Source: a virus. From it: a DNA stretch of 64,000 nt. The stretch covers positions 58,795 to 122,794 of the IMG/VR virus record IMGVR_UViG_3300042311_000577. One strand, 5' to 3'. Positions 1 through 64,000 of this stretch are shown one piece after another. Under the pieces are notes generated by a model. The model did no database searches. It had not been told where the DNA came from and was given only the letters and a program-made list of their open reading frames with translations. Within the stretch, counting starts at the first letter, position 1. Every line of letters begins with the position of its first letter. The position numbers and the translations under genes were made by a program.

Positions 1-3000
1 ATTGCGCTTGAACAGTCATTGTTGAAGGATCCATTTTATTTCTCATATATGTAAGACTAAAATTAGGAAATAATGGATCTTTATATTCTACACCTTTATC
101 ACCAGCAGCTTCAATTCTAATTTGTTCTACGGTTTTAAATGAGTTTTTATATAACTCAACATTCAATAAATTTTTAGCATCCGTAATTAAAGTAATACCA
201 TTCTTTAATACATTATTATAATCATCCTTGTCTTTCCAAATTTTATTATCATCACTTGTAGGTTCCCATTTTTTTAAATATTCTGCTGGTAATTTAAATG
301 TAACAGATGCTTTATCAGATCTACCACCACCAACTGATCCAACAGCTGTAATGAAAGATTTTAAATTCTCATCTATTTTACCTCCAGCTTTCATCATTAA
401 ATCAGAATATATTGCTGCAAATGCTCTGTTATTTTCCTCTGCACCATCCTTAAGATCTGACCAAGGAGTATTTACACCTGAAAATGATACCCTATTGTTT
501 TCAGTATCTTTAAATGATAAATTATTTAAAGCACCTTTTACTTGTAAAAAATGTTCATATGATGGTGAATATACACCAGGTTCAATTTGAACAGCAGCCG
601 CACCTTTATTCATTAAACCACCACCAGCTCCTCCAAATGCGCCTGTAACAGGAGTTTGTAAACTTTCAATAAGTTTAACTTTAGAATCTTTCATTGCATT
701 AAACTCATCTCCAAGATCCATTTCTTCACCAAATATACCTGTTTGAGCATTAACAAGACGCATAGTTTCAACAGGATTACTACTAAACATATTATAAATA
801 CCTTCTATTCCTGAAGCTGCTAAGTATGTTCCTCCAGCTAATAATGCACCTACACCACCTGTAAATGCAGCACCTGGTCCTGTAGGAGCACCTACGGCTG
901 CTCCTGTTCCAAAACCTAATAATGTTTCACTTGCTAATTGTGTAAAACTAAAACCATCATCACGTATTAAGGCATCAGGATTTTTTCTTGCAATATTTTT
1001 ATAAAATTGATCAGCATCTTGAATTGGATTATAATTATGATCATACATATATTCTGCATAGTTATAACCTTGTGCTTTTAATTTCTGAATAGTTTCTTCA
1101 GCAGCTTGTTTTTTATTTGCAATTATAGCGGCTTGTGCACCAGCATAATCATCTAAAGTTTTACTATAATTTCTTAATTGTTCAAAGCTTTTGCTATAAT
1201 ATACATAAGGATTATCTCTTCTTTTTTCCATAACTAACATCATTCTTTTTGTCATGTCAGTAATTTTAGAAGGATCTGTTTTTCCAGGTTCTATTGTACT
1301 GCTATAACCAGAAAGTTTTTCTTCTGCTGTAGGTATATTAAAAGTAGCTCTATATGGTTTTTTAGTAATAGGGTCTGTAAAAACTGTTTTAGATTGAATT
1401 TTATTTTGTCCATCTTTTGCAGTCTTTGAATAAGTACCTTCATTCCAATAAGCTTTATCTTCTTTTTCAAGAGAAGTTTCATATTGACCTTGATTTAATA
1501 AAGCTCCGATTTCTTGATCATTTAATGGTGTACCATCACTATGTTCTAGTGCATTATTAGTACCTTTTCCAAGTTGTGTTCTAGGATTACCTTTTATAAA
1601 TTTAATAAGTTCTGCTTTATTAGTTTTAAAGATATCAGCATTACCTACATTAGGAATTGTACCAGAATTAATAATATAATTTATATCATCATCACTTATA
1701 GTTTTTTCATTATAGAGATCTCTTAAAAGGTTAACAGCAAGATTTTTAGCATTAGAACCTTCTTGAGCATACATATCATCAATACTTTTTCTTACAACTT
1801 CAGGATCTATTTTTACTCTATCCTTTTCTTCCATATTTGTAAAACCATCTAAGTCACCTAAATTAAAAACTTCAGTAAGTTCTTTTTTCTCTACTAAGTT
1901 TCCTTTACCATCAGTTGTATATAATCCGGATTTTAATGCAGCTTGATACTGAATTTTTTCCATTGCTAACTGATGCTTGTATCCTGCTAATTCCATTTGA
2001 CCAGCATGTCTTTGTGAAATCAAGGCAGAATCATACTGATACTTTTGTCTTTGTACAGCAAATGGATTTGGATCATAACTTAATTCATAGTTATTAAATG
2101 CATGGGATCTAATAGCAGCATCTAAATCAGTCTGTAATAATGATGAAGCCATAACAGCATCAACTCTACCTCTCATTTGATTTAAATCATCAAATGATAG
2201 TTTATCTCCACCTTCAGTTAATAATGTCTTATTTACATTATCAGTTATAAGTTTCTCATCACTTTCAGTTTGACTTAGCATCTCACCAATTTTTTCATTG
2301 GCATCTTTATATTTTTCTAATGCACTTTCAGCTGTATAATGAGCAGTACCATTTTTAATAGATTGCTCAATTGAAGATATCATATTATCATTAACTTTCT
2401 TTTGATTTATTAAATCACTTTTAGTTAACTCAGTTTGTTTTTTTAATACATTCAAAGCTTCATTAAGATATGCTTTTTCAGCAAGATCAGCATTACCACC
2501 AAACTCTGGCCTATCTTTATTAGCCATTGCTTCATCTTTTCTTTTTAGATATGCTTTTGCTGCATATACTTCTTGTATCTTAGGATCTTTACCTAGGATA
2601 GAATAAAACAAACTCTGTAGAGGGGGAATGATTTGCTCCCCGTTTTGTTCAGTTATAATCCAGTCTCCTTGAGGTGTAGTCTTTTTAATTTTATAGTTTA
2701 ATTGTTTTGCTAACTCTGCAGCTTTTTTATCCATATTAACATATGGTGTATACTTTACATCACCAAAACTTGTTAATTGCTCATATGGAGTATTCTTAAA
2801 TTCTTGAATTTTATAATCAATTAATCTTAATCCATCTCCCCAATATTCATCATTTGTTTTTTCATCAGTTGAATATCTTTTACCCTCACCTATAGCTTTT
2901 TCATTTGAAGTATTTTTTGTCCATGCCATATCTTTCATAAGATTAGCATCTTCATAAAAAGGTCTAAAAAGCTGAGTTGCTTGTTGAACATTTTGATCTA

Positions 3001-3253
3001 ATGAGAGATCCAAACCTGTAACTCTTTTTAAATTAAAATCAATTTTCTTAAATGTATTGTCTCTTTTTTTTACACTTTCATCATGTGTCAATGGAGCATT
3101 TAAAATCTGACCATACATGTTATTAAGCTTACTCCAATTTTGATCATACTGACTTTGTTTTAATTGTAAAACATTTGTAGTAAAATTAAAATCAGGTTGG
3201 TAAGGTTGATAATCCGGTATAAAATCTGTTACTCCTAGTGGATACTGTGCCAT
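1..3253 (-). CDS. Large probable virion cargo/ejection protein (3' end runs off the window)
   Basis: Not in the ORF track because no stop lies within the window. ATG at 3253 gives MAQYPLGVTDFIPDYQPYQPDFNF...; the same frame is open where checked (~800-960) and encodes a Gly/Ala-rich hydrophobic segment (LLGFGTGAAVGAPTGPGAAFTGGVGALLAGG). It lies downstream of the other large cargo-like genes. Confidence 0.75.
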   Translation of the reverse strand, partial: MAQYPLGVTDFIPDYQPYQPDFNFTTNVLQLKQSQYDQNWSKLNNMYGQILNAPLTHDESVKKRDNTFKKIDFNLKRVTGLDLSLDQNVQQATQLFRPFYEDANLMKDMAWTKNTSNEKAIGEGKRYSTDEKTNDEYWGDGLRLIDYKIQEFKNTPYEQLTSFGDVKYTPYVNMDKKAAELAKQLNYKIKKTTPQGDWIITEQNGEQIIPPLQSLFYSILGKDPKIQEVYAAKAYLKRKDEAMANKDRPEFGGNADLAEKAYLNEALNVLKKQTELTKSDLINQKKVNDNMISSIEQSIKNGTAHYTAESALEKYKDANEKIGEMLSQTESDEKLITDNVNKTLLTEGGDKLSFDDLNQMRGRVDAVMASSLLQTDLDAAIRSHAFNNYELSYDPNPFAVQRQKYQYDSALISQRHAGQMELAGYKHQLAMEKIQYQAALKSGLYTTDGKGNLVEKKELTEVFNLGDLDGFTNMEEKDRVKIDPEVVRKSIDDMYAQEGSNAKNLAVNLLRDLYNEKTISDDDINYIINSGTIPNVGNADIFKTNKAELIKFIKGNPRTQLGKGTNNALEHSDGTPLNDQEIGALLNQGQYETSLEKEDKAYWNEGTYSKTAKDGQNKIQSKTVFTDPITKKPYRATFNIPTAEEKLSGYSSTIEPGKTDPSKITDMTKRMMLVMEKRRDNPYVYYSKSFEQLRNYSKTLDDYAGAQAAIIANKKQAAEETIQKLKAQGYNYAEYMYDHNYNPIQDADQFYKNIARKNPDALIRDDGFSFTQLASETLLGFGTGAAVGAPTGPGAAFTGGVGALLAGGTYLAASGIEGIYNMFSSNPVETMRLVNAQTGIFGEEMDLGDEFNAMKDSKVKLIESLQTPVTGAFGGAGGGLMNKGAAAVQIEPGVYSPSYEHFLQVKGALNNLSFKDTENNRVSFSGVNTPWSDLKDGAEENNRAFAAIYSDLMMKAGGKIDENLKSFITAVGSVGGGRSDKASVTFKLPAEYLKKWEPTSDDNKIWKDKDDYNNVLKNGITLITDAKNLLNVELYKNSFKTVEQIRIEAAGDKGVEYKDPLFPNFSLTYMRNKMDPSTMTVQAQ

Positions 3254-3308
3254 AATTTTTTAATTATAAAACTATTAAAATTTTTTAAGTTTACTAAACA
3301 TAGAAAGT

Positions 3309-5753
3309 TTACATGATAAAAGGATTCCATGAATCTACATAAACATAACCTCCATTTGCATAAAGCTGGCCTCCAAACTTACCTTTTAATTCTTTAAGTG
3401 CTAAGTAATTTGCCTTCTCATAAGTCATACCATTTCTCATATGTTCTCTAACTATATCTTCTTTGGTAGGACCAGTTGCTCCAGTCAATGGTTTTTCAAC
3501 TCCAGTATGATACATCATTCCATAATCATATTCTGTATTAAACTGTGGAGTAACTTGATTTCTATTATACACGTTAGCCATTTGATCATTAGCCTCCATT
3601 ACAGCTCTTGTTGTATTAAAGTTTCTTTTAGTTTTAAGAGCACTACTTAAATTTTGGTCTCTAGCTTGATTTGCTAATCCTTGATTCAATATGTTAGTTC
3701 TAGCTTCATTTACAGCCATATCCATTTGTCCCTTTCTTGCATTGACTGAATTTTGAGTATTTACATTTCTTGCTTGTACATCAGCTACTGCACCTACTCC
3801 AGCATTTAATGCTTTATCTAGTAAGTCACCCATTTGTTTTTGTTTATCAGCTGTAGAACCTGCTTGTGAATACATGATTGCATTTTTCATATTATTAGCT
3901 GCTGAATTTGCAGCATGTAATTTTGCATCAAATGATTCATAAGCACCAGATGTTTTTGCATCAGGAGGAAGAACAACATTTGTACGTGCTACACCTGTAT
4001 TAGCTAAAGCGTTAGTTAAAACATTAAGTTTTGCATTAACACTCCAACGTGGTTTATCAGCAACTTGTCCTTGACTTCCATCTTGACAAACACACTGCTC
4101 TTCATTTTCAATAGGAAATTCTTTTACTTCTCCTGTTACAGGATCAGTACATCTACAAATAAGAGATTCTGTTTCTCCACCACATGATGGATCATCAGTT
4201 ATACAGTTTCCATTTTCATCTTTTTTTGCAACTTTTGGTGTACCATCTTCATTGTTTATTGTATTTCCATTTTTATCTTTACAATAACATGGTTCATCAT
4301 TAGGTTCATTAACTATATGTTCAGCAATTTGTGATTTACCTTTTACACCTTCAATACAATCTTTATATATACCACCAGCAGCAGGATCACTAATTATTGT
4401 GTTTATTGCTTTTTGTTTTGCTTCTTCCCATTTTGGATTTGGATTACCGCTAGCATCAGTTGGTCTTTGACCATCTAAATGACCTGGGAAAACTCTTACT
4501 AACATATCATCAATATCTAATGATGCTTGTATTTTTTTACAAACACCATTTGCAATAGCTACAGGATCACCTCCTCCACCGCCACCACCATGCCAAGTAA
4601 CTGCTTGACCTTTAACAATTTTGTATTGACCTTTTGTTCCTATTGAAGATGTAGAAGGAATCCAATCTGAACCAGAAGAAAGTGAACTAACTTGTTTTGA
4701 ACCAATGTTATTTACAGTAACTTGACTATCTCCGGGACCACCAAACTTAGGCATACCACCGTAAGCCATTTGTTCAGGATGATAAGGAAAATCATATCCA
4801 CCCATTTGCATTCCATAAGCCGCATATGGTATTCCTCCATAAGCCATCATACCAGGTTGTTGCATCATTTCTGGAGGAGGTATACTACCTTGCATTTGAG
4901 CCATTGATTCTGGTGAAGCTACTGGAGCTCCACTAGGCATTTGTTGTGGTGCAGCCGGAGCTTGTTGTGCTCCTTGATTCATCATTGCTTGATCTGCTTC
5001 CATAGCTTGCATAGGATTAGTTTGTTGCATTTCTTCTGCTAACATTGGATTTTGTTCTTGCGGCATTTCAGGATTAACACCTTGATTCATTGATTGGGCT
5101 AATTGATCAGCTTGTTCTTTTAACTCAGGCATTAAATCTTGTTCAGAAATTCCATTAACTTCCATATAAGGTTTAGACATAGCAGGAATACCTTGAGGAA
5201 AACCTTTCATTGATTCTTGAACTAAAGCTAAAGCACCTAACTTCATGATAAAGTTTTTGATCATTATAGTAGCAGTATCTCTTTCTAGTTTACCACTATC
5301 AGGATCTAATAATATAGACTTATATTTATTTATGTTATAAGGCTTTGCAAGTTCTGCTGGAGTATAACCACCTTTCTTAGGTGTTTTATTAAACATAGCA
5401 AGAACATTTGCATCATTTATTTTTAATGAAGCTGTGTCACTAAAGATAAAAGTATCATCAGGAAGATTTAAAGGAACACCTCCTTCATGATGTCTTTTAC
5501 CAATAATCTTTAAATGATCAGGAATTGATTGACCACTTATAGGACCAAATGCAGTTTCCCCACCTTCAGCTTCTAGATTTGCTTTATCTCTTGGTACAGC
5601 ACTTAGTGTATCTTTAACTCCTTCATAAGATCTACCATCTAATTTTCTATAATCAGCTCCACCGAAGGCACCTGGTTTTAAAGACAATGAACCATCAACC
5701 TGCTTTCCGTAAGCAGCCTTATCTAAAGGTAATTTTGTTATTTGAACTCTCAT
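3309..5753 (-). CDS. Probable virion cargo/ejection protein, 814 aa
   Basis: Long ORF with EAEGGE and GKRHHEGG motifs near the N-terminus, a Gln/Met/Pro low-complexity linker and many xxxGG motifs; located after the tail genes. Confidence 0.65.
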   Translation of the reverse strand: MRVQITKLPLDKAAYGKQVDGSLSLKPGAFGGADYRKLDGRSYEGVKDTLSAVPRDKANLEAEGGETAFGPISGQSIPDHLKIIGKRHHEGGVPLNLPDDTFIFSDTASLKINDANVLAMFNKTPKKGGYTPAELAKPYNINKYKSILLDPDSGKLERDTATIMIKNFIMKLGALALVQESMKGFPQGIPAMSKPYMEVNGISEQDLMPELKEQADQLAQSMNQGVNPEMPQEQNPMLAEEMQQTNPMQAMEADQAMMNQGAQQAPAAPQQMPSGAPVASPESMAQMQGSIPPPEMMQQPGMMAYGGIPYAAYGMQMGGYDFPYHPEQMAYGGMPKFGGPGDSQVTVNNIGSKQVSSLSSGSDWIPSTSSIGTKGQYKIVKGQAVTWHGGGGGGGDPVAIANGVCKKIQASLDIDDMLVRVFPGHLDGQRPTDASGNPNPKWEEAKQKAINTIISDPAAGGIYKDCIEGVKGKSQIAEHIVNEPNDEPCYCKDKNGNTINNEDGTPKVAKKDENGNCITDDPSCGGETESLICRCTDPVTGEVKEFPIENEEQCVCQDGSQGQVADKPRWSVNAKLNVLTNALANTGVARTNVVLPPDAKTSGAYESFDAKLHAANSAANNMKNAIMYSQAGSTADKQKQMGDLLDKALNAGVGAVADVQARNVNTQNSVNARKGQMDMAVNEARTNILNQGLANQARDQNLSSALKTKRNFNTTRAVMEANDQMANVYNRNQVTPQFNTEYDYGMMYHTGVEKPLTGATGPTKEDIVREHMRNGMTYEKANYLALKELKGKFGGQLYANGGYVYVDSWNPFIM

Positions 5754-5757
5754 GTGT

Positions 5758-8700
5758 TTATATAAATTTTATTTGACCACCAGCAGCAAGTATTTTTCCT
5801 ATCTCTTCTTGAGTAAGATCATATACTCCACCTTTCCTATATTGAGATTGCCCACCTCTTCTAAAAAATGCTGACTCACCTACATTACCAATAAAAGCAG
5901 TTGAACCTTCACCAGCTCCTTTTGAACCTTCTTTACCTTGTTCTTCATACCCACCACCTACATCTGTTTGTGTAGGATTTACTCTATTATCAGAAGTAGT
6001 TAAATCACCCATCCAATTTTGAGCATATTGATTTTTTCTTCTATTTCCTCCACCAATTAAAAGTCCTGATCCTAATTGTTTAAGATTACCAATTGCTTTT
6101 GGTCTAAGTGTTCTTGCAGTTTCAATTTCATACTTTGTAGTAAAATCTTGTGGTGTTCCTTGAACTTGTTTAGTATAATTTTCATTATAACATATATCAC
6201 CCGGTCTTGCATTTAGCACTTGTTCTTCTGTACACGGACCAGCACCAATATTTGTAACACCACCTGCATTAGGATCAAAAGGTCCTGACCCACTAAATTG
6301 CCCACCTGGATCAAATGAAGGCATATAACCTCCATAAGCCATATAGGCTGGTACATAACCACCTTCTTTTTGTACAAGATTACTATAGCCTTTTTGTTTT
6401 GCCCAGTTATCAAATGACCCATATTGTTTTTTGTTAGGTTCATTTTCCCACATTTTATATACATTACCTGCAGCTACAAGTTCTCTATTTCCAAGATCCT
6501 TTGTATTTTGTACTCTACCTGCAATTTCTTGTACACCTGCACCACTCATACCAAAACCATTACTGTTTCTTTGTTGCTGTAATTGTTGTTGTCTTTGAGC
6601 TTCAGCCATTCTTTGTTGTTCTGCAATTTTAGCTTGTTGAATATCATAAGCTTTTTTGTCAGCTACTTGTTTATCTCTATAAGAACCTTCTGACATACCA
6701 TCCATAGTACCCATCAAATTCATATCATCATTGGTAGCTGCACCTTCCCAAGGATCAGAATATTCTTGAAAATTTCTTGCCATTTCTGGTTGCTGAGTAG
6801 GAATCTCTTGCATACCTCTTGCAGGTAAACTACCAGGATTTTCATACAAACCTTCTGTAAATCTTTTTAAGTCAGTTTGATTAGGATAAATACTATTATT
6901 ACCTGTAGCCTGATTGAATTCATTTCCAACATTTTGATTCATTGCAGCATCAGGTGATGCCCCTGGTCTAGGTGCAATTTGACCTTGCTCTATTAAGTTT
7001 GTATTTTCTTTTGCAATTGCTTGTGGAGATCTATACCCTGGCATACCAGGAATACCTGCTAATAAATTTTCAGCTTCAGCAAATGTCATTTTATTTTGTG
7101 ACGGATTTGCATTTGATAAATCAGCAGTATTAGAAAAAGATTGCTGATTCTGCCAAAACTGAGAAGGTTGTAAATTAGTTTCTGAATTAGATGTTCCAGT
7201 TGCTGGATTAGCATTAACAGCACCTTTATTTCCTGTTGTACCTTGTAAAGCATTATTACCAGCACCTACTGTTATTGGTCTTGTAGGAGCTGGAGTTTGA
7301 TCTTCAATTGCATTCATTGCATCAGTCTGATCTCTCCAACTCATGTTCTCCCATGTTTCTTGATCAAATCCGTATCTTTCTGCTTGTGTTTTTCTTGGTT
7401 GTTCTGGTGCTGTAGAACTAGTTGCACTTGCATCAGATGCGGTTGTTGCGGTATTAGTAGCTCCTTTATTTTCATCACCTGGTAATACCATTGGTGCATG
7501 CCAATTACTTGTATTAGTATTAGTATTTGCTGTATTTGTATTTGCAGTATTAGTAGTTGTTGTTGCATTAGCATTTGGTTGCGTTGTTACAGTTGCATTA
7601 GGATTGTTAGGATCAAACCAACTATTTTTAACTGTTAATGTTTTTTTACCAGACCACCATGGACCTTTTTCATATTTCCATTCACTAGGCATATAACCTG
7701 GTGCAGGACCAGACGCTGTTGAACCTTGTCTTGGTTGTGGTTGACCTGATTGTCCTGGGATATATCCTCCAGGAACTTTAACTATATTTCCTTTAGCATC
7801 TCTAGGAAAATCAATTTGTCTTGCCCATCTAAAATCTTTTTTTATTGGGTTAAACATATCTAATAACTGTTGTCCAACAGATGGAGCAGTTGGATATGCA
7901 TATGATCCTCCACCTTGTGTAGTATTTTGTGTTTGAGTAGTAGTTTTATTTTGGTTATTTATTTCATTTTGTTTTTTAAGCCAGTCAGCTTCCCAAGTTT
8001 TCTTTTCTGTTTCAAGTCTTTTTTTATACTCATCTTCTGTAAGATCTTTCCAAGTAGTTGCTCCAGGATTAGTATTTGCTGTATTTACTTGACTATCATT
8101 AGGACCAGCAAATCTATATAAACCACCATTCCTAAAATAAGGATCCATTACATTTTTAGAGTCATCAGCATATGCATTGTCATATGCAACAATTGGAGAT
8201 ATCGGCATTTCATTACCTCCATAGACAAACTTCTGAAGATTACCATAAGGATCCATCTGAGGATTAGCCACAGGTCCCCCAAATTCTTTACCTGAAATAA
8301 ATCTTTGTTTAGCTTTATTCCAACTATCTAATGAGTATCCTAGTTTTAAATATTCTTCTTCAATACCAGGAGCATCCATCATAGCTGGATTATTTTTTAT
8401 AAGTTCATATAATACTTCTTCATCCGGATCAGGAAATCTAGATTTAAACTCAGAATTATAAACATTAGGATCAGTATTATCAGGAGAAGCAGCATTAGGA
8501 TCTAAAGCATCAACTTGTGCATCTTGAGGTGTCCATAGACCTGTTAAATAATCTACTTGTTCTTCAGGAAATTCTCTAATTACTCCAGCATTTGGATCCG
8601 CAGTTGCATTAAATTCTCCAGGGTTAATTACAGAACCTTTCATCCATGGATACTGAGAAGTTTCAGCTTTTCTTCTTGCAGCTTCATCTGGTGAGATAGC

Positions 8701-10089
8701 TTCTACTTCATTACCTTGTGCATCATAAACCATTTCTGTTCCAGCAGGAGCAGGATTTAATTCCATATAACCAGGATATGATTTAGTACTATTAGCATTA
8801 TTATTAAGAGTAACATTATTATTTTTTGCAGGATCTGCTGCATTATTTATTACTCTAGATTTAGTTCTTATGATTTCACCAGGATAACTTCTTGATGTAC
8901 TCCAAGATGAACTATAACCACCCGGATAACTTCCCGGCATATAACCATAAGAAGGACTTCCAAACATACTCATAGGAACTCCTTTAGCAGTCCATTCTCT
9001 TTTTCCTGTCCACCATGGTCCTTTTTTATATGTTAAATCAATCAAAGGTCCTGTTTGACCTTGTGTTGTTTGACCTGTACCTTGACCAGATGCTTGAGGA
9101 TTTTGTATAATATTTGGACTAATAACTTGTAAATAGTTAGGCATTCCTGGGACACCGAAATAACCAGCAGCTACATCTCCAAACATATTTTGGAAATCTT
9201 TTTGAGCTCTTTTCATTTCTCTACCTCTTCTTGCTTCTGGTATATTTTCAAAACCAGCACCGTGTATTTGATTCATAGGTTGTTTAAATATATTTGATAC
9301 TGTATCAGAATAAGCTTTAAGATGATGTTCACCCGCTTCAGGGTCTCCCGTTTGTACTTGCATACCATCTTGACCCATAGGTATTCCAGATTGTTGCTTT
9401 AAATTATTCATTGTGGTAAATAATTTTTTAGCAATACCCTCATTTCCTAAATCTTTTACACCTCTTCTAAATGCATTAACAAATGCTTGTCTACCATCTA
9501 TTGTGCTATCTAGAGTAGAGGATTGATTTGATTGATCTTGTTCAAGGCCTTCACTAGCTTTTCTTAAACCTTTTACAATATTTTTTACAAATTTTCTTTT
9601 ATTCACAGTTCCTCCTTTTTTTTCTTTATCTAACTCTTCATCCTCTGCAGTTACTTCCTCTTCAGTATCTTCAGCTTCTGTATCTTCATCTTCTTCTTCA
9701 TAATCTGCATAAGGATCATTCTCACTTACCCAAGGTTCATTTATGTTATATAAAGGTTCTCTTTTTACAGGTTCTACTTCTTGATCTTCAGTTTCTTGAT
9801 TGATTATATTTTCACCAGTGTCAAGAGTTTGATCCATGATAAAACTTCTAACTTCTTCAATCTTATCTAAAGCTTCTAATGGATCTAAGTCATATTCATT
9901 TTGTAGAGTGTCAATAATATCTGAGTTGTCTTTATTAGCACCGAGCTCATTCATTATAGTTTCCTCAATGTCATACTCATTCATTTTCATCTGCATCCCA
10001 TACCGTGCTTTTGGTAAACCAGTAAACTTGTTTAGTTTGCTAATAAACTTACCAGTACTTCCACCAGCTTTGTAAATTCTAACTTTCAT
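5758..10089 (-). CDS. Large low-complexity probable virion cargo protein, 1443 aa
   Basis: Long ORF with acidic, Thr/Asn and Gln tracts, a duplicated KGPWW(T/S)GK motif and many xxxGG motifs. Confidence 0.65.
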   Translation of the reverse strand: MKVRIYKAGGSTGKFISKLNKFTGLPKARYGMQMKMNEYDIEETIMNELGANKDNSDIIDTLQNEYDLDPLEALDKIEEVRSFIMDQTLDTGENIINQETEDQEVEPVKREPLYNINEPWVSENDPYADYEEEDEDTEAEDTEEEVTAEDEELDKEKKGGTVNKRKFVKNIVKGLRKASEGLEQDQSNQSSTLDSTIDGRQAFVNAFRRGVKDLGNEGIAKKLFTTMNNLKQQSGIPMGQDGMQVQTGDPEAGEHHLKAYSDTVSNIFKQPMNQIHGAGFENIPEARRGREMKRAQKDFQNMFGDVAAGYFGVPGMPNYLQVISPNIIQNPQASGQGTGQTTQGQTGPLIDLTYKKGPWWTGKREWTAKGVPMSMFGSPSYGYMPGSYPGGYSSSWSTSRSYPGEIIRTKSRVINNAADPAKNNNVTLNNNANSTKSYPGYMELNPAPAGTEMVYDAQGNEVEAISPDEAARRKAETSQYPWMKGSVINPGEFNATADPNAGVIREFPEEQVDYLTGLWTPQDAQVDALDPNAASPDNTDPNVYNSEFKSRFPDPDEEVLYELIKNNPAMMDAPGIEEEYLKLGYSLDSWNKAKQRFISGKEFGGPVANPQMDPYGNLQKFVYGGNEMPISPIVAYDNAYADDSKNVMDPYFRNGGLYRFAGPNDSQVNTANTNPGATTWKDLTEDEYKKRLETEKKTWEADWLKKQNEINNQNKTTTQTQNTTQGGGSYAYPTAPSVGQQLLDMFNPIKKDFRWARQIDFPRDAKGNIVKVPGGYIPGQSGQPQPRQGSTASGPAPGYMPSEWKYEKGPWWSGKKTLTVKNSWFDPNNPNATVTTQPNANATTTTNTANTNTANTNTNTSNWHAPMVLPGDENKGATNTATTASDASATSSTAPEQPRKTQAERYGFDQETWENMSWRDQTDAMNAIEDQTPAPTRPITVGAGNNALQGTTGNKGAVNANPATGTSNSETNLQPSQFWQNQQSFSNTADLSNANPSQNKMTFAEAENLLAGIPGMPGYRSPQAIAKENTNLIEQGQIAPRPGASPDAAMNQNVGNEFNQATGNNSIYPNQTDLKRFTEGLYENPGSLPARGMQEIPTQQPEMARNFQEYSDPWEGAATNDDMNLMGTMDGMSEGSYRDKQVADKKAYDIQQAKIAEQQRMAEAQRQQQLQQQRNSNGFGMSGAGVQEIAGRVQNTKDLGNRELVAAGNVYKMWENEPNKKQYGSFDNWAKQKGYSNLVQKEGGYVPAYMAYGGYMPSFDPGGQFSGSGPFDPNAGGVTNIGAGPCTEEQVLNARPGDICYNENYTKQVQGTPQDFTTKYEIETARTLRPKAIGNLKQLGSGLLIGGGNRRKNQYAQNWMGDLTTSDNRVNPTQTDVGGGYEEQGKEGSKGAGEGSTAFIGNVGESAFFRRGGQSQYRKGGVYDLTQEEIGKILAAGGQIKFI

Positions 10090-10106
10090 AATAATGCATT
10101 ATATAC

Positions 10107-10118
10107 TAATATACTAAA
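10107..10118 (-). promoter_or_regulatory. Late promoter-like motif TTT(A/T)GTATATTA (representative copy)
   Basis: The same motif occurs upstream of minus-strand genes at 24092, 27984, 39581, 49866, 54316 and 58041, with a variant at 32695. Confidence 0.65.
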
Positions 10119-10147
10119 TTTTAATTTAATTGATAAACTTACTAAGT

Positions 10148-12694
10148 TTAATCTAATTCTTCTACTATGTAACCTTGATCTATATATTCTTTTATTTTAC
10201 TTTTAGGTATGTCAAGTTCTATATAGTTATTAGTTGATCCACCTTTCTTTTGTTGTGGTAAGCCATTAGAACCTTCAAATGGATTTGCTAACATAGTTGC
10301 AGTACCAATTATACCAGTTGTTGGAATTGCTATACTATATAATTTTTTTAAATAATCTTTTAATTCTTTTTGATTATATATTTGTCTAAGTTCAGCAATA
10401 TCTTTTGGTATTTTACCTGCTCTATTTAATTCAATAACTTGATTATATGGCATATCCACTAAATCATCAATAGATATACCAGCTTCTTTAGAATATAAAA
10501 TTGCACTTATCCCTCTTTGTCTTGCCTCATCTGGACTACTATAATAGCTTATCAAATCATCATAAGCTTTATTTCCAGATTCTTTACCCCACTTAGTCCA
10601 ATTTTTTAAAGTTTCCTCATCTAAACTTAATTTTGGTAAATTTTCTAAGAGCTTTCTATTTTTATCATCATATAAAGATGTATGCCCATATTCATGTGAA
10701 ACAACATATTTAGAATCCGGTCTACTCAATCCAGTACTTGAAAAATCTATACCTAATTTTGTACCAGAAGCATCTGCACCTGCAGAATACGCCATTGCAT
10801 CACTTTCAAGAGTACCGGAATTTTTAGATTTAACATATCTAGGTTTTGTTTTATTTATAGCATTTATTAAATTATTTTGATAATTATGTGCATCCATAAA
10901 AGATAGTCCAGGTATTCCATTTTGAAGTCTTCTGTTATACTCACCAGAACTATAAAAATCTAATAGTTGTTGTTTACCTGCTTCAATGTTTGCTAATTGT
11001 TCTTGTGTTGGATTATAGGCTGAATTATATGTATCTTCTAAAGCTTTTCCATACTTATCAGGTTTTGCCTCTATAAATAATTCCCAATCTTCTTTTGATC
11101 TACCTGTTTTATTTAATATATCTTCATCAGGTAATTTTAAAATTTGTTCAAAATTTAAACTGTAACCCTTTTTACCAACATCATCTACAGAAGGAATAGC
11201 ATTAGAAACTTCAACAGGTGCTTTTGGCTCTACTTGTACTAGTGATTCTTTATTATAACCTCTTTTACCAAAATCAAAATTACCTGTCTCAAGTCTTTTA
11301 AGTTCATTAAATTGAGCTTCAGTAACCATACCATCTTGTTTTTTACCTGTCTCAATTAAACTGTTATAAAACTTTCTATCACTAATAGACATTTTTTTAC
11401 CATCATAACTATCTAATAGTTGCTTATAGTAATTCATGTTTTTCTTAACCATATTACCACTACTACCAGTAGGCATACCTAACATGAGTGGTCCAGGAGG
11501 TCTATCAAAAAATTGCTTTAATCTATTAGTTATAGATGTATTAGGAGAACCTGGTAATTCAGTTGGTACTTCTTTATATCCTTTTAACCAATGTTGTTTT
11601 AATAATCTTCCTTCAGATACAGGTACTTCAGCCATGTCTGCTATCCATGGTGTATATTCACCAGATGCATTAGCTGGTGATACAAATGGCATACCTTCTT
11701 TATTTACACCTGATGTTTCAAACATAACAGTTGGTCTACCATGTGCACCAGAACCAGTTTGTTCTAACATTGATATATCTTTACCTTCAACAAAATAAGG
11801 TCTTGGATATGTTGCTTGGTCAGCACTTTTAATAACTCCTGTATTTAATGCATCTTCTAAACCTTTATTACCAATCTGTCTATAAAATTTGTTTGGATCT
11901 TCTTTAAATGCCCACGGATTTATTTTATAAGCATTTTTTATAGCTGCTCCTGCAAATGGTGCTGTTTGTAAAACATCCATTCCTATTTGTCCTGCACCAC
12001 TCCAAGATGGATCTTTAGCAAAATCATATACATCAGGAGCTAATCTTGCTGCACCTTCCATAGCTCCTATTGCCATTCCAACCGGAGTCATGTAAGCAGC
12101 AGCTTTAAATACTGGATTATTAACTACTGCAGCATTTCCTTCTATAGCAGCTTGATTGATTGCCTCTTGATTTATTCTATCAGCCTCTTCTTTGCTAGAT
12201 GCATATATAGGTTCACCTGTAATTACATTAGTACCTTTAGCTTTACCAAAAGTTGCTGGATCAAATCCTGCATCTATAATTGATTGTCTATATGTATCTT
12301 CAGACTCCCATTTATTTCTCAGTGCTTCCTGTTGTTTTTTTTCTTTTTCTCTTGATGCTTTAGTTTTATCATCTAGTTTGGTTACTGATTGTGGTTGAAT
12401 TTTATCTAGTCTAATTAAAGCTCCTGATTCTGGATCAAATCCCCATTTACCACTATATAATCTATCTTTTATTTGATCATTGTATTCTGGAGTTATTAAA
12501 TTACGTACTTCATTATTTGTAACATGCATGTCCCAAGCAGCTACACCATCAATATATTTTTTATCATTTTTTAATGTATATAACTTAGCACATTTAGTTC
12601 CGTTCCAATAAGTTCCAGTAGGACAACTTTTTTTATCACCCCCTTTTGCAAATTTATTTAATGATGGTATACTTGTTATTCTATACTTTTTCAT
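10148..12694 (-). CDS. Multidomain probable cargo protein with C-terminal zincin-like (HExxH) domain, 848 aa
   Basis: VSHEYGH followed by YYSSPDEARQR; begins ...FAKGG and ends ...QKKGG plus a YIVEELD module. Confidence 0.65.
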   Translation of the reverse strand: MKKYRITSIPSLNKFAKGGDKKSCPTGTYWNGTKCAKLYTLKNDKKYIDGVAAWDMHVTNNEVRNLITPEYNDQIKDRLYSGKWGFDPESGALIRLDKIQPQSVTKLDDKTKASREKEKKQQEALRNKWESEDTYRQSIIDAGFDPATFGKAKGTNVITGEPIYASSKEEADRINQEAINQAAIEGNAAVVNNPVFKAAAYMTPVGMAIGAMEGAARLAPDVYDFAKDPSWSGAGQIGMDVLQTAPFAGAAIKNAYKINPWAFKEDPNKFYRQIGNKGLEDALNTGVIKSADQATYPRPYFVEGKDISMLEQTGSGAHGRPTVMFETSGVNKEGMPFVSPANASGEYTPWIADMAEVPVSEGRLLKQHWLKGYKEVPTELPGSPNTSITNRLKQFFDRPPGPLMLGMPTGSSGNMVKKNMNYYKQLLDSYDGKKMSISDRKFYNSLIETGKKQDGMVTEAQFNELKRLETGNFDFGKRGYNKESLVQVEPKAPVEVSNAIPSVDDVGKKGYSLNFEQILKLPDEDILNKTGRSKEDWELFIEAKPDKYGKALEDTYNSAYNPTQEQLANIEAGKQQLLDFYSSGEYNRRLQNGIPGLSFMDAHNYQNNLINAINKTKPRYVKSKNSGTLESDAMAYSAGADASGTKLGIDFSSTGLSRPDSKYVVSHEYGHTSLYDDKNRKLLENLPKLSLDEETLKNWTKWGKESGNKAYDDLISYYSSPDEARQRGISAILYSKEAGISIDDLVDMPYNQVIELNRAGKIPKDIAELRQIYNQKELKDYLKKLYSIAIPTTGIIGTATMLANPFEGSNGLPQQKKGGSTNNYIELDIPKSKIKEYIDQGYIVEELD

Positions 12695-12696
12695 AA

Positions 12697-15600
12697 TTAA
12701 ATTTCTTCAAATGTATAACCTAAACTTTCTAAATAGTTTTTAGTAGCTTCATCTACTTGATCACCTAATTCATAATTTACTACACCGCCCTTTTTATAAT
12801 CAGATAATAGTTCATATGGATCTCTATCTGGATTTTCTTCCCATTCAGGTGTTTGATGATTATAAGCGGCATTATTTATATTTCCTATTTTAAACCATTC
12901 AGTATAATACGGTGGTTTTTTTAGTATAGCATTATTAAAGACATAAAAAACTTCTTTATCATATAAGTTTTGTGATACCTTTTTAAAATGATTTTGCATT
13001 TCAGCAGGACTCATTAATAAGTCTATACTATTTGCAGATCTTAAATATACTGTATTTACATCACCTAATTTTCTTTTGTTAAGCATATTTGCTATATCAT
13101 AATCAAATGACATTGGTATAGATTCTACATCTAATGGTAATGCTGATTTCCCATGTTTCTTGAATGTTTTAATTTCTGATGGTATATCTGTAGCAATTAC
13201 TTTAATATTTTTCTTTTTAATATTCGGATTACTTGCAAGTTCATATGTAGATACACCAGCTAAAGCAGGATTAGAGTTTCCTAAACCTGAACCAATATCA
13301 ATAATTACAGAGTTAGCTCCTGCATGATCTGCAAAGAATAATTCAGAGTCTCTGTTTCTTTTAACATCTGTTCTATTCATTATATCCTGACCTTTCTCTG
13401 GGAATAGTCTATATTTTGTATAATCATTGAGCTGTCTATTTAGAACATCTTTATCATTAACACCCTGCCCTTGAATATTTTTATAAGGATTTTCATTTAG
13501 TGATTCAGGATTAACTAAGTTATATACAGAAGGATTATCTGAACCTTTAGTAAAGTAATTTAATGATTGACCTAAATCAGTATCTTTCCAATCTTTTAAT
13601 CTTACATTTGATTTAGGTTCTACTATAGGTAGATTTAAATTTCCAGAACTGTTCATTCTATTTTGAGCTTGAACTTTTTCAATATTCTGACCTTGTGCAA
13701 ATGTACTTGCTGCATTATTTGATATAGGTTGAGAAGATGGTTTTCTAGTTATAGATGGTGCAGGTATATTAGACTGTTCATAAATGTTACCTTTCATCAT
13801 ATTAACTAGCATAGGATTAAGATCACTTTTATTTGCTTTAGGTGCATTACTAGTTTGTACTACTGGTGCAGCAACATTATATGCTTTTGGATCAAATGAC
13901 ATTAATTCTCCTGTTATAGGATTTTTTAAACCAAAAGTTGTTTCTTTTGGTTTTTGTTTTTTTGGTGTTTCTTTTTTAGGAGTTGTTTTTTGAGGCTTTG
14001 GTCTTTCATATGTTTTTGTATTCCAAATAGCTCCTGTCATTAAATTAGAAGATGAACTAGGTTTTTCAGGGCCGGCTGCATATTTTGCAGATAATCTTTT
14101 AGTAGGTTGACTAGGTTTGCTTTGACTTTTCTTATTTGCAAATAGTTCTGGAAATCTATAAATCAAACCTTCTCTGGTACCTATCCTTTCTCTAACTAGT
14201 TGGTCTAAACTGTAACCTTTATCAACTAGATCACCAACCATTTTATTATATCTCTTATCGTCATTCTCATCTTTAGCAACAGAAGTTTTTGGTTCACCAA
14301 ATTCACCAGCTAATAATCTTTTATGTAGTTCAATGTTTTTAGTATAACTACCATCTGTTAATCCTTTCTTTTTAGCTTGAGACCATGGAGTACCTGTAAT
14401 GTTTTCCCATTGTTCAGAAATTGTACCACCTCCTGCAAATTTATTCAATGTAGATATAGCACCACCTACTTTAGAATACTGTGGTATATTCTCATCACCT
14501 TCTTGTTGAGGTTTATTTTTAGAAATATTTTGTAGCATCCAAAGAATCTCTTCATCATTGAAATCTCTTCTTAAATCATTAATTGGTTGCATTGGTTGCC
14601 AATTTTCAGAATCTCTTTCTTTGTTTATATAATTTTGAAATATTTCAGGAGTTATCTGTTCAGTAAATGGATCATATACACCTTCTTTTTTTGCAGTCAT
14701 TCTAATTTCACCAAGTCTTGCTCTAGTTTCATGAGGTGATGATACATAATCATGAGCAAAAGATTTCCAATTTTCTGGTGCTTTTTGCTTTCTAATTTTT
14801 GCATTTTTAGTATCCCAATCTACCCAGTCTTTTAATTTTGTATTAAATTCAGGATCTTCAGGATTTTCACCCATTTCAATCATTTGATTTTTCCAATACT
14901 CTTCACCTTTTGGTAAATAGTTTCCTTTTTTTTGAGCTATTTTATAATCTTCATTATCTTTCCAATTAGAACCTCTATGTGTAGTAATATACATTGAATC
15001 AGAAGGTGGTATTACTCTATTATGCCATTCTGGAGAATCTTGCGGAAATCTTGGATCTTTATATAACATCCAATCTGGATAGTTTTGTATTGTATCATTA
15101 TCATTAACATACCAACTATTTTGTGTACCAGCAGCCATGTTAACAAGTTCAGGTGTTGCATTAGACAATTTTACACCCATATTATATGCAGGATGATCAG
15201 CTTTAAATAACTCTCTTGGTCTATCTGATGAATGGATTAATTCATGTGTATATAAAGTTGGACCATATTCATATCCTCCTGGAAATACTTCAACTTGTCC
15301 TGTATCACTAAAAGACCAGGCTGCTGGTTGTATTCCATCTGACTGTTCTTCTGATTCTTTTTCCATTATGTTTAATGGAGGTAAGTCAGCTAGATTTTTC
15401 TTTCTTAAACTTGTTAAGTAGTCTGCATTTTTTTGATTACCTTGAAAACTATTTAATACCATTTGATTATACATAGGTGAATCATGCCAGTCTTTAACAA
15501 ACTGCAAACCTTCTTCATAATATTTAGGTTCATTTACCTTAGCAGTTTCAATTGCTTGTAATCTTTCTTGTTCTCTATTATATGCATCTATATCAGTTAA

Positions 15601-16425
15601 TTCTTGATCTGTAAGATCTTTAGTTGTAATAGGTTCATAATAAAGTTCTCCTGTTTCAGTTTTTGGTAAATCAAAAGGTTCTTCTGAAGGATTTAAAATT
15701 TCAATAGATTCATTTTGAGTTACTGGTTTTTCATTTTTATTTCTTCTTAATTTTTTAGATTTTTTATCTTTTGAACCACCGTCTATAAATCTATTTAAAG
15801 AAGGTATAGAAGGATCATCTATCTCTTCAACTATATAACCACCTTCAACATATTTTCTTATTTGATCTTTAGTAAGTTCTGCTTCTATAAAACCTGGAGA
15901 AACATCTTTATAATGTTCTGCAAAATAAGCAGCATCTTCATCTGAATCAAATCTCATGGCTTCATTAGATTCTGGACCATAGTCACCTAACATTAACTGA
16001 CCATTTTCATCTTGAATTTGAGGAACAGCATAGTTATCTATACTTGCCATATAGTGTGTACCTGTATTTCCATTTTCAAATTGATATGGATTATCAGGTA
16101 GGTTAATCATTCTTTTTGCAGCAGGATTTCCAAACTCATTAGCATAAGCTAGTCTAGCTTTCATCATACCAGTCATACCATCCTTTTCACCACCATTATC
16201 AAAGTACATGGATGTTGGATCATATATTTTCTTCTTGTAATTCTTTTTTTTAAGCAAAGGATTTTTTGCAAACAATCTATTTGTAGCTTGAAGATTACTA
16301 GAAAACTTTTTACTACCTCCTTTTTTCATCTGAGGCTTATCTAAGTCTGAATCTTTTTTTTTAGCTTCTGGTTCCTTCTTGCCTAAATCATTAAGTGCTT
16401 GAAGAAAAAATTTTTTATTATACAT
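12697..16425 (-). CDS. Multidomain probable cargo protein with zincin-like and SAM-methyltransferase-like segments, 1242 aa
   Basis: THELIH...YVSSPHETRAR (zincin-like); IIDIGSGLG...VIATDI (Rossmann MTase motif I/II-like). Confidence 0.65.
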   Translation of the reverse strand: MYNKKFFLQALNDLGKKEPEAKKKDSDLDKPQMKKGGSKKFSSNLQATNRLFAKNPLLKKKNYKKKIYDPTSMYFDNGGEKDGMTGMMKARLAYANEFGNPAAKRMINLPDNPYQFENGNTGTHYMASIDNYAVPQIQDENGQLMLGDYGPESNEAMRFDSDEDAAYFAEHYKDVSPGFIEAELTKDQIRKYVEGGYIVEEIDDPSIPSLNRFIDGGSKDKKSKKLRRNKNEKPVTQNESIEILNPSEEPFDLPKTETGELYYEPITTKDLTDQELTDIDAYNREQERLQAIETAKVNEPKYYEEGLQFVKDWHDSPMYNQMVLNSFQGNQKNADYLTSLRKKNLADLPPLNIMEKESEEQSDGIQPAAWSFSDTGQVEVFPGGYEYGPTLYTHELIHSSDRPRELFKADHPAYNMGVKLSNATPELVNMAAGTQNSWYVNDNDTIQNYPDWMLYKDPRFPQDSPEWHNRVIPPSDSMYITTHRGSNWKDNEDYKIAQKKGNYLPKGEEYWKNQMIEMGENPEDPEFNTKLKDWVDWDTKNAKIRKQKAPENWKSFAHDYVSSPHETRARLGEIRMTAKKEGVYDPFTEQITPEIFQNYINKERDSENWQPMQPINDLRRDFNDEEILWMLQNISKNKPQQEGDENIPQYSKVGGAISTLNKFAGGGTISEQWENITGTPWSQAKKKGLTDGSYTKNIELHKRLLAGEFGEPKTSVAKDENDDKRYNKMVGDLVDKGYSLDQLVRERIGTREGLIYRFPELFANKKSQSKPSQPTKRLSAKYAAGPEKPSSSSNLMTGAIWNTKTYERPKPQKTTPKKETPKKQKPKETTFGLKNPITGELMSFDPKAYNVAAPVVQTSNAPKANKSDLNPMLVNMMKGNIYEQSNIPAPSITRKPSSQPISNNAASTFAQGQNIEKVQAQNRMNSSGNLNLPIVEPKSNVRLKDWKDTDLGQSLNYFTKGSDNPSVYNLVNPESLNENPYKNIQGQGVNDKDVLNRQLNDYTKYRLFPEKGQDIMNRTDVKRNRDSELFFADHAGANSVIIDIGSGLGNSNPALAGVSTYELASNPNIKKKNIKVIATDIPSEIKTFKKHGKSALPLDVESIPMSFDYDIANMLNKRKLGDVNTVYLRSANSIDLLMSPAEMQNHFKKVSQNLYDKEVFYVFNNAILKKPPYYTEWFKIGNINNAAYNHQTPEWEENPDRDPYELLSDYKKGGVVNYELGDQVDEATKNYLESLGYTFEEI

Positions 16426-19400
16426 TACCTTGGGGACATTTGAGTTTTAGTATTAACAATTTTCAAGATCATATTTGTATCTCTTGAATCATTTTTTATA
16501 AGCTTGATGAAATTAATATAATGTCTAAATTTCTTTCTTTCTAATAAAGGTTTTGTATAATCTAAATTCAAAGGATTTAATATTTTTACATAACCATTAA
16601 CTGATGTGACCCATATATTTTCATCTGAATAGTTTCCTAATAACACTGTAGATTCTGGAGCTGGTAAATAAGGACCTTGTCCAGGAGGATATCCTGATCC
16701 AATTGGAAACTCACCTCTATCTTTTGTTATATCCCAGAATTGATTTATTCTGTATTTGTTTTCCTCTTTAGAGTAAAGGATGTCATAACTTGCTTGATTA
16801 GTATTTAATCTTGGAAACTGTAATGATAATGGTATGTCATTTTTAGGATAAAGATTTAAGTTAAGGTATCCGGATGCTTGTTCAGAATTAAATACTATAG
16901 CTTGATCAAAATTATAATCTAGTACATGATACTGATCCACACATATGTTACGGTCCCTTCTATATGCCTCTAAATAGTATTCTAAACTTTTAATAGTATT
17001 TACTACTTGAGCAGTTACCACCGGTAACTCAACTTCAAAAGGATATTGCACCCCATAGAAATTACAGTAATCATTACAATTAACACTATGTTTCCAAATA
17101 CTATTATCTTTTATAGTAAAGAATGATCCTTTACTTGGCACATAAAAGTTAGGATGCCAATCATGAAATGATAACCAGTACTGCATTTTTGGATCATAAC
17201 TAACTGTCCATGAAGCATCTTCAAAATATCTTTTATCACCAATCTTAGCTTTAAGAATTGTTGATACACCACCATTCTGAGTTTTAATTAAAAAGTTATC
17301 ATTTACATTATCATAAGTTACTAATCCTTTATATTCATCTTTTAATTTATAATCTTTTTTAGAAAAGTATAAAATACTATTATCATTATCATAACTTGCT
17401 GAACAACCAATACCAGCTACAGGATTATCTGTATGTGGGTATTTTGGAAAATCTTCAAGAAGTTTGAATGGTAAAAATTCACTAAACCACCATTTCATTC
17501 CTGTTTGAGATATTTCTTTTAAACCTTCAGCATATGAAAATATTTTACCTTGGTTCTGTGAGATATAAAAAAGTCCAGCCGGAGTTGATACTACACCATA
17601 TTTATTTTGTGATGAACCATACTCATATGGTTTTTCAGCAACAACAACATTTTGAGGAGGTCTTGAAAATAAGTTTTGATCACCTACGGTAACTGCAGTA
17701 CCACTTGTATCTAATTGTAAAGTATCAGTACCTTGAAAAACAAGAGGACTATCATTTTCAAATGTTATAAACATACCTGTCTTAGCAAAGTTTTTAACTG
17801 AGCTTAGAGTACTTTTAAAGTCTACTCTATTTAGAGGAAGGTATGTTAGCCATCCGTCTATAATCTGATTCTCTTGTTGTTTTAATGAATATATAATTCT
17901 ATTTGGATATGATGTATAACATAACTCTGCAACATTTGGATTATATGTTGTACCTTGTAAATAACCTTGTGTAAAGTATTGATTGAATATAAATCTTGAT
18001 GCACTTAATGAATAATCATAAGCATAAAAATTACCTCTAGCTAGTATATCAGGATTTGAATCAAACAATGATGGTAGATCTGTATACTTATATTTACTAT
18101 AAGGTCTTTGCCAAGTAAATGTACCAACATCTCTAAAATCTGTAATTACTTCAGACTCAACAAAGAAATCTCTAATACCATTTGCTGAAGTATAAAAGTA
18201 TGAATTTTTAACAGCTAAAAATCCTGGATAACCTGGAAACCACGTATTAACATTATATGCATAATTTCTATTATCCATATCATAATAACTAGATGGTACT
18301 AAACCATCTCCATAATCAGGGTTATTAGAAAACCAAGTTAGTAAATTATTTAAGGTAAAATCACTTATATCCCATGGTTGACTATTTACTTGAAACTTAG
18401 GTTCAGGAATCATTTGATTTATAAAATAATTCCATTCTGTTTCATCCGGAACATTGTAAAGCCAATCAAAAAAGAAGTTCATTATATTCTTTTCTGTAAA
18501 TCTATTTACATAAGTATCTCCTCCAAAAAATACAGGTGATGATGTAGATTTCTGTGTAAAATCATTTACTCCACATAGAGTACCATAATTTGATGTGGCA
18601 ATAGTATTTGGTCCAGTTAGCGAAATAAAATCTAATTTTTGTTCACATGGTGTAGCTACAACTTGTTGTATTTGTTCTAGTTGACCATATTGATTTTCTT
18701 TTCTATATTTAATTGCAACATAGTGACTTGCAATTTTATTTATAAAGTTTCTTCCTTTTCCTTTTTCAGTCCAACTAACTTTTCCATTTCCTGTAAAAGT
18801 ACTATTCATTGCTGCTGGATTATGCGTTCTAATAGCATAACCTAATGTCATAAGAGATTGATCAGTACTATAACCAGTAGACTCAAGTATAAAATGTGGT
18901 CCTTCAATATCACCTGAACCATCCCATTTAGTAGTTCTTAATACAACTAACTTAGGTCTTTTAATATTATTTATTCTATATTTTACCGGAAGACCTGTTG
19001 CATTATTAATATACTCAGGTAATATTTGAACTTGATCATCTACATATTGACCAGAAGCCATGACAAATCTTTTAGGTTTAGTAGCATCATGTGGATCAAA
19101 TAAATAGTATTCACCATAACCAACTTGTTCTAAAGCATACTGTCTTTTCTTAGCAATTGCATACATTACATCAACAGCAGTTTGTGTACCTTTAATAAAG
19201 TAATACCAAAGATCTCCTCCTACAACTAAAGTATTTAAAAAACCATTTATGATAGGACCAAGCATTTGCTTACCCGTATATGTTTTTTCATAAGTTGGTA
19301 ATGTAAAAGTATTAGAACCCCCAGAAAGTGTTGATTGTGCTGTTTGAAAAAAACCTGCAAGTGTATCACCTGGTGTAAATAAATCAGCTATTGGTGAGTA

Positions 19401-21836
19401 TGTAGCTAATGCTGCATCTAAACCAGTAGCTGCAGAATTAGCTGCAATAACACCTAAGTTGTTCATAGCTTGTCCAGTAGTTGAATTTCCGACAGCAGGG
19501 CTCCAGGTCCATGCTAAACCATAAGGTTGTGTAAAATTACCTGCTGGATAATTTATTTTTAATTCTCCTAATGCATTTAACAAAGCATCAATAATACCAT
19601 TTGCTAAAGCAAATAAAATAATTTTATTTGTTAAGAATTTAAATCTAGGATGTTTACTTGGTTCAATAAAGAATTGTTCTGCTTCTCCTCTAAGTACACC
19701 ATATATTTTTAATTCTGTTGTATTCAAATAAGGATTAACAAAACTAGTATCTGGAGAATGAAATGAAATAATATCTTGAGGTATATTCTGATTTTCTTTT
19801 TGATTATTATTATTTCTTTTAGTAATATAAGGATCATTATACAAATAGTCAAAACTACCTAAACCTGTTGCATTTGTAAGATTATTTAATTCTGGTACAA
19901 TACAGTTGTAAGGATAATTTGCATATAAACCAATTACATCATTTTCAGCAGCACTTCCTCTAAGATTGTAATCTCTAAAATTATTTATAATACCTTTAGC
20001 AAGAATAGTTTTATTACCATGTCTTGAACCTCTTAGTATTTCATAACCTACAATACCTGGTATATCATTTCCATCATTATCTTTTGGCAATATAATATTT
20101 GAAAATTCAACTCCCATTAATCTTATATAATAACCAGAAGATTTTCTTATAAAGTGATTTGTAAGATAACTTGTATTTTGATCAGGAAACTTATGATGTC
20201 TAATTGATTTACCACATAAATCATAATCTGGATTAGTAGTTAATGTCCAGCATTGAGAACTTGAGTTCCAAACATCAGATTGAAAATCTGGATATTTTTC
20301 AGAAGACTGCCAGTAACCCATATCACCTCTTGCAATAACAACACCACCATCAGGTAATGTTTCAAGTCCATTTATTGAACCTGCGGTAACACTTGCTGTA
20401 TTTATACTTTCAAATAACATTGTATTACCCGGTAAAGTAATACCGGCTATATTTGAGAAAGGATCAATTTCATTATAAACTGTACCATTATATGTATAAT
20501 TTCTAGGTGGTCTTCCTGGAATATGATATGATGCAGATTTGTCTCCAGTATCATAAACCCATCTGATAAAAAATGAATATACTTCATCTCTTAAATAAGA
20601 TGTGTTTTTTCCTCCATCAACATAATAAGTTTCTGGATATTCTATTTCAACCCATTGAGTTCTTATTAAGTTTGCTAATGGTTGATAGTTAAAATCAAAT
20701 TTAGAAGTAGGCCCTACTCTTAATAGATAATCCATTACTTCTGTCATTTGTCTTGACTTTTCTACAACCGGGCTTCTTAATAAAAGTTCTTTAGTACTTA
20801 TAGCAGGAGTTGATTCACTTATCTGATCTAGTATAATGGTTTTTATTCTTGTAGAATAATAACCTACTATACGGGCACTAAAATTTTGATCAATAAATCT
20901 TATTACAGCTAACTCAAATTCATCAAAGTTTTCTTCATCTGCTTCAACAGTTATTTCAAGAGAGCCCTTAAAGTTTATTGCATTTGATATTGGTTGTGTA
21001 TATGTACTAGAGAAATAATCAGTTACTCTATATCTATCTTTTGTATAAGCAATAGCAACAGCATATGAACCATTATCTATAGTACCAGGTTGATTAGATA
21101 AGTTAATATCTAAACATGGTGTTTTAACTAGAGTAGCTAATCTGATTCTATTACAATCTAAAAAACCAGGTTTAACTGGAGTACATATTTTACAAACTGT
21201 TGGTCCAGATCCATCAACTTCACATTTTTCTTCCCATGGAATATTCGGCCAAAGAATTGTAACACCCGATTCATTTGAATATAAATTACCATTAGTTGTT
21301 GATGATCCACCTATCCAAACATAATTATCTTCTGGCCATGTTTTTGGATCACCAATATTCATATATCTATCAGGATTTAAGTTATCTGCCCAATAGACTT
21401 GCCAAGTACAATCATTTAATAATTTAGAAGCTCCTGTTATTAAATGAAGTTTATTAAAGTTAAGACACCTATCTTGTACAATTGGTCTATACTTACAGAT
21501 ATCACCTTCAAATAAACCTATCTCAGACATTAAAGGTTTTGTATCTTGTATATCATAACCAACTGTATATATGATCCATTTATCACTAAATAAATGTATA
21601 GCACCTATTATATACTTTTTGAAAGCATTCATTGTTTGTCCAGCAAGTCCACATAAAACATTAGATTCCTCGTTAGAGAGTGTGCCTAAGTCTCCCTCTG
21701 CTGTGTTGTTTACAGCATTCCGGGCATGTGTCCACATTCCTTCTTGTACAAATAAAGGATCAGAGTCTTTATTTAAACCCTTAATAAAGGAGTTTGTATT
21801 CTGTTGGGAAGTATCCTGTTGATTTCTCTTTGCCAT
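16425..21836 (-). CDS. Tail stabilisation / muzzle-type protein (crAss-like, P22 gp10-like role), 1803 aa
   Basis: N-terminal NSFIKGLNKD...ARNAVN and late W(T)VSYDP...WLSFHDW resemble crAss-like stabilisation proteins; follows the ring/tubular genes; TAATG-coupled on both sides. Confidence 0.7.
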   Translation of the reverse strand: MAKRNQQDTSQQNTNSFIKGLNKDSDPLFVQEGMWTHARNAVNNTAEGDLGTLSNEESNVLCGLAGQTMNAFKKYIIGAIHLFSDKWIIYTVGYDIQDTKPLMSEIGLFEGDICKYRPIVQDRCLNFNKLHLITGASKLLNDCTWQVYWADNLNPDRYMNIGDPKTWPEDNYVWIGGSSTTNGNLYSNESGVTILWPNIPWEEKCEVDGSGPTVCKICTPVKPGFLDCNRIRLATLVKTPCLDINLSNQPGTIDNGSYAVAIAYTKDRYRVTDYFSSTYTQPISNAINFKGSLEITVEADEENFDEFELAVIRFIDQNFSARIVGYYSTRIKTIILDQISESTPAISTKELLLRSPVVEKSRQMTEVMDYLLRVGPTSKFDFNYQPLANLIRTQWVEIEYPETYYVDGGKNTSYLRDEVYSFFIRWVYDTGDKSASYHIPGRPPRNYTYNGTVYNEIDPFSNIAGITLPGNTMLFESINTASVTAGSINGLETLPDGGVVIARGDMGYWQSSEKYPDFQSDVWNSSSQCWTLTTNPDYDLCGKSIRHHKFPDQNTSYLTNHFIRKSSGYYIRLMGVEFSNIILPKDNDGNDIPGIVGYEILRGSRHGNKTILAKGIINNFRDYNLRGSAAENDVIGLYANYPYNCIVPELNNLTNATGLGSFDYLYNDPYITKRNNNNQKENQNIPQDIISFHSPDTSFVNPYLNTTELKIYGVLRGEAEQFFIEPSKHPRFKFLTNKIILFALANGIIDALLNALGELKINYPAGNFTQPYGLAWTWSPAVGNSTTGQAMNNLGVIAANSAATGLDAALATYSPIADLFTPGDTLAGFFQTAQSTLSGGSNTFTLPTYEKTYTGKQMLGPIINGFLNTLVVGGDLWYYFIKGTQTAVDVMYAIAKKRQYALEQVGYGEYYLFDPHDATKPKRFVMASGQYVDDQVQILPEYINNATGLPVKYRINNIKRPKLVVLRTTKWDGSGDIEGPHFILESTGYSTDQSLMTLGYAIRTHNPAAMNSTFTGNGKVSWTEKGKGRNFINKIASHYVAIKYRKENQYGQLEQIQQVVATPCEQKLDFISLTGPNTIATSNYGTLCGVNDFTQKSTSSPVFFGGDTYVNRFTEKNIMNFFFDWLYNVPDETEWNYFINQMIPEPKFQVNSQPWDISDFTLNNLLTWFSNNPDYGDGLVPSSYYDMDNRNYAYNVNTWFPGYPGFLAVKNSYFYTSANGIRDFFVESEVITDFRDVGTFTWQRPYSKYKYTDLPSLFDSNPDILARGNFYAYDYSLSASRFIFNQYFTQGYLQGTTYNPNVAELCYTSYPNRIIYSLKQQENQIIDGWLTYLPLNRVDFKSTLSSVKNFAKTGMFITFENDSPLVFQGTDTLQLDTSGTAVTVGDQNLFSRPPQNVVVAEKPYEYGSSQNKYGVVSTPAGLFYISQNQGKIFSYAEGLKEISQTGMKWWFSEFLPFKLLEDFPKYPHTDNPVAGIGCSASYDNDNSILYFSKKDYKLKDEYKGLVTYDNVNDNFLIKTQNGGVSTILKAKIGDKRYFEDASWTVSYDPKMQYWLSFHDWHPNFYVPSKGSFFTIKDNSIWKHSVNCNDYCNFYGVQYPFEVELPVVTAQVVNTIKSLEYYLEAYRRDRNICVDQYHVLDYNFDQAIVFNSEQASGYLNLNLYPKNDIPLSLQFPRLNTNQASYDILYSKEENKYRINQFWDITKDRGEFPIGSGYPPGQGPYLPAPESTVLLGNYSDENIWVTSVNGYVKILNPLNLDYTKPLLERKKFRHYINFIKLIKNDSRDTNMILKIVNTKTQMSPR

Positions 21837-22849
21837 TACAATACTCTTATATTATTACGGTTTCTATAGTAAACATTATTTGGTGAATAACTTTTAAACA
21901 TATCATAATACTTACCATATTGAGCTTTTCTATTAGCCATCCAAAGTTTTTCAAGTTCCTTGAAGTTAGGAGTATTAACTAAACTTAAAGCTTGGTTTCT
22001 AGCTGCTTTTAATTTAGAAGCAATATACTGAAGTTTCTGACCAACATCTTCTCCGTTCATTAATAAATTTTCAAGTATTCTTTCTTTTAATGCATACTCA
22101 TAGTATTCATTAAGAAGTTCATGATCAGGAACAAGTAAATTACCATTATCATCTTCTAAAGTAGATTGATAATTAAGATATACTTTACCTTCTTTAAAAG
22201 TTGTATTTAAAAAACCATGTTTTATCCATCCTTCATTTACAGTATTATAATAAAGATTTGGACAATCACATTCAATTTCTTGACTTGTCTTCATCCTAAG
22301 TGGATAAAGATTTCTATAAACTCTTGTTGTAGAAGGATTTATGATTTGTATTAGTTCATATGCTTCACCTTTACAATTTAAAAATACTCTTGGTTTTATA
22401 GCAGTATCACCATATGGTTGGCCAAGAGAATGAGTTACACATATACCTTCTTGTCCACTATAACAACAAGGTTGATTTACTGGAGCTTCACAAGAATTCA
22501 AATAAGTTTCACTTGGAAATTCTCTGTATGGTACTTCTTGAATATTAGTTCCTCCGGCAAAACCATCATAACCAACATAACCCACATTATTTTGGAAGTC
22601 CCCGCAAATTAATGCATAATTAAATGCATAAAAATTATCAGGCAGTTTAACTTTATTATGGGTGACATCAAGTATAATTTCCTTTTGTTGATTTATTCTC
22701 AACCCTAAATCATAATTAATTTTTCTAACTAGTTTGATTAACTGTTGAGGCTCAATCATATTTTCTAAAGCAAATGTGTACAAATCAATTGTAACATCTT
22801 CTAGAAGTTGATCAAAGGTTCTATATTTCAGAGTATAATTAAAATCCAT
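21836..22849 (-). CDS. Tail tubular / ring protein, 337 aa
   Basis: GKVYLNYQSTLEDDNGNLLVPD...EYYEYA resembles crAss-like ring proteins; synteny with the stabilisation gene. Confidence 0.6.
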   Translation of the reverse strand: MDFNYTLKYRTFDQLLEDVTIDLYTFALENMIEPQQLIKLVRKINYDLGLRINQQKEIILDVTHNKVKLPDNFYAFNYALICGDFQNNVGYVGYDGFAGGTNIQEVPYREFPSETYLNSCEAPVNQPCCYSGQEGICVTHSLGQPYGDTAIKPRVFLNCKGEAYELIQIINPSTTRVYRNLYPLRMKTSQEIECDCPNLYYNTVNEGWIKHGFLNTTFKEGKVYLNYQSTLEDDNGNLLVPDHELLNEYYEYALKERILENLLMNGEDVGQKLQYIASKLKAARNQALSLVNTPNFKELEKLWMANRKAQYGKYYDMFKSYSPNNVYYRNRNNIRVL

Positions 22850-23511
22850 TATCTTAAGATATTTTGACTGTCATCAGTTGGATCAACTGGTATTTGAGCA
22901 ATCATGGTTAATTCTTTTAAAGCAAATTGTTCTATTTCAGAAAATAAATATTCTGGAATATTAAGTGGTTGATCTTGTATAAGTTCACAGTTATCTGAAT
23001 CACATGTAGGAACATTATTTTCAAATATAGCTTCTATTCTAATTGCATCCCAATCTATATTAGGACAGTATATGTAACCATTAAGGTACCAGAAGTATGG
23101 TCTCTTATTATATTTAAATGTTGTAGATTTAGTTATAGAAACCCAAGTACCTGGATCAGTTCTAAACATTTCTATACCGCCATCTATAGAAGATATAGTA
23201 CGTATAATAGGACCAAACATACCATCAAGAATTGTAGGTAACTTATCTTTAGATCTTTTAAAATAACATCCAGAATAAACTCCTACACAACCAGCCTCCA
23301 CTTTATCAACATCAATTAACTCTACATAGGGAAGAACTTTAAAGATCTGACTCATCTTCATTAATCTAAATTGATTGTCTTCTCTTTTTATAAGAGTTTT
23401 AGCATACTTTGTAAGAACAAAATATATCTGTCTATCAGTAAGAAAAGAATCCTCCTTTACAGCTTTTAAAGCATTTCTTACTCTTGATATTGCTTCTCCA
23501 ATATTTGTCAT
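22849..23511 (-). CDS. Probable tail ring / head-tail connector protein, 220 aa
   Basis: D...TDRQI start and YFWYLNGYIY...AIFE; position in the tail module. Confidence 0.55.
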   Translation of the reverse strand: MTNIGEAISRVRNALKAVKEDSFLTDRQIYFVLTKYAKTLIKREDNQFRLMKMSQIFKVLPYVELIDVDKVEAGCVGVYSGCYFKRSKDKLPTILDGMFGPIIRTISSIDGGIEMFRTDPGTWVSITKSTTFKYNKRPYFWYLNGYIYCPNIDWDAIRIEAIFENNVPTCDSDNCELIQDQPLNIPEYLFSEIEQFALKELTMIAQIPVDPTDDSQNILR

Positions 23512-24089
23512 ATGTCAAATTCATTATAGCTTTTTAAAGCTTTTTTTTCTTTATTAAGCGCAATACTTTTATGTATTGCTTTATCATATATTTTCCTAAG
23601 TTTAGTTGTAGCATTAACTACAACATACATATTCCAATTTTCTGAATAGTTTTTAGAAACACTTCTTTTAAATTCTCTGCATGCAACAAAACTCCAAAAC
23701 TCTCTATTTCTCATTTTATGTTTAGGAGCATGACTTGTAAAAAAGATTTTAGCTAACTTACCATCTGTATTAAAATTATTATTTGTTACTTTTAAACCAT
23801 ACTTATTAGACTTTGCATAATCAATATTACTTTTCTTACTTGATTGACATGTCCCAATAAATAACCATCCAATTGTTTCAGGTAACTGAACTCCATCTCT
23901 TTTTTCAATTACTGTATTAAACAATAATTTATTAAAAGCTTTAATAACGGTTCTTAAATAATAATTATCATAGTTTTTATACTTACTATGTTTCTTTTTA
24001 AAACTATCAAAGAACTTTTTGTTCAATACACTATACACTTCAGATCTATATCTTGGTGCTTTTAAATTTGGTTTGTTAAACTCCTTCAT
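23508..24089 (-). CDS. Basic protein, possibly divergent HU/IHF-like DNA-binding protein, 193 aa
   Basis: Lys-rich; helix followed by GVQLPETIGWLFI, echoing the IHF 'V.l.gfG.F' strand; crAss-like genomes carry IHF-like genes in the tail module. Confidence 0.45.
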   Translation of the reverse strand: MKEFNKPNLKAPRYRSEVYSVLNKKFFDSFKKKHSKYKNYDNYYLRTVIKAFNKLLFNTVIEKRDGVQLPETIGWLFIGTCQSSKKSNIDYAKSNKYGLKVTNNNFNTDGKLAKIFFTSHAPKHKMRNREFWSFVACREFKRSVSKNYSENWNMYVVVNATTKLRKIYDKAIHKSIALNKEKKALKSYNEFDI

Positions 24090-24130
24090 ATTAATATACT
24101 AAAAATAAATGATATTAGCAAATATACATA

Positions 24131-24165
24131 AAAAACAAAACCCTCACTAGTGCGAGGGCTTGCCT
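24131..24165 (-). terminator. Intrinsic terminator
   Basis: CCCTC/GAGGG stem at 24141-24158 next to an A-run (U-tract on the minus strand), downstream of the 400-aa gene. Confidence 0.55.
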
Positions 24166-24202
24166 TGTTGTCACAGAAACCAACAACCTGTAACTTCTTT
24201 TT

Positions 24203-25405
24203 TTATCCTATAACTGTTACTGAATAAGTACCTAATCCACCTGGTACAACTTCAACAATTGAAATATTATTACCATCATCAACAGTATATGTATAATCAG
24301 TACCATGTATATATGTAACAAATGGTAAAGGTAATGATGCTGATTTTACAGAGATAATGACATTTGTTGTACCTAGATCATGATTTATTGTTTGATCACC
24401 GGTTAATGCGGATGATGGAAATTTAGCCACATCAGCAGCAATTGTTACAGCAGTAGCAGAAGCACTTAAATTAATACCATTACCAGCAGTTAAACCTTTA
24501 GTTACTAAAGCAGGACCAGTTCCATCATTTACTAAAGTTTCTGTTCCACCAGCAGATGCTAATGATACAGGGCCTTCTGTATTTGTAATTGTAAAGTTTG
24601 GATAGGTTCCCGTAATATCAATACCAGCTCCTTCAGTTAATACTACTGTTTGATCAGGTGCAGAGTTAGTAATTCTAATTGCATCTGTACCAGGTACAGT
24701 ACTTGCATTAAGAGTGATGCCTGTTCCTGCTACAAAGTTTAATGTATCTCCAGGAGCTTCAGCAATTTGAATGTTTGTAGGATCATTAGCTGGTCCCCAT
24801 ACAAATCCTGAATCAGGATTAATTTGAGCTCTGTCAAAATCATTTGGTGGAATAACACTACCTGGTACAACTGAGGCACCTGTAACATGACCAAAAGTAT
24901 CAAATGTAAAAAAGACATCTTGGATAAAAGTATTACCAGAGTTATCACTATTTAAGTTAGCTACACTTGATGTATCTTGATGAGAAACAGTTACTGTTCC
25001 TGCAATTGGATTTTGAGATATTAAAATACCAGGACCTGCAAGAATTGATGCAAGTATATCATTTTGAAATACTGTATCAAAATAAGCTTGTAAGGCAGGT
25101 ATATCAATAGATACAGTATATGTTGTTACATTACCTACTGTATTAGGAACTACATCTATATAAGTAGAACCTACAACCTGAGTTACTGGACCTACTGTAT
25201 TACAAATATAGTTTACTAATTTAGTAATTACTGTATCTAAATAATCATATCTTTTGATTACTGTGTCTGTATTACAAATTATATCAGTACCTGTATATAC
25301 AATGCACTGAGAATTAAATACCTCCGGGCATGCAGGAGGACACGGAGGAGTAACCGTATAGGTATTGTTACATCCGCAGTTTTGATTACATGTGTGAGTT
25401 GCCAT
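24203..25405 (-). CDS. Tail fibre/appendage-like protein, 400 aa
   Basis: Cys-rich N-terminus; repeated AG(P/T/A/N)GI beta-repeats typical of fibre shafts. Confidence 0.6.
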   Translation of the reverse strand: MATHTCNQNCGCNNTYTVTPPCPPACPEVFNSQCIVYTGTDIICNTDTVIKRYDYLDTVITKLVNYICNTVGPVTQVVGSTYIDVVPNTVGNVTTYTVSIDIPALQAYFDTVFQNDILASILAGPGILISQNPIAGTVTVSHQDTSSVANLNSDNSGNTFIQDVFFTFDTFGHVTGASVVPGSVIPPNDFDRAQINPDSGFVWGPANDPTNIQIAEAPGDTLNFVAGTGITLNASTVPGTDAIRITNSAPDQTVVLTEGAGIDITGTYPNFTITNTEGPVSLASAGGTETLVNDGTGPALVTKGLTAGNGINLSASATAVTIAADVAKFPSSALTGDQTINHDLGTTNVIISVKSASLPLPFVTYIHGTDYTYTVDDGNNISIVEVVPGGLGTYSVTVIG

Positions 25406-25469
25406 TTTTTTTATTTTAAATTAAACATATATACATATTCTTGAATTAAAATTAATTCATTTATTGGTT

Positions 25470-27968
25470 TTATAAATTTCTAAGTTTAACAAACCCAATT
25501 CTTATTGCATCACTTCCATTATATGCACCACCAGCATAATCTTCTCCTGTTAAATTTAACATTCTGAAAATTACTTCACTTCCAACATTTAGTGTAACTA
25601 CACATTGAGCAGTAAGAATTATGTTACTATCCATATTTGCAACTATACTTTTTGAAGCTCCTGTAAATATATCTCCAGAATTTGTTCCTCCACTACATAT
25701 ACCTATATCAAATCGTCCATCAGAACCTGTTGTTTTCCAATATGCAGTATTGTCTCCATTAGCTTTTAAATAAGTAGACATTGTTAAAAGATACTCACCT
25801 TTTTGTGTTATTTCAAATATACCCGTAGTATTATCAACTGTTAAGAATGTAGAAGTTGGAGGAGCAGTTACTGGAAATGTTGCACCAATGTAATTAGTTC
25901 CTCCATAAGGGGGGATAGTAACATTTACAACAGTTCCGTTAGAATCCATGTAGTTGTATTGAAGTACATCTTGTACTCTTTGACCAACAGGATAATTATT
26001 ACCACCTTTACCAACCGTTTTTCCTGGTGCATTTACTACATTTGGTATTGTTGCAGGAGCAGTGTTACAATTGTTTGGTCCTCCAATAGTTACTTGAGCA
26101 TAAAAATAATCTAAACCATTATTTACAACTGGTGCTTCAATTGCAATACATCCTGTATCTCCTACTGATATATCTAATGTACAAGAAGTTAAAGATCTTA
26201 AAGCTAAAGTTTGTGTAACAGGATCCCATGAATCTATTAATGATACACAATCACAAGAACCAGTTCCTAATATATTATTTAAATCATCTTCAAATTCTTG
26301 TGCCGTAAAGTTAATAACACAACCTCCACCGGTTGTTGTTTTATTAAGTACAGGAGTCCAATTATAATCCCATATTCCTTTATTTGCTGTTACATATAAA
26401 TTAGTAATTGGATATGTTAATCCACTAAAAGTAGCATCAAAATTTGGACCTAATGCTGAAGATAAACCAGTTGAAGTTATTGGACCATTAGTTGTTGCGG
26501 CATATACCTGCAATAAAAAATTTCTTGATGTAACATCAAATGTATTTGCAGGATATACTACACCTCTAAAAAAGTTCCAATGATTATTATAATCAAGTAC
26601 AAACTCAGCATGATCATTTGTCCATCCAGATGTTGGTTGCAATTGATTTACAGTTAATGAAGGTGTACTATTATTTCCATGATAACTTTGAGAAATCTCA
26701 CTATTATTATTTGCTTCATTTACAAATGCTATATATATTAAACCTGTAGGTGCTATCCAACTTGGAGTATTCCAGTTAGGTGGGATTGTAGCTCCAACAG
26801 GAGTTGCTGTTGAAGGATTTAACCAATTAAAAAAAGTAGGTGCAGGTGATATACCTGTAAAATTACCATTTTTAATTATTCTTGGAAATTTTAAATATGT
26901 TTCAGGAGTTTGAACTTCAAAAATATATAAATTACCAGTATAACTTGGATTTGCTGTTTGGTAATTTGTATACCAGTCAGTAACGGCTGTACATAAAGTT
27001 TGTTTGTTTGTAAGATAAGTTGCACTACAATCTCCTCCTTCAGCATAAGGACCTGAAGAAATATCAATATGAACATATATGTCAGCATTATTTGTTATAG
27101 CTTCACCACATGGACATGGTTCTTCAATTGTTAAAGTATCTCCAGGATTTAAAGTAGATACAAAGTTATATATATCACATAATGCAATCCAAATATTATT
27201 GATTGCATCAGCTACTGTACTATAAGAAGCATTTTGTATCCAATTTGGATTAAAACTAAAAGGAGTACCTGTTGTTAATTGTAAATCTGTATCATCAATA
27301 CATTTTGCATTTACTGCATTTATTAATTCAGATGTGGTACCTGTTGCTGTATAGAATGGACACCAAACATTATTTATAAATTCTTGTAATATTGTATTTA
27401 TAAATTGAGTTGAACCTGTTGGTAAGGAACCAATAGGACAACTAGTTAGAGTAAAAGATGGTATAACATTCTCCGGAGCAGGAGTATTTTCTAATACTGT
27501 AACTCGTATATCTAAATTATTAATTTGACTTTGTAAGTCTCCTATTTGATCTATTAAGTCACAAACTTTTTGTGCAATCATTTGAACATAGTCAACTAAC
27601 TGCATTGTTGTTTGATTGTTCTGAACAAAACAAGGTTTAACTGTAACTACACAATCAGGGCATCCTGAGTCAACTCTAGTTGTATCAGTAGGTATACCTT
27701 CAAGTTCACAAATCTTTTCAATAAGCAATTGAATTAAAGCTTGAAAATCCTTTGGACCACACGCTGTTATACCAAGACAAGATAAGTCATAATTAGTTAC
27801 ATTGGTTTGATCTAATAATGTACAAAGCTCTGTAGCCATTTTAGCTACTACATCGGATATAGTATCTCCAGTACATAGATTAATACAATCTAGTGTAGGT
27901 CCTTGCCATACCACACAATTTGATGATACTGGTGAACATGGTCTGTTATCTAAATTTAAAGGCTTCAT
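25470..27968 (-). CDS. Tail fibre/appendage-like protein, 832 aa
   Basis: Cys-rich N-terminus similar to the 400-aa protein, a short coiled coil (LQSQINNLDIRVTVLE) and a beta-rich C-terminal head. Confidence 0.6.
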   Translation of the reverse strand: MKPLNLDNRPCSPVSSNCVVWQGPTLDCINLCTGDTISDVVAKMATELCTLLDQTNVTNYDLSCLGITACGPKDFQALIQLLIEKICELEGIPTDTTRVDSGCPDCVVTVKPCFVQNNQTTMQLVDYVQMIAQKVCDLIDQIGDLQSQINNLDIRVTVLENTPAPENVIPSFTLTSCPIGSLPTGSTQFINTILQEFINNVWCPFYTATGTTSELINAVNAKCIDDTDLQLTTGTPFSFNPNWIQNASYSTVADAINNIWIALCDIYNFVSTLNPGDTLTIEEPCPCGEAITNNADIYVHIDISSGPYAEGGDCSATYLTNKQTLCTAVTDWYTNYQTANPSYTGNLYIFEVQTPETYLKFPRIIKNGNFTGISPAPTFFNWLNPSTATPVGATIPPNWNTPSWIAPTGLIYIAFVNEANNNSEISQSYHGNNSTPSLTVNQLQPTSGWTNDHAEFVLDYNNHWNFFRGVVYPANTFDVTSRNFLLQVYAATTNGPITSTGLSSALGPNFDATFSGLTYPITNLYVTANKGIWDYNWTPVLNKTTTGGGCVINFTAQEFEDDLNNILGTGSCDCVSLIDSWDPVTQTLALRSLTSCTLDISVGDTGCIAIEAPVVNNGLDYFYAQVTIGGPNNCNTAPATIPNVVNAPGKTVGKGGNNYPVGQRVQDVLQYNYMDSNGTVVNVTIPPYGGTNYIGATFPVTAPPTSTFLTVDNTTGIFEITQKGEYLLTMSTYLKANGDNTAYWKTTGSDGRFDIGICSGGTNSGDIFTGASKSIVANMDSNIILTAQCVVTLNVGSEVIFRMLNLTGEDYAGGAYNGSDAIRIGFVKLRNL

Positions 27969-27994
27969 AGTTTATTCTATTTATAATATACAAA

Positions 27995-30436
27995 TTAATT
28001 TTTACAATTGCAAGTTTGACTTGTATTATTGTTGCATCCACAAGTACATTCTTTACACTTATAATTAGGATCTTTAAGAGCTTGTAAGTCTATTAGTTCT
28101 TTTTGTATTAACCATCTATCATCTTCTTCAGGGCAACAGTTAGTTATACCATATCTTTTTTCAAGAGCTAGTTTATACATTATTTCTGCAAACCTACATG
28201 TAATATTATCATATTTTTCTGGAGAACAAATTGGTGTATTATATCCAGGTTTTACAGTTCTATTGTTTTTGAATACAGGTTGTGGACAAACAAATGCTGT
28301 TGTATCAAGTTGTAAACAGTTACCAAAATATTCAGCATATAAAAATTGACCTTCTGGTAATTCTGGTAATATCCATTTCTTTAAACAAATCTTTTCAGAA
28401 GTTTCTCCTACCAGCAATGTTATTTCTTGTGTATTATTTTCACAATCAATATATTCTATAGTTTGTTCTGTTAGTGTAAGATTGGTAAGTTTAGAACATA
28501 CACATGGTAAATCAACACCACATTCACGACAACCTTCAAATTGTTCTGCTACAACTACATTAGATAATGTTTCAAATGTTCTTGTTGTCTCAATTTCCCA
28601 ACAGGTATCACAGTTTTCAATTTTTATAACACTGCCTACATAGTCTGATAAATCTGTTGTAGTAACAATATCTCCCACTTCACCTGCACAATCTGTAAGT
28701 CTGTAAAATGTAGATAAACAGTCATTACATCTTTTAAAAACATTATCAATTACAACTAATGTTTCAGATGGCGGTACATAATTAATTTGTTGTACAGTAA
28801 AACATCCACAATCGGTTTCTACAACTTGATTTACATATGCTGATAAATTTTGAGTAGTATATTGTACTTCATATATCTTTTCACAATTCTGAAGTTTATA
28901 AGCTATATATGGTTCACAAGTTTCACAAGAACTGAACTCTTGAAGTACTGTTACATCTACAGGACAATCACATGGACCAGGACATTTTTCTGTTTGAACA
29001 TTTATCCAAGGAACTTCTTGAATAACCCAACCTGTTAAATTACCATCACTAATTGTTTCTGGACAATCACCTTGAAATTTACTTTCTGCATAAGTAGTAC
29101 CAGGATTTGCACAACAGTCAATAATTGTGATAACCCAATTAGTAGAAGGATTAGTTGATGCATTCCAAATATAAAAGTCATCTGTACCAACTGTAAATTT
29201 CCATACTCCCCAACCATTATAAGTTCCTATATTAAGTGCTGTATGTTCAGTTACTGATATAAGACCAGATTGTTCTCTAGCTTCTATAGTTACAGTTATA
29301 CAATCACAGCCACTTGATATACTTTCTTCTACTTCCCAACAACCTTCATAACCTAATAATGTAATTACAGAAGATGTATTTACATATTGAGATAAAGTTT
29401 GAAGAGTAGAATAAATTATTTCCTTTGTGTCACAATTTGTTAGTTTATAACATACTGCAGGACATAAACCATCAACACATTCTTCACCTTGAATAATCTG
29501 AAATTGACCAGGTGTTCCTGAAAAAATAGGATATACTCTAGAGCAAAATTTAGTTATAGTTGCATCTTTAACTACTTCATTATCACAATTAACATACTGT
29601 AATGATTTTAAAGTACCGGTTATTTCATAACAAAGGCATGGACATGGTTCAACTGTATCTAAAACAGTAACAGTAATTATAGCATTATCACATTTACCAT
29701 CTTGTTCAATTACAAACCAGGTACCTGTCTTTTCTTCAATTTCTATATATTGCCCTACATATCCTGATAAATCAAACCATGTATTAAAATAAAGACCATC
29801 ACAGTTTACTAAAGTATAACATTGAGGATCTTCACAAGTTGGACATTCTAATTTATATTCTTCACAAGTAGCTTTACCACTATAAGATAGTACAGTATAT
29901 TGTGATTGTAATGGTATTAATGGAAGTGTGTTATATTCTTCAGGTGTTATATTAGATATTACTGATATATCATAACAGAAATTTTCAAATCCATTAGCGG
30001 GAGTTCCTGTATAGTTAATTAATCCACCACTTAAAAAACCTCCTGGTAAAGGACCTTGTGTTTCTATTACACTTTGGCCACAACAACTTGTAAAGATTAA
30101 TTTAGATAAGTCTGGATTACAGTTTATACATTCCGCACAACCATTTTCTATATCAGTAGAACTTAATGTAAATTGAGCAAATTCACTTAAACTTATACCA
30201 GGATAAGGAACTCCTGCATTACCAGGATAAGTTATTAAATAACAACTATCTGGATTAAATATTATTTGACCAGTTACAAAACCAGGACCTGTAATAATAT
30301 AAACACCTTCTTGAAAAGTATTTGGATCAAATCCTTCAATATTGTATATACCTCTATCAGATGTATCACAACAATTGACTATCTCTACATAAGGTATTGC
30401 TACTGCTGATGATATACCGGTTCCTGGAACTGCCAT
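27995..30436 (-). CDS. Cysteine-rich repeat structural protein, 813 aa
   Basis: Repeated (C/A/F)YxLxxC...LSxYV...C(W/F)xV...CxxC units. Confidence 0.65.
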   Translation of the reverse strand: MAVPGTGISSAVAIPYVEIVNCCDTSDRGIYNIEGFDPNTFQEGVYIITGPGFVTGQIIFNPDSCYLITYPGNAGVPYPGISLSEFAQFTLSSTDIENGCAECINCNPDLSKLIFTSCCGQSVIETQGPLPGGFLSGGLINYTGTPANGFENFCYDISVISNITPEEYNTLPLIPLQSQYTVLSYSGKATCEEYKLECPTCEDPQCYTLVNCDGLYFNTWFDLSGYVGQYIEIEEKTGTWFVIEQDGKCDNAIITVTVLDTVEPCPCLCYEITGTLKSLQYVNCDNEVVKDATITKFCSRVYPIFSGTPGQFQIIQGEECVDGLCPAVCYKLTNCDTKEIIYSTLQTLSQYVNTSSVITLLGYEGCWEVEESISSGCDCITVTIEAREQSGLISVTEHTALNIGTYNGWGVWKFTVGTDDFYIWNASTNPSTNWVITIIDCCANPGTTYAESKFQGDCPETISDGNLTGWVIQEVPWINVQTEKCPGPCDCPVDVTVLQEFSSCETCEPYIAYKLQNCEKIYEVQYTTQNLSAYVNQVVETDCGCFTVQQINYVPPSETLVVIDNVFKRCNDCLSTFYRLTDCAGEVGDIVTTTDLSDYVGSVIKIENCDTCWEIETTRTFETLSNVVVAEQFEGCRECGVDLPCVCSKLTNLTLTEQTIEYIDCENNTQEITLLVGETSEKICLKKWILPELPEGQFLYAEYFGNCLQLDTTAFVCPQPVFKNNRTVKPGYNTPICSPEKYDNITCRFAEIMYKLALEKRYGITNCCPEEDDRWLIQKELIDLQALKDPNYKCKECTCGCNNNTSQTCNCKN

Positions 30437-30639
30437 TATTTTACAAATTTCTGTAAGTTATTATACCTATCTTTTCCCCAAGTATCAACTTTAGGAGTTT
30501 CTTTTACAGTTGGTTTTTGTGTTTTTAATGAAGATTCATATTGTGATACACAATTATTACAAACTGTTCTTCCATTAGATGCTGTCTTTCTTTGACATCC
30601 GCAAGATAATTTTTTTCCACAATTTGGACATGCACTCAT
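30436..30639 (-). CDS. Small Cys-rich (possible zinc-binding) protein, 67 aa
   Basis: CPNCG..LSCGCQ...CNNC; AACCAACAA leader; TAATG-coupled to the next gene. Confidence 0.65.
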   Translation of the reverse strand: MSACPNCGKKLSCGCQRKTASNGRTVCNNCVSQYESSLKTQKPTVKETPKVDTWGKDRYNNLQKFVK

Positions 30640-30660
30640 AATTTGTTGGTTTTTAAGTGT

Positions 30661-31203
30661 TTAACAATTTTTACAATCTAATTTATTTAAAAGTTTAACT
30701 GCATAATTAAATAATGTCATACCTTCTTGGTTTTCATGACAAGTTTCTACTTTAGCTTCTGCAGCTTCTAAAAACATTTTTATCATATGTAACTGTTTCA
30801 GCCTTTCTTTTACTTTAGCTGGTGGATCACAATCTGATATACTTATATTACAAAGAATTTTCTCATACTGATTAAGTGCACAAGTCATTCTTAAATGATT
30901 GTACTCTACATAGACTTTACATTCTGGGTCTATTGCGTACTTAATATTATATATACCATCTGGTAAATTTACAAAACTTGAATCACAATTTTCAGTCTGA
31001 AGTCCTAAATCACATGCCGTAAGTGTAGGAGTAGAGTCTGGTACAAATGCTACTTCAGCAGTATATTTAAATCCCGGTGCTACTATGTATAGTTTAGGAT
31101 TAACTATACCCACCAATGCAGAATACACACTTGTATCAAATATCTTCATTACACAAGCATTTGATACAGTAGGGATTTCTAAACTTAATACATGATTTGC
31201 CAT
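30661..31203 (-). CDS. Probable virion structural protein, 180 aa
   Basis: LPDGIYNIKY Ig-like strand motif and a helical C-terminus; structural context. Confidence 0.55.
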   Translation of the reverse strand: MANHVLSLEIPTVSNACVMKIFDTSVYSALVGIVNPKLYIVAPGFKYTAEVAFVPDSTPTLTACDLGLQTENCDSSFVNLPDGIYNIKYAIDPECKVYVEYNHLRMTCALNQYEKILCNISISDCDPPAKVKERLKQLHMIKMFLEAAEAKVETCHENQEGMTLFNYAVKLLNKLDCKNC

Positions 31204-31214
31204 AAGATAATAAT

Positions 31215-31254
31215 AAAAAAAGGAGAGGAGAAATTATTATCTCACTCTCCTTTT
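31215..31254 (-). terminator. Intrinsic terminator
   Basis: AAAAGGAGAG...CTCTCCTTTT inverted repeat downstream of the 461-aa gene. Confidence 0.7.
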
Positions 31255-31274
31255 GAGTTGTTTATAATTTAATA

Positions 31275-32660
31275 TTAATCTGCTACGGTATCACCTGGGA
31301 AAGGTACAATTGGATCTGCACAGTTATTACCTGATACAGTTGGTTTTGCAGTACATGTAGTACATGTATCTAACCAATTATTTATTGCAGCCCATACACC
31401 AGTTGGACTACTAATATCACCTTGTTTAACAATAAGTTCTACTAAGTATTGATCATTGTCAAATGTTCCAGATGGGTTATAGAAACGTGGTACATTATGT
31501 AGTAAATAAATTCTATCATAAAGTTTATTTCTCTCAATAAAACCATTACATCCTACAATTGCATCTCCTTGAGTAATTTCACGAATCCTGAAGTCAGTTG
31601 CAAAGAAGTTTTGTCTGTAAGATTCTGACAAGATAAAATCTCTTGCTACGGTTTCCCCAACTCCGTTAGCCTGTAAACCATAACATTCAACACCTACACA
31701 AAGTGTTTGGAATTCACATGGTGCACCTGTTAAATCTACTTCAGATGCATAGATTCTTACTGGCTCTAATTCATAGAAGTCAGAAACTTGGAATGTACAA
31801 TTACCAAATTTAGTTTCTTCATAAGCACCTGTTAAAGTAAATCCTGCACACATATCTGCTGTATATGCTTCTTCTGACCATGCAGAATAATTTTCATATG
31901 TTACAGTTAGTGGAGGTATTGGTAATGTACCTAAGTCAACATTATCTGGATAATAGTATGTCCAAGTAGCACCATTGTCATTAGAGAATGTTACAATTGG
32001 ATATACAAATGGATTGATGATTGGAGAATTCAAAATTTGATTTGCCCAAGCAAAATATACTTTACGTGGATCTACTGGTACTGGAGCAATAGCCGGATCA
32101 TCTGGAGAATCTGGACAACATCCGGTATATCCCTCAAGAGTCAAGTATGCATTGTGATTTAAATATCTTAATGCTGGAGAACCTTTAACATCTAAACGTA
32201 GATAGTAAGTTTCACCACATAAAAATTCTTTACAACATGTCCCAGCAGTTTCACCTGGATTAGAACTTGATGGTGGATTAAGAACATTCCAAGGAGTGTA
32301 TCCAACATTAGTTACATACTTAGAAGGTGTATTAGCCTCAACATACCAATACTTACTCACATACTGAGGTTTGATAGTTTTAGTTTTGTTAGACTCTTGG
32401 TATCCTCCATGAAACTTACCAATTTTATCTTTTGGATAAATTGAACCTGATGCAACAATAACACTACAACATGGATCAGTATCCGGTGCTGGCGCAACTT
32501 CAAAGTTGTCAGGATTAATAAATGTAATTTGAGCTGCTCCCAACTCATTATAAGTTGTAGCTCCTGGTGCAGTTGGAGTACCTAACTGAACACCATCTAA
32601 ATCAGAAACCCCTCCTGTTGCCAAAAGGACTTTTCTAAAAGCGTGATTAAAATAAGCCAT
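31275..32660 (-). CDS. Probable abundant virion structural protein, 461 aa
   Basis: Has its own promoter-like motif (~32695) and terminator, suggesting high expression; located in the head/tail module. Confidence 0.55.
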   Translation of the reverse strand: MAYFNHAFRKVLLATGGVSDLDGVQLGTPTAPGATTYNELGAAQITFINPDNFEVAPAPDTDPCCSVIVASGSIYPKDKIGKFHGGYQESNKTKTIKPQYVSKYWYVEANTPSKYVTNVGYTPWNVLNPPSSSNPGETAGTCCKEFLCGETYYLRLDVKGSPALRYLNHNAYLTLEGYTGCCPDSPDDPAIAPVPVDPRKVYFAWANQILNSPIINPFVYPIVTFSNDNGATWTYYYPDNVDLGTLPIPPLTVTYENYSAWSEEAYTADMCAGFTLTGAYEETKFGNCTFQVSDFYELEPVRIYASEVDLTGAPCEFQTLCVGVECYGLQANGVGETVARDFILSESYRQNFFATDFRIREITQGDAIVGCNGFIERNKLYDRIYLLHNVPRFYNPSGTFDNDQYLVELIVKQGDISSPTGVWAAINNWLDTCTTCTAKPTVSGNNCADPIVPFPGDTVAD

Positions 32661-32725
32661 TGTTTTTTGTTTTAGTTAATAAATATATATAGTATAATAT
32701 AATCAAAAGTTTTTAAATATCCAAA

Positions 32726-33244
32726 TTATTTTAAGAAAAGTAATTTATATTTAGTAGAATTAATTGAATCTTTTACTAAATCTAAGTTATTTACTATTTC
32801 TGAATAAGGTAACATACCTTGTAGTTTATTTACCATAGCATAAATATCTCTTAGGTAAGCCACACCATCTGCTACAGTATCTAAGGTTCTTGGAGAGACT
32901 TCAGAATACTTTAATATTTTTTCTGCAGCTCCTTGATATCCTTCAATAAGACTATCAGCAAAATCTGGTAAAGCATCATATAATTTATTAAGAGCTTTGT
33001 GAGCTGCATAAGAACCATCACCTGTTACTTTAAGATGTAGCTTATGAAAACTTGTTCTTGCATTCATAAGTTCTGAAACACATGCAGATACCATAGTATC
33101 TAATGAACTACCACCAACTCCTGTATCTGGAGTAGGTTGTGGTTTAGCTGGTTCTTCTTTTGGTTGAGTTACTATAACCTGTGGTCTGCTTATTGTTCTA
33201 GCAGGCTCAGGGTTTCTTTTTAAAAGTCTTGATTTTGTTTCCAT
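32726..33244 (-). CDS. Ferritin/Dps-like protein (DUF5856-like), 172 aa
   Basis: HKLHL...SYAAHKALNKLYD...DSLIEGYQG...YKLLFL four-helix-bundle signature. Confidence 0.75.
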   Translation of the reverse strand: METKSRLLKRNPEPARTISRPQVIVTQPKEEPAKPQPTPDTGVGGSSLDTMVSACVSELMNARTSFHKLHLKVTGDGSYAAHKALNKLYDALPDFADSLIEGYQGAAEKILKYSEVSPRTLDTVADGVAYLRDIYAMVNKLQGMLPYSEIVNNLDLVKDSINSTKYKLLFLK

Positions 33245-33246
33245 AA

Positions 33247-33945
33247 TTAGTTATTTCTTTCAGCACCTTCTGTACCTCTAGAGAATTGATTACCTGATTC
33301 AATATCTCCAGCAATTATACTAGCTGCTTCATCTATTAATAATTCTATTATATCATCTTTAAATTCACATTCTATATTTGCTGTTGAAGCAAGATTGGTA
33401 TAAGGATCTACACAACCATCTATTTGTATCTTAATGGGCTGTCTATAGTAGATAAGCTCAGCTTCATCAATGTTAAATTCTCCGTTTGTGTAGATATTTA
33501 CTTGACCTCCTTTTAATGTTGCAAAAGTTTCTGCCCATTCAAAACTTGGTTGTTTTGCTTTATCTCTAAGAAGTTCTCTTAAGTTGCCTTCTTCAGCAAG
33601 ATATACCATCATAGGTCTTTTATCACAACAACCCTTTCTAGTTAGAACATCAACTCTTTTCCATTGCAAATAGTCATTAGGAAGAGAACTTGTATAATAA
33701 TATTCTTTATCTGCTATAGTTAAATCAAATGTCTGAAGTAAAATTTGTAAATCATCCTTTCTTCTTGTTGAACCCTCATCACCTTCTTTAGTAATATTAA
33801 TACCATGAAGTTGTCTACGGGTCCATTCAACCTGAGCTTTATTAAAAGCCTCAACAATTTGCCAGCAAGTTATATTATCATAATCTTGACTGTCAAGCTT
33901 ATTAAGTCTTTGTTTTATCTTTATAGTGATAGTACTATTAAGCAT
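33247..33945 (-). CDS. Probable head-tail connector/ring protein, 232 aa
   Basis: LNKLDSQ...FNKAQ...YYRQP...ELLIDEA pattern; located downstream of the capsid module. Confidence 0.55.
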   Translation of the reverse strand: MLNSTITIKIKQRLNKLDSQDYDNITCWQIVEAFNKAQVEWTRRQLHGINITKEGDEGSTRRKDDLQILLQTFDLTIADKEYYYTSSLPNDYLQWKRVDVLTRKGCCDKRPMMVYLAEEGNLRELLRDKAKQPSFEWAETFATLKGGQVNIYTNGEFNIDEAELIYYRQPIKIQIDGCVDPYTNLASTANIECEFKDDIIELLIDEAASIIAGDIESGNQFSRGTEGAERNN

Positions 33946-33948
33946 CTC

Positions 33949-34074
33949 TTATTTTTTTTTCTTTTTAAGAATTCTTGTAAGAACATCAGCTCTTGTAATT
34001 TTATTTTTAGGAGGTGCTACTGCAGCTAATTTAGCATTTTTAGTAGTACTTTTTGATGTGTTACTTTTTTTCAT
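33949..34074 (-). CDS. Tiny Lys-rich protein (~41 aa)
   Basis: Likely start is the ATG at 34074 (MKKSNTSK...), right after the previous stop; ends KKKKK. Confidence 0.55.
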   Translation of the reverse strand: MKKSNTSKSTTKNAKLAAVAPPKNKITRADVLTRILKKKKK

Positions 34075-34075
34075 T

Positions 34076-34270
34076 TTATCCTCTTTTAATATTTTTCCAC
34101 ATTGCAGCGGCAGCAATTCTTTTACCTTTTTCACCACCACCTGCGGCAGCAGCTACATCAGCAAAACTTTTACCTTTCTTACCAATATCTTTTCCAGCTC
34201 TTGCTTTTTTAGCAACTGATGACTTTTCTTTTTTTGTTAGTCCAGCTGAAGGTTTCTTTTTAGTTGCCAT
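34076..34270 (-). CDS. Small Lys/Ala-rich basic protein, 64 aa
   Basis: Tightly packed ORF ending GKRIAAAAMWK. Confidence 0.7.
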   Translation of the reverse strand: MATKKKPSAGLTKKEKSSVAKKARAGKDIGKKGKSFADVAAAAGGGEKGKRIAAAAMWKNIKRG

Positions 34271-34272
34271 GA

Positions 34273-34500
34273 CTATCCTCCGTATAAAGGTCTTTCACCA
34301 CACTTACCATTAGATAGTCTTGCTAATCCAGGAGGGCATCCAGTTTTTACTGCTTCTACCATACTTGGTTTAGCTCCACCTTCTTTCATTTGCATTGGAT
34401 TAGTAGTAGCATTATATCCAGGCATACCAACAATAGTTTGTCCACCATTTTTCATTTTTTTCATGGCACCACCACATTTAGCGCAACCTAACTTTTTCAT
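34273..34500 (-). CDS. Small basic protein with xxxGG motifs, 75 aa
   Basis: Contains AKCGG, MKNGG, MKEGG and PLYGG. Confidence 0.7.
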   Translation of the reverse strand: MKKLGCAKCGGAMKKMKNGGQTIVGMPGYNATTNPMQMKEGGAKPSMVEAVKTGCPPGLARLSNGKCGERPLYGG

Positions 34501-34502
34501 AA

Positions 34503-34844
34503 TTATTTCTTTTTAGATTTAACAACACCACCTCTTTTTTGAGTTTTTAATTTATTCTCAAGACCTTTTGTAAATTTTGCGGCAGGTGTATTTTGAGCAG
34601 CTTCTTCTGCTTTTTTAGCAGCAGCTTTTTCTGCAGATTTTTTTGAAGCATCCTTAAATAATTTATTACCTAATGCAGCAATACCTGTAGAAAGAAGTCT
34701 ACCAGCCCATTTTGCACCACCACAATATACACAACCATGACTATTAGGATTACCATCAGGACAATAGTTTGGTGGACATTTTTTTGCACCACCTTCTTTC
34801 ATTTTTGCAACTGACTTAACAGTTTTTTTATTTGTTGTTTTCAT
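34503..34844 (-). CDS. Small basic protein with xxxGG motifs, 113 aa
   Basis: Contains MKEGG and QKRGG; Lys/Ala-rich. Confidence 0.7.
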   Translation of the reverse strand: MKTTNKKTVKSVAKMKEGGAKKCPPNYCPDGNPNSHGCVYCGGAKWAGRLLSTGIAALGNKLFKDASKKSAEKAAAKKAEEAAQNTPAAKFTKGLENKLKTQKRGGVVKSKKK

Positions 34845-34855
34845 TGTATATTAAA

Positions 34856-35137
34856 TTAACAGTTCCACTTTCTTAAAGACTTATTGATCCTTGAATCAGG
34901 ATCATTAGCTGTCTTAGAGCTTGTTAGTTTTTTCTTCATCCCACTCATCCTAGCACAAAAAGATTTTCTTCTTTTAGCAGACTTACTATCTGGATCAAGT
35001 TTAGAAGGTTTTGTAGTTACAGCTGTCTTAAGTTTACTACCAGGATTAGCTGCTCTATAACTTGCCACTCCTTTAGCATTAAGACCTCCTTCTGAATTCT
35101 TACCTTCTTTTCTTTGCCATGCTGGAGACTTTGCCAT
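34856..35137 (-). CDS. Small basic phage protein (DUF6321-like), 93 aa
   Basis: AWQRKEGKN..GGLNAKG...RRKSFCARM...SRINKSLRKWNC. Confidence 0.7.
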   Translation of the reverse strand: MAKSPAWQRKEGKNSEGGLNAKGVASYRAANPGSKLKTAVTTKPSKLDPDSKSAKRRKSFCARMSGMKKKLTSSKTANDPDSRINKSLRKWNC

Positions 35138-35139
35138 AA

Positions 35140-35367
35140 TTACTTACTGAAGTTTTTTAAAACATTCATTTGTTCTTTAGCAAGATTTTGCACATCTCTC
35201 ATTCTTTTAGCATCCTGTCTAATTTCCTCTGCTCTTTTTAATGCATTCAAGTCAGATTCAATTTCCCATTTTCTCATTTCTGCCTTTGCAGGTCCTGAAA
35301 TAGAAATACCAAGTGAAGATGATTTCTTGGCTGGTGCTTTTTTAGTTGTTGTTTTTTTAATTGCCAT
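35140..35367 (-). CDS. Small basic protein, 75 aa
   Basis: Tightly packed ORF with a Lys-rich N-terminus. Confidence 0.65.
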   Translation of the reverse strand: MAIKKTTTKKAPAKKSSSLGISISGPAKAEMRKWEIESDLNALKRAEEIRQDAKRMRDVQNLAKEQMNVLKNFSK

Positions 35368-35543
35368 TACTTTTTCTTTTTAGTAGTTGCTTTAATTTTC
35401 TTTTCCTGCTTAAGCATTTCATCAGTAGGTTTCTTACCAGATTTACCAGCAGCCTTATTTTTTTTAGCAGCATTACGGATGTTATCCCAGAGACCTCTCT
35501 GGGACACACTACCGTCTTTTCTTTTTAGCATTTCTTTTGCCAT
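35367..35543 (-). CDS. Small basic protein (~58 aa)
   Basis: Likely start is the ATG at 35543 (TAATG overlap with the upstream stop); GLWDNIR motif. Confidence 0.65.
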   Translation of the reverse strand: MAKEMLKRKDGSVSQRGLWDNIRNAAKKNKAAGKSGKKPTDEMLKQEKKIKATTKKKK

Positions 35544-36565
35544 TAAGTATTCCAATATTTTTCACAAGCTTGGTTAAGATCCTTTAAAAGATCCTCATGT
35601 AAAGGATTTTTTAAGTGTTCTATAACATCAGATACATTTCTACCTAGTAAGCTATTTGACTTAGCATGGTAGATATATCCATCAGGCTTATTAATAATAT
35701 ACTTAAAAAAACTGGAATCACGTACAATTGATTTAATTTTTAGTGTTTCCATATCTAAATTAACTGCATCAATAAATGTTTTTGCTGCTCTTTCTTTGTT
35801 AGATTCAGCACCATCTCCTGAAATATATCTATCCATATTTTCATAGATAACATCCAATGGTGTTGATTTTCTATACTGTGTAGAGTTTGCATCAACTACT
35901 TTAGCAATGTAAAATAATTTAGTACTGTTTTTATCATATAATTTTTGTAATTCTGAGTAAGCTTTGTTTCTGATTTTTTTGTATTCAGTTCTTACCATTA
36001 CAGTTTCTTCTTCTTTATCTAAATAAAATTTAGGTGGAACAGCTTTAGATCTTGCATCATCATAACTTTTTGATATCATTGCAAATCCTCCTGCTTCAAT
36101 AGCATGAAGTTTAATTCTATCAAATGGTTTAAGAGGATCAAGATATACTGGTTCATTACCACATGACATTTCTATTTTATTCCAAAATTCTGAATTGTCA
36201 GGTTTAAGTAATTTTACTTTGTTCCAAAAATCTTTATCATCAACATCAATAATATTTGCAGCTAACTCTTTTTCTAATTCAGCAATTGAAGTTCTAATTT
36301 CTCTTATTCTTGCTTCTTTAAGTTCTGGATCTAAAAGTTTAATTTCAGGAGCAAATTCATTTAATCCTGTGATATATCTTATGACACCATTATTCTCTAA
36401 ACAAGCAAGTTGCTCATTATGAGTTACTCCGTCAAAAAGACTCATACCATATTCTTCTAACCCCATGTTAGTAGCTTGTTTGTCAAAGTAAGGTCTAACA
36501 GCAATTGATGTTTTTTTGATGCTGCCTACTCCTACTTCAACCATTGTAAAATCTGTTGTTTCCAT
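35543..36565 (-). CDS. Conserved capsid-module protein downstream of MCP, 340 aa
   Basis: Position directly after MCP as in crAss-like phages; double AACCAACAA leader. Confidence 0.6.
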   Translation of the reverse strand: METTDFTMVEVGVGSIKKTSIAVRPYFDKQATNMGLEEYGMSLFDGVTHNEQLACLENNGVIRYITGLNEFAPEIKLLDPELKEARIREIRTSIAELEKELAANIIDVDDKDFWNKVKLLKPDNSEFWNKIEMSCGNEPVYLDPLKPFDRIKLHAIEAGGFAMISKSYDDARSKAVPPKFYLDKEEETVMVRTEYKKIRNKAYSELQKLYDKNSTKLFYIAKVVDANSTQYRKSTPLDVIYENMDRYISGDGAESNKERAAKTFIDAVNLDMETLKIKSIVRDSSFFKYIINKPDGYIYHAKSNSLLGRNVSDVIEHLKNPLHEDLLKDLNQACEKYWNT

Positions 36566-36603
36566 TTTGTTGGTTTTTATTTGTTGGTTATTAAATCTTA
36601 AGT

Positions 36604-36637
36604 AAAAAGGGAGGAGTTACCCCCTCCCTGTTTTTTT
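36604..36637 (-). terminator. Intrinsic terminator after the major capsid gene
   Basis: AGGGAGG...CCTCCCT stem flanked by an A-run and a T-run. Confidence 0.75.
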
Positions 36638-36649
36638 ATATAGAGTAGA

Positions 36650-38269
36650 TTAGAATGATCCTCCTGTAACAGGGTTTCTCATAACAATCTTAAGGACTTT
36701 AGTTGGATCCTTAACCCAGATAGCTGGCATGGTTTGAGACATCATAACTCGGTACCCATTGAATTGTCCAGAAGACTGGAATCCTTGTGTACGTCCCATG
36801 TAGTCCATAGTACCATTTTGATACCACCATTTCAATTGATTATCCCAAGACAATTTCAACAAGAAGATGTTGTCATTTGTATTGTCAGTGATATCAAAGA
36901 TAATGAATGAGTAAGAAGATAATGGGAAACCATCAATGATTGGGTTCTCAATATCATTTGTATGGATGTTGTCAAATGCAGGGTTCAATACAAACTTAAC
37001 ATTTGCCAAGAAAGGAATTACATATGAAGTGTAAGCAAATCCAAAGTTCAAGTCCATACCTTTACCAGTGATTGCACCAATATCAGCAGCCTGAATCAAT
37101 AGACCAGAAGCAACAGCTTCTCTTTTGATAGCTTCATTTACCATTCTCATTCCACCCATACCAGTTTGAACTACTAGAGATCTTTTTGGATCTGGACCTT
37201 GGAATTCAACTTTACCATTGAAGAAGTTGTAGATCTCTCCACGGAATAAATCCAATGTAAAGTTATTTTTGTTGTATACTCTTTTGAATGAGTTATCCAA
37301 CTGTCTCCAAAGACCCACAGATAATCTAATATCATCTGGACCATCTTGACGTACTCTACCTCCTTGTCCCCACATTAAGTAAGTCTCAATGTCAGTTGCA
37401 ATTTTAGAAAGGTGAGCTGCTTCCATTTGAGTTAAGAAAGTTCTTGATAAATCACCATTATCAAATGCTCTTTTAACTTTGTCTTTACCCATTACCTTAA
37501 TCATATCTTCTAATGAAGCTACAGAAGGATCTTGAATAGACTTGTCAAATGTTCTCCAGATCTCAGTTACAGGAACTGTACCATCTGCATTCATTCCACC
37601 TTTAATCATCAAGTCAGCACGAGATGAGATAGAATAGTGAACATGAGCTTCAGCACCACCAACAAAGTTATAGAACTCACGGAATGAAGTTCTTGTTGTG
37701 ATGTCAGAAAATCTTTCACCATATTCTCCTCTAGCAGAACCTTTACGGAAAACTTTAGTACCATTAGTTAAGTACTTGTTATCCAAATATTTGAAGTTAT
37801 CATTGTTTACCAATTGAACTGTGTAAACATAACCATCACCTAATGGAAGAATATCTTCATCTGTGATGTACATCTCAACTCCGTTATATTTGTCATAAGT
37901 GATGATATCACCATGTCCAAATTCACGTCTGTTAAGTTTAATTCTAAATGTAGAACCATCAGTACCTTTGAATGCAATGTTTGGTTCAATGTCTTCAACA
38001 ATGTAAGGAAGATCAATAGAGACAGGAGTCTGCCATCTATACTCTCCACGAGCATTATCTACTTGAATTACATTTTTGCCACCAAAGCTTGACATTTGGT
38101 AAAGAGGCATTTCTACTTTTTGAGCCATAGCCCAAAGGTCTACTGGACCTAAATCCATAGGCTCAGCATCCTTCAGCATGTTCACCAAGTGGTAAGAATC
38201 CACATGAGAACTTGCTTGATAAGCGGTATCCCGGAGGAATATCCCATTGTTTAAAACTGGAGTTGCCAT
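36650..38269 (-). CDS. Major capsid protein, 539 aa
   Basis: Portal-scaffold-MCP order; codon usage shifted toward C-ending codons as in highly expressed genes; followed by a terminator. Confidence 0.8.
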   Translation of the reverse strand: MATPVLNNGIFLRDTAYQASSHVDSYHLVNMLKDAEPMDLGPVDLWAMAQKVEMPLYQMSSFGGKNVIQVDNARGEYRWQTPVSIDLPYIVEDIEPNIAFKGTDGSTFRIKLNRREFGHGDIITYDKYNGVEMYITDEDILPLGDGYVYTVQLVNNDNFKYLDNKYLTNGTKVFRKGSARGEYGERFSDITTRTSFREFYNFVGGAEAHVHYSISSRADLMIKGGMNADGTVPVTEIWRTFDKSIQDPSVASLEDMIKVMGKDKVKRAFDNGDLSRTFLTQMEAAHLSKIATDIETYLMWGQGGRVRQDGPDDIRLSVGLWRQLDNSFKRVYNKNNFTLDLFRGEIYNFFNGKVEFQGPDPKRSLVVQTGMGGMRMVNEAIKREAVASGLLIQAADIGAITGKGMDLNFGFAYTSYVIPFLANVKFVLNPAFDNIHTNDIENPIIDGFPLSSYSFIIFDITDNTNDNIFLLKLSWDNQLKWWYQNGTMDYMGRTQGFQSSGQFNGYRVMMSQTMPAIWVKDPTKVLKIVMRNPVTGGSF

Positions 38270-38297
38270 TTTTTATTTGTTTTTAAATTGTTACTAA

Positions 38298-39557
38298 TTA
38301 AAACCGTTTAAACATATTGTTTTGACGGCTGATTGTTCTTGTTGCTTTAGAATAAGGCTTTGGCCTTTCTTCTTGTTCAACACCATTTGAAGAAGTATTT
38401 TTTCTACTTTCTTCAGTTTTTAATTGCCTTACTGTTTTTTCTACAGCTTGTCTACTACCTTGATCTTTGATTTTAGATCTGTATCCATCTGGATCAGAAA
38501 GTAACCAAAGAGCTTCAGCAATAAGATCATGTCTTGGCTCTACAAACTGATACTTCTCTAACAAGTGTCCAAGTAAGTTTGTAGGTCTACCTGAAATAGA
38601 AGGATAATTAGGTTGCACTAATCCAGAGTATAATGCACTTTGAACTTTTCTATCTAGTCTAACACCACCTAATTCACCAACTGAAAGTGTATTATAAACA
38701 TTATCTTGATAAGCTCTAGCTTGTTCAGCTTGTTGTTGTTTTTTATACTCTTGTTCTGCAAGTTGTCTATTCACTATACTCTCTTGCATTTTATCTAACT
38801 TTGGTTTAAACTGTTGAGCCTTTTGTTGTAGTCTACCTAGTTGGTTCCAGTCTTCAATTTCTTCTTCAATTTCTTCTGGAGTTCCAAAGTTAGTTGCGTA
38901 TAAATACTGTCTTGCTATTTCAGCTTGATCATACTCATTAGAGGGATCTAATTCTCTCATCTCTTCTACCTGTGCAAGAGTTCTAAATAGACCTTTAAGG
39001 TCTTGCCCTCCATCAGCTACATATTTTGCAGCATATTGTAGTTCTTCAGGAAGTGATTGGAAAAATTCTCTTGGAGTATTCTCTCTAATTCTTGCTTCTC
39101 TATCTTGGAAGTTAGCTTCAAATAACTCTCTGAAATCTTTAGTAGTATATTCTTCTAAAGGTTTCTCATCATCAAAAGGCATTAGAGTTCCTTCCTCAAT
39201 CATTTTACTTGCAAGTTCAGCAAGACCAGATTTATCAACCTTTGGTCTTCCTTTATTACCAGCTTCTTCTTCTTGAGAGATAAGTTCATTAAGTTCATTA
39301 ATGGTCTCTTCTACTTCAATCTTCTTTTCTGCAGCTTCCTGTTTTTCTTCAGCAGTTGTTGCAGGATTATCAAAGAACGTCATATCTGTTTTCTCCGCAG
39401 TAAAAACAGATTTTTTTTCTGGTTCTTTTTGATCATCTGGTAACATGATGTTTTCAGCACCAGGTACACCAAAAAGAGAATCAATATCTACATCTACTTG
39501 TTCTACCGTTGTAGAATCTTGCACCTGATCATCAGGTTTGTTGTTGGTTGTTTCCAT
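38298..39557 (-). CDS. Acidic scaffold-like head assembly protein, 419 aa
   Basis: Very acidic and helical; lies between portal and MCP. Confidence 0.6.
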   Translation of the reverse strand: METTNNKPDDQVQDSTTVEQVDVDIDSLFGVPGAENIMLPDDQKEPEKKSVFTAEKTDMTFFDNPATTAEEKQEAAEKKIEVEETINELNELISQEEEAGNKGRPKVDKSGLAELASKMIEEGTLMPFDDEKPLEEYTTKDFRELFEANFQDREARIRENTPREFFQSLPEELQYAAKYVADGGQDLKGLFRTLAQVEEMRELDPSNEYDQAEIARQYLYATNFGTPEEIEEEIEDWNQLGRLQQKAQQFKPKLDKMQESIVNRQLAEQEYKKQQQAEQARAYQDNVYNTLSVGELGGVRLDRKVQSALYSGLVQPNYPSISGRPTNLLGHLLEKYQFVEPRHDLIAEALWLLSDPDGYRSKIKDQGSRQAVEKTVRQLKTEESRKNTSSNGVEQEERPKPYSKATRTISRQNNMFKRF

Positions 39558-39647
39558 GTTGTTGGTTTTATGTTATACTTTAATATACAAAATAAACTTG
39601 GAAAATTTAAAAGCTAAAAAAAAATTTTTTGCACTATATAGCTAAAC

Positions 39648-42398
39648 CTATTTTTTCTTTTTATCAGAAGATTTAGAATCATACTTATTTTTATTAACTC
39701 TTGCTATTTCTAACTGTTTATTTGCAATATCTTGTTGTGCTTGTAATTTTTGTTGTTCAATACTCATTTTTTGTGAATGCATTACCATATTGTCACTTTG
39801 CTTTTGTCTCTGGATATTAGTTTGATCTCTATACTGTTCAGTTTCTCTAATTTCTTTCATAGCATCTTTAAAGTCAGATTCTTGATTTTGATTAACATCA
39901 GCCATAGATCCATATCCAGCAGCTCTAATTTCAGCTACAGTAATATCTTTCTGAATCATCTTATCATCTCTAGCAGCAGCTGCATCAATTTCCATTTGTT
40001 TTTGTTTCTCTTGAGAAGCCAACTGTTCTTGTTGCATTTGCTGTTGCTGTTGCATTTCTTGTTGTTTCTGATCTTGTAATCTTTTCTCAGACATTTTAAG
40101 AACTGTATTAAGTTCAGAAATTGATTCTGATTGTACAATTTTACCAAGATCATAAACAGAGGCACCTGTAGTATTATTCTGCATAGCCATTTGTTTAAGT
40201 TGTTCAAGAACAGCTCTATGGTTTGCAGTTGTGCTACAGAATATATTTAAGTCTCTCATTAAAAGATCAGTGCCATCTACCTGGAATGTTACTTTTTCAT
40301 CAGCTTCAGTAATATATGTAAGTCTTGTTGATGGTTTAGTACTATGATAATACTGAGCTAAGTCTGTTCTCATTTGATGAACTCTTGGCATTAAGTAATC
40401 ACAGTGCTGCATGAAGTAAGTTTCTGTTTGTGCATATGAAGCTGCAGTAGCTTGTTCTACTCCGGTTGCAGTCATTTGAGCTATCTGCTGTCCCATTCTT
40501 TGGGGACTAACCCCTATTACTTCATAAGCTTGTTGCTTAAAGTGGTTAGCTAACTGTATCCTTGACATTAATCTCTCTGTCTGAGATAGATCTAGTTTTT
40601 GAAAATGTTGGAAGTTTAATGCATTCTCTGTATTTGTGATAGATGTATCTAGAGGAAGCATCTGGAAGTTCTTCATTGCTACATAAGCTTTAGCCAAATT
40701 ACCTTTACCCCAATCTTCTCCTAATGAGTGTCTTGGTAAAGTATTCTGGTCAAGCATGATGATAGTACCTAATTCATCTACTAAGATATCCGCTATTTGA
40801 TTATTAACTATGTTATAACCAATCTGGTATGGTTTCATTAAGTCAATAAGTGCAGTAGACTTAGTATTTCTATCTGAAAAAACAGATCCTTCTACTGGAA
40901 GTTTACAACCATATAAACTATTGTCACCTTTAAACTGAAATTTAACAGGTCCTATATTATGTCTATTCACTCCTATATAAATAGGTGTAAAACCACCCGG
41001 ATTATTCATACCCCAGAATGAAGGAATATTAGGTCCAATTTTAATTCCACCCCAGGTTTCATTAATCCAAATCCAATCTATATGTTCTCCATAAATTAGA
41101 TTATCTCTACTCTTGTTTTTAAAGAGTCTAGTATCATATATTGGTTTATCTGTAACTGCATAATCTTCACTAATAATTTCAGTTAACACTTCACCTGTTT
41201 CTGTTACTTTAGTTAGATGACCTACTTTTTTCTGTGACTTCCAATAAGCTTGAGTTACTCTAAGTAGATAAGCAGTACCCTGGTCATAATAGTCTTCTCC
41301 CTCAGACATTATTTGAGTAATAATATCAGAACCATCAAGAACATTACCCGCCATAAAAGATGTATACTGTCTATATGCAAGTGATGGCATATTAGTATTC
41401 CAGTCATGAGGTTTGGTACCATCATAGAAAGCACCATCATTTTGTAGACCTCCTATATTATAAACTGCAGATCTAATTGGATATATAGCTTCTAATGCGG
41501 CTAATTCATCTTCACTCATTAAATAACCAAATCTATCAATTACATCTGAAGGAGTAAACATTTCAGTTTTACCTACCCAGTTAGCTTGGGATACATATCT
41601 TATATCTGGTGACTTATGATAAAATGTAAGAACCGGATTCCAAAGTTCTACTTCATAATCATCTTCCATCATTCTAAAATGCCAGAACTCTCTATCAGTA
41701 ATAAGCATATCTCTAAATGCTCTTTCCTCAAGTTCATCCATTTTAAATCTTTCAACATCAACTTTATGTTGATGACTAGCCCATTGTTCAATTATTGATC
41801 TATAGTCTTTTTGAAAAAACTTTTCAATCTCAGGTAATGATTTAACTTTATCAGGAGCAATTTGTTCTTGTGCTTCTGGTGAATTTGGATCTAAACCTTG
41901 TTGAATTAATGCGGATATAATTTTTGTTTGTGCATCTGACATTAATGTTTCTTCAATCATTGCTCTTTTTTGTTCAAGCATTTCATTATAAGAAATATCA
42001 TCAACAGCTCTATAACTTAATTTAGTTGATCTTTTAGCAAATTCAGCTACTAGAACATTAATAACATTTGGAATGATTGGATAAAACTTTAATTCTAAGG
42101 CAGAAGAATCTTCTTTAGTAAGAAGTTCAATTATATCTCTATACTCATTATCTTCTTCAACTATATAATCTGTTCTATCAATTATACCTTTAGCCAGTTT
42201 ATAATTTTTCATTAGTCTTCTAGCATTTCTACGGATTTGTTTTAATCCTTGCCATTCTAACCAATCAAGATTCCAAGCTGCCCATTGATCATCCTTATCT
42301 TTTTTAGGTATGAACTGTAGAGGCTGTGTCACACTACCTAGACGGTTATGATCTACTTTGGCCCCTTTTTTTATTTGCATTGCATTATATACCTGCAT
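39648..42398 (-). CDS. Portal protein, 916 aa
   Basis: FYPIIPNVINVLVAE and LIDLMKPYQIGYNIV motifs with a Gln-rich coiled C-terminus; directly after terL. Confidence 0.85.
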   Translation of the reverse strand: MQVYNAMQIKKGAKVDHNRLGSVTQPLQFIPKKDKDDQWAAWNLDWLEWQGLKQIRRNARRLMKNYKLAKGIIDRTDYIVEEDNEYRDIIELLTKEDSSALELKFYPIIPNVINVLVAEFAKRSTKLSYRAVDDISYNEMLEQKRAMIEETLMSDAQTKIISALIQQGLDPNSPEAQEQIAPDKVKSLPEIEKFFQKDYRSIIEQWASHQHKVDVERFKMDELEERAFRDMLITDREFWHFRMMEDDYEVELWNPVLTFYHKSPDIRYVSQANWVGKTEMFTPSDVIDRFGYLMSEDELAALEAIYPIRSAVYNIGGLQNDGAFYDGTKPHDWNTNMPSLAYRQYTSFMAGNVLDGSDIITQIMSEGEDYYDQGTAYLLRVTQAYWKSQKKVGHLTKVTETGEVLTEIISEDYAVTDKPIYDTRLFKNKSRDNLIYGEHIDWIWINETWGGIKIGPNIPSFWGMNNPGGFTPIYIGVNRHNIGPVKFQFKGDNSLYGCKLPVEGSVFSDRNTKSTALIDLMKPYQIGYNIVNNQIADILVDELGTIIMLDQNTLPRHSLGEDWGKGNLAKAYVAMKNFQMLPLDTSITNTENALNFQHFQKLDLSQTERLMSRIQLANHFKQQAYEVIGVSPQRMGQQIAQMTATGVEQATAASYAQTETYFMQHCDYLMPRVHQMRTDLAQYYHSTKPSTRLTYITEADEKVTFQVDGTDLLMRDLNIFCSTTANHRAVLEQLKQMAMQNNTTGASVYDLGKIVQSESISELNTVLKMSEKRLQDQKQQEMQQQQQMQQEQLASQEKQKQMEIDAAAARDDKMIQKDITVAEIRAAGYGSMADVNQNQESDFKDAMKEIRETEQYRDQTNIQRQKQSDNMVMHSQKMSIEQQKLQAQQDIANKQLEIARVNKNKYDSKSSDKKKK

Positions 42399-42403
42399 AA
42401 CTT

Positions 42404-44608
42404 TTATTTAATATTTTTGAAAGGTGATCTTTTAAAATTTTGATTATTAAAAGATGCACCCTTACCCATGTTACGGAAAAGACTCTTATTTAATTTAAAC
42501 AAATTTTCTGACTTTTGCAAGTTTTTAGCTACATCATCTAATATTGTTCTTTTATTATAACCTCTATTAGACTGTTGAATTTTCATAAAAGCTACAAGTG
42601 CAGCAAAAGAAACTAATCTATCCACATTGACTCCTGGTGAATATTCTCTCATTTCTTTGATCAACATTGGATCTGGAATTCTTTCTATACCATATGTTGT
42701 TCTTACAACTGTACCATCTGTTTTTAACTCTTGATCTAATTCTTCTTTAGTAAACTCTATAGCATAACTAAGAAGATGTGCTTTAAATAGTGTACCTGTA
42801 TTTTTCCAACCATATTCCTGAAATACATTAGCATTAGATCCAAGATCTTTTAAGAACATGATTTGACTTTTGGGTACTAAATATTTTTGTTTTCTTCTTT
42901 GGATCATATATTGGATAAACAAAGAAATATTATTTTCTACTAGTGTCCATGCATTATAAATTTCAATAAGGAACTCTAGTTGTTTATGTGTTTGATTTAT
43001 ATCATCATATCTACCACACCAAGCAGCTACTATTTTACCTTGCTCTACATAGGTTTCTGTTTCTGTTCCTGTAACTTTAGTAACTTCAGTAGGTGCTTTC
43101 ATTATGTAGATAGAACATAGAGATTCTGAAGTTGTAGTTTTACCTTCACCTACCGGGTCAATAGAAGCATAATAATATCCAAATTCTGGATTATCTATTG
43201 GTCTTTCCCAAACAACAATACAACCGGTTTTATCTTCGGTTTTTTTGTTTATTGGAAATTCCATTATTGGTCTTTTATTACTTTTAATAAAACTTGGTTT
43301 TCCTTCAGCATCAGTGGATATATCTAAATATTCATAACCATACTCCTTATCTTCTATTCTTCTTTCTTGAGCAGTAAGAAGATGTGGAGGAAATACAGAT
43401 ACTGTTCTATGTGCAAATGCTTCTTTAATATTTCTTGGATGCTGTGATATTCTGAGCTGATACTCTTCTGGAGCTAACTCTTCTTTCCACTGTTTAAATT
43501 GTTTTTCTAATGCTTCTAATGCATCTTCTACAAGTGAATTACCATAATCATCTATATAGGGCGGCATAGACCATTGTTCAGGAATAAATAAACCTGATAA
43601 ACCTGTAGTACCTTTATCATCTATAAGATCAGTTTCCACTGCATAGATATCTTTAGCTGTAGGATTCATAATCATATCCTTAAGAGGAAGGCATTGTGAT
43701 AAATCACCTACAGATCCTGCAGCTATAAACATACCTGTTGTGATCATACCAGATCTCATGGCCGGGCGCATGTACTCATATGTCTGATCCATCTTAGGAG
43801 CAATTCCTGCCTCCTCATGAAAGAAGTATTTAACCGGACCCCCTACACCATTTGTTGGATCTTTCTCAAATGACATACCTTGTATTGTACCTTTGAGACC
43901 AACTTCTGTATTTCTATCTCCTCTTCTTACTTGGATCTTTTGTTGCCACATCATTACTTTGTCTGGTGACATAGGTCTATACCATGCTGTATGCTCATTT
44001 AAGAATGCAGCATATTCTTGTAAGAATTTCCAGGATCCTTTCTCATTAATATAATCTTTAAGACTAGCTCCCATCTTAAGAGTAACCCCGGCCTCAAACC
44101 ATTGCTGGTTTATAAACTTACCCATGTGATAGTAAGAAGAAGCTATCTGTCTTTTCTTTAGAATAGCTGCATGTTTATAATTTAGTTCAGACAGTAACTC
44201 ATAAAGAGCTAAGTGATACTGAGCATCTCTGATTTTAGCAAAACCAAATTTTTGTTCTTCCTTATCAAAGATAGGTAGGAAGTTTAACCACATATAGTAT
44301 TCTCTTGCAAGAAACCATGTATCATCACCATCTTTAACTATGATACCTTTGCGGCATTTAATCTTTTGCTCATCCCAATAATTTATAAAGTCTTTGGATT
44401 TAAAGGGAGCTGTACAATATACTCCATCTTTTTTAAATTTTTCTGACTCTGAAATAAATATTTTATTGGTTGTTTCATTAAAATTATATTTTCCAGGTTC
44501 TTTAAATAAATCTCTGATGAATACACTGAAGTCATCTCTGGATTTAAAACTTGTGGTTGTCCAGTTTCCGTTGTCATAGGTTGGTATGTCTTGATAAATT
44601 TCACTCAT
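42404..44608 (-). CDS. terL: Terminase large subunit, 734 aa
   Basis: Walker A-like LKKRQIASSY, Walker B FFHEEAG, nuclease ASIDP and C-terminal NVDRL. Confidence 0.9.
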   Translation of the reverse strand: MSEIYQDIPTYDNGNWTTTSFKSRDDFSVFIRDLFKEPGKYNFNETTNKIFISESEKFKKDGVYCTAPFKSKDFINYWDEQKIKCRKGIIVKDGDDTWFLAREYYMWLNFLPIFDKEEQKFGFAKIRDAQYHLALYELLSELNYKHAAILKKRQIASSYYHMGKFINQQWFEAGVTLKMGASLKDYINEKGSWKFLQEYAAFLNEHTAWYRPMSPDKVMMWQQKIQVRRGDRNTEVGLKGTIQGMSFEKDPTNGVGGPVKYFFHEEAGIAPKMDQTYEYMRPAMRSGMITTGMFIAAGSVGDLSQCLPLKDMIMNPTAKDIYAVETDLIDDKGTTGLSGLFIPEQWSMPPYIDDYGNSLVEDALEALEKQFKQWKEELAPEEYQLRISQHPRNIKEAFAHRTVSVFPPHLLTAQERRIEDKEYGYEYLDISTDAEGKPSFIKSNKRPIMEFPINKKTEDKTGCIVVWERPIDNPEFGYYYASIDPVGEGKTTTSESLCSIYIMKAPTEVTKVTGTETETYVEQGKIVAAWCGRYDDINQTHKQLEFLIEIYNAWTLVENNISLFIQYMIQRRKQKYLVPKSQIMFLKDLGSNANVFQEYGWKNTGTLFKAHLLSYAIEFTKEELDQELKTDGTVVRTTYGIERIPDPMLIKEMREYSPGVNVDRLVSFAALVAFMKIQQSNRGYNKRTILDDVAKNLQKSENLFKLNKSLFRNMGKGASFNNQNFKRSPFKNIK

Positions 44609-45123
44609 TACATGTCATATGCTAATCCTTGGCCACCTCTTACTCTACTTGATTGTTCTTCTTGAAGATCCTTATAAGCACCTTTAAATGATTGTCTTAT
44701 TGCCTCATAGTTTTTAGCTGCAGCAATAAGTGAATTAAAGTTACCATCCCTACCATGGGTAATTGGTGTATGCTCCATGTATCTTCCTAATCTATCTAAC
44801 ATGGAAGCAATACCTTTATATGCTCTTGATGTAGGAGTTTCATACATTCTTTGACAAAACTGTAAGGCTATAAAAATTGTTTCATCCTCGGTAGAAAAAT
44901 CTGCATCAATCTGTTCTAGTATTATATGTTCTTTGTCTACATCCGGTGTAAAGAAAAAAGGATTAAGGTCCGGATTAGGACATGCCATGTAAAATAAATA
45001 AAGATAAATCTTTAAATAATCTTCTGGATATTCATCCATAACATCTTTCAAAGCTTTTAATGTATAACAATGTTCAGTAGGTATTACTACTCCATTCTGA
45101 ACATCAAATAGTTTTGTAAACAT
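44608..45123 (-). CDS. Conserved protein upstream of terL (terminase small subunit candidate), 171 aa
   Basis: TAATG-coupled to terL; helical; ends ...SRVRGGQ. Confidence 0.5.
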   Translation of the reverse strand: MFTKLFDVQNGVVIPTEHCYTLKALKDVMDEYPEDYLKIYLYLFYMACPNPDLNPFFFTPDVDKEHIILEQIDADFSTEDETIFIALQFCQRMYETPTSRAYKGIASMLDRLGRYMEHTPITHGRDGNFNSLIAAAKNYEAIRQSFKGAYKDLQEEQSSRVRGGQGLAYDM

Positions 45124-45953
45124 TATTTCTTTTTAATTTTAGATTTGTTATCATAAAGATAATGAATTATTGCTTGTACTTCATCTATTAAATATGGTAT
45201 TGCAATTGGTATGACTTCTTTTACAACAGGTTCCCCATTTTCATCTAACTTGGTTATTGGATAGCCCCAGTTATCTTCTCTTTCTACTTCAAAGATTATA
45301 TGATGAATAAATATTTTTCCCGGTTTTAGTTTAGGATTATGCTTCAATATAATATACATATAAACACTCAATTGTAAAGCATAATGATAAAAATTACAAT
45401 CTTCAAGATTATCTACTGGTGGTAACATCATTTCTGATTTACCTTCCCAATCTACATATGATTCTGTATCAATTTTTTTATTAGTCTTGTAGTCAATGAT
45501 ATTTACTTTACCATTGACTACTTCAACTAAATCTGATTGTCCACAGATACCTGTTGATCTGAGATAAACCATATGTTCTGGATACACGCCTGGTTCTAGT
45601 TTTTGTGATGGTGCAATTTTGTCACCTTCTTTAAGTTCAGTTGGTTTAAATACAGGTACTGTAACACCTTCTCTTTCCATTGATGCTAAAGAACAGATAT
45701 CATCTTCTCTTTGGTTATGATACCATGTCCCTAGTGTAGTAGATCTGTCAGCTTCATTTGTCCAGATTTGTTGGATAATTACTGGATCAATACCATACCA
45801 TTTTGATCTTTTACTTTTACTAACTCTTTCAGCAACTTTCTTTGCATCAAAAGGTTTCTTAAAATGTGAAACAAGTGTGGTTACACTTATCCAATCAATA
45901 GCTTCTCCATCAATACTGGTATAACTATGATTATCTGCATTAAATTTTATCAT
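45123..45953 (-). CDS. PD-(D/E)xK (RecB/Cas4-like) exonuclease, 276 aa
   Basis: SVTT, GTWYH, GQSDLV, IIDYKT and YALQLSVY motifs. Confidence 0.85.
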   Translation of the reverse strand: MIKFNADNHSYTSIDGEAIDWISVTTLVSHFKKPFDAKKVAERVSKSKRSKWYGIDPVIIQQIWTNEADRSTTLGTWYHNQREDDICSLASMEREGVTVPVFKPTELKEGDKIAPSQKLEPGVYPEHMVYLRSTGICGQSDLVEVVNGKVNIIDYKTNKKIDTESYVDWEGKSEMMLPPVDNLEDCNFYHYALQLSVYMYIILKHNPKLKPGKIFIHHIIFEVEREDNWGYPITKLDENGEPVVKEVIPIAIPYLIDEVQAIIHYLYDNKSKIKKK

Positions 45954-46216
45954 TTCTTTAGTTGTTCTATAGCAAGTATTGCTATGTTAAAATTATCCAT
46001 ATCTTCTGATCTCAGCATTTTAATTAAACTATCTGTTGTATCAGAATCTATCTTACCTTTCTCCTGCATCCATTCTACAAACCCAACAGCATTTTCCATA
46101 GCCATTAAATGTGCTAGTTTATCTGCTATCATAGGACTAACTCTAATAGAATGACCTTGAGAAGCAATACCATCTGTCAGCAAAGATTCAAGCTCTGGTA
46201 AGTTATGCATTTTCAA
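45950..46216 (-). CDS. Hypothetical protein, 88 aa
   Basis: Packed ORF within the operon. Confidence 0.6.
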   Translation of the reverse strand: MKMHNLPELESLLTDGIASQGHSIRVSPMIADKLAHLMAMENAVGFVEWMQEKGKIDSDTTDSLIKMLRSEDMDNFNIAILAIEQLKK

Positions 46217-46541
46217 TAATTGTGTTAGCTAATAAAACAGATGCTTCATCTGCAGACATCATCATCTTTCTGATATTAGTTACTTCTTCTTGACTAAACT
46301 TACCTTCCATGCAAGCTATCTTAAGTCTTAGAAATTTATTCTCAAGCTCTAATCTTTCTAGTCTACCTAGAATTTCTGATAATGTACTTGTTGATGTAAC
46401 TGATGGAGTTGCATCTTGTATCTGACTCCATAAACCAGTTAATCTTGTATTATAGCTATTTGCAGGATTTGTAGCAATAACGTTATTAGGATCTTGAACA
46501 AATGTACCATCTGCATAATATTTATTTGGATCTATATTCAT
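46203..46541 (-). CDS. Hypothetical protein, 112 aa
   Basis: Packed ORF; its C-terminus resembles that of the adjacent 88-aa protein. Confidence 0.6.
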   Translation of the reverse strand: MNIDPNKYYADGTFVQDPNNVIATNPANSYNTRLTGLWSQIQDATPSVTSTSTLSEILGRLERLELENKFLRLKIACMEGKFSQEEVTNIRKMMMSADEASVLLANTIIENA

Positions 46542-46545
46542 AGTA

Positions 46546-46845
46546 TTAATCTTTAAGGTTATCTAATGCATCTTCTTCCTCTTCTGTAGCAATTGCATTC
46601 CATTTATCTAGTGGACATGATGATGATAGTGATCTGGTTTTAAAATTAAGTGAGCATCCGCATTCATTGCAACAAGGAGCAGTACCTTTTACAGCACATT
46701 TTCTACCTTTACTTGGACATTCTTCACAGATAGAATATCTCAATCTTGCTATTTCTTCTACAGTTTCATCCCGAATAACAGAATTTGTTATACCCTCAAT
46801 TATCTGATTCCGGTTCTGCCAAATTAGTTTTAATGTATTTTTCAT
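46546..46845 (-). CDS. Cys-rich zinc-finger-like protein, 99 aa
   Basis: RYSICEECP...CCNECGC...KTR...CPLDKW. Confidence 0.7.
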   Translation of the reverse strand: MKNTLKLIWQNRNQIIEGITNSVIRDETVEEIARLRYSICEECPSKGRKCAVKGTAPCCNECGCSLNFKTRSLSSSCPLDKWNAIATEEEEDALDNLKD

Positions 46846-47200
46846 CTTTTTTCTTTTTAAAAATTTCTTTTTCTAAAGCATCTTCATCTATTTTTTGACT
46901 TAGCTTTTCAAGAGCTTCAACTTTATCTTCAAGCATTTTCTTATTATAATAAGCTTTGAATGTTGATGTGTCATGTGACACTAATCCTTTTTTATACCGA
47001 TCAATAGATTTTTTAACCATGCTTGGTCTTGCTTCAAATAAACCTAATCCTTCAACATTTATCCGAGGATGTTTTAAATTAGTTAGACTACTTCTTATCT
47101 CTTTATAAAAAGTTTGAATTAAATCTTCTACAAGTTCAACAGGAATGTTCATTTCCTCTGCTAATTCTCTATAGAGTAAGTTTGACTTTTTTGGTATCAT
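46796..47200 (-). CDS. HU/IHF-like DNA-binding protein, 134 aa
   Basis: ELAEEMNIP..LVEDLIQTF...INVEGLGLFE. Confidence 0.65.
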   Translation of the reverse strand: MIPKKSNLLYRELAEEMNIPVELVEDLIQTFYKEIRSSLTNLKHPRINVEGLGLFEARPSMVKKSIDRYKKGLVSHDTSTFKAYYNKKMLEDKVEALEKLSQKIDEDALEKEIFKKKKDEKYIKTNLAEPESDN

Positions 47201-47556
47201 TTACCAAGAAATTTATAATCTAACAAAATACTACCCTCTGTTTGAATTTTTAAAACTGGATTAATCATTATTATTTTTTTGTTTTTTGAATCTTTTAAAA
47301 CTAATCCATTCTTCTCACATTTATTTATACAGTTTCTTACTGTTTGTTCTGATTTAAAAATAGAATGTTCTTCTGAAGCTTCATAACAAAATCCAGTTAA
47401 TTCAATAGGTCCAAGTTCACTAAGCAAAGTCAAGCATTGTAAGTCAGACTCACTCATTACTATACGGTTAATATAGCAATGAGTTAATATCTGATATTTA
47501 ATAATGTCTTTTACAGACATTACTACTCTTTTTTGTACTTGATTTACTAAAGCCAT
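47197..47556 (-). CDS. Winged-helix-like DNA-binding protein, 119 aa
   Basis: SEQTVRNCINKCEKNGLV HTH-like segment followed by a wing (IMINP). Confidence 0.55.
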   Translation of the reverse strand: MALVNQVQKRVVMSVKDIIKYQILTHCYINRIVMSESDLQCLTLLSELGPIELTGFCYEASEEHSIFKSEQTVRNCINKCEKNGLVLKDSKNKKIIMINPVLKIQTEGSILLDYKFLGK

Positions 47557-47867
47557 TACACTTCTCTTTTTAATTTTCTTTCAGTAGTTCTTGGTTCAGG
47601 AATTGATTGCTCAATATTTTCTTCTCTTTCATCATCTTCCATTAAACCATTATTCTCTTCATTTTGAACTTGATTCATCATCATACCATACTGCACTTGA
47701 ATACCTGTTCTTTTAAATCTAACCTCATCAATTTTAAAAAGCATCTCTTCATATTGAAGTTGTGCTTCTAAATAAGGTAGTGAGTCTTTGTAAAATTTAA
47801 GCATTTCTTTTCTTTTTGCTTCCATTTCCTCAGGTGTAAAACCCTTTTGGTTTTCTTGATTTTCCAT
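47556..47867 (-). CDS. Hypothetical protein (~103 aa)
   Basis: Likely start MENQ at 47867, just downstream of a TATATTTG promoter element at ~47890. Confidence 0.65.
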   Translation of the reverse strand: MENQENQKGFTPEEMEAKRKEMLKFYKDSLPYLEAQLQYEEMLFKIDEVRFKRTGIQVQYGMMMNQVQNEENNGLMEDDEREENIEQSIPEPRTTERKLKREV

Positions 47868-47889
47868 TTTTATATTTTTAAAGTTTAGA

Positions 47890-47900
47890 CAAATATACAA
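47890..47900 (-). promoter_or_regulatory. Bacteroidota sigma-A-type -7 element (TATATTTG)
   Basis: Matches the TAnnTTTG consensus; similar sites at ~24119, ~56398 and ~56504. Confidence 0.55.
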
Positions 47901-47930
47901 TAAAAGTTTAAACAAGAAATATTTAAAATA

Positions 47931-47960
47931 AAAAATCCAGGCATAGAAAATACCTGGATC
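47931..47960 (-). terminator. Intrinsic terminator after the lysis cassette
   Basis: ATCCAGG...CCTGGAT stem with an adjacent A-run. Confidence 0.6.
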
Positions 47961-47978
47961 CTAGTACTTAGTGTGTAC

Positions 47979-48137
47979 TTATCTATTTTTAATAGTGAAA
48001 TTGAAAATAGTAAAAGAGTAGAAGTTTCTGTTTGGGTCTATCTCTATAGAAAACAAATCAAGCATAGACACTCTAGCTCTAATAGTAATTGTTTTCCAAT
48101 TAGGTTTATGGCTTTTCCAGTTGTTTCTAAATTTCAT
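47979..48137 (-). CDS. Small hypothetical protein (~52 aa)
   Basis: Likely start MKFRNNW at 48137, immediately after the endolysin stop. Confidence 0.5.
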   Translation of the reverse strand: MKFRNNWKSHKPNWKTITIRARVSMLDLFSIEIDPNRNFYSFTIFNFTIKNR

Positions 48138-48138
48138 A

Positions 48139-49017
48139 CTACAAGGATAATAACATATCAATTAAATCAGGATGTGGGTACATGTCTACTTTTCCTCTTA
48201 TTACATTAGTATGAGAATACATACCTGGAGTTTTGTTTGCTCTATCAAGATCCAGTACATCAAATCCATCAGCTCCTTTTGCTTTAACATATTCTACTAA
48301 ACCTACTCTAGGATCAATAGAATATTTATCTGCTATAAAGAGTATCCAGTTTTTAAGAGCTACTAGTTGTTCTTCTGAATAGTTATGCCAAAACTGAAAT
48401 CCTCTAAATGGTTTAGCTAACTTAATTACCTGACTAGGATCAGCTGTAGTATTTACATAAGTTTTACCATTAACTATCTGACCCATACAGCATACTTCTA
48501 TTGCTACAGAATTTCTGTGCATTAAAGAGTTACCTGTACCTGTGTGCCAACCATATCCACCATCAGGAAAACATTGGATTAATTCACCGTCAAATGTTTT
48601 ATTTTTACCATCAACTGATTGTCCACCTAGGACATACTCAGTAGCTACATTACCTCTATCATCTCTTGCCCACATGTCTGCTACTTGATAAGGATTAGGT
48701 CCTCCAGCAGTATGATGTAGGAAGATCCAATCTTTAGGTACGGGGCCCTTAAAATAAGTTCCTTCCATCATGTAGTGTTTCTTAATCTCTAATGCTTTTA
48801 CTACTTCTATATTCTCAGCATTATCAGTATTAAGAATACCCATGTGGGCCCAAGTCTTAGGACCTACTATACCATCTACGGCAAGTCCATTTTTCTTTTG
48901 ATAAGACTTAACAGCTGAATCTGTTTTAGGACCAAAGTCTCCATCTACAGTAATCTTCAAGAATGTTTGTAAGGTCTTTACTGATTCACCCTTACTTCCT
49001 TTCTTTAATACTTGCAT
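48139..49017 (-). CDS. Endolysin: peptidoglycan-binding domain plus N-acetylmuramoyl-L-alanine amidase (Amidase_2-like)
   Basis: LKKGSKG..VKTLQ...VDGDFGPKT...VDGIVGPKTW (PG_binding_1); LHHTAG, WHTG, SH...KVD zinc-amidase motifs. Confidence 0.9.
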   Translation of the reverse strand: MQVLKKGSKGESVKTLQTFLKITVDGDFGPKTDSAVKSYQKKNGLAVDGIVGPKTWAHMGILNTDNAENIEVVKALEIKKHYMMEGTYFKGPVPKDWIFLHHTAGGPNPYQVADMWARDDRGNVATEYVLGGQSVDGKNKTFDGELIQCFPDGGYGWHTGTGNSLMHRNSVAIEVCCMGQIVNGKTYVNTTADPSQVIKLAKPFRGFQFWHNYSEEQLVALKNWILFIADKYSIDPRVGLVEYVKAKGADGFDVLDLDRANKTPGMYSHTNVIRGKVDMYPHPDLIDMLLSL

Positions 49018-49021
49018 CTTG

Positions 49022-49327
49022 CTATTTATTAAATTTTCTTTTCACAGCATTTGCCATAAATGTACCCCATCTTTTGAGTATATTATTTTTAGCATCTACT
49101 ACTACTTCAGTACCTTCTTTAGTTTTAGTAACTGTAACATCTAGTTTTTCTCCATCAAATTTAAACTCTTTTTCTTCTTCATTAGAAGTAAGAATCACAT
49201 CTGTTTTAGGAGTATCAATTACTACTTCTAAATTCTTGTCTTTTTTCTTAACACTTACTTTAGTTTTCTTTACTTTAACTTCAGCATTAATTTCCACTTG
49301 TTTCAGTGCTTTTGCTTTTTTTGCCAT
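49022..49327 (-). CDS. Hypothetical Lys-rich protein, 101 aa
   Basis: ORF within the lysis cassette. Confidence 0.55.
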   Translation of the reverse strand: MAKKAKALKQVEINAEVKVKKTKVSVKKKDKNLEVVIDTPKTDVILTSNEEEKEFKFDGEKLDVTVTKTKEGTEVVVDAKNNILKRWGTFMANAVKRKFNK

Positions 49328-49571
49328 CTTTCTTTTTTTTATTGGTTACTATTTCTTGATCTGGACTATCTACAACAGTTAGTTGAGATAATGTAGCTGC
49401 TACTGTTCCTGCAGTTACTAAATATCCTGCTACAGTTACTACTGCTGTAGGTAATGTAATTGGAGCTGCTATTACTACTCCTGCTGCTGCACCTACTGCA
49501 ATAGCAATGTTCTGTACTTTCTTCCAGAACTTAGGAGTTGGAGCATTCCATCTTTTTTTTATATTAGTCAT
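49287..49571 (-). CDS. Holin-like membrane protein, 94 aa
   Basis: RWNAPTPKFWKKV followed by two hydrophobic segments and a charged tail; near the endolysin. Confidence 0.6.
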   Translation of the reverse strand: MTNIKKRWNAPTPKFWKKVQNIAIAVGAAAGVVIAAPITLPTAVVTVAGYLVTAGTVAATLSQLTVVDSPDQEIVTNKKKKDGKKSKSTETSGN

Positions 49572-49839
49572 GTCTACTATTTACTATGAATAATTTTACT
49601 GCATCTGATAATTCACTGACATTTCTTGCTAAGTTTTTAATTTCAAGTTGTGTCAGTTCTTGTAGTGCTTGATATTTTATTTGACTTTCTTGTTGTACTA
49701 GTTCTATTTTACCTTTTAATTTACCTTGTTCTTCTGTATTTTTTCTAACATCAGAGTGTATCATTTTTAAAAAGTATCCAAATATAGCAAAAATTAAACT
49801 AGCTATAAAAAGAATGAGTGTCATTAACCAGGTTTCCAT
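49564..49839 (-). CDS. Membrane-anchored coiled-coil protein (lysis accessory candidate), 91 aa
   Basis: N-terminal TM helix followed by a coiled coil. Confidence 0.55.
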   Translation of the reverse strand: METWLMTLILFIASLIFAIFGYFLKMIHSDVRKNTEEQGKLKGKIELVQQESQIKYQALQELTQLEIKNLARNVSELSDAVKLFIVNSRHD

Positions 49840-49923
49840 TGTTATTATGTTATAAATATATATTATAATATACTAAAAATAAATGAAACTACAATAGATT
49901 ACTAGGTATTTTTACTTATATTT

Positions 49924-51333
49924 TTAAACTAAGTTACCTTCAAGTAACCATACATTTGTACTTACTTTTGTTATTGTGACTACTCCATATGGAGCTTCAA
50001 CAGAATTTAATCCTGATAATGAATTAACTATTACTGAACCACTTCCTGGTAAAATAGAAACAGAAGAAGGTCCTTCTGTTGAAACTTTAAATACTGAACC
50101 TGTAGTAATATTAACAGCACCATTAAAAGGAAGAGTAATATCTGTTACACTAGGATCTAAAATTAAAACTTGTCCCGCATAACTTTGATTTAAAGTTATA
50201 CTTGGTCCTGTTAAATAACTTACATCAACAACTCCTGTATTTGTAGCAGTAACATCAATAGTGTTTGTAAAAATATTATTAGTTACATCCACATTAATAC
50301 CTGGTGTAGTAATAAAATTAAGTTTTGAAGTTGAACCTACTGTAGTAAATTGTTCTAATATATCTATTGTAGGTATTGAAGATACAGTTCCAAAACCAGA
50401 TTGAAATACAATATTGTCATAAGCAATATCAACAGCAGTATTTGGTGTAGCTGTATTTTTAAGTAAAAATAAGTCAACAGTTCTTATATCTGCAATAGTT
50501 ACATTACCTGTAAAAAGAGCTGTGGGTATTGTAACTTGCTGCCATACTCCTACTAGTGTAGGATTTAATCCATGTTGATCTAAATATCTGATACCTAAAC
50601 TTGTAAGAGATGGGCCTCCTGTTAACCGTATATAAGGTCTTCTTCCAATACCACCATCTAATGTAGCAAAATTTACTGGTAAGTAAACTCTCAAAGATAA
50701 TCCAACATAAGTTGCTCTACTTATTGGAGCAGGTGCCAGAAATGTTATGTATCTTGCAGTTGAATAAGCAGTATAAGTTGCAAGTAAACAAGCTGTACCT
50801 GCAAAGGGTGCTGGTGTTGGACTATTCCAAACTGCTGTTGGTGCAGGGGCACCTCCAATTATACTTCCAACCCAATCTCCAGCTTGACTTTCTCTATAGA
50901 CCCATTGATCTGTAATAGCAGGTGTTATAGCTCCAGCATTTACAAGAACATACTGAACTAATACCTGATCTCCAGGTATAGTTGGTGTAATTGGATTAGA
51001 TGAAGGTACTCCAGGAATAACAGTAACTACTCCAAATTCATCAACTACAATTGCATCAAATCTAGGATCACTTGGATCTCCAACAGAAAGAGTTACTGAT
51101 GTAGCAGATGATGTGTAATTAACTCCATTAATTTGATAGGTTAAAACTGTAACATCAAAGACCATCCCTGTACCAGACCAAGATGCACCACCAGTTAATA
51201 ACTGAGTACCACTTGAAGTTGTTAGTGGTAAGTCTGCAATGGTTGCATATGGATTTATATTAGATGGTGTATTAGCAGATGTTGCTGCATCATATGCATT
51301 ACCAGGTAAATTTCTATTTATGTTAGTACTCAT
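49924..51333 (-). CDS. Fibre/decoration-like structural protein, 469 aa
   Basis: DPRFDAIV motif, a carbohydrate-binding-like beta-sandwich middle and a C-terminal WLLEGNL. Confidence 0.55.
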   Translation of the reverse strand: MSTNINRNLPGNAYDAATSANTPSNINPYATIADLPLTTSSGTQLLTGGASWSGTGMVFDVTVLTYQINGVNYTSSATSVTLSVGDPSDPRFDAIVVDEFGVVTVIPGVPSSNPITPTIPGDQVLVQYVLVNAGAITPAITDQWVYRESQAGDWVGSIIGGAPAPTAVWNSPTPAPFAGTACLLATYTAYSTARYITFLAPAPISRATYVGLSLRVYLPVNFATLDGGIGRRPYIRLTGGPSLTSLGIRYLDQHGLNPTLVGVWQQVTIPTALFTGNVTIADIRTVDLFLLKNTATPNTAVDIAYDNIVFQSGFGTVSSIPTIDILEQFTTVGSTSKLNFITTPGINVDVTNNIFTNTIDVTATNTGVVDVSYLTGPSITLNQSYAGQVLILDPSVTDITLPFNGAVNITTGSVFKVSTEGPSSVSILPGSGSVIVNSLSGLNSVEAPYGVVTITKVSTNVWLLEGNLV

Positions 51334-51896
51334 TAATATGTTTTATTTAAAATAAATATGTCACTATAGATATTGTTTCCTGTAGAAGCAGTTTGCCATT
51401 GAGCTGTTACATCCAATACATTAGGAACGGTTGTATCAAATGTTGCATCATTAACTACATTAAATCCAAATCCTTGAACAGAAGCATTGTTAGTTTTTGT
51501 ATAATGAAATGATCCTAGTGAAACTATAGATGCTACACCCGGACCTCCTATTGCTCTAATAGTAAAATCTACATTTAAAGACCAGACATCATTTATAACA
51601 CTACTTCCTAGATTCTGTGCAAGACTATCTAAAAGGAGAACAGCTCCTGCTCTAACTCTAATTCTAATATTTTGATTATTATTAGCATTCATTACACCAC
51701 CAAACACAGCTCTAAAGCTATCTCCTACTTTAAATCCATTAGCAGGAACAGATAAACTACCTACACCACCATTTATTAATGGTGTCTCTACATCTGTATT
51801 AGTAATAATAGTACTGTTTGCTGTTTGAGCAAATAATCCCCTAGTATAACCTAAAGGATTTAAAGAATACTTATCTATATCAATATGAGTACTCAT
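51333..51896 (-). CDS. Beta-rich structural protein, 187 aa
   Basis: TAATG-coupled to both neighbours; beta-rich. Confidence 0.55.
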   Translation of the reverse strand: MSTHIDIDKYSLNPLGYTRGLFAQTANSTIITNTDVETPLINGGVGSLSVPANGFKVGDSFRAVFGGVMNANNNQNIRIRVRAGAVLLLDSLAQNLGSSVINDVWSLNVDFTIRAIGGPGVASIVSLGSFHYTKTNNASVQGFGFNVVNDATFDTTVPNVLDVTAQWQTASTGNNIYSDIFILNKTY

Positions 51897-53077
51897 TATG
51901 TATTATACGTTATGATAAGTGATGCTCCTACAAAATCAGTATCCCAAGCAAAAGTACTTGGAGGGTATTGATTACCAAGTCCACCTGCATCCATATTAAT
52001 AGTTACTCCAACTGGTATAGTCACCGGTGTTGTTCCTCCATCAAATGAAAGTGTTATAGGAACAGTACCCACATTTGCAAAAGAAATGGAATAAACTGCA
52101 TCAGGTAAAAATCCTATAACACCAGATAACACCTGAATATTTGGTGTTATTTGAACTTGAGCTTGTTGAGTACATAAAGTAACAGCTACTGAATCAACAC
52201 AATTTTGAGGACCTGTAGGACCAACAATAGTAGTATTTGTAGAAACTATTCCATTAGTATCTACTTGAACTGCTGTCCAGTTTGTACCACCATCAGTTGA
52301 TCCGTAAATACCTACTCCATCAGCAGATGGTGTTAATGCACCAGCATCTACTGGTAAAGGATTACCTGAATTTACAGTAGTACCATTAGCACACAATGAT
52401 ACTTCATCAGTACAAACTAATGGTCTAATATCCAAATCAATTGCATCAACAGTAATAGAGTTACCACCATCTTGAATATTCACAGCTGCTGCTCCTGCAC
52501 CATTTTGTACAGTGATATTTTCTAATGCAGTAAGAGTAGCAGTACTTAATGATACTGTACCATCTACTGTAATAGAACCACCATTATCTGTTACTGGTAA
52601 TGCAGTTTGGTTAGATGCAATAACTACAGGCATAGATGCTGCCATTGTTGTCTGACCTAGTGCATCAGGAGTACCTGCCTCTATAGAGATTAAATTAGAT
52701 GTATAAGATACAATCTGAGCTAAGTATGTATTAGGATTAATGTAAGTAATAGGAAATGCAGGAGTACCTGATGCATTATTTCCTGCTTCAAAATATACAG
52801 GTGGTAAGAAAGCTCCTGGAGCAGGTGTGGGATCCCATATCCTTACTTCTAACCATGTAAGATCATTAGCATCTACAACTAAAGCTGCTTCAAAGTCAGT
52901 ACCATCTTGAACAGCAGTTAATATTTGTGTTAATAATGATTCTACTTGATCTGTATTTAAATCTATTTCTTTTAAATAATCACAAGCACATTGTTGACCT
53001 TGTAACATTTTGAGTTGCCAAGGAAAGTTATTTCCCTGTAGTCCACTATTTTTTAAATTTCCTATACTATTTGACAT
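51896..53077 (-). CDS. Fibre-like structural protein, 393 aa
   Basis: Repeated DGG(N/S)SITVD units and LGQTTMAASMPVVIASNQ. Confidence 0.55.
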   Translation of the reverse strand: MSNSIGNLKNSGLQGNNFPWQLKMLQGQQCACDYLKEIDLNTDQVESLLTQILTAVQDGTDFEAALVVDANDLTWLEVRIWDPTPAPGAFLPPVYFEAGNNASGTPAFPITYINPNTYLAQIVSYTSNLISIEAGTPDALGQTTMAASMPVVIASNQTALPVTDNGGSITVDGTVSLSTATLTALENITVQNGAGAAAVNIQDGGNSITVDAIDLDIRPLVCTDEVSLCANGTTVNSGNPLPVDAGALTPSADGVGIYGSTDGGTNWTAVQVDTNGIVSTNTTIVGPTGPQNCVDSVAVTLCTQQAQVQITPNIQVLSGVIGFLPDAVYSISFANVGTVPITLSFDGGTTPVTIPVGVTINMDAGGLGNQYPPSTFAWDTDFVGASLIITYNT

Positions 53078-53102
53078 GGTTTATGTTATTTAACATGTTT
53101 CT

Positions 53103-53303
53103 TTATTTTACAATTCTTACTTCTCCTGTAGGTGTGCTATATAGTTCTCCAACTTTAAGACCACCTGCAATAGCTGCTGCATTATTAGCATACTCTCTTC
53201 TTATATTTGCTAAGAGTGCATTAAGATGCCCAAACTTAGCAGGAGCCATATCATTCTCATTTTTAAGATATGGATCTGGTGATACTGGAACAAACTTTAC
53301 CAT
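53103..53303 (-). CDS. Small structural-like protein, 66 aa
   Basis: YANNAAAIAGGLKVGELY motif. Confidence 0.6.
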   Translation of the reverse strand: MVKFVPVSPDPYLKNENDMAPAKFGHLNALLANIRREYANNAAAIAGGLKVGELYSTPTGEVRIVK

Positions 53304-53305
53304 GA

Positions 53306-53701
53306 TTATAATTCTCTAATTCCACCACCAACTCTATTTTGAACTGCTTGAGAAAGATCCTCACTTGATTTTTTAATGATAACATTTTTTTGTTCAGGAT
53401 CCAATGTTTTCTTAGCAACTACAATTTTTTGAGGAGCTTCATATTGTCCTTTGAAAAGCAATCTTCCAGGAGCTGAATAAAACTCAGATTCAAATTCAAT
53501 AACAAGTTGTGTATATTCTAAACCTTTCTCAGGTGCAGGTAAAGTTCCATAAACTATGCCACCCTGAAAAGTTTCTTTCAGTGCTACTACTGGTTTTTGA
53601 TTTTGATAACTATAAGTAAAAGTAAACTTACCGTCAAATCTAAAGTTTTCTAAACTATTTCCGTATTGGTCTACCAATGTGAAAAGTGTATTTTCTGCCA
53701 T
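53306..53701 (-). CDS. Hypothetical protein, 131 aa
   Basis: Packed ORF. Confidence 0.6.
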   Translation of the reverse strand: MAENTLFTLVDQYGNSLENFRFDGKFTFTYSYQNQKPVVALKETFQGGIVYGTLPAPEKGLEYTQLVIEFESEFYSAPGRLLFKGQYEAPQKIVVAKKTLDPEQKNVIIKKSSEDLSQAVQNRVGGGIREL

Positions 53702-53722
53702 GATTTCTATTTTTTAAAATTA

Positions 53723-54289
53723 TTAAAGTGTACTGTATACTACAGTTGATCCTCTTTCTACTGCAACTTCTATATCAACATTTACAACGGCATTAAATGG
53801 TACACTGTATCCACCAATAACCCAAAAGAAATGCTCATCTGGAGTAGTAATAGTATTATCTCTATTTATAAACATTAGAGTTGCAGCTTCTACAATACCT
53901 GTAGCATCATCTTGCACTAATGCAAAGCTAGTAACCGGTGTATGAGTTTCACCAAAGAAACTATCAATGGCAGATACATTACTTGCATTTTTAACTACAG
54001 CTACTGTAGGAGAAGATGTAGTTATTGAACCTAATAATCTAACATAAGTTGCTGCAGGATCTTGCATCAATACAGTTCCTTGAAGTTTATACACATCATA
54101 TTCAACTCCTCCAATAGTAGTTGTATAGTTGTTTATTAGATTACAAGCAGAAGAACAATCTGGATCAAAACCAGTAGTTTCTACTGGAGCACTCACTATT
54201 CCCAATACTTTCTTAAAATACGGTAGGTTTCTACCTAGATATTGCCACACTTGTGTTAGTGGACTTTTGAATTCTGGATATGTTGCCAT
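53723..54289 (-). CDS. Hypothetical protein (~188 aa)
   Basis: Likely start MATYPEF at 54289, downstream of the late-promoter motif at 54316. Confidence 0.6.
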   Translation of the reverse strand: MATYPEFKSPLTQVWQYLGRNLPYFKKVLGIVSAPVETTGFDPDCSSACNLINNYTTTIGGVEYDVYKLQGTVLMQDPAATYVRLLGSITTSSPTVAVVKNASNVSAIDSFFGETHTPVTSFALVQDDATGIVEAATLMFINRDNTITTPDEHFFWVIGGYSVPFNAVVNVDIEVAVERGSTVVYSTL

Positions 54290-54339
54290 GATTAAAATTT
54301 TACAAATATATACTATAATATACAAAAAATTTTTGAATA

Positions 54340-54376
54340 AAAAAAATCCCCAGAAAAATTTCTGAGGATCTTTTTG
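54340..54376 (-). terminator. Intrinsic (possibly bidirectional) terminator
   Basis: ATCC(C)CAGAAA...TTTCTGAGGAT stem flanked by A and T runs. Confidence 0.6.
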
Positions 54377-54394
54377 TTTGATTAGAGAAAAGTA

Positions 54395-54592
54395 TCAAAA
54401 CATGAGTCCCATAAAGAATGCAATAAACAACATTACAACTAATGTCATGTTAGCATATTTTTTTCCTTCAGGGTCTTCTTCCCACACGTTATGCATTTTA
54501 TTATATAAAGGTTTGCTCATAGCATTATTTATTAAAAACAAAAAGCCTAGAGTGGTAAGACCAATAATAAAAAGTATTCCTTTTAACATCAT
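54395..54592 (-). CDS. Small membrane protein with two TM segments, 65 aa
   Basis: Two hydrophobic stretches. Confidence 0.6.
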   Translation of the reverse strand: MMLKGILFIIGLTTLGFLFLINNAMSKPLYNKMHNVWEEDPEGKKYANMTLVVMLFIAFFMGLMF

Positions 54593-54954
54593 AGTGAATC
54601 AATTCTTCTTTGTAAATATACTAAAGCTTTTTGTAAATCCTCTTTTTTTGTAGAAATATTTTTCTTACCGGCTCTTGCTACATACTTAATTACGTTACCT
54701 AGGTAGAAATCATCATCAAGGTCCCAGGCTTCTAATACGTTGAATACTTCATAAGGATTATCTTTACCGCCATAATAATCTGGCCGGGGTCCTTTATCTA
54801 AGTTTACAACTCTTTTCTGCCAGTCTACTTCTACTGCTGTAGGGCAAGTTGGTTTATAAAGGTTGGTGTCCTTTCCATAAACTCCATCTACCATATCTTT
54901 ATATGGAGATTGTTTATCACTACGGGTGCATGCTTTATATAAATTATTTTCCAT
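54589..54954 (-). CDS. DUF3310-family phage protein, 121 aa
   Basis: PDYY...FYLGNVIKYVARAGKK...EDLQKALVYL. Confidence 0.8.
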   Translation of the reverse strand: MENNLYKACTRSDKQSPYKDMVDGVYGKDTNLYKPTCPTAVEVDWQKRVVNLDKGPRPDYYGGKDNPYEVFNVLEAWDLDDDFYLGNVIKYVARAGKKNISTKKEDLQKALVYLQRRIDSL

Positions 54955-54957
54955 AAC

Positions 54958-55236
54958 TTACCATACTATTGCTATTGCTGTATCCGGAACCAAGATTCTC
55001 ATTTTACCATCTACTTCAATTTTCTCTCCTGATTCTAGAGCATATGTTTGAACATATACATGATCTCCTTCCATAATACCAGTGATCTCATCTCCAATAG
55101 CATACACTTCTAACTTCTGCCATTGTTTCATAGCTTCCATCATTCTTGCATCCTCATCTTTTGCAGATAATTCTACTGCTGTTTTTTTAAGTTCTGGTAT
55201 TGTGATCAATACTCTTTTTCCTCTTAGTGCTTTCAT
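54958..55236 (-). CDS. GroES-like co-chaperonin, 92 aa
   Basis: K.L.GKRVLI...EVYAIGD...EGDHVYV...ILVPDTAIAIV matches the Cpn10 pattern. Confidence 0.65.
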   Translation of the reverse strand: MKALRGKRVLITIPELKKTAVELSAKDEDARMMEAMKQWQKLEVYAIGDEITGIMEGDHVYVQTYALESGEKIEVDGKMRILVPDTAIAIVW

Positions 55237-55241
55237 AGTGG

Positions 55242-55484
55242 TTATTTTAATCCTTTTGCAATTCCTTTTACACCATACATCTGAGCGGTTTCCAATTCAG
55301 TCATTGCCACGGCAAAACATCTTTTAGCTTCCGGATCAGTTGTTAAGTTTGACTCATTGTTCAAATAGTCAATAGCATCTGCCATCATTCTTTTAAATGA
55401 ACCTATCTTGTCATCACTAGACGGGTTGAAATTAATATGACATCTCTTCTCTCCAAGTGTCATCTCTCTTGTTACTTCTTCCAT
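55242..55484 (-). CDS. Acb2/Tad1-like helical hairpin protein (candidate immune-signal sponge), 80 aa
   Basis: FNPS...RCFAVAMTELETAQMYGVKGIA resembles the Acb2/Tad1 C-terminal helix pattern. Confidence 0.55.
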   Translation of the reverse strand: MEEVTREMTLGEKRCHINFNPSSDDKIGSFKRMMADAIDYLNNESNLTTDPEAKRCFAVAMTELETAQMYGVKGIAKGLK

Positions 55485-55495
55485 TGTATTTAAAT

Positions 55496-55765
55496 TTAAT
55501 TTGTTACTTCATCATACATCATTTCAAAGATGTCTGGTTTACATGGGTAATATTCCCCCTTGATTCCTTTGATCACATAATCCCCCGGGGAAACTTTCAT
55601 CTTACCTTCCAAGGTCTTAATGTAAAATCCATTAAAGGTGCCCGCAGTAAAATCAAGTATTCCTTCAAACTGATCTTCACTTGCAATAACTGCAGCCATC
55701 TCTTCTGTCCCATCCCATTGTATTGCCTCAATAGGAATTGGTTTCTTTACAAACTTACGCGTCAT
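55496..55765 (-). CDS. Conserved phage protein (KKP..IEA / PGDY family), 89 aa
   Basis: KKPIPIEAIQW...IKTLEG...PGDYVIKG..GEYYPCKPDIF..MY. Confidence 0.75.
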   Translation of the reverse strand: MTRKFVKKPIPIEAIQWDGTEEMAAVIASEDQFEGILDFTAGTFNGFYIKTLEGKMKVSPGDYVIKGIKGEYYPCKPDIFEMMYDEVTN

Positions 55766-56063
55766 ATTTTTGTTTTGTGTTGGTTAATACTTCTTCTTTT
55801 TCTTCAGGTAATCCTTCAAGGATATTCAGTTTAATTTTTTCTAATAAACCTACTACAGCTAGATTACCATAAGTGGCATCTGCTATTCTTACTTCTAATC
55901 CTTCACCTTGTTCTGTGATTGACAATAAAACTTTATCTGACATATTAATTAATTTACTTAGTTCATCATAGAGTTCCCTGGCACGTAGATTATCCATACC
56001 AGCTTCTCTAACTTCTTTAGTTATTCTCTCCCACAACTTTTTCTGCTGGAGTGTCATCCTCAT
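55755..56063 (-). CDS. Hypothetical protein, 102 aa
   Basis: Packed ORF. Confidence 0.55.
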   Translation of the reverse strand: MRMTLQQKKLWERITKEVREAGMDNLRARELYDELSKLINMSDKVLLSITEQGEGLEVRIADATYGNLAVVGLLEKIKLNILEGLPEEKEEVLTNTKQKYDA

Positions 56064-56379
56064 GAATAATTTGAAATTGTGCTAATGCAAGAGATGCTAC
56101 AGACACAGCATTCTCAAATTCTTTATGATCCATAAAAAACTTCCAGTTATCCTCAGATGATGGATCTGCATATCTATATCTCATCACCGCAAATGTAGCT
56201 TCAAAGATTTCATGACAAATTACATTCCAAACATAATGAGGATCTGTATCTAAATCTCTGGTTCCAATAATTATCTTGTTTACACTTGTTGAGAAGTTAC
56301 CACCCCCATCAGTTGGATCTTGGATGATCTCATATCTATAACAGGAAATGTATATTTCTTTTGGGAATATTATTTTCAT
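56017..56379 (-). CDS. Small zincin-like (HExxE variant) protein (~120 aa)
   Basis: Likely start MKIIFPK at 56379 after an AACCAACAA leader; VICHEIFE plus a later HKEFE. Confidence 0.5.
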   Translation of the reverse strand: MKIIFPKEIYISCYRYEIIQDPTDGGGNFSTSVNKIIIGTRDLDTDPHYVWNVICHEIFEATFAVMRYRYADPSSEDNWKFFMDHKEFENAVSVASLALAQFQIIHEDDTPAEKVVGENN

Positions 56380-56515
56380 ACAGTGTTGTTGGTTGGACAA
56401 ATATAAAAACTTTTTTTGTTTAAACTAAAAACCCCGGAAAATTTTTCCAGGGCTCTTAGCTAATTTTAAACAAGTAAATGAAAGTAATTAATCGAAAACA
56501 GGACAAATATAATAA

Positions 56516-56740
56516 TTATTTTCCAATAGCTGGATCTATTCCTTTTTTTATTTCTCTACCAAAAGTAATATTATTCTTTGCCCGGATATCCTTATGGGTA
56601 AACTGCCAGAATTCTCCAGTGGCTGTAATAATAACTGTGTAGATAGTATCAGTCTCATACCCATAGTCAGTAACTAGCCAGATAACCCCGGGTCCTTTTG
56701 GTGTGTTAACTTCCATTCTATTGGTTGGTTCATATATCAT
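56516..56740 (-). CDS. Hypothetical protein, 74 aa
   Basis: TPKGPG...DYG motif; overlaps the upstream stop. Confidence 0.6.
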   Translation of the reverse strand: MIYEPTNRMEVNTPKGPGVIWLVTDYGYETDTIYTVIITATGEFWQFTHKDIRAKNNITFGREIKKGIDPAIGK

Positions 56741-57404
56741 ATCCTATAATTTTAATTTTCTCATCTCTTTCAACCAGTGCTTTATATAACTCTATATCTG
56801 TAGACCATTCTTTACCGGTCCAAAACTCAAACCCCAAATAGCTTCCTTTATAGAGACAGCATAACTCATAGCCTCCTAATAAATATACATACTCGCAACC
56901 TAAGATCTTGGCAGTTTCACATTCATAGTACTGAGCAACTGTACCCAGGGAAAGTTTTGGATCCTGATAATCCCATATAAACTGATATGCTACAAACTCT
57001 GTTTCAAACTGTCTATATAAACTAATACCTACCAGATGATCTGTCCAGTATTCTATAACTTGGCAATCTTTAAAAGACTCTAGTTTAATATCTCTTTTAA
57101 ACCCATGGTGATTACAGTACTTTTCATAGAGCTCAGTATAAGTTTCTTGATGTGCTAATACATCTCCTATGGCAACAGTAACTTTTTTAGATAATTTCTT
57201 TGTAGTCTTAGTGGGCCTATAAATACTTAGATTTAATCTGGTGCTCCGTTCATTATACCACTTACCCTCCCATGGTATCCATCCTTGGTGTAATGCATCT
57301 GTGGTAGATTCATCAGGATCAAGTATACCATAGGCTCCATTAACTATAACCTCTAGATCACTAACTTTACCAAAGCCTAAGATATGATCAAAGAATACTT
57401 TCAT
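56730..57404 (-). CDS. Aminoacyl-tRNA-protein transferase-like (ATE1/Bpt GNAT family), 224 aa
   Basis: ELYEKYC..H, LVGIS and WDYQDPKLSLGTVAQYYECETAKILGCEYVYL...LYK match the ATE_C pattern. Confidence 0.7.
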   Translation of the reverse strand: MKVFFDHILGFGKVSDLEVIVNGAYGILDPDESTTDALHQGWIPWEGKWYNERSTRLNLSIYRPTKTTKKLSKKVTVAIGDVLAHQETYTELYEKYCNHHGFKRDIKLESFKDCQVIEYWTDHLVGISLYRQFETEFVAYQFIWDYQDPKLSLGTVAQYYECETAKILGCEYVYLLGGYELCCLYKGSYLGFEFWTGKEWSTDIELYKALVERDEKIKIIGYDI

Positions 57405-57844
57405 TTTTTAAAGAACCCTTTCTTAGGTTGTTCTTTTTTATCAAACCCTAACTTTTCAACAATTTTGTTAGCTTGTTCTTCCGCATAACTAATTACCTCT
57501 TCTTCCTTATCCTTTATGTTCCAGTTATTTAGTAATATACTCATGTGCATAGTTTCATGCATAACAGCTGTAGCTTTCTCTGTAGAGGAATATTTTTCAA
57601 AAGGACCCATGTTCAAAAACAAGAATGGTTTATGCGGAGCTTTTGCTGTAAGCTTCTTATCTGCCGGATCATAGTTAGTCCAACCATAAATATAAACCCC
57701 ATTACCTACGGTCTTATCAACCTCTTCTGCTTGAGCATCTTTTCTATTTAACCCATGCATTTCTTCTACATCATAATAATCAAATATCTCGGTAGCATTT
57801 TTACCAACAAGGAGTACATACTCCCCCATGTCAATCTTTTTCAT
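57401..57844 (-). CDS. Small zincin-like metalloprotein (HExxH), 147 aa
   Basis: VMHETMH followed by EEEVI. Confidence 0.55.
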   Translation of the reverse strand: MKKIDMGEYVLLVGKNATEIFDYYDVEEMHGLNRKDAQAEEVDKTVGNGVYIYGWTNYDPADKKLTAKAPHKPFLFLNMGPFEKYSSTEKATAVMHETMHMSILLNNWNIKDKEEEVISYAEEQANKIVEKLGFDKKEQPKKGFFKK

Positions 57845-57853
57845 ACAGCTAAA

Positions 57854-58036
57854 TTAAACTTTATTTTTTATTTCTTCAGCCCAGGCCAGAACATAATCTT
57901 CTATGACCTTTTTATCTAGCTCGGGTACACTTGCTACTAAACTCTCTATACCATACATAACATTATCTGTGTCAGGTTCAGTAATGTTCTTAGACACTGA
58001 GTATGTCTTATCCTTTATCTTTAAACTAATCTCCAT
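57854..58036 (-). CDS. Hypothetical protein, 60 aa
   Basis: First gene of the minus arm, 4 nt downstream of the late-promoter motif. Confidence 0.55.
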   Translation of the reverse strand: MEISLKIKDKTYSVSKNITEPDTDNVMYGIESLVASVPELDKKVIEDYVLAWAEEIKNKV

Positions 58037-58047
58037 AATATAATATA

Positions 58048-58083
58048 CAAAAAAAACCCCAGACTTTTATATCCAGGGTTTTT
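58048..58083. terminator. Bidirectional terminator-like hairpin
   Basis: AAAAACCC...GGGTTTTT inverted repeat; a similar element lies at 56427-56456. Confidence 0.5.
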
Positions 58084-58188
58084 AAACAATAAATCTCTAA
58101 GTAATGATACTTAATAAATCTATACAAACATACAAACTTTTTTTAAAATAAAAAATTTTTCCTATAGGATTTTTATAACATATTAGAG

Positions 58189-58400
58189 ATGGTGTTGGGT
58201 CCTCACTACAAGGCCCCCCGGCCTCTCCGCTCGGCAGGGGTACCCCCTGGTCAAGCCAGCTGTCCAAATGAATTTGTCCATCTGTCTAAAAAAATTTTCC
58301 TGGCAGAAAATGTTTTTGTTAGCCTATGCCATGCTGTGCATGTCATGGCTACTGTCCTAGTCATGCTTCACATGACATATGACAGAGGGAGGGTCTAGCC
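58189..58400. other. GC-rich palindromic strand-switch region (origin or packaging-site candidate)
   Basis: AGGCC-CCCC-GGCCT and CAGGGG-TAC-CCCCTG hairpins, clustered CATG palindromes, and divergent transcription on either side. Confidence 0.45.
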
Positions 58401-58431
58401 CTTGTCATAATATAAAATAAAATTTTATCTT

Positions 58432-58662
58432 ATGAATAGTATTATCATTCGGGTTATATCTAACCCTCATTCTAAAACTAGTTGGATCATCTATCCCAAC
58501 GGCATGAAGCCTTTTGTGATAGCTAAATCCAAGGCCAAAAGCCTTAAGCCTAATAAGGCCTACCTTGTAGACCTTAAGTCTAAGACTTATGGCAATGGCA
58601 CCAAGACCTTTGTCTATGCAGTCAAAGTCCATGGTGAGCTAACAATAAAGAAGGGTAAATAA
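58432..58662 (+). CDS. Small basic early protein, 76 aa
   Basis: Lies between a TCTAGCCCTT motif (58394) and a terminator. Confidence 0.55.
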   Translation: MNSIIIRVISNPHSKTSWIIYPNGMKPFVIAKSKAKSLKPNKAYLVDLKSKTYGNGTKTFVYAVKVHGELTIKKGK

Positions 58663-58678
58663 CCCTTCTTTTTTTTTC
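58648..58678 (+). terminator. Intrinsic terminator
   Basis: AAGAAGGGT...ACCCTTCTT followed by a T-run. Confidence 0.75.
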
Positions 58679-58708
58679 CCTTCTTTTTCTAGCCCTTAAC
58701 TTAATTGG
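58674..58708 (+). promoter_or_regulatory. Repeated early promoter-like motif (TTTCCC-N7-TCTAGCCCTTA.CTT.ATT.G)
   Basis: Near-identical copy at 59325-59358; core TCTAGCCCTT also at 58394-58403. Confidence 0.6.
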
Positions 58709-58730
58709 TTAACCAATTAATTTATAATTT

Positions 58731-59264
58731 ATGCTTTCAGCAAAATTCCTTAAGATGGGCAAAGGCGGAGCCTTAGCCATCTATGAAGTTCGCGGAACTT
58801 CATCTGAGTTGTCTAATTTCATTAGCAACAATTTTAAAGATAGAGAACCTATCTTTAAAAGCACCATTGATGGGAAACCCATCAAAGATGCTAATGGAAA
58901 TAAAGTTCCACTTTATTTCACTTCTTACCCGTTGCCGGGCAAGAATATTTGGCACCCTTTGTACCAAGTCCAAATGGGTGACAATGCAGGTTCTTGGACT
59001 TTGGACAAGTCCGAACTGCAATTTGAGTCTCTTGTTGCCAAGAGCCAAGGCGCTGACTTAGGTCAGGCCATAGCAAGTGAACTTGCTAAGAAGTGGACTG
59101 CAAGCAGTGCCCCTGTATCTTCCTCTGCATCAAACATATTTGATGAAGATGAAGAAGATGATGCTGATGATGATAACATCACAGCAGAGTCTGCATCAGA
59201 AGATGCAAACATGGATGAACTTCAAGAAGTTGCATCCACAGCTAAGGCTTCAAAGAAGCCATAG
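58731..59264 (+). CDS. Candidate single-stranded DNA-binding protein, 177 aa
   Basis: Beta-rich N-terminus and a very acidic C-terminal tail (DEDEEDDADDD); has its own promoter and terminator. Confidence 0.45.
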   Translation: MLSAKFLKMGKGGALAIYEVRGTSSELSNFISNNFKDREPIFKSTIDGKPIKDANGNKVPLYFTSYPLPGKNIWHPLYQVQMGDNAGSWTLDKSELQFESLVAKSQGADLGQAIASELAKKWTASSAPVSSSASNIFDEDEEDDADDDNITAESASEDANMDELQEVASTAKASKKP

Positions 59265-59271
59265 CAAAATA

Positions 59272-59311
59272 ATAAGAGTAGCCACTAACGTGGTTACTCT
59301 TTTATTTTTTT
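59272..59311 (+). terminator. Intrinsic terminator
   Basis: AAGAGTAGCCAC/GTGGTTACTCTT stem followed by a T-run. Confidence 0.75.
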
Positions 59312-59736
59312 GATACCTGAAACATTTCCCTTTCTTTTCTAGCCCTTATCTTGATTTGCATTTGTATTCCTAATGGAATACTGCAAACCTGACAGTTGAT
59401 ATATTAAAATTTTCTACATAGAAAATATAAAGCAGCAGGCTACTTGCTACTTGCTACTTTCAGCTTTCATATTTCTACATTATAGTATTATTCACACTAT
59501 AATTTACACATCATGCATACTCACCCGGGAATGCTTGATACCTGCAGTATAGTAATTGTACATTACTTGTAAATTTCAAAGCTTATTTTATCTAAGCTTA
59601 TGTATGTTATTGTTATTGAGTATCACTCTCATACCAATACTATACTATCTATCTAGAAAACATATATACTATATAATACTTTAGTATTATTATATATTTT
59701 ATATAGCTAAACCTAGTAACCAATAAATATCAATAT

Positions 59737-60012
59737 ATGAAAACAAGAAACTATGATTTACTTGTTATAGGCATTATGATAGGAACATTAGCTACTGTTC
59801 TTATAGATGTACTATTATCTTTTGCTTTCTCTTTAGATAGAGAGAACAAGTCTCCGGAAAAATCCTACAAGGCTGTAGGTGGTAATATTGACATAGAATA
59901 TTACTTGGAAGTATCTGAAGACTCAATTTGGGTTGAAGGTGTACAATCTAAGAAAGTATACAGTGGTAAATACTCTGACTTGGATTCATTAATCAATGTA
60001 GATAACTTATAG
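59737..60012 (+). CDS. Membrane-anchored hypothetical protein, 91 aa
   Basis: N-terminal TM helix. Confidence 0.65.
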   Translation: MKTRNYDLLVIGIMIGTLATVLIDVLLSFAFSLDRENKSPEKSYKAVGGNIDIEYYLEVSEDSIWVEGVQSKKVYSGKYSDLDSLINVDNL

Positions 60013-60019
60013 TTATCTA

Positions 60020-60475
60020 TTCCTTACTGTTAGCAAACAGTGACAAACCTGTGGGGCTACTATTGGGTTCTATATTTCTCCTGCAAAGAGATTTATAGTG
60101 CTACATATCATTTGCAGTGATATAATCCAAAGTTAGTGCAGACTTAAAAATCAGGTATTTTACATATAGCATATTGATAAAGCTATATGAGTTTAATTTA
60201 AACTAGACAGTTTTATACACGGGAGCAATCTGGCAGTGTGATCCTGTTGACCACAGCAGTAATATGTGGTATGTCATTTATCTATTCTCCTACACAAGAT
60301 TCCACTTGGGAGAATACAGCTGACTGAAGTGGAATTCAGTTTTACTTACAAGAATAGAACTCAGCGGTTCTTACTATGATCTAGGAAATCATATGTGCTT
60401 GTATTTTATGTGTAATTGAGCACAACATTATTATCTAACTATGATCTAGTCCTGTGTACCTAGCACAGGCAAGTC
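60020..60475 (+). ncRNA. Candidate large structured ncRNA
   Basis: No ORF; more than ten pairable hairpins, several with GCA-ending loops, and a 9-bp pseudoknot pairing (60299-60307 with 60327-60335). Confidence 0.5.
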
Positions 60476-60499
60476 CTCAAATTAAAAAAATTAAAAGCT

Positions 60500-60736
60500 A
60501 TGATTTCAAATTCAATGATTGCAAACAGAGAGTACGTGGATACTTATATGCATTTTAACACTAAAATTACTGAAGAGTTGATTAAAACAGCTGAAAAACT
60601 ATTCAGAAGAGAACTAACTCCTCATCAAACTAGAGAGATTCATAAAATGGAACTCAAAGATAAGCAGTGGTTACTTAAACAGTATAAATCAGATATCAAG
60701 TTCACTAAAGAACCTGATCTTGATCATTTATACTAA
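60500..60736 (+). CDS. Hypothetical protein, 78 aa
   Basis: ORF with an A-rich leader. Confidence 0.6.
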   Translation: MISNSMIANREYVDTYMHFNTKITEELIKTAEKLFRRELTPHQTREIHKMELKDKQWLLKQYKSDIKFTKEPDLDHLY

Positions 60737-60742
60737 TGACCT

Positions 60743-60770
60743 TTCCTGAGCATGAATTAAAACTGCTCAT
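60743..60770 (+). ncRNA. Small H-type pseudoknot motif, copy 1
   Basis: TTC-CTGAGCAT-GAA...AAACTGCTCAT; second copy at 61883-61911. Confidence 0.5.
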
Positions 60771-60882
60771 TACTCTCATCCAAGCAGGATAAAGATATAA
60801 CCCCAAAATCATACTAGCATTAGTCATATGTACGAAGCAGGAACTTTGGGCAATCAAGGGTTGCAACCTTGTGAGAGTACTA
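60771..60882 (+). ncRNA. tRNA-like structured element (non-canonical)
   Basis: TACTCTCA/TGAGAGTA closing stem stacked on a CAAGG-GTTGCAA-CCTTG arm; no canonical T-loop or anticodon arm. Confidence 0.4.
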
Positions 60883-60886
60883 TTAA

Positions 60887-61054
60887 TGCACCATTCCTGA
60901 TTCCCAAGGTCAGGCAGTTGTAATGTACCTCATAGATGTTCATATGCATGAGGCAAATGACATACATCACTGGTTGATTGGACTATAAATCCATGATGTT
61001 AGAAAGTGTCAGATACGTAATAGTATAAGTACATTACAACTGAGTGCAGAGGGG
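60887..61054 (+). ncRNA. Candidate pseudoknotted multibranch ncRNA (~170 nt)
   Basis: TGCAC/GTGCA and CCTGAT/GTCAGG stems, a perfect 14-bp stem (60915-60928 with 61029-61042), and loop TCCC complementary to the 3' GGGG. Confidence 0.55.
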
Positions 61055-61100
61055 TAATTAACTTATAGAAACTTAATTAATAACTTAAAATTAAACTCAA

Positions 61101-61877
61101 ATGAAAATTCATTTACATTCAAAACAAGGTCTTTATGAAGTAGAGACCTATGGTAGAGAAACAATTACTTGTTCTACTAAGCATAACTTATTTCAAGTAC
61201 CAACTAGTGACTTCAAGTCATTTGCCGGTGGTAATTGGAACTTTAATATCAGCAAAGAAAAGATGGATTTATTTCTATCTGTTGTTCAACCTGAAAAATA
61301 TAAACTTCAAGTTGAGCAAGAAAATGAAATCATTACTCTTGCAGCAAGAATGGATATGATTAAAGAAGCTGTCAAAGCTTCATCTATACAATCTGTTGTT
61401 GAAGAAGAAGATGGTCCAACCAAAGAAGATTATGAAAAATGGTGGAGACAAGAATCTGATAAGAATTCTGAATTGAATAAAAAGATGAGAAAAATTGCTC
61501 ATGAAGTATATTCACAAAAACTTGATTTTAGCAACTTTCAGGTAACTAAAGGTATCAAGTTCATCATACAGCAGGATCATTATGATGATGATTCATATAG
61601 ATTCTGTTGGGATCCATATGGATTTGTATCTAATGGTCACAGTGATATCAGTAGTATTTTTTATGCTGATGATTATGGTACTGTTAGTGGTGGTTGGATC
61701 AAGATCTTTGAAGATAACGTGATTCTATACTACAAGTCAGGTGACTATGGAGTATATGATGATGCTATTGCTATGAAGTGTGCAAAGAAACTATTTCCTG
61801 GAAAGAATATACATTCTTATGCAGGAAGACAATGGGATGAAGAACTTGATAAAATGTTCTTTGATCTTCCATTCTAA
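61101..61877 (+). CDS. Protein with C-terminal Janus/Ocnus (PHPT1 phosphohistidine phosphatase)-like domain, 258 aa
   Basis: GHSDI...SGGWI...VILYYKSGDYG...AKKLFPGKNI parallels PHPT1 YHADI...GGGRI...IHVYGYSMAYG...IKAKYPDYEV. Confidence 0.5.
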   Translation: MKIHLHSKQGLYEVETYGRETITCSTKHNLFQVPTSDFKSFAGGNWNFNISKEKMDLFLSVVQPEKYKLQVEQENEIITLAARMDMIKEAVKASSIQSVVEEEDGPTKEDYEKWWRQESDKNSELNKKMRKIAHEVYSQKLDFSNFQVTKGIKFIIQQDHYDDDSYRFCWDPYGFVSNGHSDISSIFYADDYGTVSGGWIKIFEDNVILYYKSGDYGVYDDAIAMKCAKKLFPGKNIHSYAGRQWDEELDKMFFDLPF

Positions 61878-61882
61878 CTAGA

Positions 61883-61911
61883 TGTCCTGAGCAGGACAAT
61901 AAACTGCTCAT
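61883..61911 (+). ncRNA. Small H-type pseudoknot motif, copy 2
   Basis: TGTCC-TGAGCA-GGACA hairpin whose loop is complementary to TGCTCA at 61905-61910. Confidence 0.55.
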
Positions 61912-61955
61912 TTACTTAAAAATTAATTCAAAAATCAATTTAAAACAAAAAGCAA

Positions 61956-62867
61956 ATGAGAAATTTAGCAAACAAAGGGTTGAGCATGTCCCAAGCACAA
62001 AGTATTAGTAATCTTTGTAATCAAAATGCACAAGAAATCCAAAGAGAATTGGATTCTTACAACAACTGTAGTAAATCTATTACAGTTGAAGGTCAGGTAT
62101 ATTCATTACAAGATGGAGCACCTATGCCGGATAACATCCTTGACTTATTGAAGAATAAGGGTGACTTGCATGCTTGTCAGGCTTTCTTGATGGAATCAAT
62201 CAAGAGCAAAGATGCTGAACTTTCTAGACTTAAGTATAGTCAACCTGATTTATCTCACTTAGTTAAACCTGAGAGAGAGTTAGTAGATGACTATAAGATA
62301 GAAGATGGTGTTGATGAATCATGGGGTTGGTCTCAATTATCTGATTCTTTATATGCTGAATACTTACAAGCTGAAGCAATGGCTTCACACTTGGGTCAAT
62401 TCATCCATAAAAGTGGTAAACTAACTCAATTGAGAAAGGAATTACCAAATACTCCTAGTATTGAGTGGTTTGAAGTTGAACAAGGTAAGAAGACACCAGT
62501 GAAGGTGACTAAGCATCATTTAGCTCCTGTCTTAATGAGTATTCATGAAGACATTGCTGAACAGCATAGAGTCTATGAGCAGAAAGTAAATTACTTTAAA
62601 GCCAAAGTTAAAAACTTGGTGAGTGATGAAAATGCTAGAATCCAAAGAGTTAATGCTGATAAAGCTGCTGAGTACTTAAAGCTTGAGAAAGAAGCTCATG
62701 AGAAGTATCAGTTATCAATGGATGCATACAATGGTGAAGTTCTTAGACTTACTATGGAGTTTAATTCTCAGAGAGAGTTAGACATCAAAAATACTGCAGC
62801 ATTGAGAATCAATGTTGATCCTAGATTTCAGCATGTAATTGACATGTTCATTGCACCTGAAAAATAG
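61956..62867 (+). CDS. Helical/coiled-coil protein of unknown function, 303 aa
   Basis: Long ORF with an A-rich leader; GLSMSQAQSISNLCNQ start; heptad-rich C-terminal half. Confidence 0.8.
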   Translation: MRNLANKGLSMSQAQSISNLCNQNAQEIQRELDSYNNCSKSITVEGQVYSLQDGAPMPDNILDLLKNKGDLHACQAFLMESIKSKDAELSRLKYSQPDLSHLVKPERELVDDYKIEDGVDESWGWSQLSDSLYAEYLQAEAMASHLGQFIHKSGKLTQLRKELPNTPSIEWFEVEQGKKTPVKVTKHHLAPVLMSIHEDIAEQHRVYEQKVNYFKAKVKNLVSDENARIQRVNADKAAEYLKLEKEAHEKYQLSMDAYNGEVLRLTMEFNSQRELDIKNTAALRINVDPRFQHVIDMFIAPEK

Positions 62868-62876
62868 TGAACTAAT

Positions 62877-63182
62877 TAGGTGAGTAAGAGATAAGCACAA
62901 GCTGATTCTCTTACTCTTTATACCTAGTGACAGAAATTTAGATAAAATTCAATGGTTGATAACCATTATAACATTATGGAATGTACTTTTAATACATAAA
63001 CCCAGAAACCGCTTCTCTTCAAAACTTATAAAACTGAGATAGAACTCACCGTTAGACAGGTTACTGCATCATAGATATGCTGTTGGCTAACATTGAGACT
63101 TGGTATTTGTATTTGCCTTTGTAGAAGAGAAGGTCTTTGAATTTGTATTTGAATTGGACTTTAGCTATATATTTCTGTCACT
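62877..63182 (+). ncRNA. Candidate structured ncRNA with hexamer-periodic tracts
   Basis: 10-bp hairpin (62882-62891/62907-62916), 12-bp closing stem (62926-62937/63171-63182), 9-bp inner stem (63012-63020/63124-63132), and GNNTT(T/G) repeats at 63097-63162. Confidence 0.6.
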
Positions 63183-63210
63183 CGGTAACTATTTACTTAA
63201 AAATTATTCT

Positions 63211-63957
63211 ATGGAAAAACTTCAAATTTTAGATGGAGGTTATAGTTACAATAACTATAAAGAAATAATGCAGTATTCTGAAGAAAAACAACGCATGTTG
63301 TTTTATGGAAAGCAGGTTTATGACTGTAGCTATATTATAAGAAAAGAAACCGATACTCATATTTATTGGAAAGTTGTAAATAAAACACCAAAATTTTATA
63401 ATAACAAGTTATTTTATAAAACTGAGAATAAGTCAGGTATAACTTATGATAAGAAAACAAAATCAATTAAAATATGGTTTGGTTTACCTTATTACAGATT
63501 ATCTAATATTATTCTTGATGATGTTTATTCAACATTCAAAAAGAAATGGGTATTAAAATGTTCTACTGGAATTGGTTCATTGATTAACAATACAATATTT
63601 AAAAGAATACTTAAAGATAAGGTTCTTAATGAAAAGGATATTTGTAGAGATTATTTAAAAACTTGTCCGTATAAGCATAAAGAGATTGATCTTGATCAAT
63701 TTAAAAATTTTGCTTCTTCTCTATATACTTCACCAAAAACATATAGTGATTATTTTCTATGTGCAAAGGACTGTAGTGATTTAATGAAATTTCTTCCAAA
63801 TAACACATACAATCCGGTAGTAGATAGTTTAGTTAATAAGGCTCTTATGTTAGATGAAAAACTTGATTTTAGTTTATCTCAGAATGAGTTTGATAATTTA
63901 GAGATAAAATGGACAAAATTAGTTTCAGATAAAAATATAATACTTCAGTTTATATGA
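63211..63957 (+). CDS. Hypothetical protein (~248 aa)
   Basis: Likely start MEKLQ at 63211 after an A-rich leader; ATGA overlap with a further ORF at 63954 that runs off the window. Confidence 0.65.
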   Translation: MEKLQILDGGYSYNNYKEIMQYSEEKQRMLFYGKQVYDCSYIIRKETDTHIYWKVVNKTPKFYNNKLFYKTENKSGITYDKKTKSIKIWFGLPYYRLSNIILDDVYSTFKKKWVLKCSTGIGSLINNTIFKRILKDKVLNEKDICRDYLKTCPYKHKEIDLDQFKNFASSLYTSPKTYSDYFLCAKDCSDLMKFLPNNTYNPVVDSLVNKALMLDEKLDFSLSQNEFDNLEIKWTKLVSDKNIILQFI

Positions 63958-64000
63958 AAAATACAATTTTAGAAATAGAAAAACAGATTGCTTTGTGTAA

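Follow-up and report, generated by a model that had tools for sequence, protein, structure and literature searches.

Crass-like phages inject several megadaltons of protein, and the accessible parts of the crAss001 structure papers name no signal, scaffold or protease for loading that protein. In crAss001, cargo proteins C1 (gp45) and C2 (gp46) are encoded directly after the muzzle gene, and the accessible text of the crAss001 paper describes neither a joint motif nor processing (PMC10172136). Polyvalent proteins combine several unrelated effector modules in each virion-delivered polypeptide (Iyer et al. 2017, PMC5512222). Within the available part of that paper, the word 'linker' is absent from the main text and no conserved joint peptide or mini-domain is described (PMC5512222). 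In the phage analysed here, which like crAss001 has its cargo genes directly after the muzzle gene, the joints are the conserved part.

The T4 capsid targeting sequence is a short N-terminal peptide common to unrelated internal head proteins, and gp21, the prohead protease, removes these tags by cutting at (L/I)xE. Similarly, the N-terminal tags described below are common to cargo classes B, C and D and to tiny basic proteins. Unlike the T4 tags, they have counterparts inside proteins and at C-termini, and no S77/S78 protease was found in this genome. Substrates of the adenovirus protease contain (M/I/L)XGG-X. The present motif resembles them in combining a di-glycine with an upstream hydrophobic residue, in large virion precursors and in small basic core proteins. 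However, its hydrophobic residue stands one position farther from the GG on the N-terminal side, GG is not invariant, and no Peptidase_C5/C48 homologue was found in the genome. The C39 peptidase domain of the double-glycine leader system was likewise not found in this genome.

The cargo proteins of this uncultured crAss-like phage, which are probably packed into the virion and injected, are chains of swappable modules that bear a few short conserved Gly-Gly-rich peptides at their ends and joints (Table 1; the window is the whole 64,000-nucleotide stretch analysed). These peptides occur on every variable cargo protein here and on tiny basic proteins. Rather than forming a motif alone, GG is a piece of longer conserved peptides, namely N-terminal tags, a mini-domain, and KKGG followed by a basic tail. 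The pattern is real and apparently undescribed so far; a word search of the open-access literature found nothing linking Crassvirales cargo with Gly-Gly. Five cargo proteins are encoded in this phage, compared with two ahead of the RNA polymerase giants in crAss001, and it is gene position that suggests their packaging. PHROGs and Pfam searches assigned no family to the cargo proteins, and sequence links to solved structures were found for neither the 1242-aa and 848-aa proteins nor the class D profile. An H-NS match in the 848-aa protein was sub-threshold and was disregarded.

Table 1. Muzzle, cargo and tiny-protein features, with nucleotide positions in the window
Feature	Position	Strand	Remark
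Cargo protein, 814 aa (class D)	3309..5753	-	
814-aa C-terminus: GKFGG, YANGG, class D end ...NPFIM	3312..3386	-	
Linker MAYGG, AAYGMQMGG, MAYGG, PKFGG (814-aa residues 298-342)	4728..4862	-	
814-aa folded domain (residues 45-212), conserved EAEGG, HEGG, KKGG turns	5118..5621	-	pLDDT >90 mostly
814-aa N-terminal tag (residues 1-44), predicted disordered	5622..5753	-	pLDDT <50, residues 1-35 and 37-42
Cargo protein, 1443 aa (class C), 7 [MFY]xxGG sites	5758..10089	-	
1443-aa C-terminus: FRRGG, YRKGG, variant mini-domain ending AAGGQIKFI	5761..5868	-	
Linker QKEGG, MAYGG, FDPGG, NAGG (1443-aa residues 1240-1280)	6250..6372	-	
Linker KEFGG, FVYGG, FRNGG (1443-aa residues 600-662)	8104..8292	-	
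EKKGG then basic stretch (1443-aa residues 155-175)	9565..9627	-	type common to tiny basic proteins
N-terminal tag MKVRIYKAGGSTGKFISKLNKFTGLPKARYGMQM of 1443-aa protein	9985..10089	-	
Cargo protein, 848 aa (class B)	10148..12694	-	
C-terminal QKKGG + mini-domain (848-aa residues 814-848)	10151..10255	-	
HEYGH, HExxH motif (848-aa residues 667-671)	10682..10696	-	motif
N-terminal tag MKKYRITSIPSLNKFAKGG of 848-aa protein	12638..12694	-	
Cargo protein, 1242 aa (class A), module string, 6 [MFY]xxGG sites	12697..16425	-	
C-terminal YKKGG + mini-domain (1242-aa residues 1209-1242)	12700..12801	-	
DxGxGxG as in SAM-dependent methyltransferases (1242-aa residues 1043-1049)	13279..13299	-	motif only
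Joint YSKVGGAISTLNKFAGGG (1242-aa residues 650-667)	14425..14478	-	
HELIH, HExxH motif, zincin-like module (1242-aa residues 394-398)	15232..15246	-	motif only
Joint peptide DPSIPSLNRFIDGG + basic run (1242-aa residues 204-235)	15721..15816	-	like 848-aa N-terminal tag
Internal mini-domain copy FIEAELTKDQIRKYVEGGYIVEEID (1242-aa residues 179-203)	15817..15891	-	
MYFDNGG (1242-aa residues 73-79)	16189..16209	-	end of cassette 31-79
QMKKGG then basic stretch (1242-aa residues 32-45)	16291..16332	-	start of cassette 31-79
Muzzle protein gene, 1803 aa	16425..21836	-	PF25731 crAss_MUZ, E 2.2e-34; marks start of downstream cargo block
Tiny protein, 75 aa, 20% Gly; CxxCGG, MKNGG, MKEGG; C-terminus PLYGG	34273..34500	-	
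Tiny basic protein, 113 aa; MKEGG, C-terminal QKRGG + basic tail	34503..34844	-	

The original prediction held that a short motif ending in Gly-Gly recurs in the 814-, 1443-, 848- and 1242-aa proteins and in two small ORFs, and every instance that it listed was found: MAYGG twice, PKFGG, GKFGG and YANGG in the 814-aa protein, ten sites in the 1443-aa protein, FAKGG and QKKGG in the 848-aa protein, and six in the 1242-aa protein. The four cargo proteins 3' of the muzzle gene have 17 [MFYW]xxGG sites against 3.5-3.8 expected; none of 2000 shuffles within blocks of 20-50 residues, which keep local composition, reached 17. Enrichment over composition-matched shuffles also holds for three of these proteins taken singly. 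With whole-protein shuffles, observed and expected [MFY]xxGG counts are 4 and 0.8 in the 814-aa protein (p=0.0135), 7 and 1.4 in the 1443-aa protein (p=0.001), and 6 and 0.5 in the 1242-aa protein (p=0.0005). The 848-aa protein alone shows no significant enrichment (1 and 0.6); its two GG sites are in the N-terminal tag and ahead of the C-terminal mini-domain. The corresponding counts are 1 and 1.2 for the muzzle, 1 and 0.2 for the portal (39648-42398), and 1 and 0.6 for the capsid protein; an acidic 419-aa protein is encoded between the last two (38298-39557). No motif site occurs in the 8193 residues of the three giants encoded further downstream, beyond the window (2145, 4028 and 2020 aa).

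Because the [MFYW]xxGG definition was made post hoc, it was tested on other phages. The cargo of 49 de-replicated related loci contains 448 motifs against 83.8+-9.3 expected, compared with 42 against 26.9 in the upstream structural proteins and 88 against 59.8 in the muzzle; since these loci are mutually related, the counts lack independence and the conservation may partly reflect common descent. A profile of 1064 cargo GG sites, numbered from the first Gly, has [LI] at -6, P at -5, F/M/Y at -3 (431 sites) and Q/A/K at -2 (577 sites), and at many sites the next residue is Glu/Asp or Tyr. GG falls within 45 residues of the C-terminus in 81 of 87 cargo proteins versus 44 of 279 controls, and within 45 residues of the N-terminus in 68 of 130 cargo proteins versus 1 of 279 controls. 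GG is not obligatory: other residues are found at about a third of equivalent positions, and the N-terminal tags of classes C and D mostly have GxG or TGY in its place. Among cultured phages, gp040 of Cellulophaga phage phi4:1, whose annotation states MS/MS detection in virions, has four [FY]QxGG sites, with no significant mini-domain match in the stretch examined, and Flavobacterium phage Fpv1 is without the motif. Neither the 1443-aa protein nor the mini-domain had a match in INPHARED, and no cultured carrier of the mini-domain was found.

The mini-domain consists of 25-30 residues in a strand-helix-strand arrangement (...ELTxEEIxxYxxGGYIVEEI) and occurs at C-termini and between modules. Its GG is usually found ahead of it (37 of 59 copies), in its hinge (37 of 59) and behind it (30 of 44), and the second Gly of the hinge is present in all 59 copies. 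A regular expression for the mini-domain gave 111 matches in cargo (53 terminal and 58 internal, the latter including some spurious ones) versus 9 in 155,767 control residues. A profile search found 1119 cluster representatives at E<=1e-3 (clusters at 50% identity); the best 150 of these have 2-4 copies each, 125 terminal and 244 internal. AlphaFold predicts a confident core (block means 94 and 87) with flanks at ~50. Foldseek against the PDB returned four rows, all with E>4. Pfam lacks the mini-domain: just 1 of 59 copies touches DUF7210 (E 0.0045), and DUF7210 has no match in this genome. On the strength of these searches, the mini-domain is a new and widespread family absent from Pfam. Unlike this clade, crAss001 has no significant copy in the 34-kb stretch searched (best E 0.08).

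In-frame joints and gene ends can stand in for one another. Within the 1242-aa protein, the internal joint equals the C-terminus of the 848-aa protein followed by the N-terminus of that protein. One relative has the same internal joint, and other relatives have a stop codon at or within it. Homology breakpoints fall near GG: of the distinct endpoints, 9 of 19, 8 of 29 and 8 of 42 do so against expected fractions of 0.19, 0.13 and 0.08, an enrichment of 2-2.5x. The same cassettes occupy different positions among relatives. For example, the cassette at residues 31-79 of the 1242-aa protein varies in position, and about half of the 40 HSPs listed (of 67) for this protein stop at residues 79-82.

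The payloads between the joints vary and include, at the Pfam level among 45 relatives scanned, SET, VanY, SLT, lysozyme and amidase domains. Both polyvalent proteins, in the available part of the paper that describes them, and the present clade have cell-wall hydrolases and methyltransferases among their modules. HExxH modules number 26 in 126,166 cargo residues versus 0 in 155,767 control residues. They occur in 21 of 46 loci, and the other 25, which keep the joints, have none in their sequenced cargo stretch (~10 kb per locus, such that modules further downstream would be missed). Zincin-like HExxH modules are found in 51 of 150 mini-domain proteins, compared with ~36% in polyvalent proteins according to the accessible part of that paper (PMC5512222). 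Within the window, candidate effector domains appear as motifs only, HELIH and DxGxGxG for the 1242-aa protein and HEYGH for the 848-aa one, and as weak protein-atlas leads. The HELIH module has such a lead to LPD23, and the structural neighbours of the HEYGH region are M48, SprT and ATLF-like clusters, all below the tool's bar. Family searches did not confirm the methyltransferase-like motif.

The peptide KKGG followed by a basic tail is common to the cargo and to the tiny basic proteins whose genes neighbour that of the capsid protein. In tiny basic ORFs of relatives, 53 [KRM][KRQEN]GG sites occur where 10.7+-3.3 are expected, and GG with a basic tail forms the C-terminus of 32 of 127 such ORFs. 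Lys and Arg make up 20-33% of the tiny proteins. Bearing the same peptides, these proteins are probably loaded like the cargo.

We postulate, with what we consider an even chance of being right, that the Gly-Gly peptides act as hinges and handles in a modular (polyvalent) cargo system with swappable modules. Each protein or module would be bounded by at least one of four types of peptide: (a) an N-terminal tag consisting of a basic strand (KVRIYK, KYRITSIP) followed by LPKAxxG or SLNKFxxGG; (b) the strand-helix-strand mini-domain, usually flanked by GG; (c) KKGG followed by a basic stretch; and (d) linkers rich in aromatic residues, Met, Gly and Pro, such as MAYGGY. The glycines would serve as hinges and turns, and the peptides around them as non-catalytic handles. 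By means of these handles, any payload could be loaded into the procapsid and later threaded out via the portal and tail, and cutting would be dispensable. Shared handles would spare each payload from evolving its own signal. The joint and end peptides would then be the first sequence feature possibly signalling loading in crAss-like phages, and they offer a simple rule for parsing huge unannotated cargo proteins into modules.

The original prediction took the di-glycine to be a signal that routes proteins into the head, cuts them, or both. The routing part fits the data, in that GG peptides at ends and joints and in tiny basic proteins are as expected of a loading or address signal; the sequences appear to give no support to cutting of the cargo at GG. 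The joints could nevertheless be maturation cleavage sites, at or near which a phage or host protease, or the cargo zincins, would cut and thereby free tags and effectors. We regard this as unlikely, even though it explains the interchangeable gene boundaries and in-frame joints equally well or better than uncut handles do, and fits as well or better the mixing, in one polypeptide, of cell-wall hydrolases with methyltransferases that likely act in different compartments. The confinement of HExxH modules to cargo, the up to 11 motifs in one 564-aa relative, and the exact end of one tiny protein at ...YGG also argue for cutting, and the available text of the polyvalent-protein paper predicts that such peptidases process these proteins (PMC5512222). 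However, the protease for which the original prediction advised searching the rest of the genome did not turn up in five families: the whole phage genome (122.8 kb) yields no match at E<=1 to Peptidase_C5, C48, C39, S78 or S77 (PF00770 and PF02902, adenain and Ulp1, clan CE; PF03412, C39 peptidase; PF03420 and PF04586, prohead protease). Self-processing by zincins was rejected as a general mechanism in view of the 25 of 46 relatives that keep the joints without HExxH in their ~10 kb of sequenced cargo. Moreover, GG is gone at about a third of equivalent positions, none of 87 cargo proteins ends in GG, and the hydrophobic residue, three before the first Gly, is not at the adenain P4 place and is unlike the adenain and PLpro consensus as generally given. 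In the crAss001 virion, the model of cargo protein 1 traces a domain as a single continuous chain (126 residues over 425-552), and this domain includes three GG sites. The accessible parts of the crAss001 structure papers mention no processing, and the virion gel bands that they report include 150, 270 and >300 kDa, fitting uncut giants. A related and rather doubtful proposal is that the mini-domain and N-terminal tags are general address labels, sending whatever protein is fused to them into crAss-like particles and on to injection, and that a protease of a novel family removes the labels or frees the modules. If true, crAss-like phages would be natural reprogrammable protein-injection devices, with a new virion maturation protease.

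Two further accounts dispense with both handles and cutting. The joints might be mere flexible linkers and recombination seams, that is, glycine-rich aromatic spacers that are shuffled along and signal neither loading nor processing. Breakpoints near GG, cassettes that change position, the variability of GG itself, and the predicted disorder of the mini-domain flanks and N-terminal tag would all fit. We consider this account quite improbable, however, because the peptides show a defined sequence profile beyond composition, unrelated tiny basic proteins carry the same ones, and the mini-domain is confidently folded and kept across 1119 clusters. Conservation is also at the protein level only: DNA repeats as recombination sites were rejected, since over 34 nt the joint copies agree at just 76-79% of positions and lack any long exact repeat able to drive recombination. 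Alternatively, KKGG and basic-tail peptides might be DNA hooks that anchor cargo and tiny proteins on the packaged genome or offset the charge of the DNA, with the glycines permitting close approach to the backbone. Lys/Arg runs do often follow GG in cargo (1242-aa residues 217-235, 1443-aa residues 159-175), and the Lys- and Arg-rich tiny proteins often end in this way. This account is very unlikely to hold, as it deals with a single peptide type out of four, the mini-domain has an acidic sequence (ELTxEEIxxY...VEE), Glu/Asp or Tyr comes after GG at many sites, and no DNA-binding fold was found.

Lastly, the 814-aa protein probably corresponds to cargo protein 1 of crAss001. Among 48,161 chains, its domain model places first 7qog_M, the portal-bound domain of crAss001 gp45, with a Z of only 5.3 (99 residues aligned, rmsd 5.7; the runner-up chain is at Z 4.9). 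Foldseek with this domain found nothing. At the sequence level, neither the 814-aa protein nor anything else in the genome matches PF25725 (Crassvirus cargo protein 1 domain), hhalign against PF25725 gives a probability of 0.6%, and PF25712 is not matched either. Like the cargo described here, crAss001 gp45 is rich in GG: it has 21 sites, an AFGG opens the portal-bound domain, and MFAYGG stands just behind.

The motif [MFY]xxGG and its kin recur at the ends and joints of the cargo proteins, and we see roughly an even chance that these peptides are the hinges and handles of a modular cargo system. By its sequence, the source is a crAss-like phage; the virus record (122,794 bp, of which the window is part) is complete, with direct terminal repeats, and the large terminase and portal, both on the minus strand, were identified via PHROGs. 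Also on the minus strand, 3' of the muzzle gene, lie the genes for the four cargo proteins (1242, 848, 1443 and 814 aa), then one for a protein of 1146 aa, of which the window end leaves 1084 aa, and, past the window, those for three giants (2145, 4028 and 2020 aa) that are presumably RNA-polymerase-associated cargo. In passages of the crAss001 paper (PMC10172136), the equivalent position encodes proteins that were all found in virions, namely the cargo proteins C1 and C2 and the giants associated with RNA polymerase. The 1146-aa protein starts MAQYPLGVTDFIPDYQPYQPDF, a class E start that is kept in relatives as MATYLQGVTDYIP... and has a faint likeness to the beginning of crAss001 C2; the PF25712 profile did not match this protein. 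A 419-aa protein, encoded by a gene that lies between those for the portal and the capsid protein, has no family match; it is acidic (pI 4.7, 20% Asp+Glu) with a basic C-terminal tail, and its position and composition are compatible with a scaffolding protein. The word 'scaffold' is absent from the main text of the crAss001 paper (PMC10172136).

Features discussed, in window coordinates unless stated, and the ends that define the cargo classes
Feature	Coordinates	Strand	Remarks
1146-aa protein	2-3253	-	runs beyond window
Octa-glycine run, 814-aa protein	4566-4589	-	HGGGGGGGGD, residues 389-396
Cys pair motif, 848-aa protein	12590-12625	-	residues 24-35
Ring protein 1	21836-22849	-	
Run of tiny ORFs	34076-35555	-	five or six, 62-113 aa, mostly Lys-rich
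Two small ORFs with Cys pair motif	34273-34844		
Crassvirus capsid protein	36650-38269	-	PF23898
419-aa protein	38298-39557	-	
Muzzle protein		-	1803 aa; PF25731
Giant ORFs (2020, 4028, 2145 aa)	34021-58617		record coordinates, outside window
Phage phi4:1 gp040	24549-27236		coordinates of phi4:1 locus
Class A ends			MYNKK... to ...LGYTFEEI
Class B ends			MAKYRITSIP... to ...GGYIVEEE
Class C ends			MKKKVRIYKA... to ...AAGGQIEFI
Class D ends			MLRKVRIKKLPQARTGYQV... to ...YPFIL

All of the motif instances listed in the original prediction were found in window proteins. With whole-protein shuffles as the null for per-protein counts of [MFY]xxGG, enrichment was present in the 814-aa (4 observed vs 0.8 expected), 1443-aa (7 vs 1.4) and 1242-aa (6 vs 0.5) proteins and lacking in the 848-aa protein (1 vs 0.6). 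It was also absent from the muzzle, portal, capsid protein and terminase. Block shuffles within 20-50 residues, which keep local composition, gave 3.5-3.8 expected sites in the four cargo proteins vs 17 observed, and 17 or more occurred in 0 of 2000 shuffles, so Gly-rich local composition is not the cause of the enrichment. The three giants have no [MFY]xxGG site over 8193 residues. The octa-glycine run inflates the raw GG count of the 814-aa protein.

Because the motif had been chosen after inspection, it was tested on other phages. Eighty loci were fetched around related muzzle genes and 50, with muzzle tails more than 3% different, were retained; 11 loci without a muzzle ORF by pattern and one near-identical to the window's phage were left out. 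There were 448 sites in the cargo ORFs of these relatives (83.8+-9.3 expected), 42 in upstream structural ORFs (26.9 expected) and 88 in the muzzle (59.8 expected), counts that are not independent events because the phages are mutually related. The profile at 1064 cargo GG sites favours F/M/Y at position -3 (431 sites) and Q/A/K at -2 (577 sites), preceded by P at -5 and [LI] at -6; GG is followed by Y/E and then by I/T/V. What several longer conserved peptides have in common is GG. The clade's cargo proteins sort into classes by their ends, regardless of length (300 to 2500 aa), and classes A, B, C and D each have one window member (1242, 848, 1443 and 814 aa, respectively).

Modules meet at the joints. 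Within the 1242-aa protein, the joint ...GYIVEEID-DPSIPSLNRFIDGG... is the C-terminus and then the N-terminus of the 848-aa protein (E 3e-4 and 0.004). This joint recurs in frame in one distant relative, and others have a stop codon after ...EELD, ...SVPSLNQ or ...KLNKFI. BLAST segments shared with relatives ended within 6 residues of GG at 9/19, 8/29, 8/42 and 1/7 distinct endpoints, vs expected fractions of 0.19, 0.13, 0.08 and 0.03, respectively. Residues 31-79 of the 1242-aa protein form a mobile cassette that matches residues 410-459, 519-596 or 224-270 in relatives. Payload domains in 45 relatives scanned include SET (in 5), VanY (4), SLT (3) and tail lysozyme (3), with amidase, YkuD and others in one each. 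Of 46 loci, 21 have HExxH modules; 26 such motifs lie in cargo vs none in controls. The window's payloads appear as motifs only (HELIH and DxGxGxG in the 1242-aa protein, HEYGH in the 848-aa protein), and a protein atlas gave weak leads from window modules to LPD23 and zincin-like clusters. Modular cargo with varied payloads matches the concept of polyvalent proteins, as outlined in parts of PMC5512222. A Cys pair motif following GG (GG-x(1-3)-CPxGxY/W...C), found in the 848-aa protein, both small ORFs and several relatives, perhaps forms a small knuckle held by a disulfide or a metal.

Most distinctive among the conserved units is a mini-domain of 25-30 residues, ...(GG)-x-YIELELTPEEIEEYRKGGYIVEDI-(SVPSLTK-xx-GG). 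Its regular expression matched 111 times in cargo (53 C-terminal; of the 58 internal ones, a few are spurious) vs 9 in controls. The window has four copies, at residues 179-203 and the C-terminus of the 1242-aa protein and at the C-termini of the 848-aa and 1443-aa proteins; six-frame scanning of the complete genome, with a profile that itself contains these four, found no others. That profile, built from 59 distinct copies, matched 1119 cluster representatives among 1.84 billion proteins at E<=1e-3 (508 at E<=1e-10), and the best 150 of the 1119 have 2-4 copies each (125 terminal, 244 internal). In the AlphaFold prediction the core, which includes a helix at residues 23-31, is confident (block means 94 and 87), and the flanks are uncertain. 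The mini-domain is absent from Pfam and had no fold match.

The original prediction also linked cargo to the tiny basic proteins, whose ORFs are flanked by the capsid-proximal 340-aa gene and by tail genes, and this link holds. Among 127 ORFs from 80 loci, crudely de-replicated and picked by size and charge only, so that non-genes may be included, GG occurred 197 times vs 111.3+-9.0 expected and [KRM][KRQEN]GG 53 times vs 10.7+-3.3; 32 of the 127 have a C-end GG with a basic tail. Relatives have a comparable, variable run (20-33% Lys+Arg), and many of its products end in ...KKGG[SA]VKxKKK or start with CxxCGG or with a basic stretch plus LPKAQxG. The relatives' set includes a conserved 93-aa protein (MAKSPAWQRKEGKN...) and a MAIKKTTTKK... 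protein. The tiny ORF products may be DNA-condensing internal proteins; the chance that the GG peptides they share with cargo are DNA hooks seems slight.

Cleavage at GG, as originally proposed, found no support: no result shows cutting, and several tend to speak against any need for a GG-specific protease. In the complete genome there was no match to Peptidase_C5, C48, C39, S78 or S77, and cargo-borne zincins are optional. GG is not invariant: at the mini-domain it is present upstream in 37/59 copies, in the hinge in 37/59 and downstream in 30/44, with only the second hinge Gly invariant, and the class C and D N-tags are mostly GxG or TGY. No cargo protein ends in GG. Parts of the first crAss001 paper (PMC6235969) report virion bands between 15 and over 300 kDa, among them 150, 270 and >300 kDa, and put moderate size discrepancies down to modification or mobility. 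We regard it as unlikely, although the best of the alternatives, that the joints are cutting sites. That they are mere linkers we regard as more doubtful still.

Class D has a probable structural link to C1 (gp45) of crAss001, the one relative that has been studied. A model of the N-terminal domain conserved in class D (here the 814-aa protein) was built from the class D alignment (pLDDT 81; residues 1-42 disordered). Foldseek found no match to the model, and exhaustive structural alignment to 48,161 chains ranked 7qog_M, the portal-bound domain of gp45 (residues 425-552), first, with a modest score (Z 5.3, rmsd 5.7, 99 residues aligned, 19% identity; runner-up Z 4.9). Sequence methods did not support the match and the score is modest, so we term homology of the modelled domain to the gp45 domain probable only. 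The gp45 domain has GG sites at AFGG 426-428, QGG 433-435 and EGG 446-448 and is modelled in 7qog_M as a single chain of 126 residues; according to passages of PMC10172136, gp45 is a single protein that spans from capsid to tail barrel. In Cellulophaga phage phi4:1, gp040, annotated as a virion protein by MS/MS, has 14 GG, four of them [FY]QxGG, and has an N-terminal stretch, IPSNSITMKGV, in common with a cargo protein from one of the loci.

Follow-up and report, generated by a model that had tools for sequence, protein, structure and literature searches.

A short acidic module punctuates the presumably ejected cargo proteins of a large clade of uncultured crAss-like phages

In many uncultured crAss-like phages that together form a large clade, genes following the muzzle gene encode polyvalent, presumably ejected cargo proteins, and these are punctuated by a conserved, strongly acidic mini-module, which comprises an extended segment, a helix of the form L-T-x-E-E-I-x-x-Y, and a second extended segment, G-Y-I-V-E-E-L. 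The modules are flanked by linkers of the form hydrophobic-[Q/K]-x-G-G. Cassettes lying between modules and linkers are exchanged among phages, proteins and positions, gene ends and internal junctions interconvert through fission and fusion, and recombination takes place within the module itself. This building rule, by which swappable cassettes are set between an acidic tag and glycine-glycine linkers, is real and apparently undescribed; we found no description of the module in those parts of the published literature that were searched.

The window analyzed here is a stretch of 64,000 nt that forms the right part of a complete 122.8-kb (122,794-base) crAss-like phage genome, which also encodes a portal and a terminase. 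A virion block comprising Ring 1, Ring 2 and Crass_capsid lies upstream of the cargo genes, which thus occupy the position expected of crassvirus cargo, immediately behind the muzzle gene of a crass-type virion block. The closest isolated phages possess a muzzle protein 24-28% identical to that of the window, and the 1242-aa and 848-aa proteins returned zero tblastn matches in a collection of phage records. None of the four cargo-block proteins, these two included, matched a Pfam or PHROG family. The window features four copies of the helix-centred module, each of approximately 25 residues, distributed over the 1242-, 848- and 1443-aa proteins (Table 1). In a profile search of the whole 122,794-base genome these are the only copies above 12 bits, and all four sit in the three genes following the muzzle gene. 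The same search found no module in the 814-aa protein, whose MRVQITK-type start and hydrophobic end are also present in relatives, or in the giant proteins encoded downstream (1148, 2147, 4030 and 2026 aa). Every terminal module of the window is preceded by GG. DNA identity between the copies is low, which rules out a recent DNA-level repeat and places the conservation of the module at the protein level. An intergenic hairpin, considered as a possible stable RNA, was unsupported (z-scores 0.66 and 0.07).

Table 1. Positions of the muzzle gene, cargo-block genes, modules, linkers and N-peptides in the window.
Feature	Position	Strand	Remarks
Muzzle protein gene, 1803 aa	16425..21836	(-)	Pfam crAss_MUZ, E 2.2e-34; the cargo block begins here
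First cargo gene, 1242 aa	12697..16425	(-)	N-domain, A module, linker, HELIH cassette, linker, methyltransferase-like cassette, B module
Internal A-type module FIEAELTKDQIRKYVEGGYIVEEI, 1242-aa protein	15820..15891	(-)	28.0 bits with full profile, 21.1 with leave-clade-out profile
Linker SIPSLNRFIDGG after internal module, 1242-aa protein	15775..15810	(-)	Internal modules of relatives are trailed by the same linker type
Second linker AISTLNKFAGGG, 1242-aa protein	14425..14460	(-)	Precedes the GT.S..W..(I/Y)TGTPWS.AK cassette
Terminal GG and B-type module GGVVNYELGDQVDEATKNYLESLGYTFEEI, 1242-aa protein	12700..12789	(-)	26.0 bits with full profile, 18.5 with leave-clade-out profile
Second cargo gene, 848 aa	10148..12694	(-)	Begins 2 nt past the stop of the 1242-aa gene
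N-peptide and linker MKKYRITSIPSLNKFAKGG, start of 848-aa protein	12638..12694	(-)	Translation
Terminal GG and A-type module GGSTNNYIELDIPKSKIKEYIDQGYIVEELD, 848-aa protein	10151..10243	(-)	28.8 bits with full profile, 13.4 with leave-clade-out profile
Third cargo gene, 1443 aa	5758..10089	(-)	N-terminal 490 aa ~50% identical in relatives
Basic N-peptide and linker MKVRIYKAGGSTGKFISKLNKFTGL, start of 1443-aa protein	10015..10089	(-)	Translation
Terminal GG and C-type module GGVYDLTQEEIGKILAAGGQIKFI, 1443-aa protein	5761..5832	(-)	15.0 bits with full profile, 19.9 with leave-clade-out profile
Fourth cargo-block gene, 814 aa	3309..5753	(-)	Start MRVQITK, end NGGYVYVDSWNPFIM, without module

An earlier sequence-only reading of this DNA had noticed a related module after a GG motif at the ends of the 1443-, 848- and 1242-aa proteins, together with one internal copy, and all four were recovered by a profile from which the window's own clade had been left out. 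This profile was built from 31 module sequences, taken from loci with no more than 67% identity to the window in the muzzle protein, and contains no window-like sequence. Searched against all 174 ORFs of 60 aa or longer in the window, it scored the four copies at 13-21 bits, with the next match at 9.1 bits; 100 residue shuffles gave a best score of 9.0 bits and a mean of shuffle maxima of 2.2. The full profile detected 191 domains of at least 20 bits in the six-frame ORFs of the window and related loci (787,427 residues), versus a maximum of 4.5 bits in one shuffled copy of these ORFs. The expectation that a wide protein search with the profile would be significant was likewise confirmed: among 1.84 billion proteins, 1006 protein clusters were matched at E <=0.001 and 297 at E <=1e-10. 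The module is short and has weak look-alikes in the PhyH N-terminus and in calmodulin helices (E >=0.039), and a PDB profile search gave nothing significant, its best match (E 0.039) being an unrelated protein. A chance resemblance of short acidic peptides is nonetheless refuted by the leave-clade-out scores, which stand against the shuffle maximum, and by the matches among 1.84 billion proteins, and its probability is close to nil. The module is a significant protein family, far above chance.

Among the best 150 of the 1006 clusters, 99 proteins contain two module copies, 47 contain three and 4 contain four. The module lies within 3 aa of the C-terminus in 132 of these 150, and 74 of the 150 have a start resembling that of the window's first cargo protein. 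In 57 related loci, the module ends 49 of 66 unique complete proteins of the cargo block and is absent from the ends of the other 17; 22 of the 79 loci (L017-L095), in which the muzzle end was not found by pattern, were omitted from these architecture tables and kept in the six-frame search. On the isolated relatives Fpv1 (gp31-33) and phi4:1 (gp37-41) the module profile scored at most 1.9 bits.

The interchangeability of cassettes, also proposed by the sequence-only reading, is borne out by the related loci, in which architectures are not fixed. The interval that separates the muzzle gene from the conserved 1443-like gene encodes proteins of 1242 and 848 aa in the window, and in relatives 722 and 1553 aa, 542 and 2542 aa, a single protein of 2383 aa, one of 363 aa, 651 and 2293 aa, and others. 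Mosaic matches place homologous cassettes in different proteins and in different order across phages; the GT.S..W..(I/Y)TGTPWS.AK cassette, for instance, sits behind an A module and linker in two loci (L039 and L085). Among the internal ends of these matches, 102 of 509 fall within 25 aa of a module versus 47.5 expected, and 376 of 1392 fall within 5 aa of GG versus 131.5 expected, counts that are non-independent because related sequences repeat the same ends. Between the window and a 97-98% identical relative (L019), a cassette of ~290 nt has been inserted or deleted, and identity resumes in the middle of a module. Fusion or fission at a junction was also observed directly: in L020 one 2383-aa protein spans, colinearly, what L021 encodes as a pair of 542 and 2542 aa, and the split form has a B module, a stop and MAKYKIT exactly where the fused form has the linker alone.

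The internal junction of the 1242-aa protein had been read as a copy of the 1242/848 gene boundary lacking its stop codon. The linker half of this claim stands. The internal copy, however, belongs to the A type, which also ends the 848-aa protein, whereas the 1242-aa protein itself ends in B type, and MKKYRIT is absent from the junction. The B-type signature was never found internally (27 and 13 terminal occurrences versus 0 internal), nor was the MAKYRIT-SIP start (13 and 1 N-terminal versus 0 internal), so the junction reproduces the linker half only. Nor does it represent the relic of one fused gene boundary, as first cargo proteins generally carry an internal module; the internal-module alignment covers 33 of 37 unique internal instances and the window's own.

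A breakpoint inside the module, and the enrichment of breakpoints at modules and GG, would suit a passive role, in which module and GG linkers are flexible spacers, the cassettes unfold and thread the tail singly, and the sequence is kept mainly as recombination homology. A beads-on-a-string build has been proposed for passage of the N4 vRNAP through the tail channel (PMC13434306). A spacer, however, needs neither some 25 residues conserved at the protein level despite DNA divergence, nor three types tied to gene-end context, nor a near-obligatory place at the extreme C-terminus, and we regard a purely passive role as quite improbable.

To catalogue cassette content, we scanned 34 of the best 150 representatives, a non-random choice among the higher-ranked, longer ones, for known domains. 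SET domains were found in 6 of the 34, Phage_lysozyme in 3, ART-PolyVal and SLT in 2 each, and VanY and Amidase_2 in 1 each; no small-domain family was found in these 34. The SET, lysozyme, ART-PolyVal and SLT cassettes identify these relatives as polyvalent cargo proteins, in which a single polypeptide encoded beside virion genes combines effector or lytic domains of unrelated kinds. Within the window, HExxH motifs occur at residue 394 of the 1242-aa protein and residue 667 of the 848-aa protein, in cassettes that match no known peptidase family, and five cassette pieces gave only noise in Pfam at E up to 1. The two HExxH cassettes share a weak colinear similarity (E 0.008 and 0.61), which makes paralogy a lead. 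By language-model features, the final cassette of the 1242-aa protein is similar to class I methyltransferases (0.90-0.92), and the C-domain of the 848-aa protein obtained a score of 0.85 for LPD23; both are leads only, and a PDB sequence search with the latter domain returned nothing.

Averaged across 82 unique modules, the 24-aa stretch carries a net charge of -5.1. AF2 modeled module plus linker with a mean pLDDT of 74.6, comprising a helix block at 93 and flanks of low confidence, and placed the helix on TKDQIRKYV of the window's internal A-type module; the model of a natural tandem A-linker-B end reached a pLDDT of 52 and was uninformative about pairing between modules. The GG beside modules is nearly invariant, yet its distance to the module varies, which suggests a feature in its own right and not a piece of the fold.

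The module is the sole feature common to unrelated cassettes, and it ends nearly every separate protein of the block. From this sequence pattern we infer, tentatively, that it most likely serves as a common handling tag for virion loading or holding. Such a tag would attach every polypeptide that bears a cassette to a single common partner, be it a component of the virion or a further cargo protein, and any cassette swapped in would still be loaded and held in the virion through its module. The 814-aa and giant proteins lack the module yet are presumably packaged, which rules out a loading tag of universal use. The internal copies would be superfluous if the module were simply a C-terminal tag, and the 17 complete proteins that do not end in it, like the isolated relatives that lack it, also count against this reading.

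The partner could instead be the next cargo protein. Acidic C-terminal modules might pair with the basic N-terminal strand that follows (MAKYRIT, MKKRVRIYK or MLRKVRIK), chaining cargo proteins head-to-tail in gene order and setting the order of loading or ejection. Module type and the start of the next gene are indeed associated: by rough regular expressions, a B-type end is followed by MAKYRIT(-SIP) in 11 of 11 unique pairs, an A-type end by MKKRVRIYK in 21 of 25, and a C-type end by MLRKVRIK in 10 of 12. The 12-aa starts of genes after modules carry a charge of +3.6, opposite to that of the modules. The B signature and MAKYRIT-SIP start are moreover confined to split junctions, and appear in L021 where its fused relative has the linker alone. 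Conserved gene order and common descent would explain the association equally well, no basic strand follows internal A modules, and A-rich, lysine-rich starts are common in phage genes; we therefore consider head-to-tail docking unlikely. A complex prediction pairing the C-terminal 40 aa of the 848-aa protein with the N-terminal 45 aa of the 1443-aa protein (23-row alignments each) scored 0.28 against a mark of 0.32, a result that favours neither binding nor its absence. A more specific version, which we hold to be less likely again, is that the B module and MAKYRIT-type strand form a matched snap fastener that non-covalently rejoins split cargo halves, with A/MKKRVRIYK and C/MLRKVRIK likewise chaining early cargo. 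Were this true, the chain would exit the virion in gene order, and new cassettes could be swapped without disturbing it.

The linkers suggest a further alternative, in which hydrophobic-[Q/K]-x-G-G linkers are protease sites, polyproteins are cut into single cassettes, and module and N-peptides are pro-pieces or spacers that guide loading before removal. Besides the near-invariant GG by modules, a defined P-x-[F/Y/M]-[Q/K]-x-G-G context occurs at 732 further GG sites in the best 150 proteins, and the only two GG dipeptides of the 848-aa protein (residues 18 and 818) bracket its cassette, one on each side. Both the 1242-aa and the 848-aa protein bear an HExxH motif, polyvalent proteins have been proposed to be self-processed by embedded metallopeptidases (PMC5512222), and under processing frequent fusion and fission would be neutral. 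Against this, the scanned proteins, a minority of those encoded by the 122.8-kb genome, yielded no recognizable protease family, and the HExxH cassettes lack matches to known peptidase families. GG enrichment is modest in the 1242-aa protein (9 observed versus 4.3 expected) and absent from the 848-aa protein, and GG-rich linkers are equally typical of plain flexible hinges. Processing thus seems a doubtful explanation, and a handling tag remains our preferred reading.

The module bears on the question of how crassviruses choose, load and order injected proteins. As a short tag on hundreds of unrelated cargo cassettes, it provides a concrete handle for finding the loading or ordering partner. 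It also brings to light, in environmental crAss-like phages, a very large set of candidates for injected effectors, among them SET methyltransferases, ADP-ribosyltransferases, wall hydrolases and HExxH domains, and a clear rule for how phages swap them.

Several known systems resemble this arrangement in part. The T4 capsid targeting sequence is a short N-terminal peptide on unrelated packaged proteins, which directs them into the head and is cut after glutamate. The module is likewise a short peptide common to otherwise unrelated, presumably packaged proteins, but it is C-terminal or internal rather than N-terminal, and the shared basic N-peptides resemble the T4 sequence in idea only. Encapsulin cargo-loading peptides are short C-terminal peptides that follow a flexible glycine-rich linker on unrelated enzymes and dock inside an HK97-fold shell. 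By description only, the module is similar, as a short C-terminal element after GG that is common to unrelated cassettes; it departs from them in also occurring internally and in having three types that go with gene order. Adenovirus and African swine fever virus cut structural polyproteins after GG in a short hydrophobic-x-G-G context, which the linkers here resemble, whereas no such protease was found among the scanned minority of the genome's proteins.

In the N4 virion RNA polymerase, loosely linked domains have been proposed to let very large ejected proteins thread a narrow tail channel (PMC13434306); that protein is one conserved enzyme, whereas the cargo described here is a set of cassettes that can be exchanged and that recur with the tag. 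Polyvalent proteins of phages and conjugative elements are large and multidomain, lie beside virion genes, are thought to be packaged and injected, and have heavily shuffled domains (Iyer et al. 2017, PMC5512222). Relatives of the window's cargo proteins carry the same kinds of domain (ART-PolyVal, SET, lysozyme and SLT). Unlike polyvalent proteins as described, their junctions bear one conserved mini-module and GG linkers, and the same module ends proteins; the terms 'linker' and 'crAss' are absent from the main text of that article.

BLASTP at E <0.01 linked none of the window's cargo proteins to crAss001 gp45 or gp46, and the module profile scored at most 0.9 bits on gp45-47, leaving its identity with the barrel-bound gp45 piece (residues 214-245) unsupported by sequence. 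The genomic setting is nevertheless alike: the genes for crAss001 cargo proteins C1 and C2 (gp45 and gp46) immediately follow the muzzle gene (Bayfield et al. 2023, PMC10172136), as do the window's cargo genes. In the crAss001 virion, fragments of one cargo protein only were observed. Short helical segments of gp45, residues 214-245 and a further one of 14 residues, are bound within the tail barrel and close to the muzzle (PMC10172136). Docking through a short piece that contains a helix thus has precedent.

The three large proteins encoded directly after the muzzle gene (1242, 848 and 1443 aa) carry four copies of an acidic, helix-centred module of about 25 residues. The sequence-only reading had proposed that all three end in related versions of this module just after a GG motif; the peptides it quoted were all found at the positions given, and the relationship held under a profile that excluded the window's own clade. 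This profile comprised 31 module sequences; its source loci were restricted to those with muzzle proteins sharing no more than 67% identity with the window's. It was searched against the full set of 174 window ORFs with a length of 60 aa or more. The internal copy in the 1242-aa protein scored 21.1 bits and the ends of the 1242-, 1443- and 848-aa proteins 18.5, 19.9 and 13.4 bits, against 9.1 bits for the next-best match and a maximum of 9.0 in 100 shuffles. No further copy above 12 bits was found in the whole genome, and the window's module copies are not alike at the DNA level.

The source record, of which the window covers bases 58795-122794, is a complete virus of 122,794 bases with direct terminal repeats, which by its sequence belongs to the crAss-like phages. 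The 1803-aa ORF matches crAss_MUZ (Pfam, E 2.2e-34); upstream of it are genes for a crass-type capsid protein and for tail ring proteins 1 and 2, and a portal and a large terminase are encoded as well. The closest isolates by muzzle protein are Flavobacterium and Cellulophaga phages, at just 24-28% identity, which makes members of the Bacteroidota the probable hosts of this clade. In crAss001 (PMC10172136), the cargo proteins encoded after the muzzle gene are stored in the head and tail, then ejected. Downstream of the fourth gene of the block lie proteins of 1148, 2147, 4030 and 2026 aa. Separately, the virion block encodes a 172-aa protein with a match (E 1.4e-21) to PHROG 858, 'starvation-inducible transcriptional regulator'; it is possibly a DNA-binding virion protein or packaging helper.

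Features of the cargo block and its surroundings, in window coordinates
Feature	Position	Strand	Remark
Muzzle, 1803 aa	16425-21836	-	first in block order
First cargo gene, 1242 aa	12697-16425	-	after muzzle
Second cargo gene, 848 aa	10148-12694	-	after 1242-aa gene
Third cargo gene, 1443 aa	5758-10089	-	after 848-aa gene
Fourth gene, 814 aa	3309-5753	-	after 1443-aa gene
Intergenic element	10090-10147 and 3254-3308	-	conserved spacers
Inverted repeat	3295-3310 and 10134-10149		
Hydrophobic tail of 814-aa protein	3312-3356		
HELIH	15232-15246		1242-aa protein, residue 394
HEYGH	10682-10696		848-aa protein, residue 667
Last cassette of 1242-aa protein	12790-13728		residues 900-1212
172-aa protein	32726-33244	-	virion block

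The module consensus reads (hydrophobic)-[Q/K]-x-G-G, 0-12 residues, then h-[E/D]-x-[E/D]-L-T-x-E-E-I-x-x-Y-x-x-G-G-Y-I-V-E-E-L; after an internal copy comes either S-[I/V]-P-x-L-[T/N]-x-x-x-x-G-G or a shorter x-Q-x-G-G linker. Its net charge averages -5.1 over 24 residues. AF2 modeling of 34 aligned internal copies (mean pLDDT 74.6) predicts a helix on T-K-D-Q-I-R-K-Y-V, a 10-residue block at pLDDT 93, with extended flanks of lower certainty. Three types are distinguished by context. Type A (...GYIVEEL) occurs both internally and at gene ends, where a conserved spacer of 57-64 nt separates it from a following gene that starts with MKKRVRIYK. Type B (Y-x-L-G-D-E-V-D-E-A-T...L-G-Y-T-F-E-K-I) is confined to gene ends, its signature having 27 and 13 terminal occurrences and no internal one, and adjoins a gene starting MAKYRIT-SIP with a gap of -1 to +2 nt; no such start was found at internal positions. 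Type C (Y-M-T-D-E-E-I...N-G-G-x-L-E-F-I) terminates the 1443-like protein, 9-10 nt ahead of a gene starting MLRKVRIK, MYFKVKITK or MRVQITK. The strict pairing of type B with MAKYRIT, and the opposite charges of module and following start, would suit head-to-tail docking, in which each module pairs with the basic N-terminus of the protein encoded after it, but synteny explains the pairing equally well and we consider such docking unlikely.

To broaden the comparison, viral contigs were searched with the muzzle C-terminus, yielding 419 relatives, from which 80 loci were retained; architecture counts cover 57 loci, a filter having left out 22 others whose muzzle end was not matched. Across these 57 loci, the interval from the muzzle gene to a conserved MATYLQGV gene encodes 66 unique complete proteins, 49 of them with a terminal module, and nearly all first cargo proteins contain an internal copy. 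A 38-position profile from 44 module ends, searched against 1.84 billion cluster representatives, matched 1006 proteins at E <=0.001 and 297 at E <=1e-10. The 150 best matches hold two, three or four copies each (99, 47 and 4 proteins, respectively); 132 have a copy no more than 3 aa from the C-terminus, and 74 start similarly to the window's first cargo protein. Ten matched proteins that were looked up derive from metagenome collections and are unnamed or called only 'hypothetical protein'; the module was not found in the isolated crAss-like phages checked.

Exchangeable cassettes have their boundaries at the module and GG linkers, and a junction inside a protein can turn into a gene end or the reverse. 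Between the muzzle and 1443-like genes, where the window encodes 1242+848 aa, relatives encode 722+1553, 542+2542, 651+2293, a single 2383, 363, 776, 1269 aa and more. Matches are mosaic: residues 268-691 of the 1242-aa protein correspond to residues 140-529 of the first protein of locus L085 (45% identity), residues 660-761 match both the second protein of locus L039 and residues 1349-1450 of L085, in each case directly after an internal A module and linker, and the 848-aa protein matches residues 46-170 of L085 over its residues 14-141. The HEYGH cassette of the 848-aa protein recurs in 17 proteins that range from 478 to 1467 aa, with a SET domain also present in one of them. Locus L019 is 97-98% identical to the window but lacks a cassette of ~290 nt, identity picking up mid-A module on one side and breaking off at G-G-E-K on the other. 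Finally, in L020 one protein of 2383 aa runs colinear with the 542-aa and 2542-aa pair of L021, where a B module, a stop and MAKYKIT are placed exactly after the A module and linker.

For matches of at least 80 aa, 102 of 509 ends fall within 25 aa of a module (47.5 expected) and 376 of 1392 within 5 aa of a GG (131.5 expected), although the associated p-values overstate independence because the counts repeat related sequences. GG linkers might be cutting sites: a defined P-x-[F/Y/M]-[Q/K]-x-G-G context occurs at 732 further sites, and the two GG dipeptides of the 848-aa protein bracket its cassette. The proteins scanned yielded no protease, and this reading is unlikely.

We tentatively suggest that the module may well be a handling tag, docking to one shared partner to serve loading or holding in the virion. 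Its protein-level conservation over hundreds of unrelated cassettes, and its position at the extreme end of most separately encoded block proteins, point in this direction. Two findings speak against a universal tag: the module is missing from the 814-aa protein and from the giant downstream proteins, and 17 of the 66 proteins have no terminal copy. A passive beads-on-a-string spacer that also supplies recombination homology, for which N4 offers a comparison (PMC13434306), appears decidedly improbable.

The module never occurs in the fourth protein of the block, either in the window or in its 814-like counterparts (L040-L091), which share a conserved hydrophobic C-terminal tail, GG-[Y/F]-V-...-[F/Y]-P-F-[I/M]-x. 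The 814-aa protein has Y/M-G-G-rich low-complexity stretches, with 18 GG against 8.1 expected. A strongly conserved intergenic element of 57-65 nt, common to dozens of loci (L017-L095), is located after A-type gene ends and after the 814-like gene. It comprises an inverted repeat, TAAACTT-nnn-AAGTTTA, over the stop codon (4 matches in the window, 0.5 expected), then A/T-rich AAAATTTAGTATATT...TATATA. Its stability as RNA does not exceed that of shuffles; it may therefore be a promoter or protein-binding site that divides the cargo block into transcription units.

No known family was matched in the window's own cassettes (Pfam, PHROG). The HELIH and HEYGH cassettes share a similar Y-x-S-S-P-x-E-x-R-x-R stretch ~150-200 aa beyond each motif; compared pairwise they resemble each other weakly (E 0.008 and 0.61), and they may be unrecognised zincin-like domains. 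A more distant phage (L002, 9299-10915) encodes a 538-aa protein with the HEYGH cassette at 60% identity and no module, whose start (MKWLNKYQDGG) and end (NGGWLSKYN) mirror a linker-like motif. In the 1242-aa protein, the last cassette contains IIDIGSGLG at residue 1041 and reaches a language-model feature score of 0.90-0.92 against class I SAM methyltransferase clusters; a Pfam search returned nothing, and we regard it only as a lead towards a candidate class I methyltransferase.

Among the cassettes of relatives, 34 scanned relatives contain SET (6), Phage_lysozyme (3), ART-PolyVal (2) and SLT (2) domains, as well as VanY, Amidase_2, LysM and others. A SET methyltransferase domain replaces the MYNKK start in many first cargo proteins (L030, L047, L048, L050, L051; P0006, P0011, P0013 and others among the profile matches), and the possibility that a phage injects a SET enzyme seems to merit attention. 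A tiny zinc-ribbon-like cassette, LLTKKVTCKKCGWEWDAADGG..TTCHKCGGQG, lies between GG linkers in L085 (11224-17589, residues ~480-525), L091, P0109 and P0111, and exemplifies a very small exchangeable unit.

A literature search found no description of the module, and nothing in Pfam, PHROG or PDB sequences matches it. Short loading tags and polyvalent cargo proteins are already known in kind; to these the present case adds a repeated junction tag, its three context-bound types and the split-junction pair. Given their domains, the relatives' cargo proteins are polyvalent proteins in the sense set out in PMC5512222.

What the first reader, a model, noticed from the sequence alone, without database searches (positions are those of the whole stretch)
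60020..60475. Candidate ~450-nt structured ncRNA with GCA-loop hairpins and a 9-bp pseudoknot
Seen: ACTGTT-AGCA-AACAGT (60026), TCTC-CTGCAAA-GAGA (60077), ATATCAT-TTGCA-GTGATAT (60105) and AAGTT-AGTGCA-GACTT (60130), the last three enclosed by ACCTG/CAGGT. Further stems are CATATAGC/GCTATATG, CCACA/TGTGG and TATTCTCC/GGAGAATA; the loop of the last (ATTCCACTT, 60299) is exactly complementary to AAGTGGAAT (60327). More hairpins continue to CCTGTG/CACAGG (~60451-60469). Known: large phage-associated ncRNAs such as GOLLD and ROOL exist; I cannot assign this one to a family. Inference: it is a large, possibly new, structured RNA.
Basis: partly seen in the sequence, partly recalled or inferred. Interest (0 to 1): 0.7.

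Follow-up and report, generated by a model that had tools for sequence, protein, structure and literature searches.

The report
Hatchet ribozyme heading circular phage RNA
The gene-free stretch encodes a known self-cutting RNA (a hatchet ribozyme) fused to a new, tightly folded 320-base RNA, and lake and river RNA data suggest the phage cuts the whole 453-base unit out of its transcript and closes it into a ring.

Summary
The hairpins are real, but the stretch is not one unknown RNA. Bases 60020-60156 are a full-length Hatchet ribozyme (Rfam RF02678, 82.2 bits against a cut-off of 51). Bases 60157-60476 match no Rfam family but form a conserved fold. It has 47 distinct versions in phage and metagenome contigs. 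In these, 99.8% of tested cells pair and 8 pairs changed on both sides, against 0.9 in shuffles. All 61 copies with enough upstream DNA follow a hatchet. Homology starts 3 bases before the ribozyme's cut site and ends 3 bases after a second site, UCC|UCA, that resembles it. Contigs of 3 of 4 metatranscriptome runs laid (2 studies) join 60473-60477 back to 60021-60025, giving a 453-base circle. Their depth is 4-13 times that of the contigs on the next gene. The junction is absent from IMG/VR contigs and from my 215 loci. Size, 36% G+C and freshwater origin fit the "viroid-like" hatchet circles of Lee et al. 2022. Here the circle is encoded by a distant crAss-like DNA phage. The cargo's function is unknown. 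This scan's earlier notes describe the same kind of element in other genomes.

The parts
59737..60012 (+). Upstream small ORF (91 aa, no PHROG match). Its mRNA would be released by the 5' cut.
60000..60018 (+). P0-like hairpin just 5' of the cut site (AGATAAC / GTTATCT, 7 bp). The loop holds the stop codon TAG at 60010-60012.
   Evidence: Sequence. Li et al. 2015 state that about 90% of hatchets have such a P0 (passage). Unrelated 5' flanks of homologues also carry hairpins here (by eye).
60020..60156 (+). Hatchet self-cleaving ribozyme: P1 60024-29/60038-43, linker CAA 60044-46, P2 60047-51/60152-56, cores UGUGGGGC 60050-57 and GUGCAGAC 60136-43. The predicted cut is between C60023 and U60024.
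   Evidence: Rfam RF02678, 82.2 bits (gathering score 51), model positions 1-133 of 133. The cut site was mapped by matching the Rfam consensus letters to the numbering of Zheng et al. 2019 (U7, G8, A9, G10, A11, A12, C14, U17, C20-A22; passages).
60157..60476 (+). Cargo domain with no Rfam match. Helices: H1 60163-70/60182-89; H2 60190-95/60199-204; variable insert 60205 to about 60279; HB 60283-91/60308-16; HC 60324-27/60336-39; HD 60356-60/60367-71; HE 60375-80/60388-93; variable part 60394-60450; HG 60451-56/60464-69.
   Evidence: Alignment A3 of 47 distinct copies; pair counts; stems D and E anchored on their conserved loops.
60299..60335 (+). Loop-loop contact: loop B AUUCCACU (60299-306) with loop C AGUGGAAU (60328-35).
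   Evidence: helix 4: 8 pairs, 100% of cells paired, 7 invariant, 1 with an A-to-G change giving G-U. The search patterns fixed part of it.
60319..60365 (+). Second long-range contact: GCUGA (60319-23) with loop D UCAGC (60361-65).
   Evidence: RNAalifold proposed it. helix 5: 99.6% paired, G-U in 2 copies, one end mismatch (L098). The later search patterns fixed its 5' strand.
60382..60462 (+). Third contact: loop E UAGG (60382-85) with loop G CCUA (60459-62).
   Evidence: helix 7: 98.9% paired. One copy (L034) changed on both sides (A-U to G-C); 2 copies are unpaired at that position.
60474..60479 (+). Second, hatchet-like cut site UCC|UCA (cut C60476|U60477). UCA could pair with U60041-G60042-A60043 of P1.
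   Evidence: GTCC|TCA in 53 and GTCG|TCA in 7 of 60 copies. Conservation stops right after TCA. The RNA junction falls here. The pairing is an inference.
60024..60476 (+). The excised unit: a 453-nt RNA seen as a circle (35.8% G+C; 64.5% of bases paired in a circular MFE fold).
   Evidence: joint 60473>60021 'goes back 453', 4 shared letters..
60500..60736 (+). Downstream small ORF (78 aa, no PHROG match), starting 23 nt after the 3' cut. It is one of at least 8 unrelated small ORF families found in this position.

Best explanation
The stretch is a gene for a circular RNA in the early, plus-strand arm of a distant crAss-like freshwater phage.

Proposed course of events:
1. A read-through transcript carries the upstream small ORF, a P0 hairpin, a hatchet ribozyme, a 320-nt cargo fold and the next small ORF. 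No plus-strand terminator-like site lies between 59302 and 62000.
2. The hatchet cuts at its own 5' edge (C60023|U60024), leaving a 5'-OH on U60024.
3. A second cut falls at UCC|UCA (C60476|U60477). This site repeats the ribozyme's own site (UC at -3/-2, U at +1) and follows hairpin G, which stands where a P0 hairpin would.
4. Inferred: the trinucleotide UCA displaces the bottom three pairs of P1, so the same active site makes the second cut and leaves a 2',3'-cyclic phosphate.
5. When UCA leaves, U60024 pairs back next to that phosphate. The ends are then joined, either by reversal of the ribozyme reaction or by a host RtcB-type ligase.

The product is a 453-nt circle made of the ribozyme plus the cargo. 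The same cuts also give the upstream mRNA a hairpin-capped 3' end and give the downstream mRNA a short A-rich leader.

What is shown and what is inferred:
- Shown: the hatchet identity, the conserved and covarying cargo fold, the strict linkage of the two, the sharp homology borders, and the circular junction in RNA contigs.
- Inferred: who makes the second cut, who ligates, and what the cargo does. My guess is that the cargo is a nuclease-resistant platform that binds a protein during early infection.
For: 1. Hatchet: 82.2 bits against a gathering score of 51, over the full model.
2. Cargo fold: 47 distinct copies. Of 2350 cells, 99.8% pair. Eight pairs changed on both sides, against 0.9 in shuffles (0 of 500 shuffles reach this), and sliding the partners gives 28-45% paired. 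Stem D has pair types CG/UA and GC/AU under a fixed loop. Stem E has 3-5 pair types at each of 5 positions, all 47 of 47 paired.
3. Linkage: 24 of 24 loci found by a cargo pattern carry hatchet motifs, as do 61 of 61 copies with at least 170 nt upstream.
4. Borders: the 5' flanks fall into about 14 unrelated groups (counted by eye), yet 58 of 60 copies keep TC at -3/-2. The 3' end reads GTC[C/G]|TCA in 60 of 60, and similarity is lost after TCA.
5. Circle: one search reports the joint 60473>60021 (4 shared letters, so 60476>60024 fits) in contigs of X15 (491 nt, depth 84.9), X16 (439 nt, 25.8) and X17 (491 nt, 27.4), from 2 studies. The X15 record equals one turn plus a 30-letter overlap, and the X16 record equals one turn. 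Contigs on the next ORF have depths of 6.4, 6.55 and 2.7.
6. The junction pattern has 0 hits in IMG/VR contigs and 0 in 215 fetched loci.
7. Lee et al. report 34 hatchet cccRNA clusters of 357-567 nt, median G+C 35%, mostly aquatic, the most diverse being 440 nt and from freshwater (passage). This family is predicted at 385-482 nt, median 448, with G+C 35.5%.
8. Natural hatchets can have a P1 of only 3 bp (Ht-2; passage).
Against: - The circle rests on assembled contigs of relatives (88-99% alike), not on raw reads of this phage. Contigs give no strand and no true ends, and RNA libraries can hold DNA (caveats printed).
- The fourth run laid (X18) gave a 394-nt linear contig without the junction.
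- I could not lay DNA runs (cap reached). Absence of the junction from DNA therefore rests only.
- The 3-bp strand-swap model has no covariation behind it. P1, UCA and the site are invariant in the family.
- My cross-family test of second sites was weak. In 34 other hatchets, sites with a preceding hairpin occur at 4.89 per kb downstream, against 2.52 upstream and 1.8 on the reverse strand. The heuristics were crude and the sequences are related.
- Two of the three long-range contacts have no double changes, and the search patterns fixed part of them.
- The structure was derived from the same sequences it was tested on.
- The closest relative by the neighbouring gene (L001, 93% identity) lacks the whole module, so the module is dispensable.
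Confidence: 0.72

Rival explanations
1. Linear processed leader. The hatchet only trims the transcript, like a natural ribozyme insulator. The cargo acts in cis as a 5' stabiliser or translation element for the small ORF that follows. Circles are a minor by-product.
For: In most loci where the script found a downstream ORF, the ATG follows the end of the conserved block by 16-32 nt. Several unrelated downstream ORF families begin with similar codons (MI.K.MI). There is no terminator-like site between cargo and ORF.
Against: RNA contigs close on themselves and do not run on into the ORF. They have 4-13 times the depth of the ORF contigs. Conservation ends 3 nt after the junction, not at the ATG. 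The downstream ORFs belong to at least 8 unrelated families, and in some loci the script found no downstream ORF or one 45-121 nt away.
Confidence: 0.12
2. Autonomous viroid-like RNA replicon, as the published label implies. The phage DNA copies are captured or master copies, while the circle is copied RNA-to-RNA by rolling circle.
For: Hatchet circles of this size were classed as viroid-like cccRNAs. The circle regenerates its own cut site. The circle contigs are much deeper than the neighbouring gene contigs.
Against: At least 65 full-length DNA copies sit in phage or metagenome contigs at the same kind of place, with intact flanking cut sites. There is one copy in this complete 122.8-kb genome. 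Only one strand has a ribozyme. No RNA polymerase is encoded in the circle; its longest ORF is 41 codons. Stable circles would out-accumulate mRNA without any replication.
Confidence: 0.06
3. The cargo holds a second, new ribozyme that makes the 3' cut or the ligation itself. The hatchet makes only the 5' cut.
For: The core of the cargo is invariant and knotted by three long-range contacts, as ribozyme cores are. The 3' site lies at the edge of the conserved block.
Against: The 3' site copies the hatchet's own site (UC-N|U plus 3 nt able to pair with P1) and follows a P0-like hairpin, so no second catalyst is needed. This scan's earlier notes describe much smaller hatchet circles with hardly any cargo (unchecked by me).
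Confidence: 0.07

Closest known systems
Hatchet self-cleaving ribozyme (Rfam RF02678; Li et al. 2015, PMC4604424; Zheng et al. 2019, PMC6561176)
   Same: Bases 60020-60156 match the whole model, including P1-P4, the CAA linker and the conserved cores. A P0 hairpin lies upstream and the cut site is at the very 5' edge.
   Different: In the passages I read, the class has no stated biological role and is known only from metagenomes (210 examples). Here it stands in a complete phage genome, is always fused to one particular 320-nt fold, and is followed by a second copy of its cut site.
'Viroid-like' hatchet cccRNAs from metatranscriptomes (Lee et al. 2022 preprint, doi 10.1101/2022.07.19.500677)
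   Same: Circular in RNA assemblies, 357-567 nt (here 453), low G+C (35% against 35.8%), mostly freshwater, a ribozyme on one strand only, and a branched fold with about 62% of bases paired (here 64.5%).
   Different: The passages I read present them as candidate RNA replicators of unknown host, and 'DNA-encoded' sequences appear only as a possible contaminant. Here the DNA source is a tailed phage genome. I could not compare sequences because supplements are closed.
Circular RNAs made from DNA genes by flanking ribozyme cuts (retrozymes; hammerhead circRNAs; engineered twister-flanked 'Tornado' RNAs; the last is recalled, not read)
   Same: Two ribozyme-type cuts give a 5'-OH and a cyclic phosphate, which are then ligated into a stable circle. 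Retrozymes have one ribozyme type on one strand (PMC11721086, passage).
   Different: There are no repeats, no retro-element features and no hammerhead. A single ribozyme copy apparently serves both sites, because everything a hatchet needs lies 3' of its cut.
HDV-like ribozymes, including theta ribozymes behind phage tRNAs (the theta ribozymes are recalled)
   Same: HDV is the only other class that cuts at its very 5' edge (Zheng et al., passage), which suits it to trimming whatever lies upstream.
   Different: A different fold. No circle or cargo is known for them from what I read.
GOLLD and ROOL
   Same: Large phage-associated non-coding RNAs.
   Different: No Rfam match to either at E <= 1. 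This element is smaller and is bounded by a ribozyme.

Membership tests
Hatchet ribozyme (RF02678) | Covariance-model score above the curated gathering score, over the whole model | tested here: met
   82.2 bits against 51; model positions 1-133 of 133; E = 1.7e-15 for the whole window.
Hatchet ribozyme (RF02678) | P1-P4 with the conserved CAA linker and conserved loop nucleotides | tested here: met
   The alignment shows CAA, UGUGGGGC and GUGCAGAC..AAAAAUCAGG in place. These parts are invariant across the family alignment.
Hatchet ribozyme (RF02678) | Self-cleavage at C(-1)|U1, giving a 2',3'-cyclic phosphate and a 5'-OH | not testable with these tools
   The site was mapped to 60023|60024 by consensus numbering. 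The RNA junction is compatible with it.
Hatchet ribozyme (RF02678) | P0 hairpin a few nucleotides 5' of the cut site (about 90% of members) | tested here: met
   A 7-bp hairpin lies at 60000-60018. In the circle, hairpin G (60451-69) takes that place.
Hatchet-bearing cccRNAs of metatranscriptomes (Lee et al.) | Circular junction in RNA assemblies | tested here: met
   3 of 4 RNA runs laid, from 2 studies.
Hatchet-bearing cccRNAs of metatranscriptomes (Lee et al.) | 357-567 nt, G+C about 35%, aquatic, ribozyme on one strand | tested here: met
   453 nt and 35.8% G+C. Run labels read lake water, freshwater and riverine. One plus-strand hatchet only.
Hatchet-bearing cccRNAs of metatranscriptomes (Lee et al.) | Sequence identity to one of their 34 clusters | not testable with these tools
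Autonomous viroid-like RNA replicon | No DNA template; RNA-to-RNA rolling-circle copying | tested here: not met
   A DNA copy is present in this complete phage genome and in 65 full-length contig copies. Copying of RNA was not tested.
GOLLD / ROOL | Match to the Rfam models | tested here: not met
   The only other match at E <= 1 in 59300-61200 is a 14-bit chance hit to Ocean-VII.
Retrozyme | Hammerhead ribozyme split over flanking direct repeats, plus retro-element features | tested here: not met
   No hammerhead match. The flanks of homologues are unrelated, and shared sequence is limited to 3 nt on each side. Primer-binding sites were not examined.

The most novel reading that the evidence does not exclude
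Making RNA circles is the natural job of the hatchet class. One ribozyme cuts on both sides of itself by swapping a 3-nt guide into P1, and then reseals the ends. On this reading, the whole population of 'viroid-like' hatchet circles in lakes consists of gene products of crAss-like DNA phages. The knotted 320-nt cargo would then be a new functional RNA used in host take-over, for example a decoy for a host nuclease or defence protein, or a template that the phage's own polymerase can copy.
Probability: 0.3. Interest if true: 0.9.

Novelty: new variant of a known kind. Interest (0 to 1): 0.8.

Why it matters
In the passages I read, hatchet ribozymes have had no stated biological role since their description in 2015 and were known only from metagenomes. 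This locus gives a concrete and testable role: cutting out a defined RNA, and probably closing it into a circle, in a complete phage genome.

It also bears on an open debate. The hatchet-bearing circular RNAs reported from freshwater metatranscriptomes as possible bacterial viroid-like replicators would instead be transcripts of DNA phages. That changes how such surveys should be read.

The cargo is a conserved RNA fold of about 320 nt, held by three long-range contacts and absent from Rfam. Such folds have often turned out to be ribozymes, riboswitches or protein-binding machines.

Four of my literature searches turned up no paper that, on its listing or in the passages I read, links hatchet circles to DNA phages. 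The library lacks most subscription journals, and I saw only the preprint of Lee et al., not the journal version.

Tried and rejected
- blastn of 59700-61100 against 50,697 GenBank phage records found no match.
- ARAGORN found 0 tRNAs in the window. A spurious upstream reading frame ('RVRGSNP') in several relatives made me suspect a tRNA just before the hatchet. ARAGORN on 55 loci found none there; the only tRNAs lie elsewhere in the loci, by their coordinates about 3-4.5 kb from the module. I dropped the idea.
- Coding reading: the longest ORF in the circle is 41 codons. Indels among homologues are not multiples of three, and whole hairpins come and go. Rejected.
- PHROGs gave nothing for the two flanking small proteins or for the 258-aa neighbour.
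- The pattern TTCTCY..GGAGAAYANAGCTG in IMG/VR gave 36 stretches, of which only one (L164, truncated) was a new member; the 10 other new stretches had no match to the cargo profile.
- In the metagenome scan, 12 of 51 loci were not members.
- A cross-family search for second cut sites behind 34 other hatchets gave only a 2- to 2.7-fold excess with crude rules. I treat it as inconclusive.
- The sigma-70 promoter scan found no more sites than shuffles (14 against 17.2). It is uninformative for this phage.
- Run X18 gave no junction, and no RNA contig was laid on 59959-59995 or bridged 60477-60498. Absence of cover proves nothing.
- I did not build a covariance model. nhmmer on the fetched loci sufficed to recognise members.

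Full report
**What is at the coordinates.** The window is the right-hand 64 kb of a complete 122,794-bp virus record with direct terminal repeats. It carries a major head protein, a portal and a large terminase. The terminase's nearest relatives among GenBank phages are crAss-like phages of Bacteroides and Flavobacterium, at about 25% identity. The phage is therefore a distant crAss-like phage. All runs that hold the stretch are labelled lake, freshwater or riverine.

The finding lies in the plus-strand arm. It sits between a 91-aa ORF (59737-60012) and a 78-aa ORF (60500-60736). It is downstream of a terminator-like hairpin at 59274-59301, and no further plus-strand terminator-like site occurs up to 62000.

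**The observation.** On one sequence alone the evidence is thin. The 343 nt after the ribozyme fold with z = -2.05 (4 of 100 shuffles fold as well), and the opposite strand gives z = -0.97.

**The first third is a known ribozyme.** Rfam gives one hit above threshold in the whole window. It is Hatchet (RF02678) at 60020-60156 on the plus strand, at 82.2 bits against a gathering score of 51, covering model positions 1-133 of 133. It is the only hatchet in the genome.
- ACCTG/CAGGT is P2.
- The 'AGTGCA' hairpin overlaps the conserved core GUGCAGAC and is not a helix in the model.

I matched the Rfam consensus letters to the numbering of the crystal-structure paper (U7, G8, A9, G10, A11, A12, C14, U17, C20-A22; passages). 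This puts U1 at 60024 and the nucleotide 5' of the cut at C60023. A 7-bp hairpin at 60000-60018, whose loop holds the stop codon of the upstream ORF, stands where about 90% of hatchets have a P0 hairpin (Li et al. 2015; passage).

**The other two thirds are a conserved, covarying fold absent from Rfam.** No Rfam family matches 60157-60480 at E <= 1.

How the homologues were found:
- Relatives found through the neighbouring 258-aa protein showed block-wise conservation.
- A pattern from the cargo core found 24 IMG/VR loci.
- A looser pattern added L098 and L164.
- One metagenome scan gave 51 loci, of which 39 are members.
- In all there are 65 full-length copies and 47 distinct sequences, aligned as A3.

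How the structure held up:
- I tested a structure of eight helices or contacts. Of 2350 cells, 99.8% pair.
- Eight pairs have changes on both sides, against 0.9 in shuffles (0 of 500 shuffles reach this).
- Sliding the 3' partners by 1-3 columns drops pairing to 28-45%.
- Two further hairpins, anchored on their conserved loops (UCAGCG and UAGGA), covary strongly. Stem D uses GAC/GUC, GAAC/GUUC, GGAU/AUCC and GCAAC/GUUGC. Stem E has 3-5 pair types at each of five positions, all 47 of 47 paired. The loop borders of E were chosen to maximise the stem, which favours pairing.
- Two segments (60205 to about 60279, and 60394-60450) are variable inserts. The first is missing from L033, L098 and L201.

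**The 'pseudoknot'.** ATTCCACTT and AAGTGGAAT are exactly complementary and almost invariant. However, the 3' strand lies in the loop of a 4-bp hairpin (CUGA/UCAG) that has a compensatory change in L205. The interaction is therefore a loop-loop contact. Its only variation is an A-to-G change that keeps a G-U pair (helix 4).

Two more long-range contacts fit the data:
- GCUGA with the loop of hairpin D. This shows G-U in two copies and an end mismatch in one.
- The loop of hairpin E with the loop of hairpin G. This has one copy with changes on both sides (helices 5 and 7).

Caveats apply. My retrieval patterns fixed parts of the first two contacts, and the structure was derived from the sequences it was tested on.

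**Ribozyme and cargo are one unit with sharp borders.**
- All 24 loci found by the cargo pattern have the hatchet cores upstream, as do 61 of 61 copies with at least 170 nt of upstream sequence.
- The reverse does not hold.
- The 5' flanks of the copies fall into about 14 unrelated groups (my count by eye). Similarity begins at TC-N just before U1, and 58 of 60 copies have TC at -3/-2.
- At the other end every copy reads GUC[C/G]|UCA (53 and 7 of 60), and similarity is lost immediately after UCA.
- What follows is a small ORF from at least eight unrelated families: 44 aa in 23 loci, 78 aa in 11, 51 aa in 10, and others. It usually starts 16-32 nt further on.
- The closest relative by the neighbouring protein (L001, 93% identity) lacks the hatchet, the cargo and most of the 78-aa ORF.
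- The unit is present once in this genome.

**RNA data: a circle.** The index found six metatranscriptome runs that hold part of the stretch. I laid the four with the largest shares.
- In three of them (X15 and X17 from one study, X16 from another), a contig joins 60473 back to 60021 ('goes back 453'). Four letters (TCCT) are shared, so the joint can equally be 60476>60024. Those are exactly the two predicted cut sites.
- The X15 record (491 nt) runs 60314..60473 then 60021..60343. That is one turn plus a 30-letter overlap, as a circular path in a 31-mer graph gives.
- The X16 record (439 nt) runs 60172..60473 then 60021..60169, which is one turn.
- Their depths (84.9, 25.8 and 27.4) are 4-13 times those of the contigs on the next ORF (6.4, 6.55 and 2.7).
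- X18 gave a 394-nt linear contig inside the unit.
- A pattern for the junction has no match in IMG/VR contigs or in the 215 loci I hold, which include the DNA copies.

The limits are those the tool states. These are contigs of relatives, not reads. They show no strand or true ends, RNA libraries may contain DNA, and I could not lay DNA runs.

**Mechanism.** A hatchet needs almost nothing 5' of its cut, since the ribozyme lies entirely 3' of it (Zheng et al.; passage). The 3' border of the unit repeats the site: a P0-like hairpin G, a few nucleotides, UC at -3/-2, then U at +1. The three conserved nucleotides beyond the cut (UCA) can pair with U60041-G60042-A60043, the bottom of P1, and a C-G pair replaces a U-G pair. 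A natural hatchet with a 3-bp P1 is active (Ht-2; passage).

I therefore propose that one ribozyme cuts twice by swapping the bottom of P1. The released 5'-OH of U60024 then pairs back next to the cyclic phosphate of C60476 and is ligated, either by reversal of the reaction or by a host RtcB-type ligase. This last part is inference, because the nucleotides involved do not vary. A crude test on 34 other hatchets gave only a 2- to 2.7-fold excess of such sites downstream.

**Comparison with what is known.** Lee et al. (preprint; passages read) found the hatchet ribozyme in 34 clusters of circular RNAs of 357-567 nt. These came mainly from aquatic metatranscriptomes, with median G+C of 35% and about 62% of bases paired. 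The most diverse cluster was 440 nt, from freshwater. They presented these as viroid-like RNAs, and they mention DNA-encoded sequences only as a possible contaminant.

The family here is predicted at 385-482 nt (median 448) with 35.5% G+C. This copy is 453 nt, with 35.8% G+C and 64.5% of bases paired in a circular fold. The match in properties is close, but I could not test sequence identity because supplements are closed. A 2024 opinion article notes that circles with a ribozyme on one strand might be DNA-encoded retrozyme-like elements (passage).

Four searches turned up no paper that, on its listing or in the passages I read, ties hatchet circles to DNA phages. Earlier notes of this scan describe the same kind of unit in other phage genomes. 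I reached the circle reading, before looking those notes up. They are not independent evidence.

**Verdict.** But its head is a known ribozyme, its class has been seen as RNA circles, and the new points are three:
- the DNA phage origin;
- the two-site architecture;
- the conserved 320-nt cargo fold, whose function is unknown.

My confidence is about 0.97 that it is a hatchet, and about 0.72 that the unit is excised and circularised as described.

Noticed in passing
window 60853-60884; L031 and L214 just upstream of their hatchet: The motif CAAGGGTTGCAACCTTGTGAGAGTACT lies behind the 78-aa ORF in the window. In L031 and L214 it stands directly in front of the hatchet cut site. RNA modules of this early arm are therefore shuffled between relatives.
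   Followed up: partly
5' flanks of L200, L209, L167, L182, L165, L029, L005: A small hairpin with the conserved loop CUGAGUAA and covarying stems (ATATC/GATAT against TAGTC/GACTA) lies about 15 nt before the hatchet cut site. It may be a P0 variant with a function of its own.
   Followed up: no
5' flanks of L181, L201, L183, L026, L024, L028, L206: A conserved non-coding block of about 70 nt (GAGGCAGTAATCCTCTC..., then a GTACAGC/GCTGTAC hairpin) precedes the hatchet. It reads as a spurious ORF, and ARAGORN does not call it a tRNA.
   Followed up: partly
downstream ORFs of the family: Several small ORF families that BLAST finds unrelated all begin ATGATT...ATGATTGA (MI.K.MI). Either the conserved module reaches into the first codons, or recombination joins lie there.
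   Followed up: no
L034 5660-5751; L003 7244-7403: ARAGORN reports a 92-nt tRNA with a four-letter anticodon (tttt) in L034. Rfam reports a 160-nt tRNA match in L003 (33.7 bits), which may be a tRNA with an insert. Many relatives carry tRNA-Arg(TCT) by their locus coordinates about 3-4.5 kb from the module, but the window has no tRNA.
   Followed up: no
window 60012-60668 against L001 3557-3745; X16 record 3: The closest relative lacks the hatchet, the cargo and most of the 78-aa ORF. One RNA contig joins 59937 to 60731 with 259 other letters between. The module is therefore present in some close relatives and absent in others.
   Followed up: partly
hatchet P3/P4 region, window 60076-60120: Family members carry either a short or a roughly 30-nt longer P4 arm. 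The loop sequences CUGCAAA and UGCAG are conserved over differing stems.
   Followed up: no
window 59302-59736: About 430 nt without an ORF lie between a terminator-like hairpin (59274-59301) and the 91-aa ORF. This is presumably the promoter region of this transcription unit.
   Followed up: no
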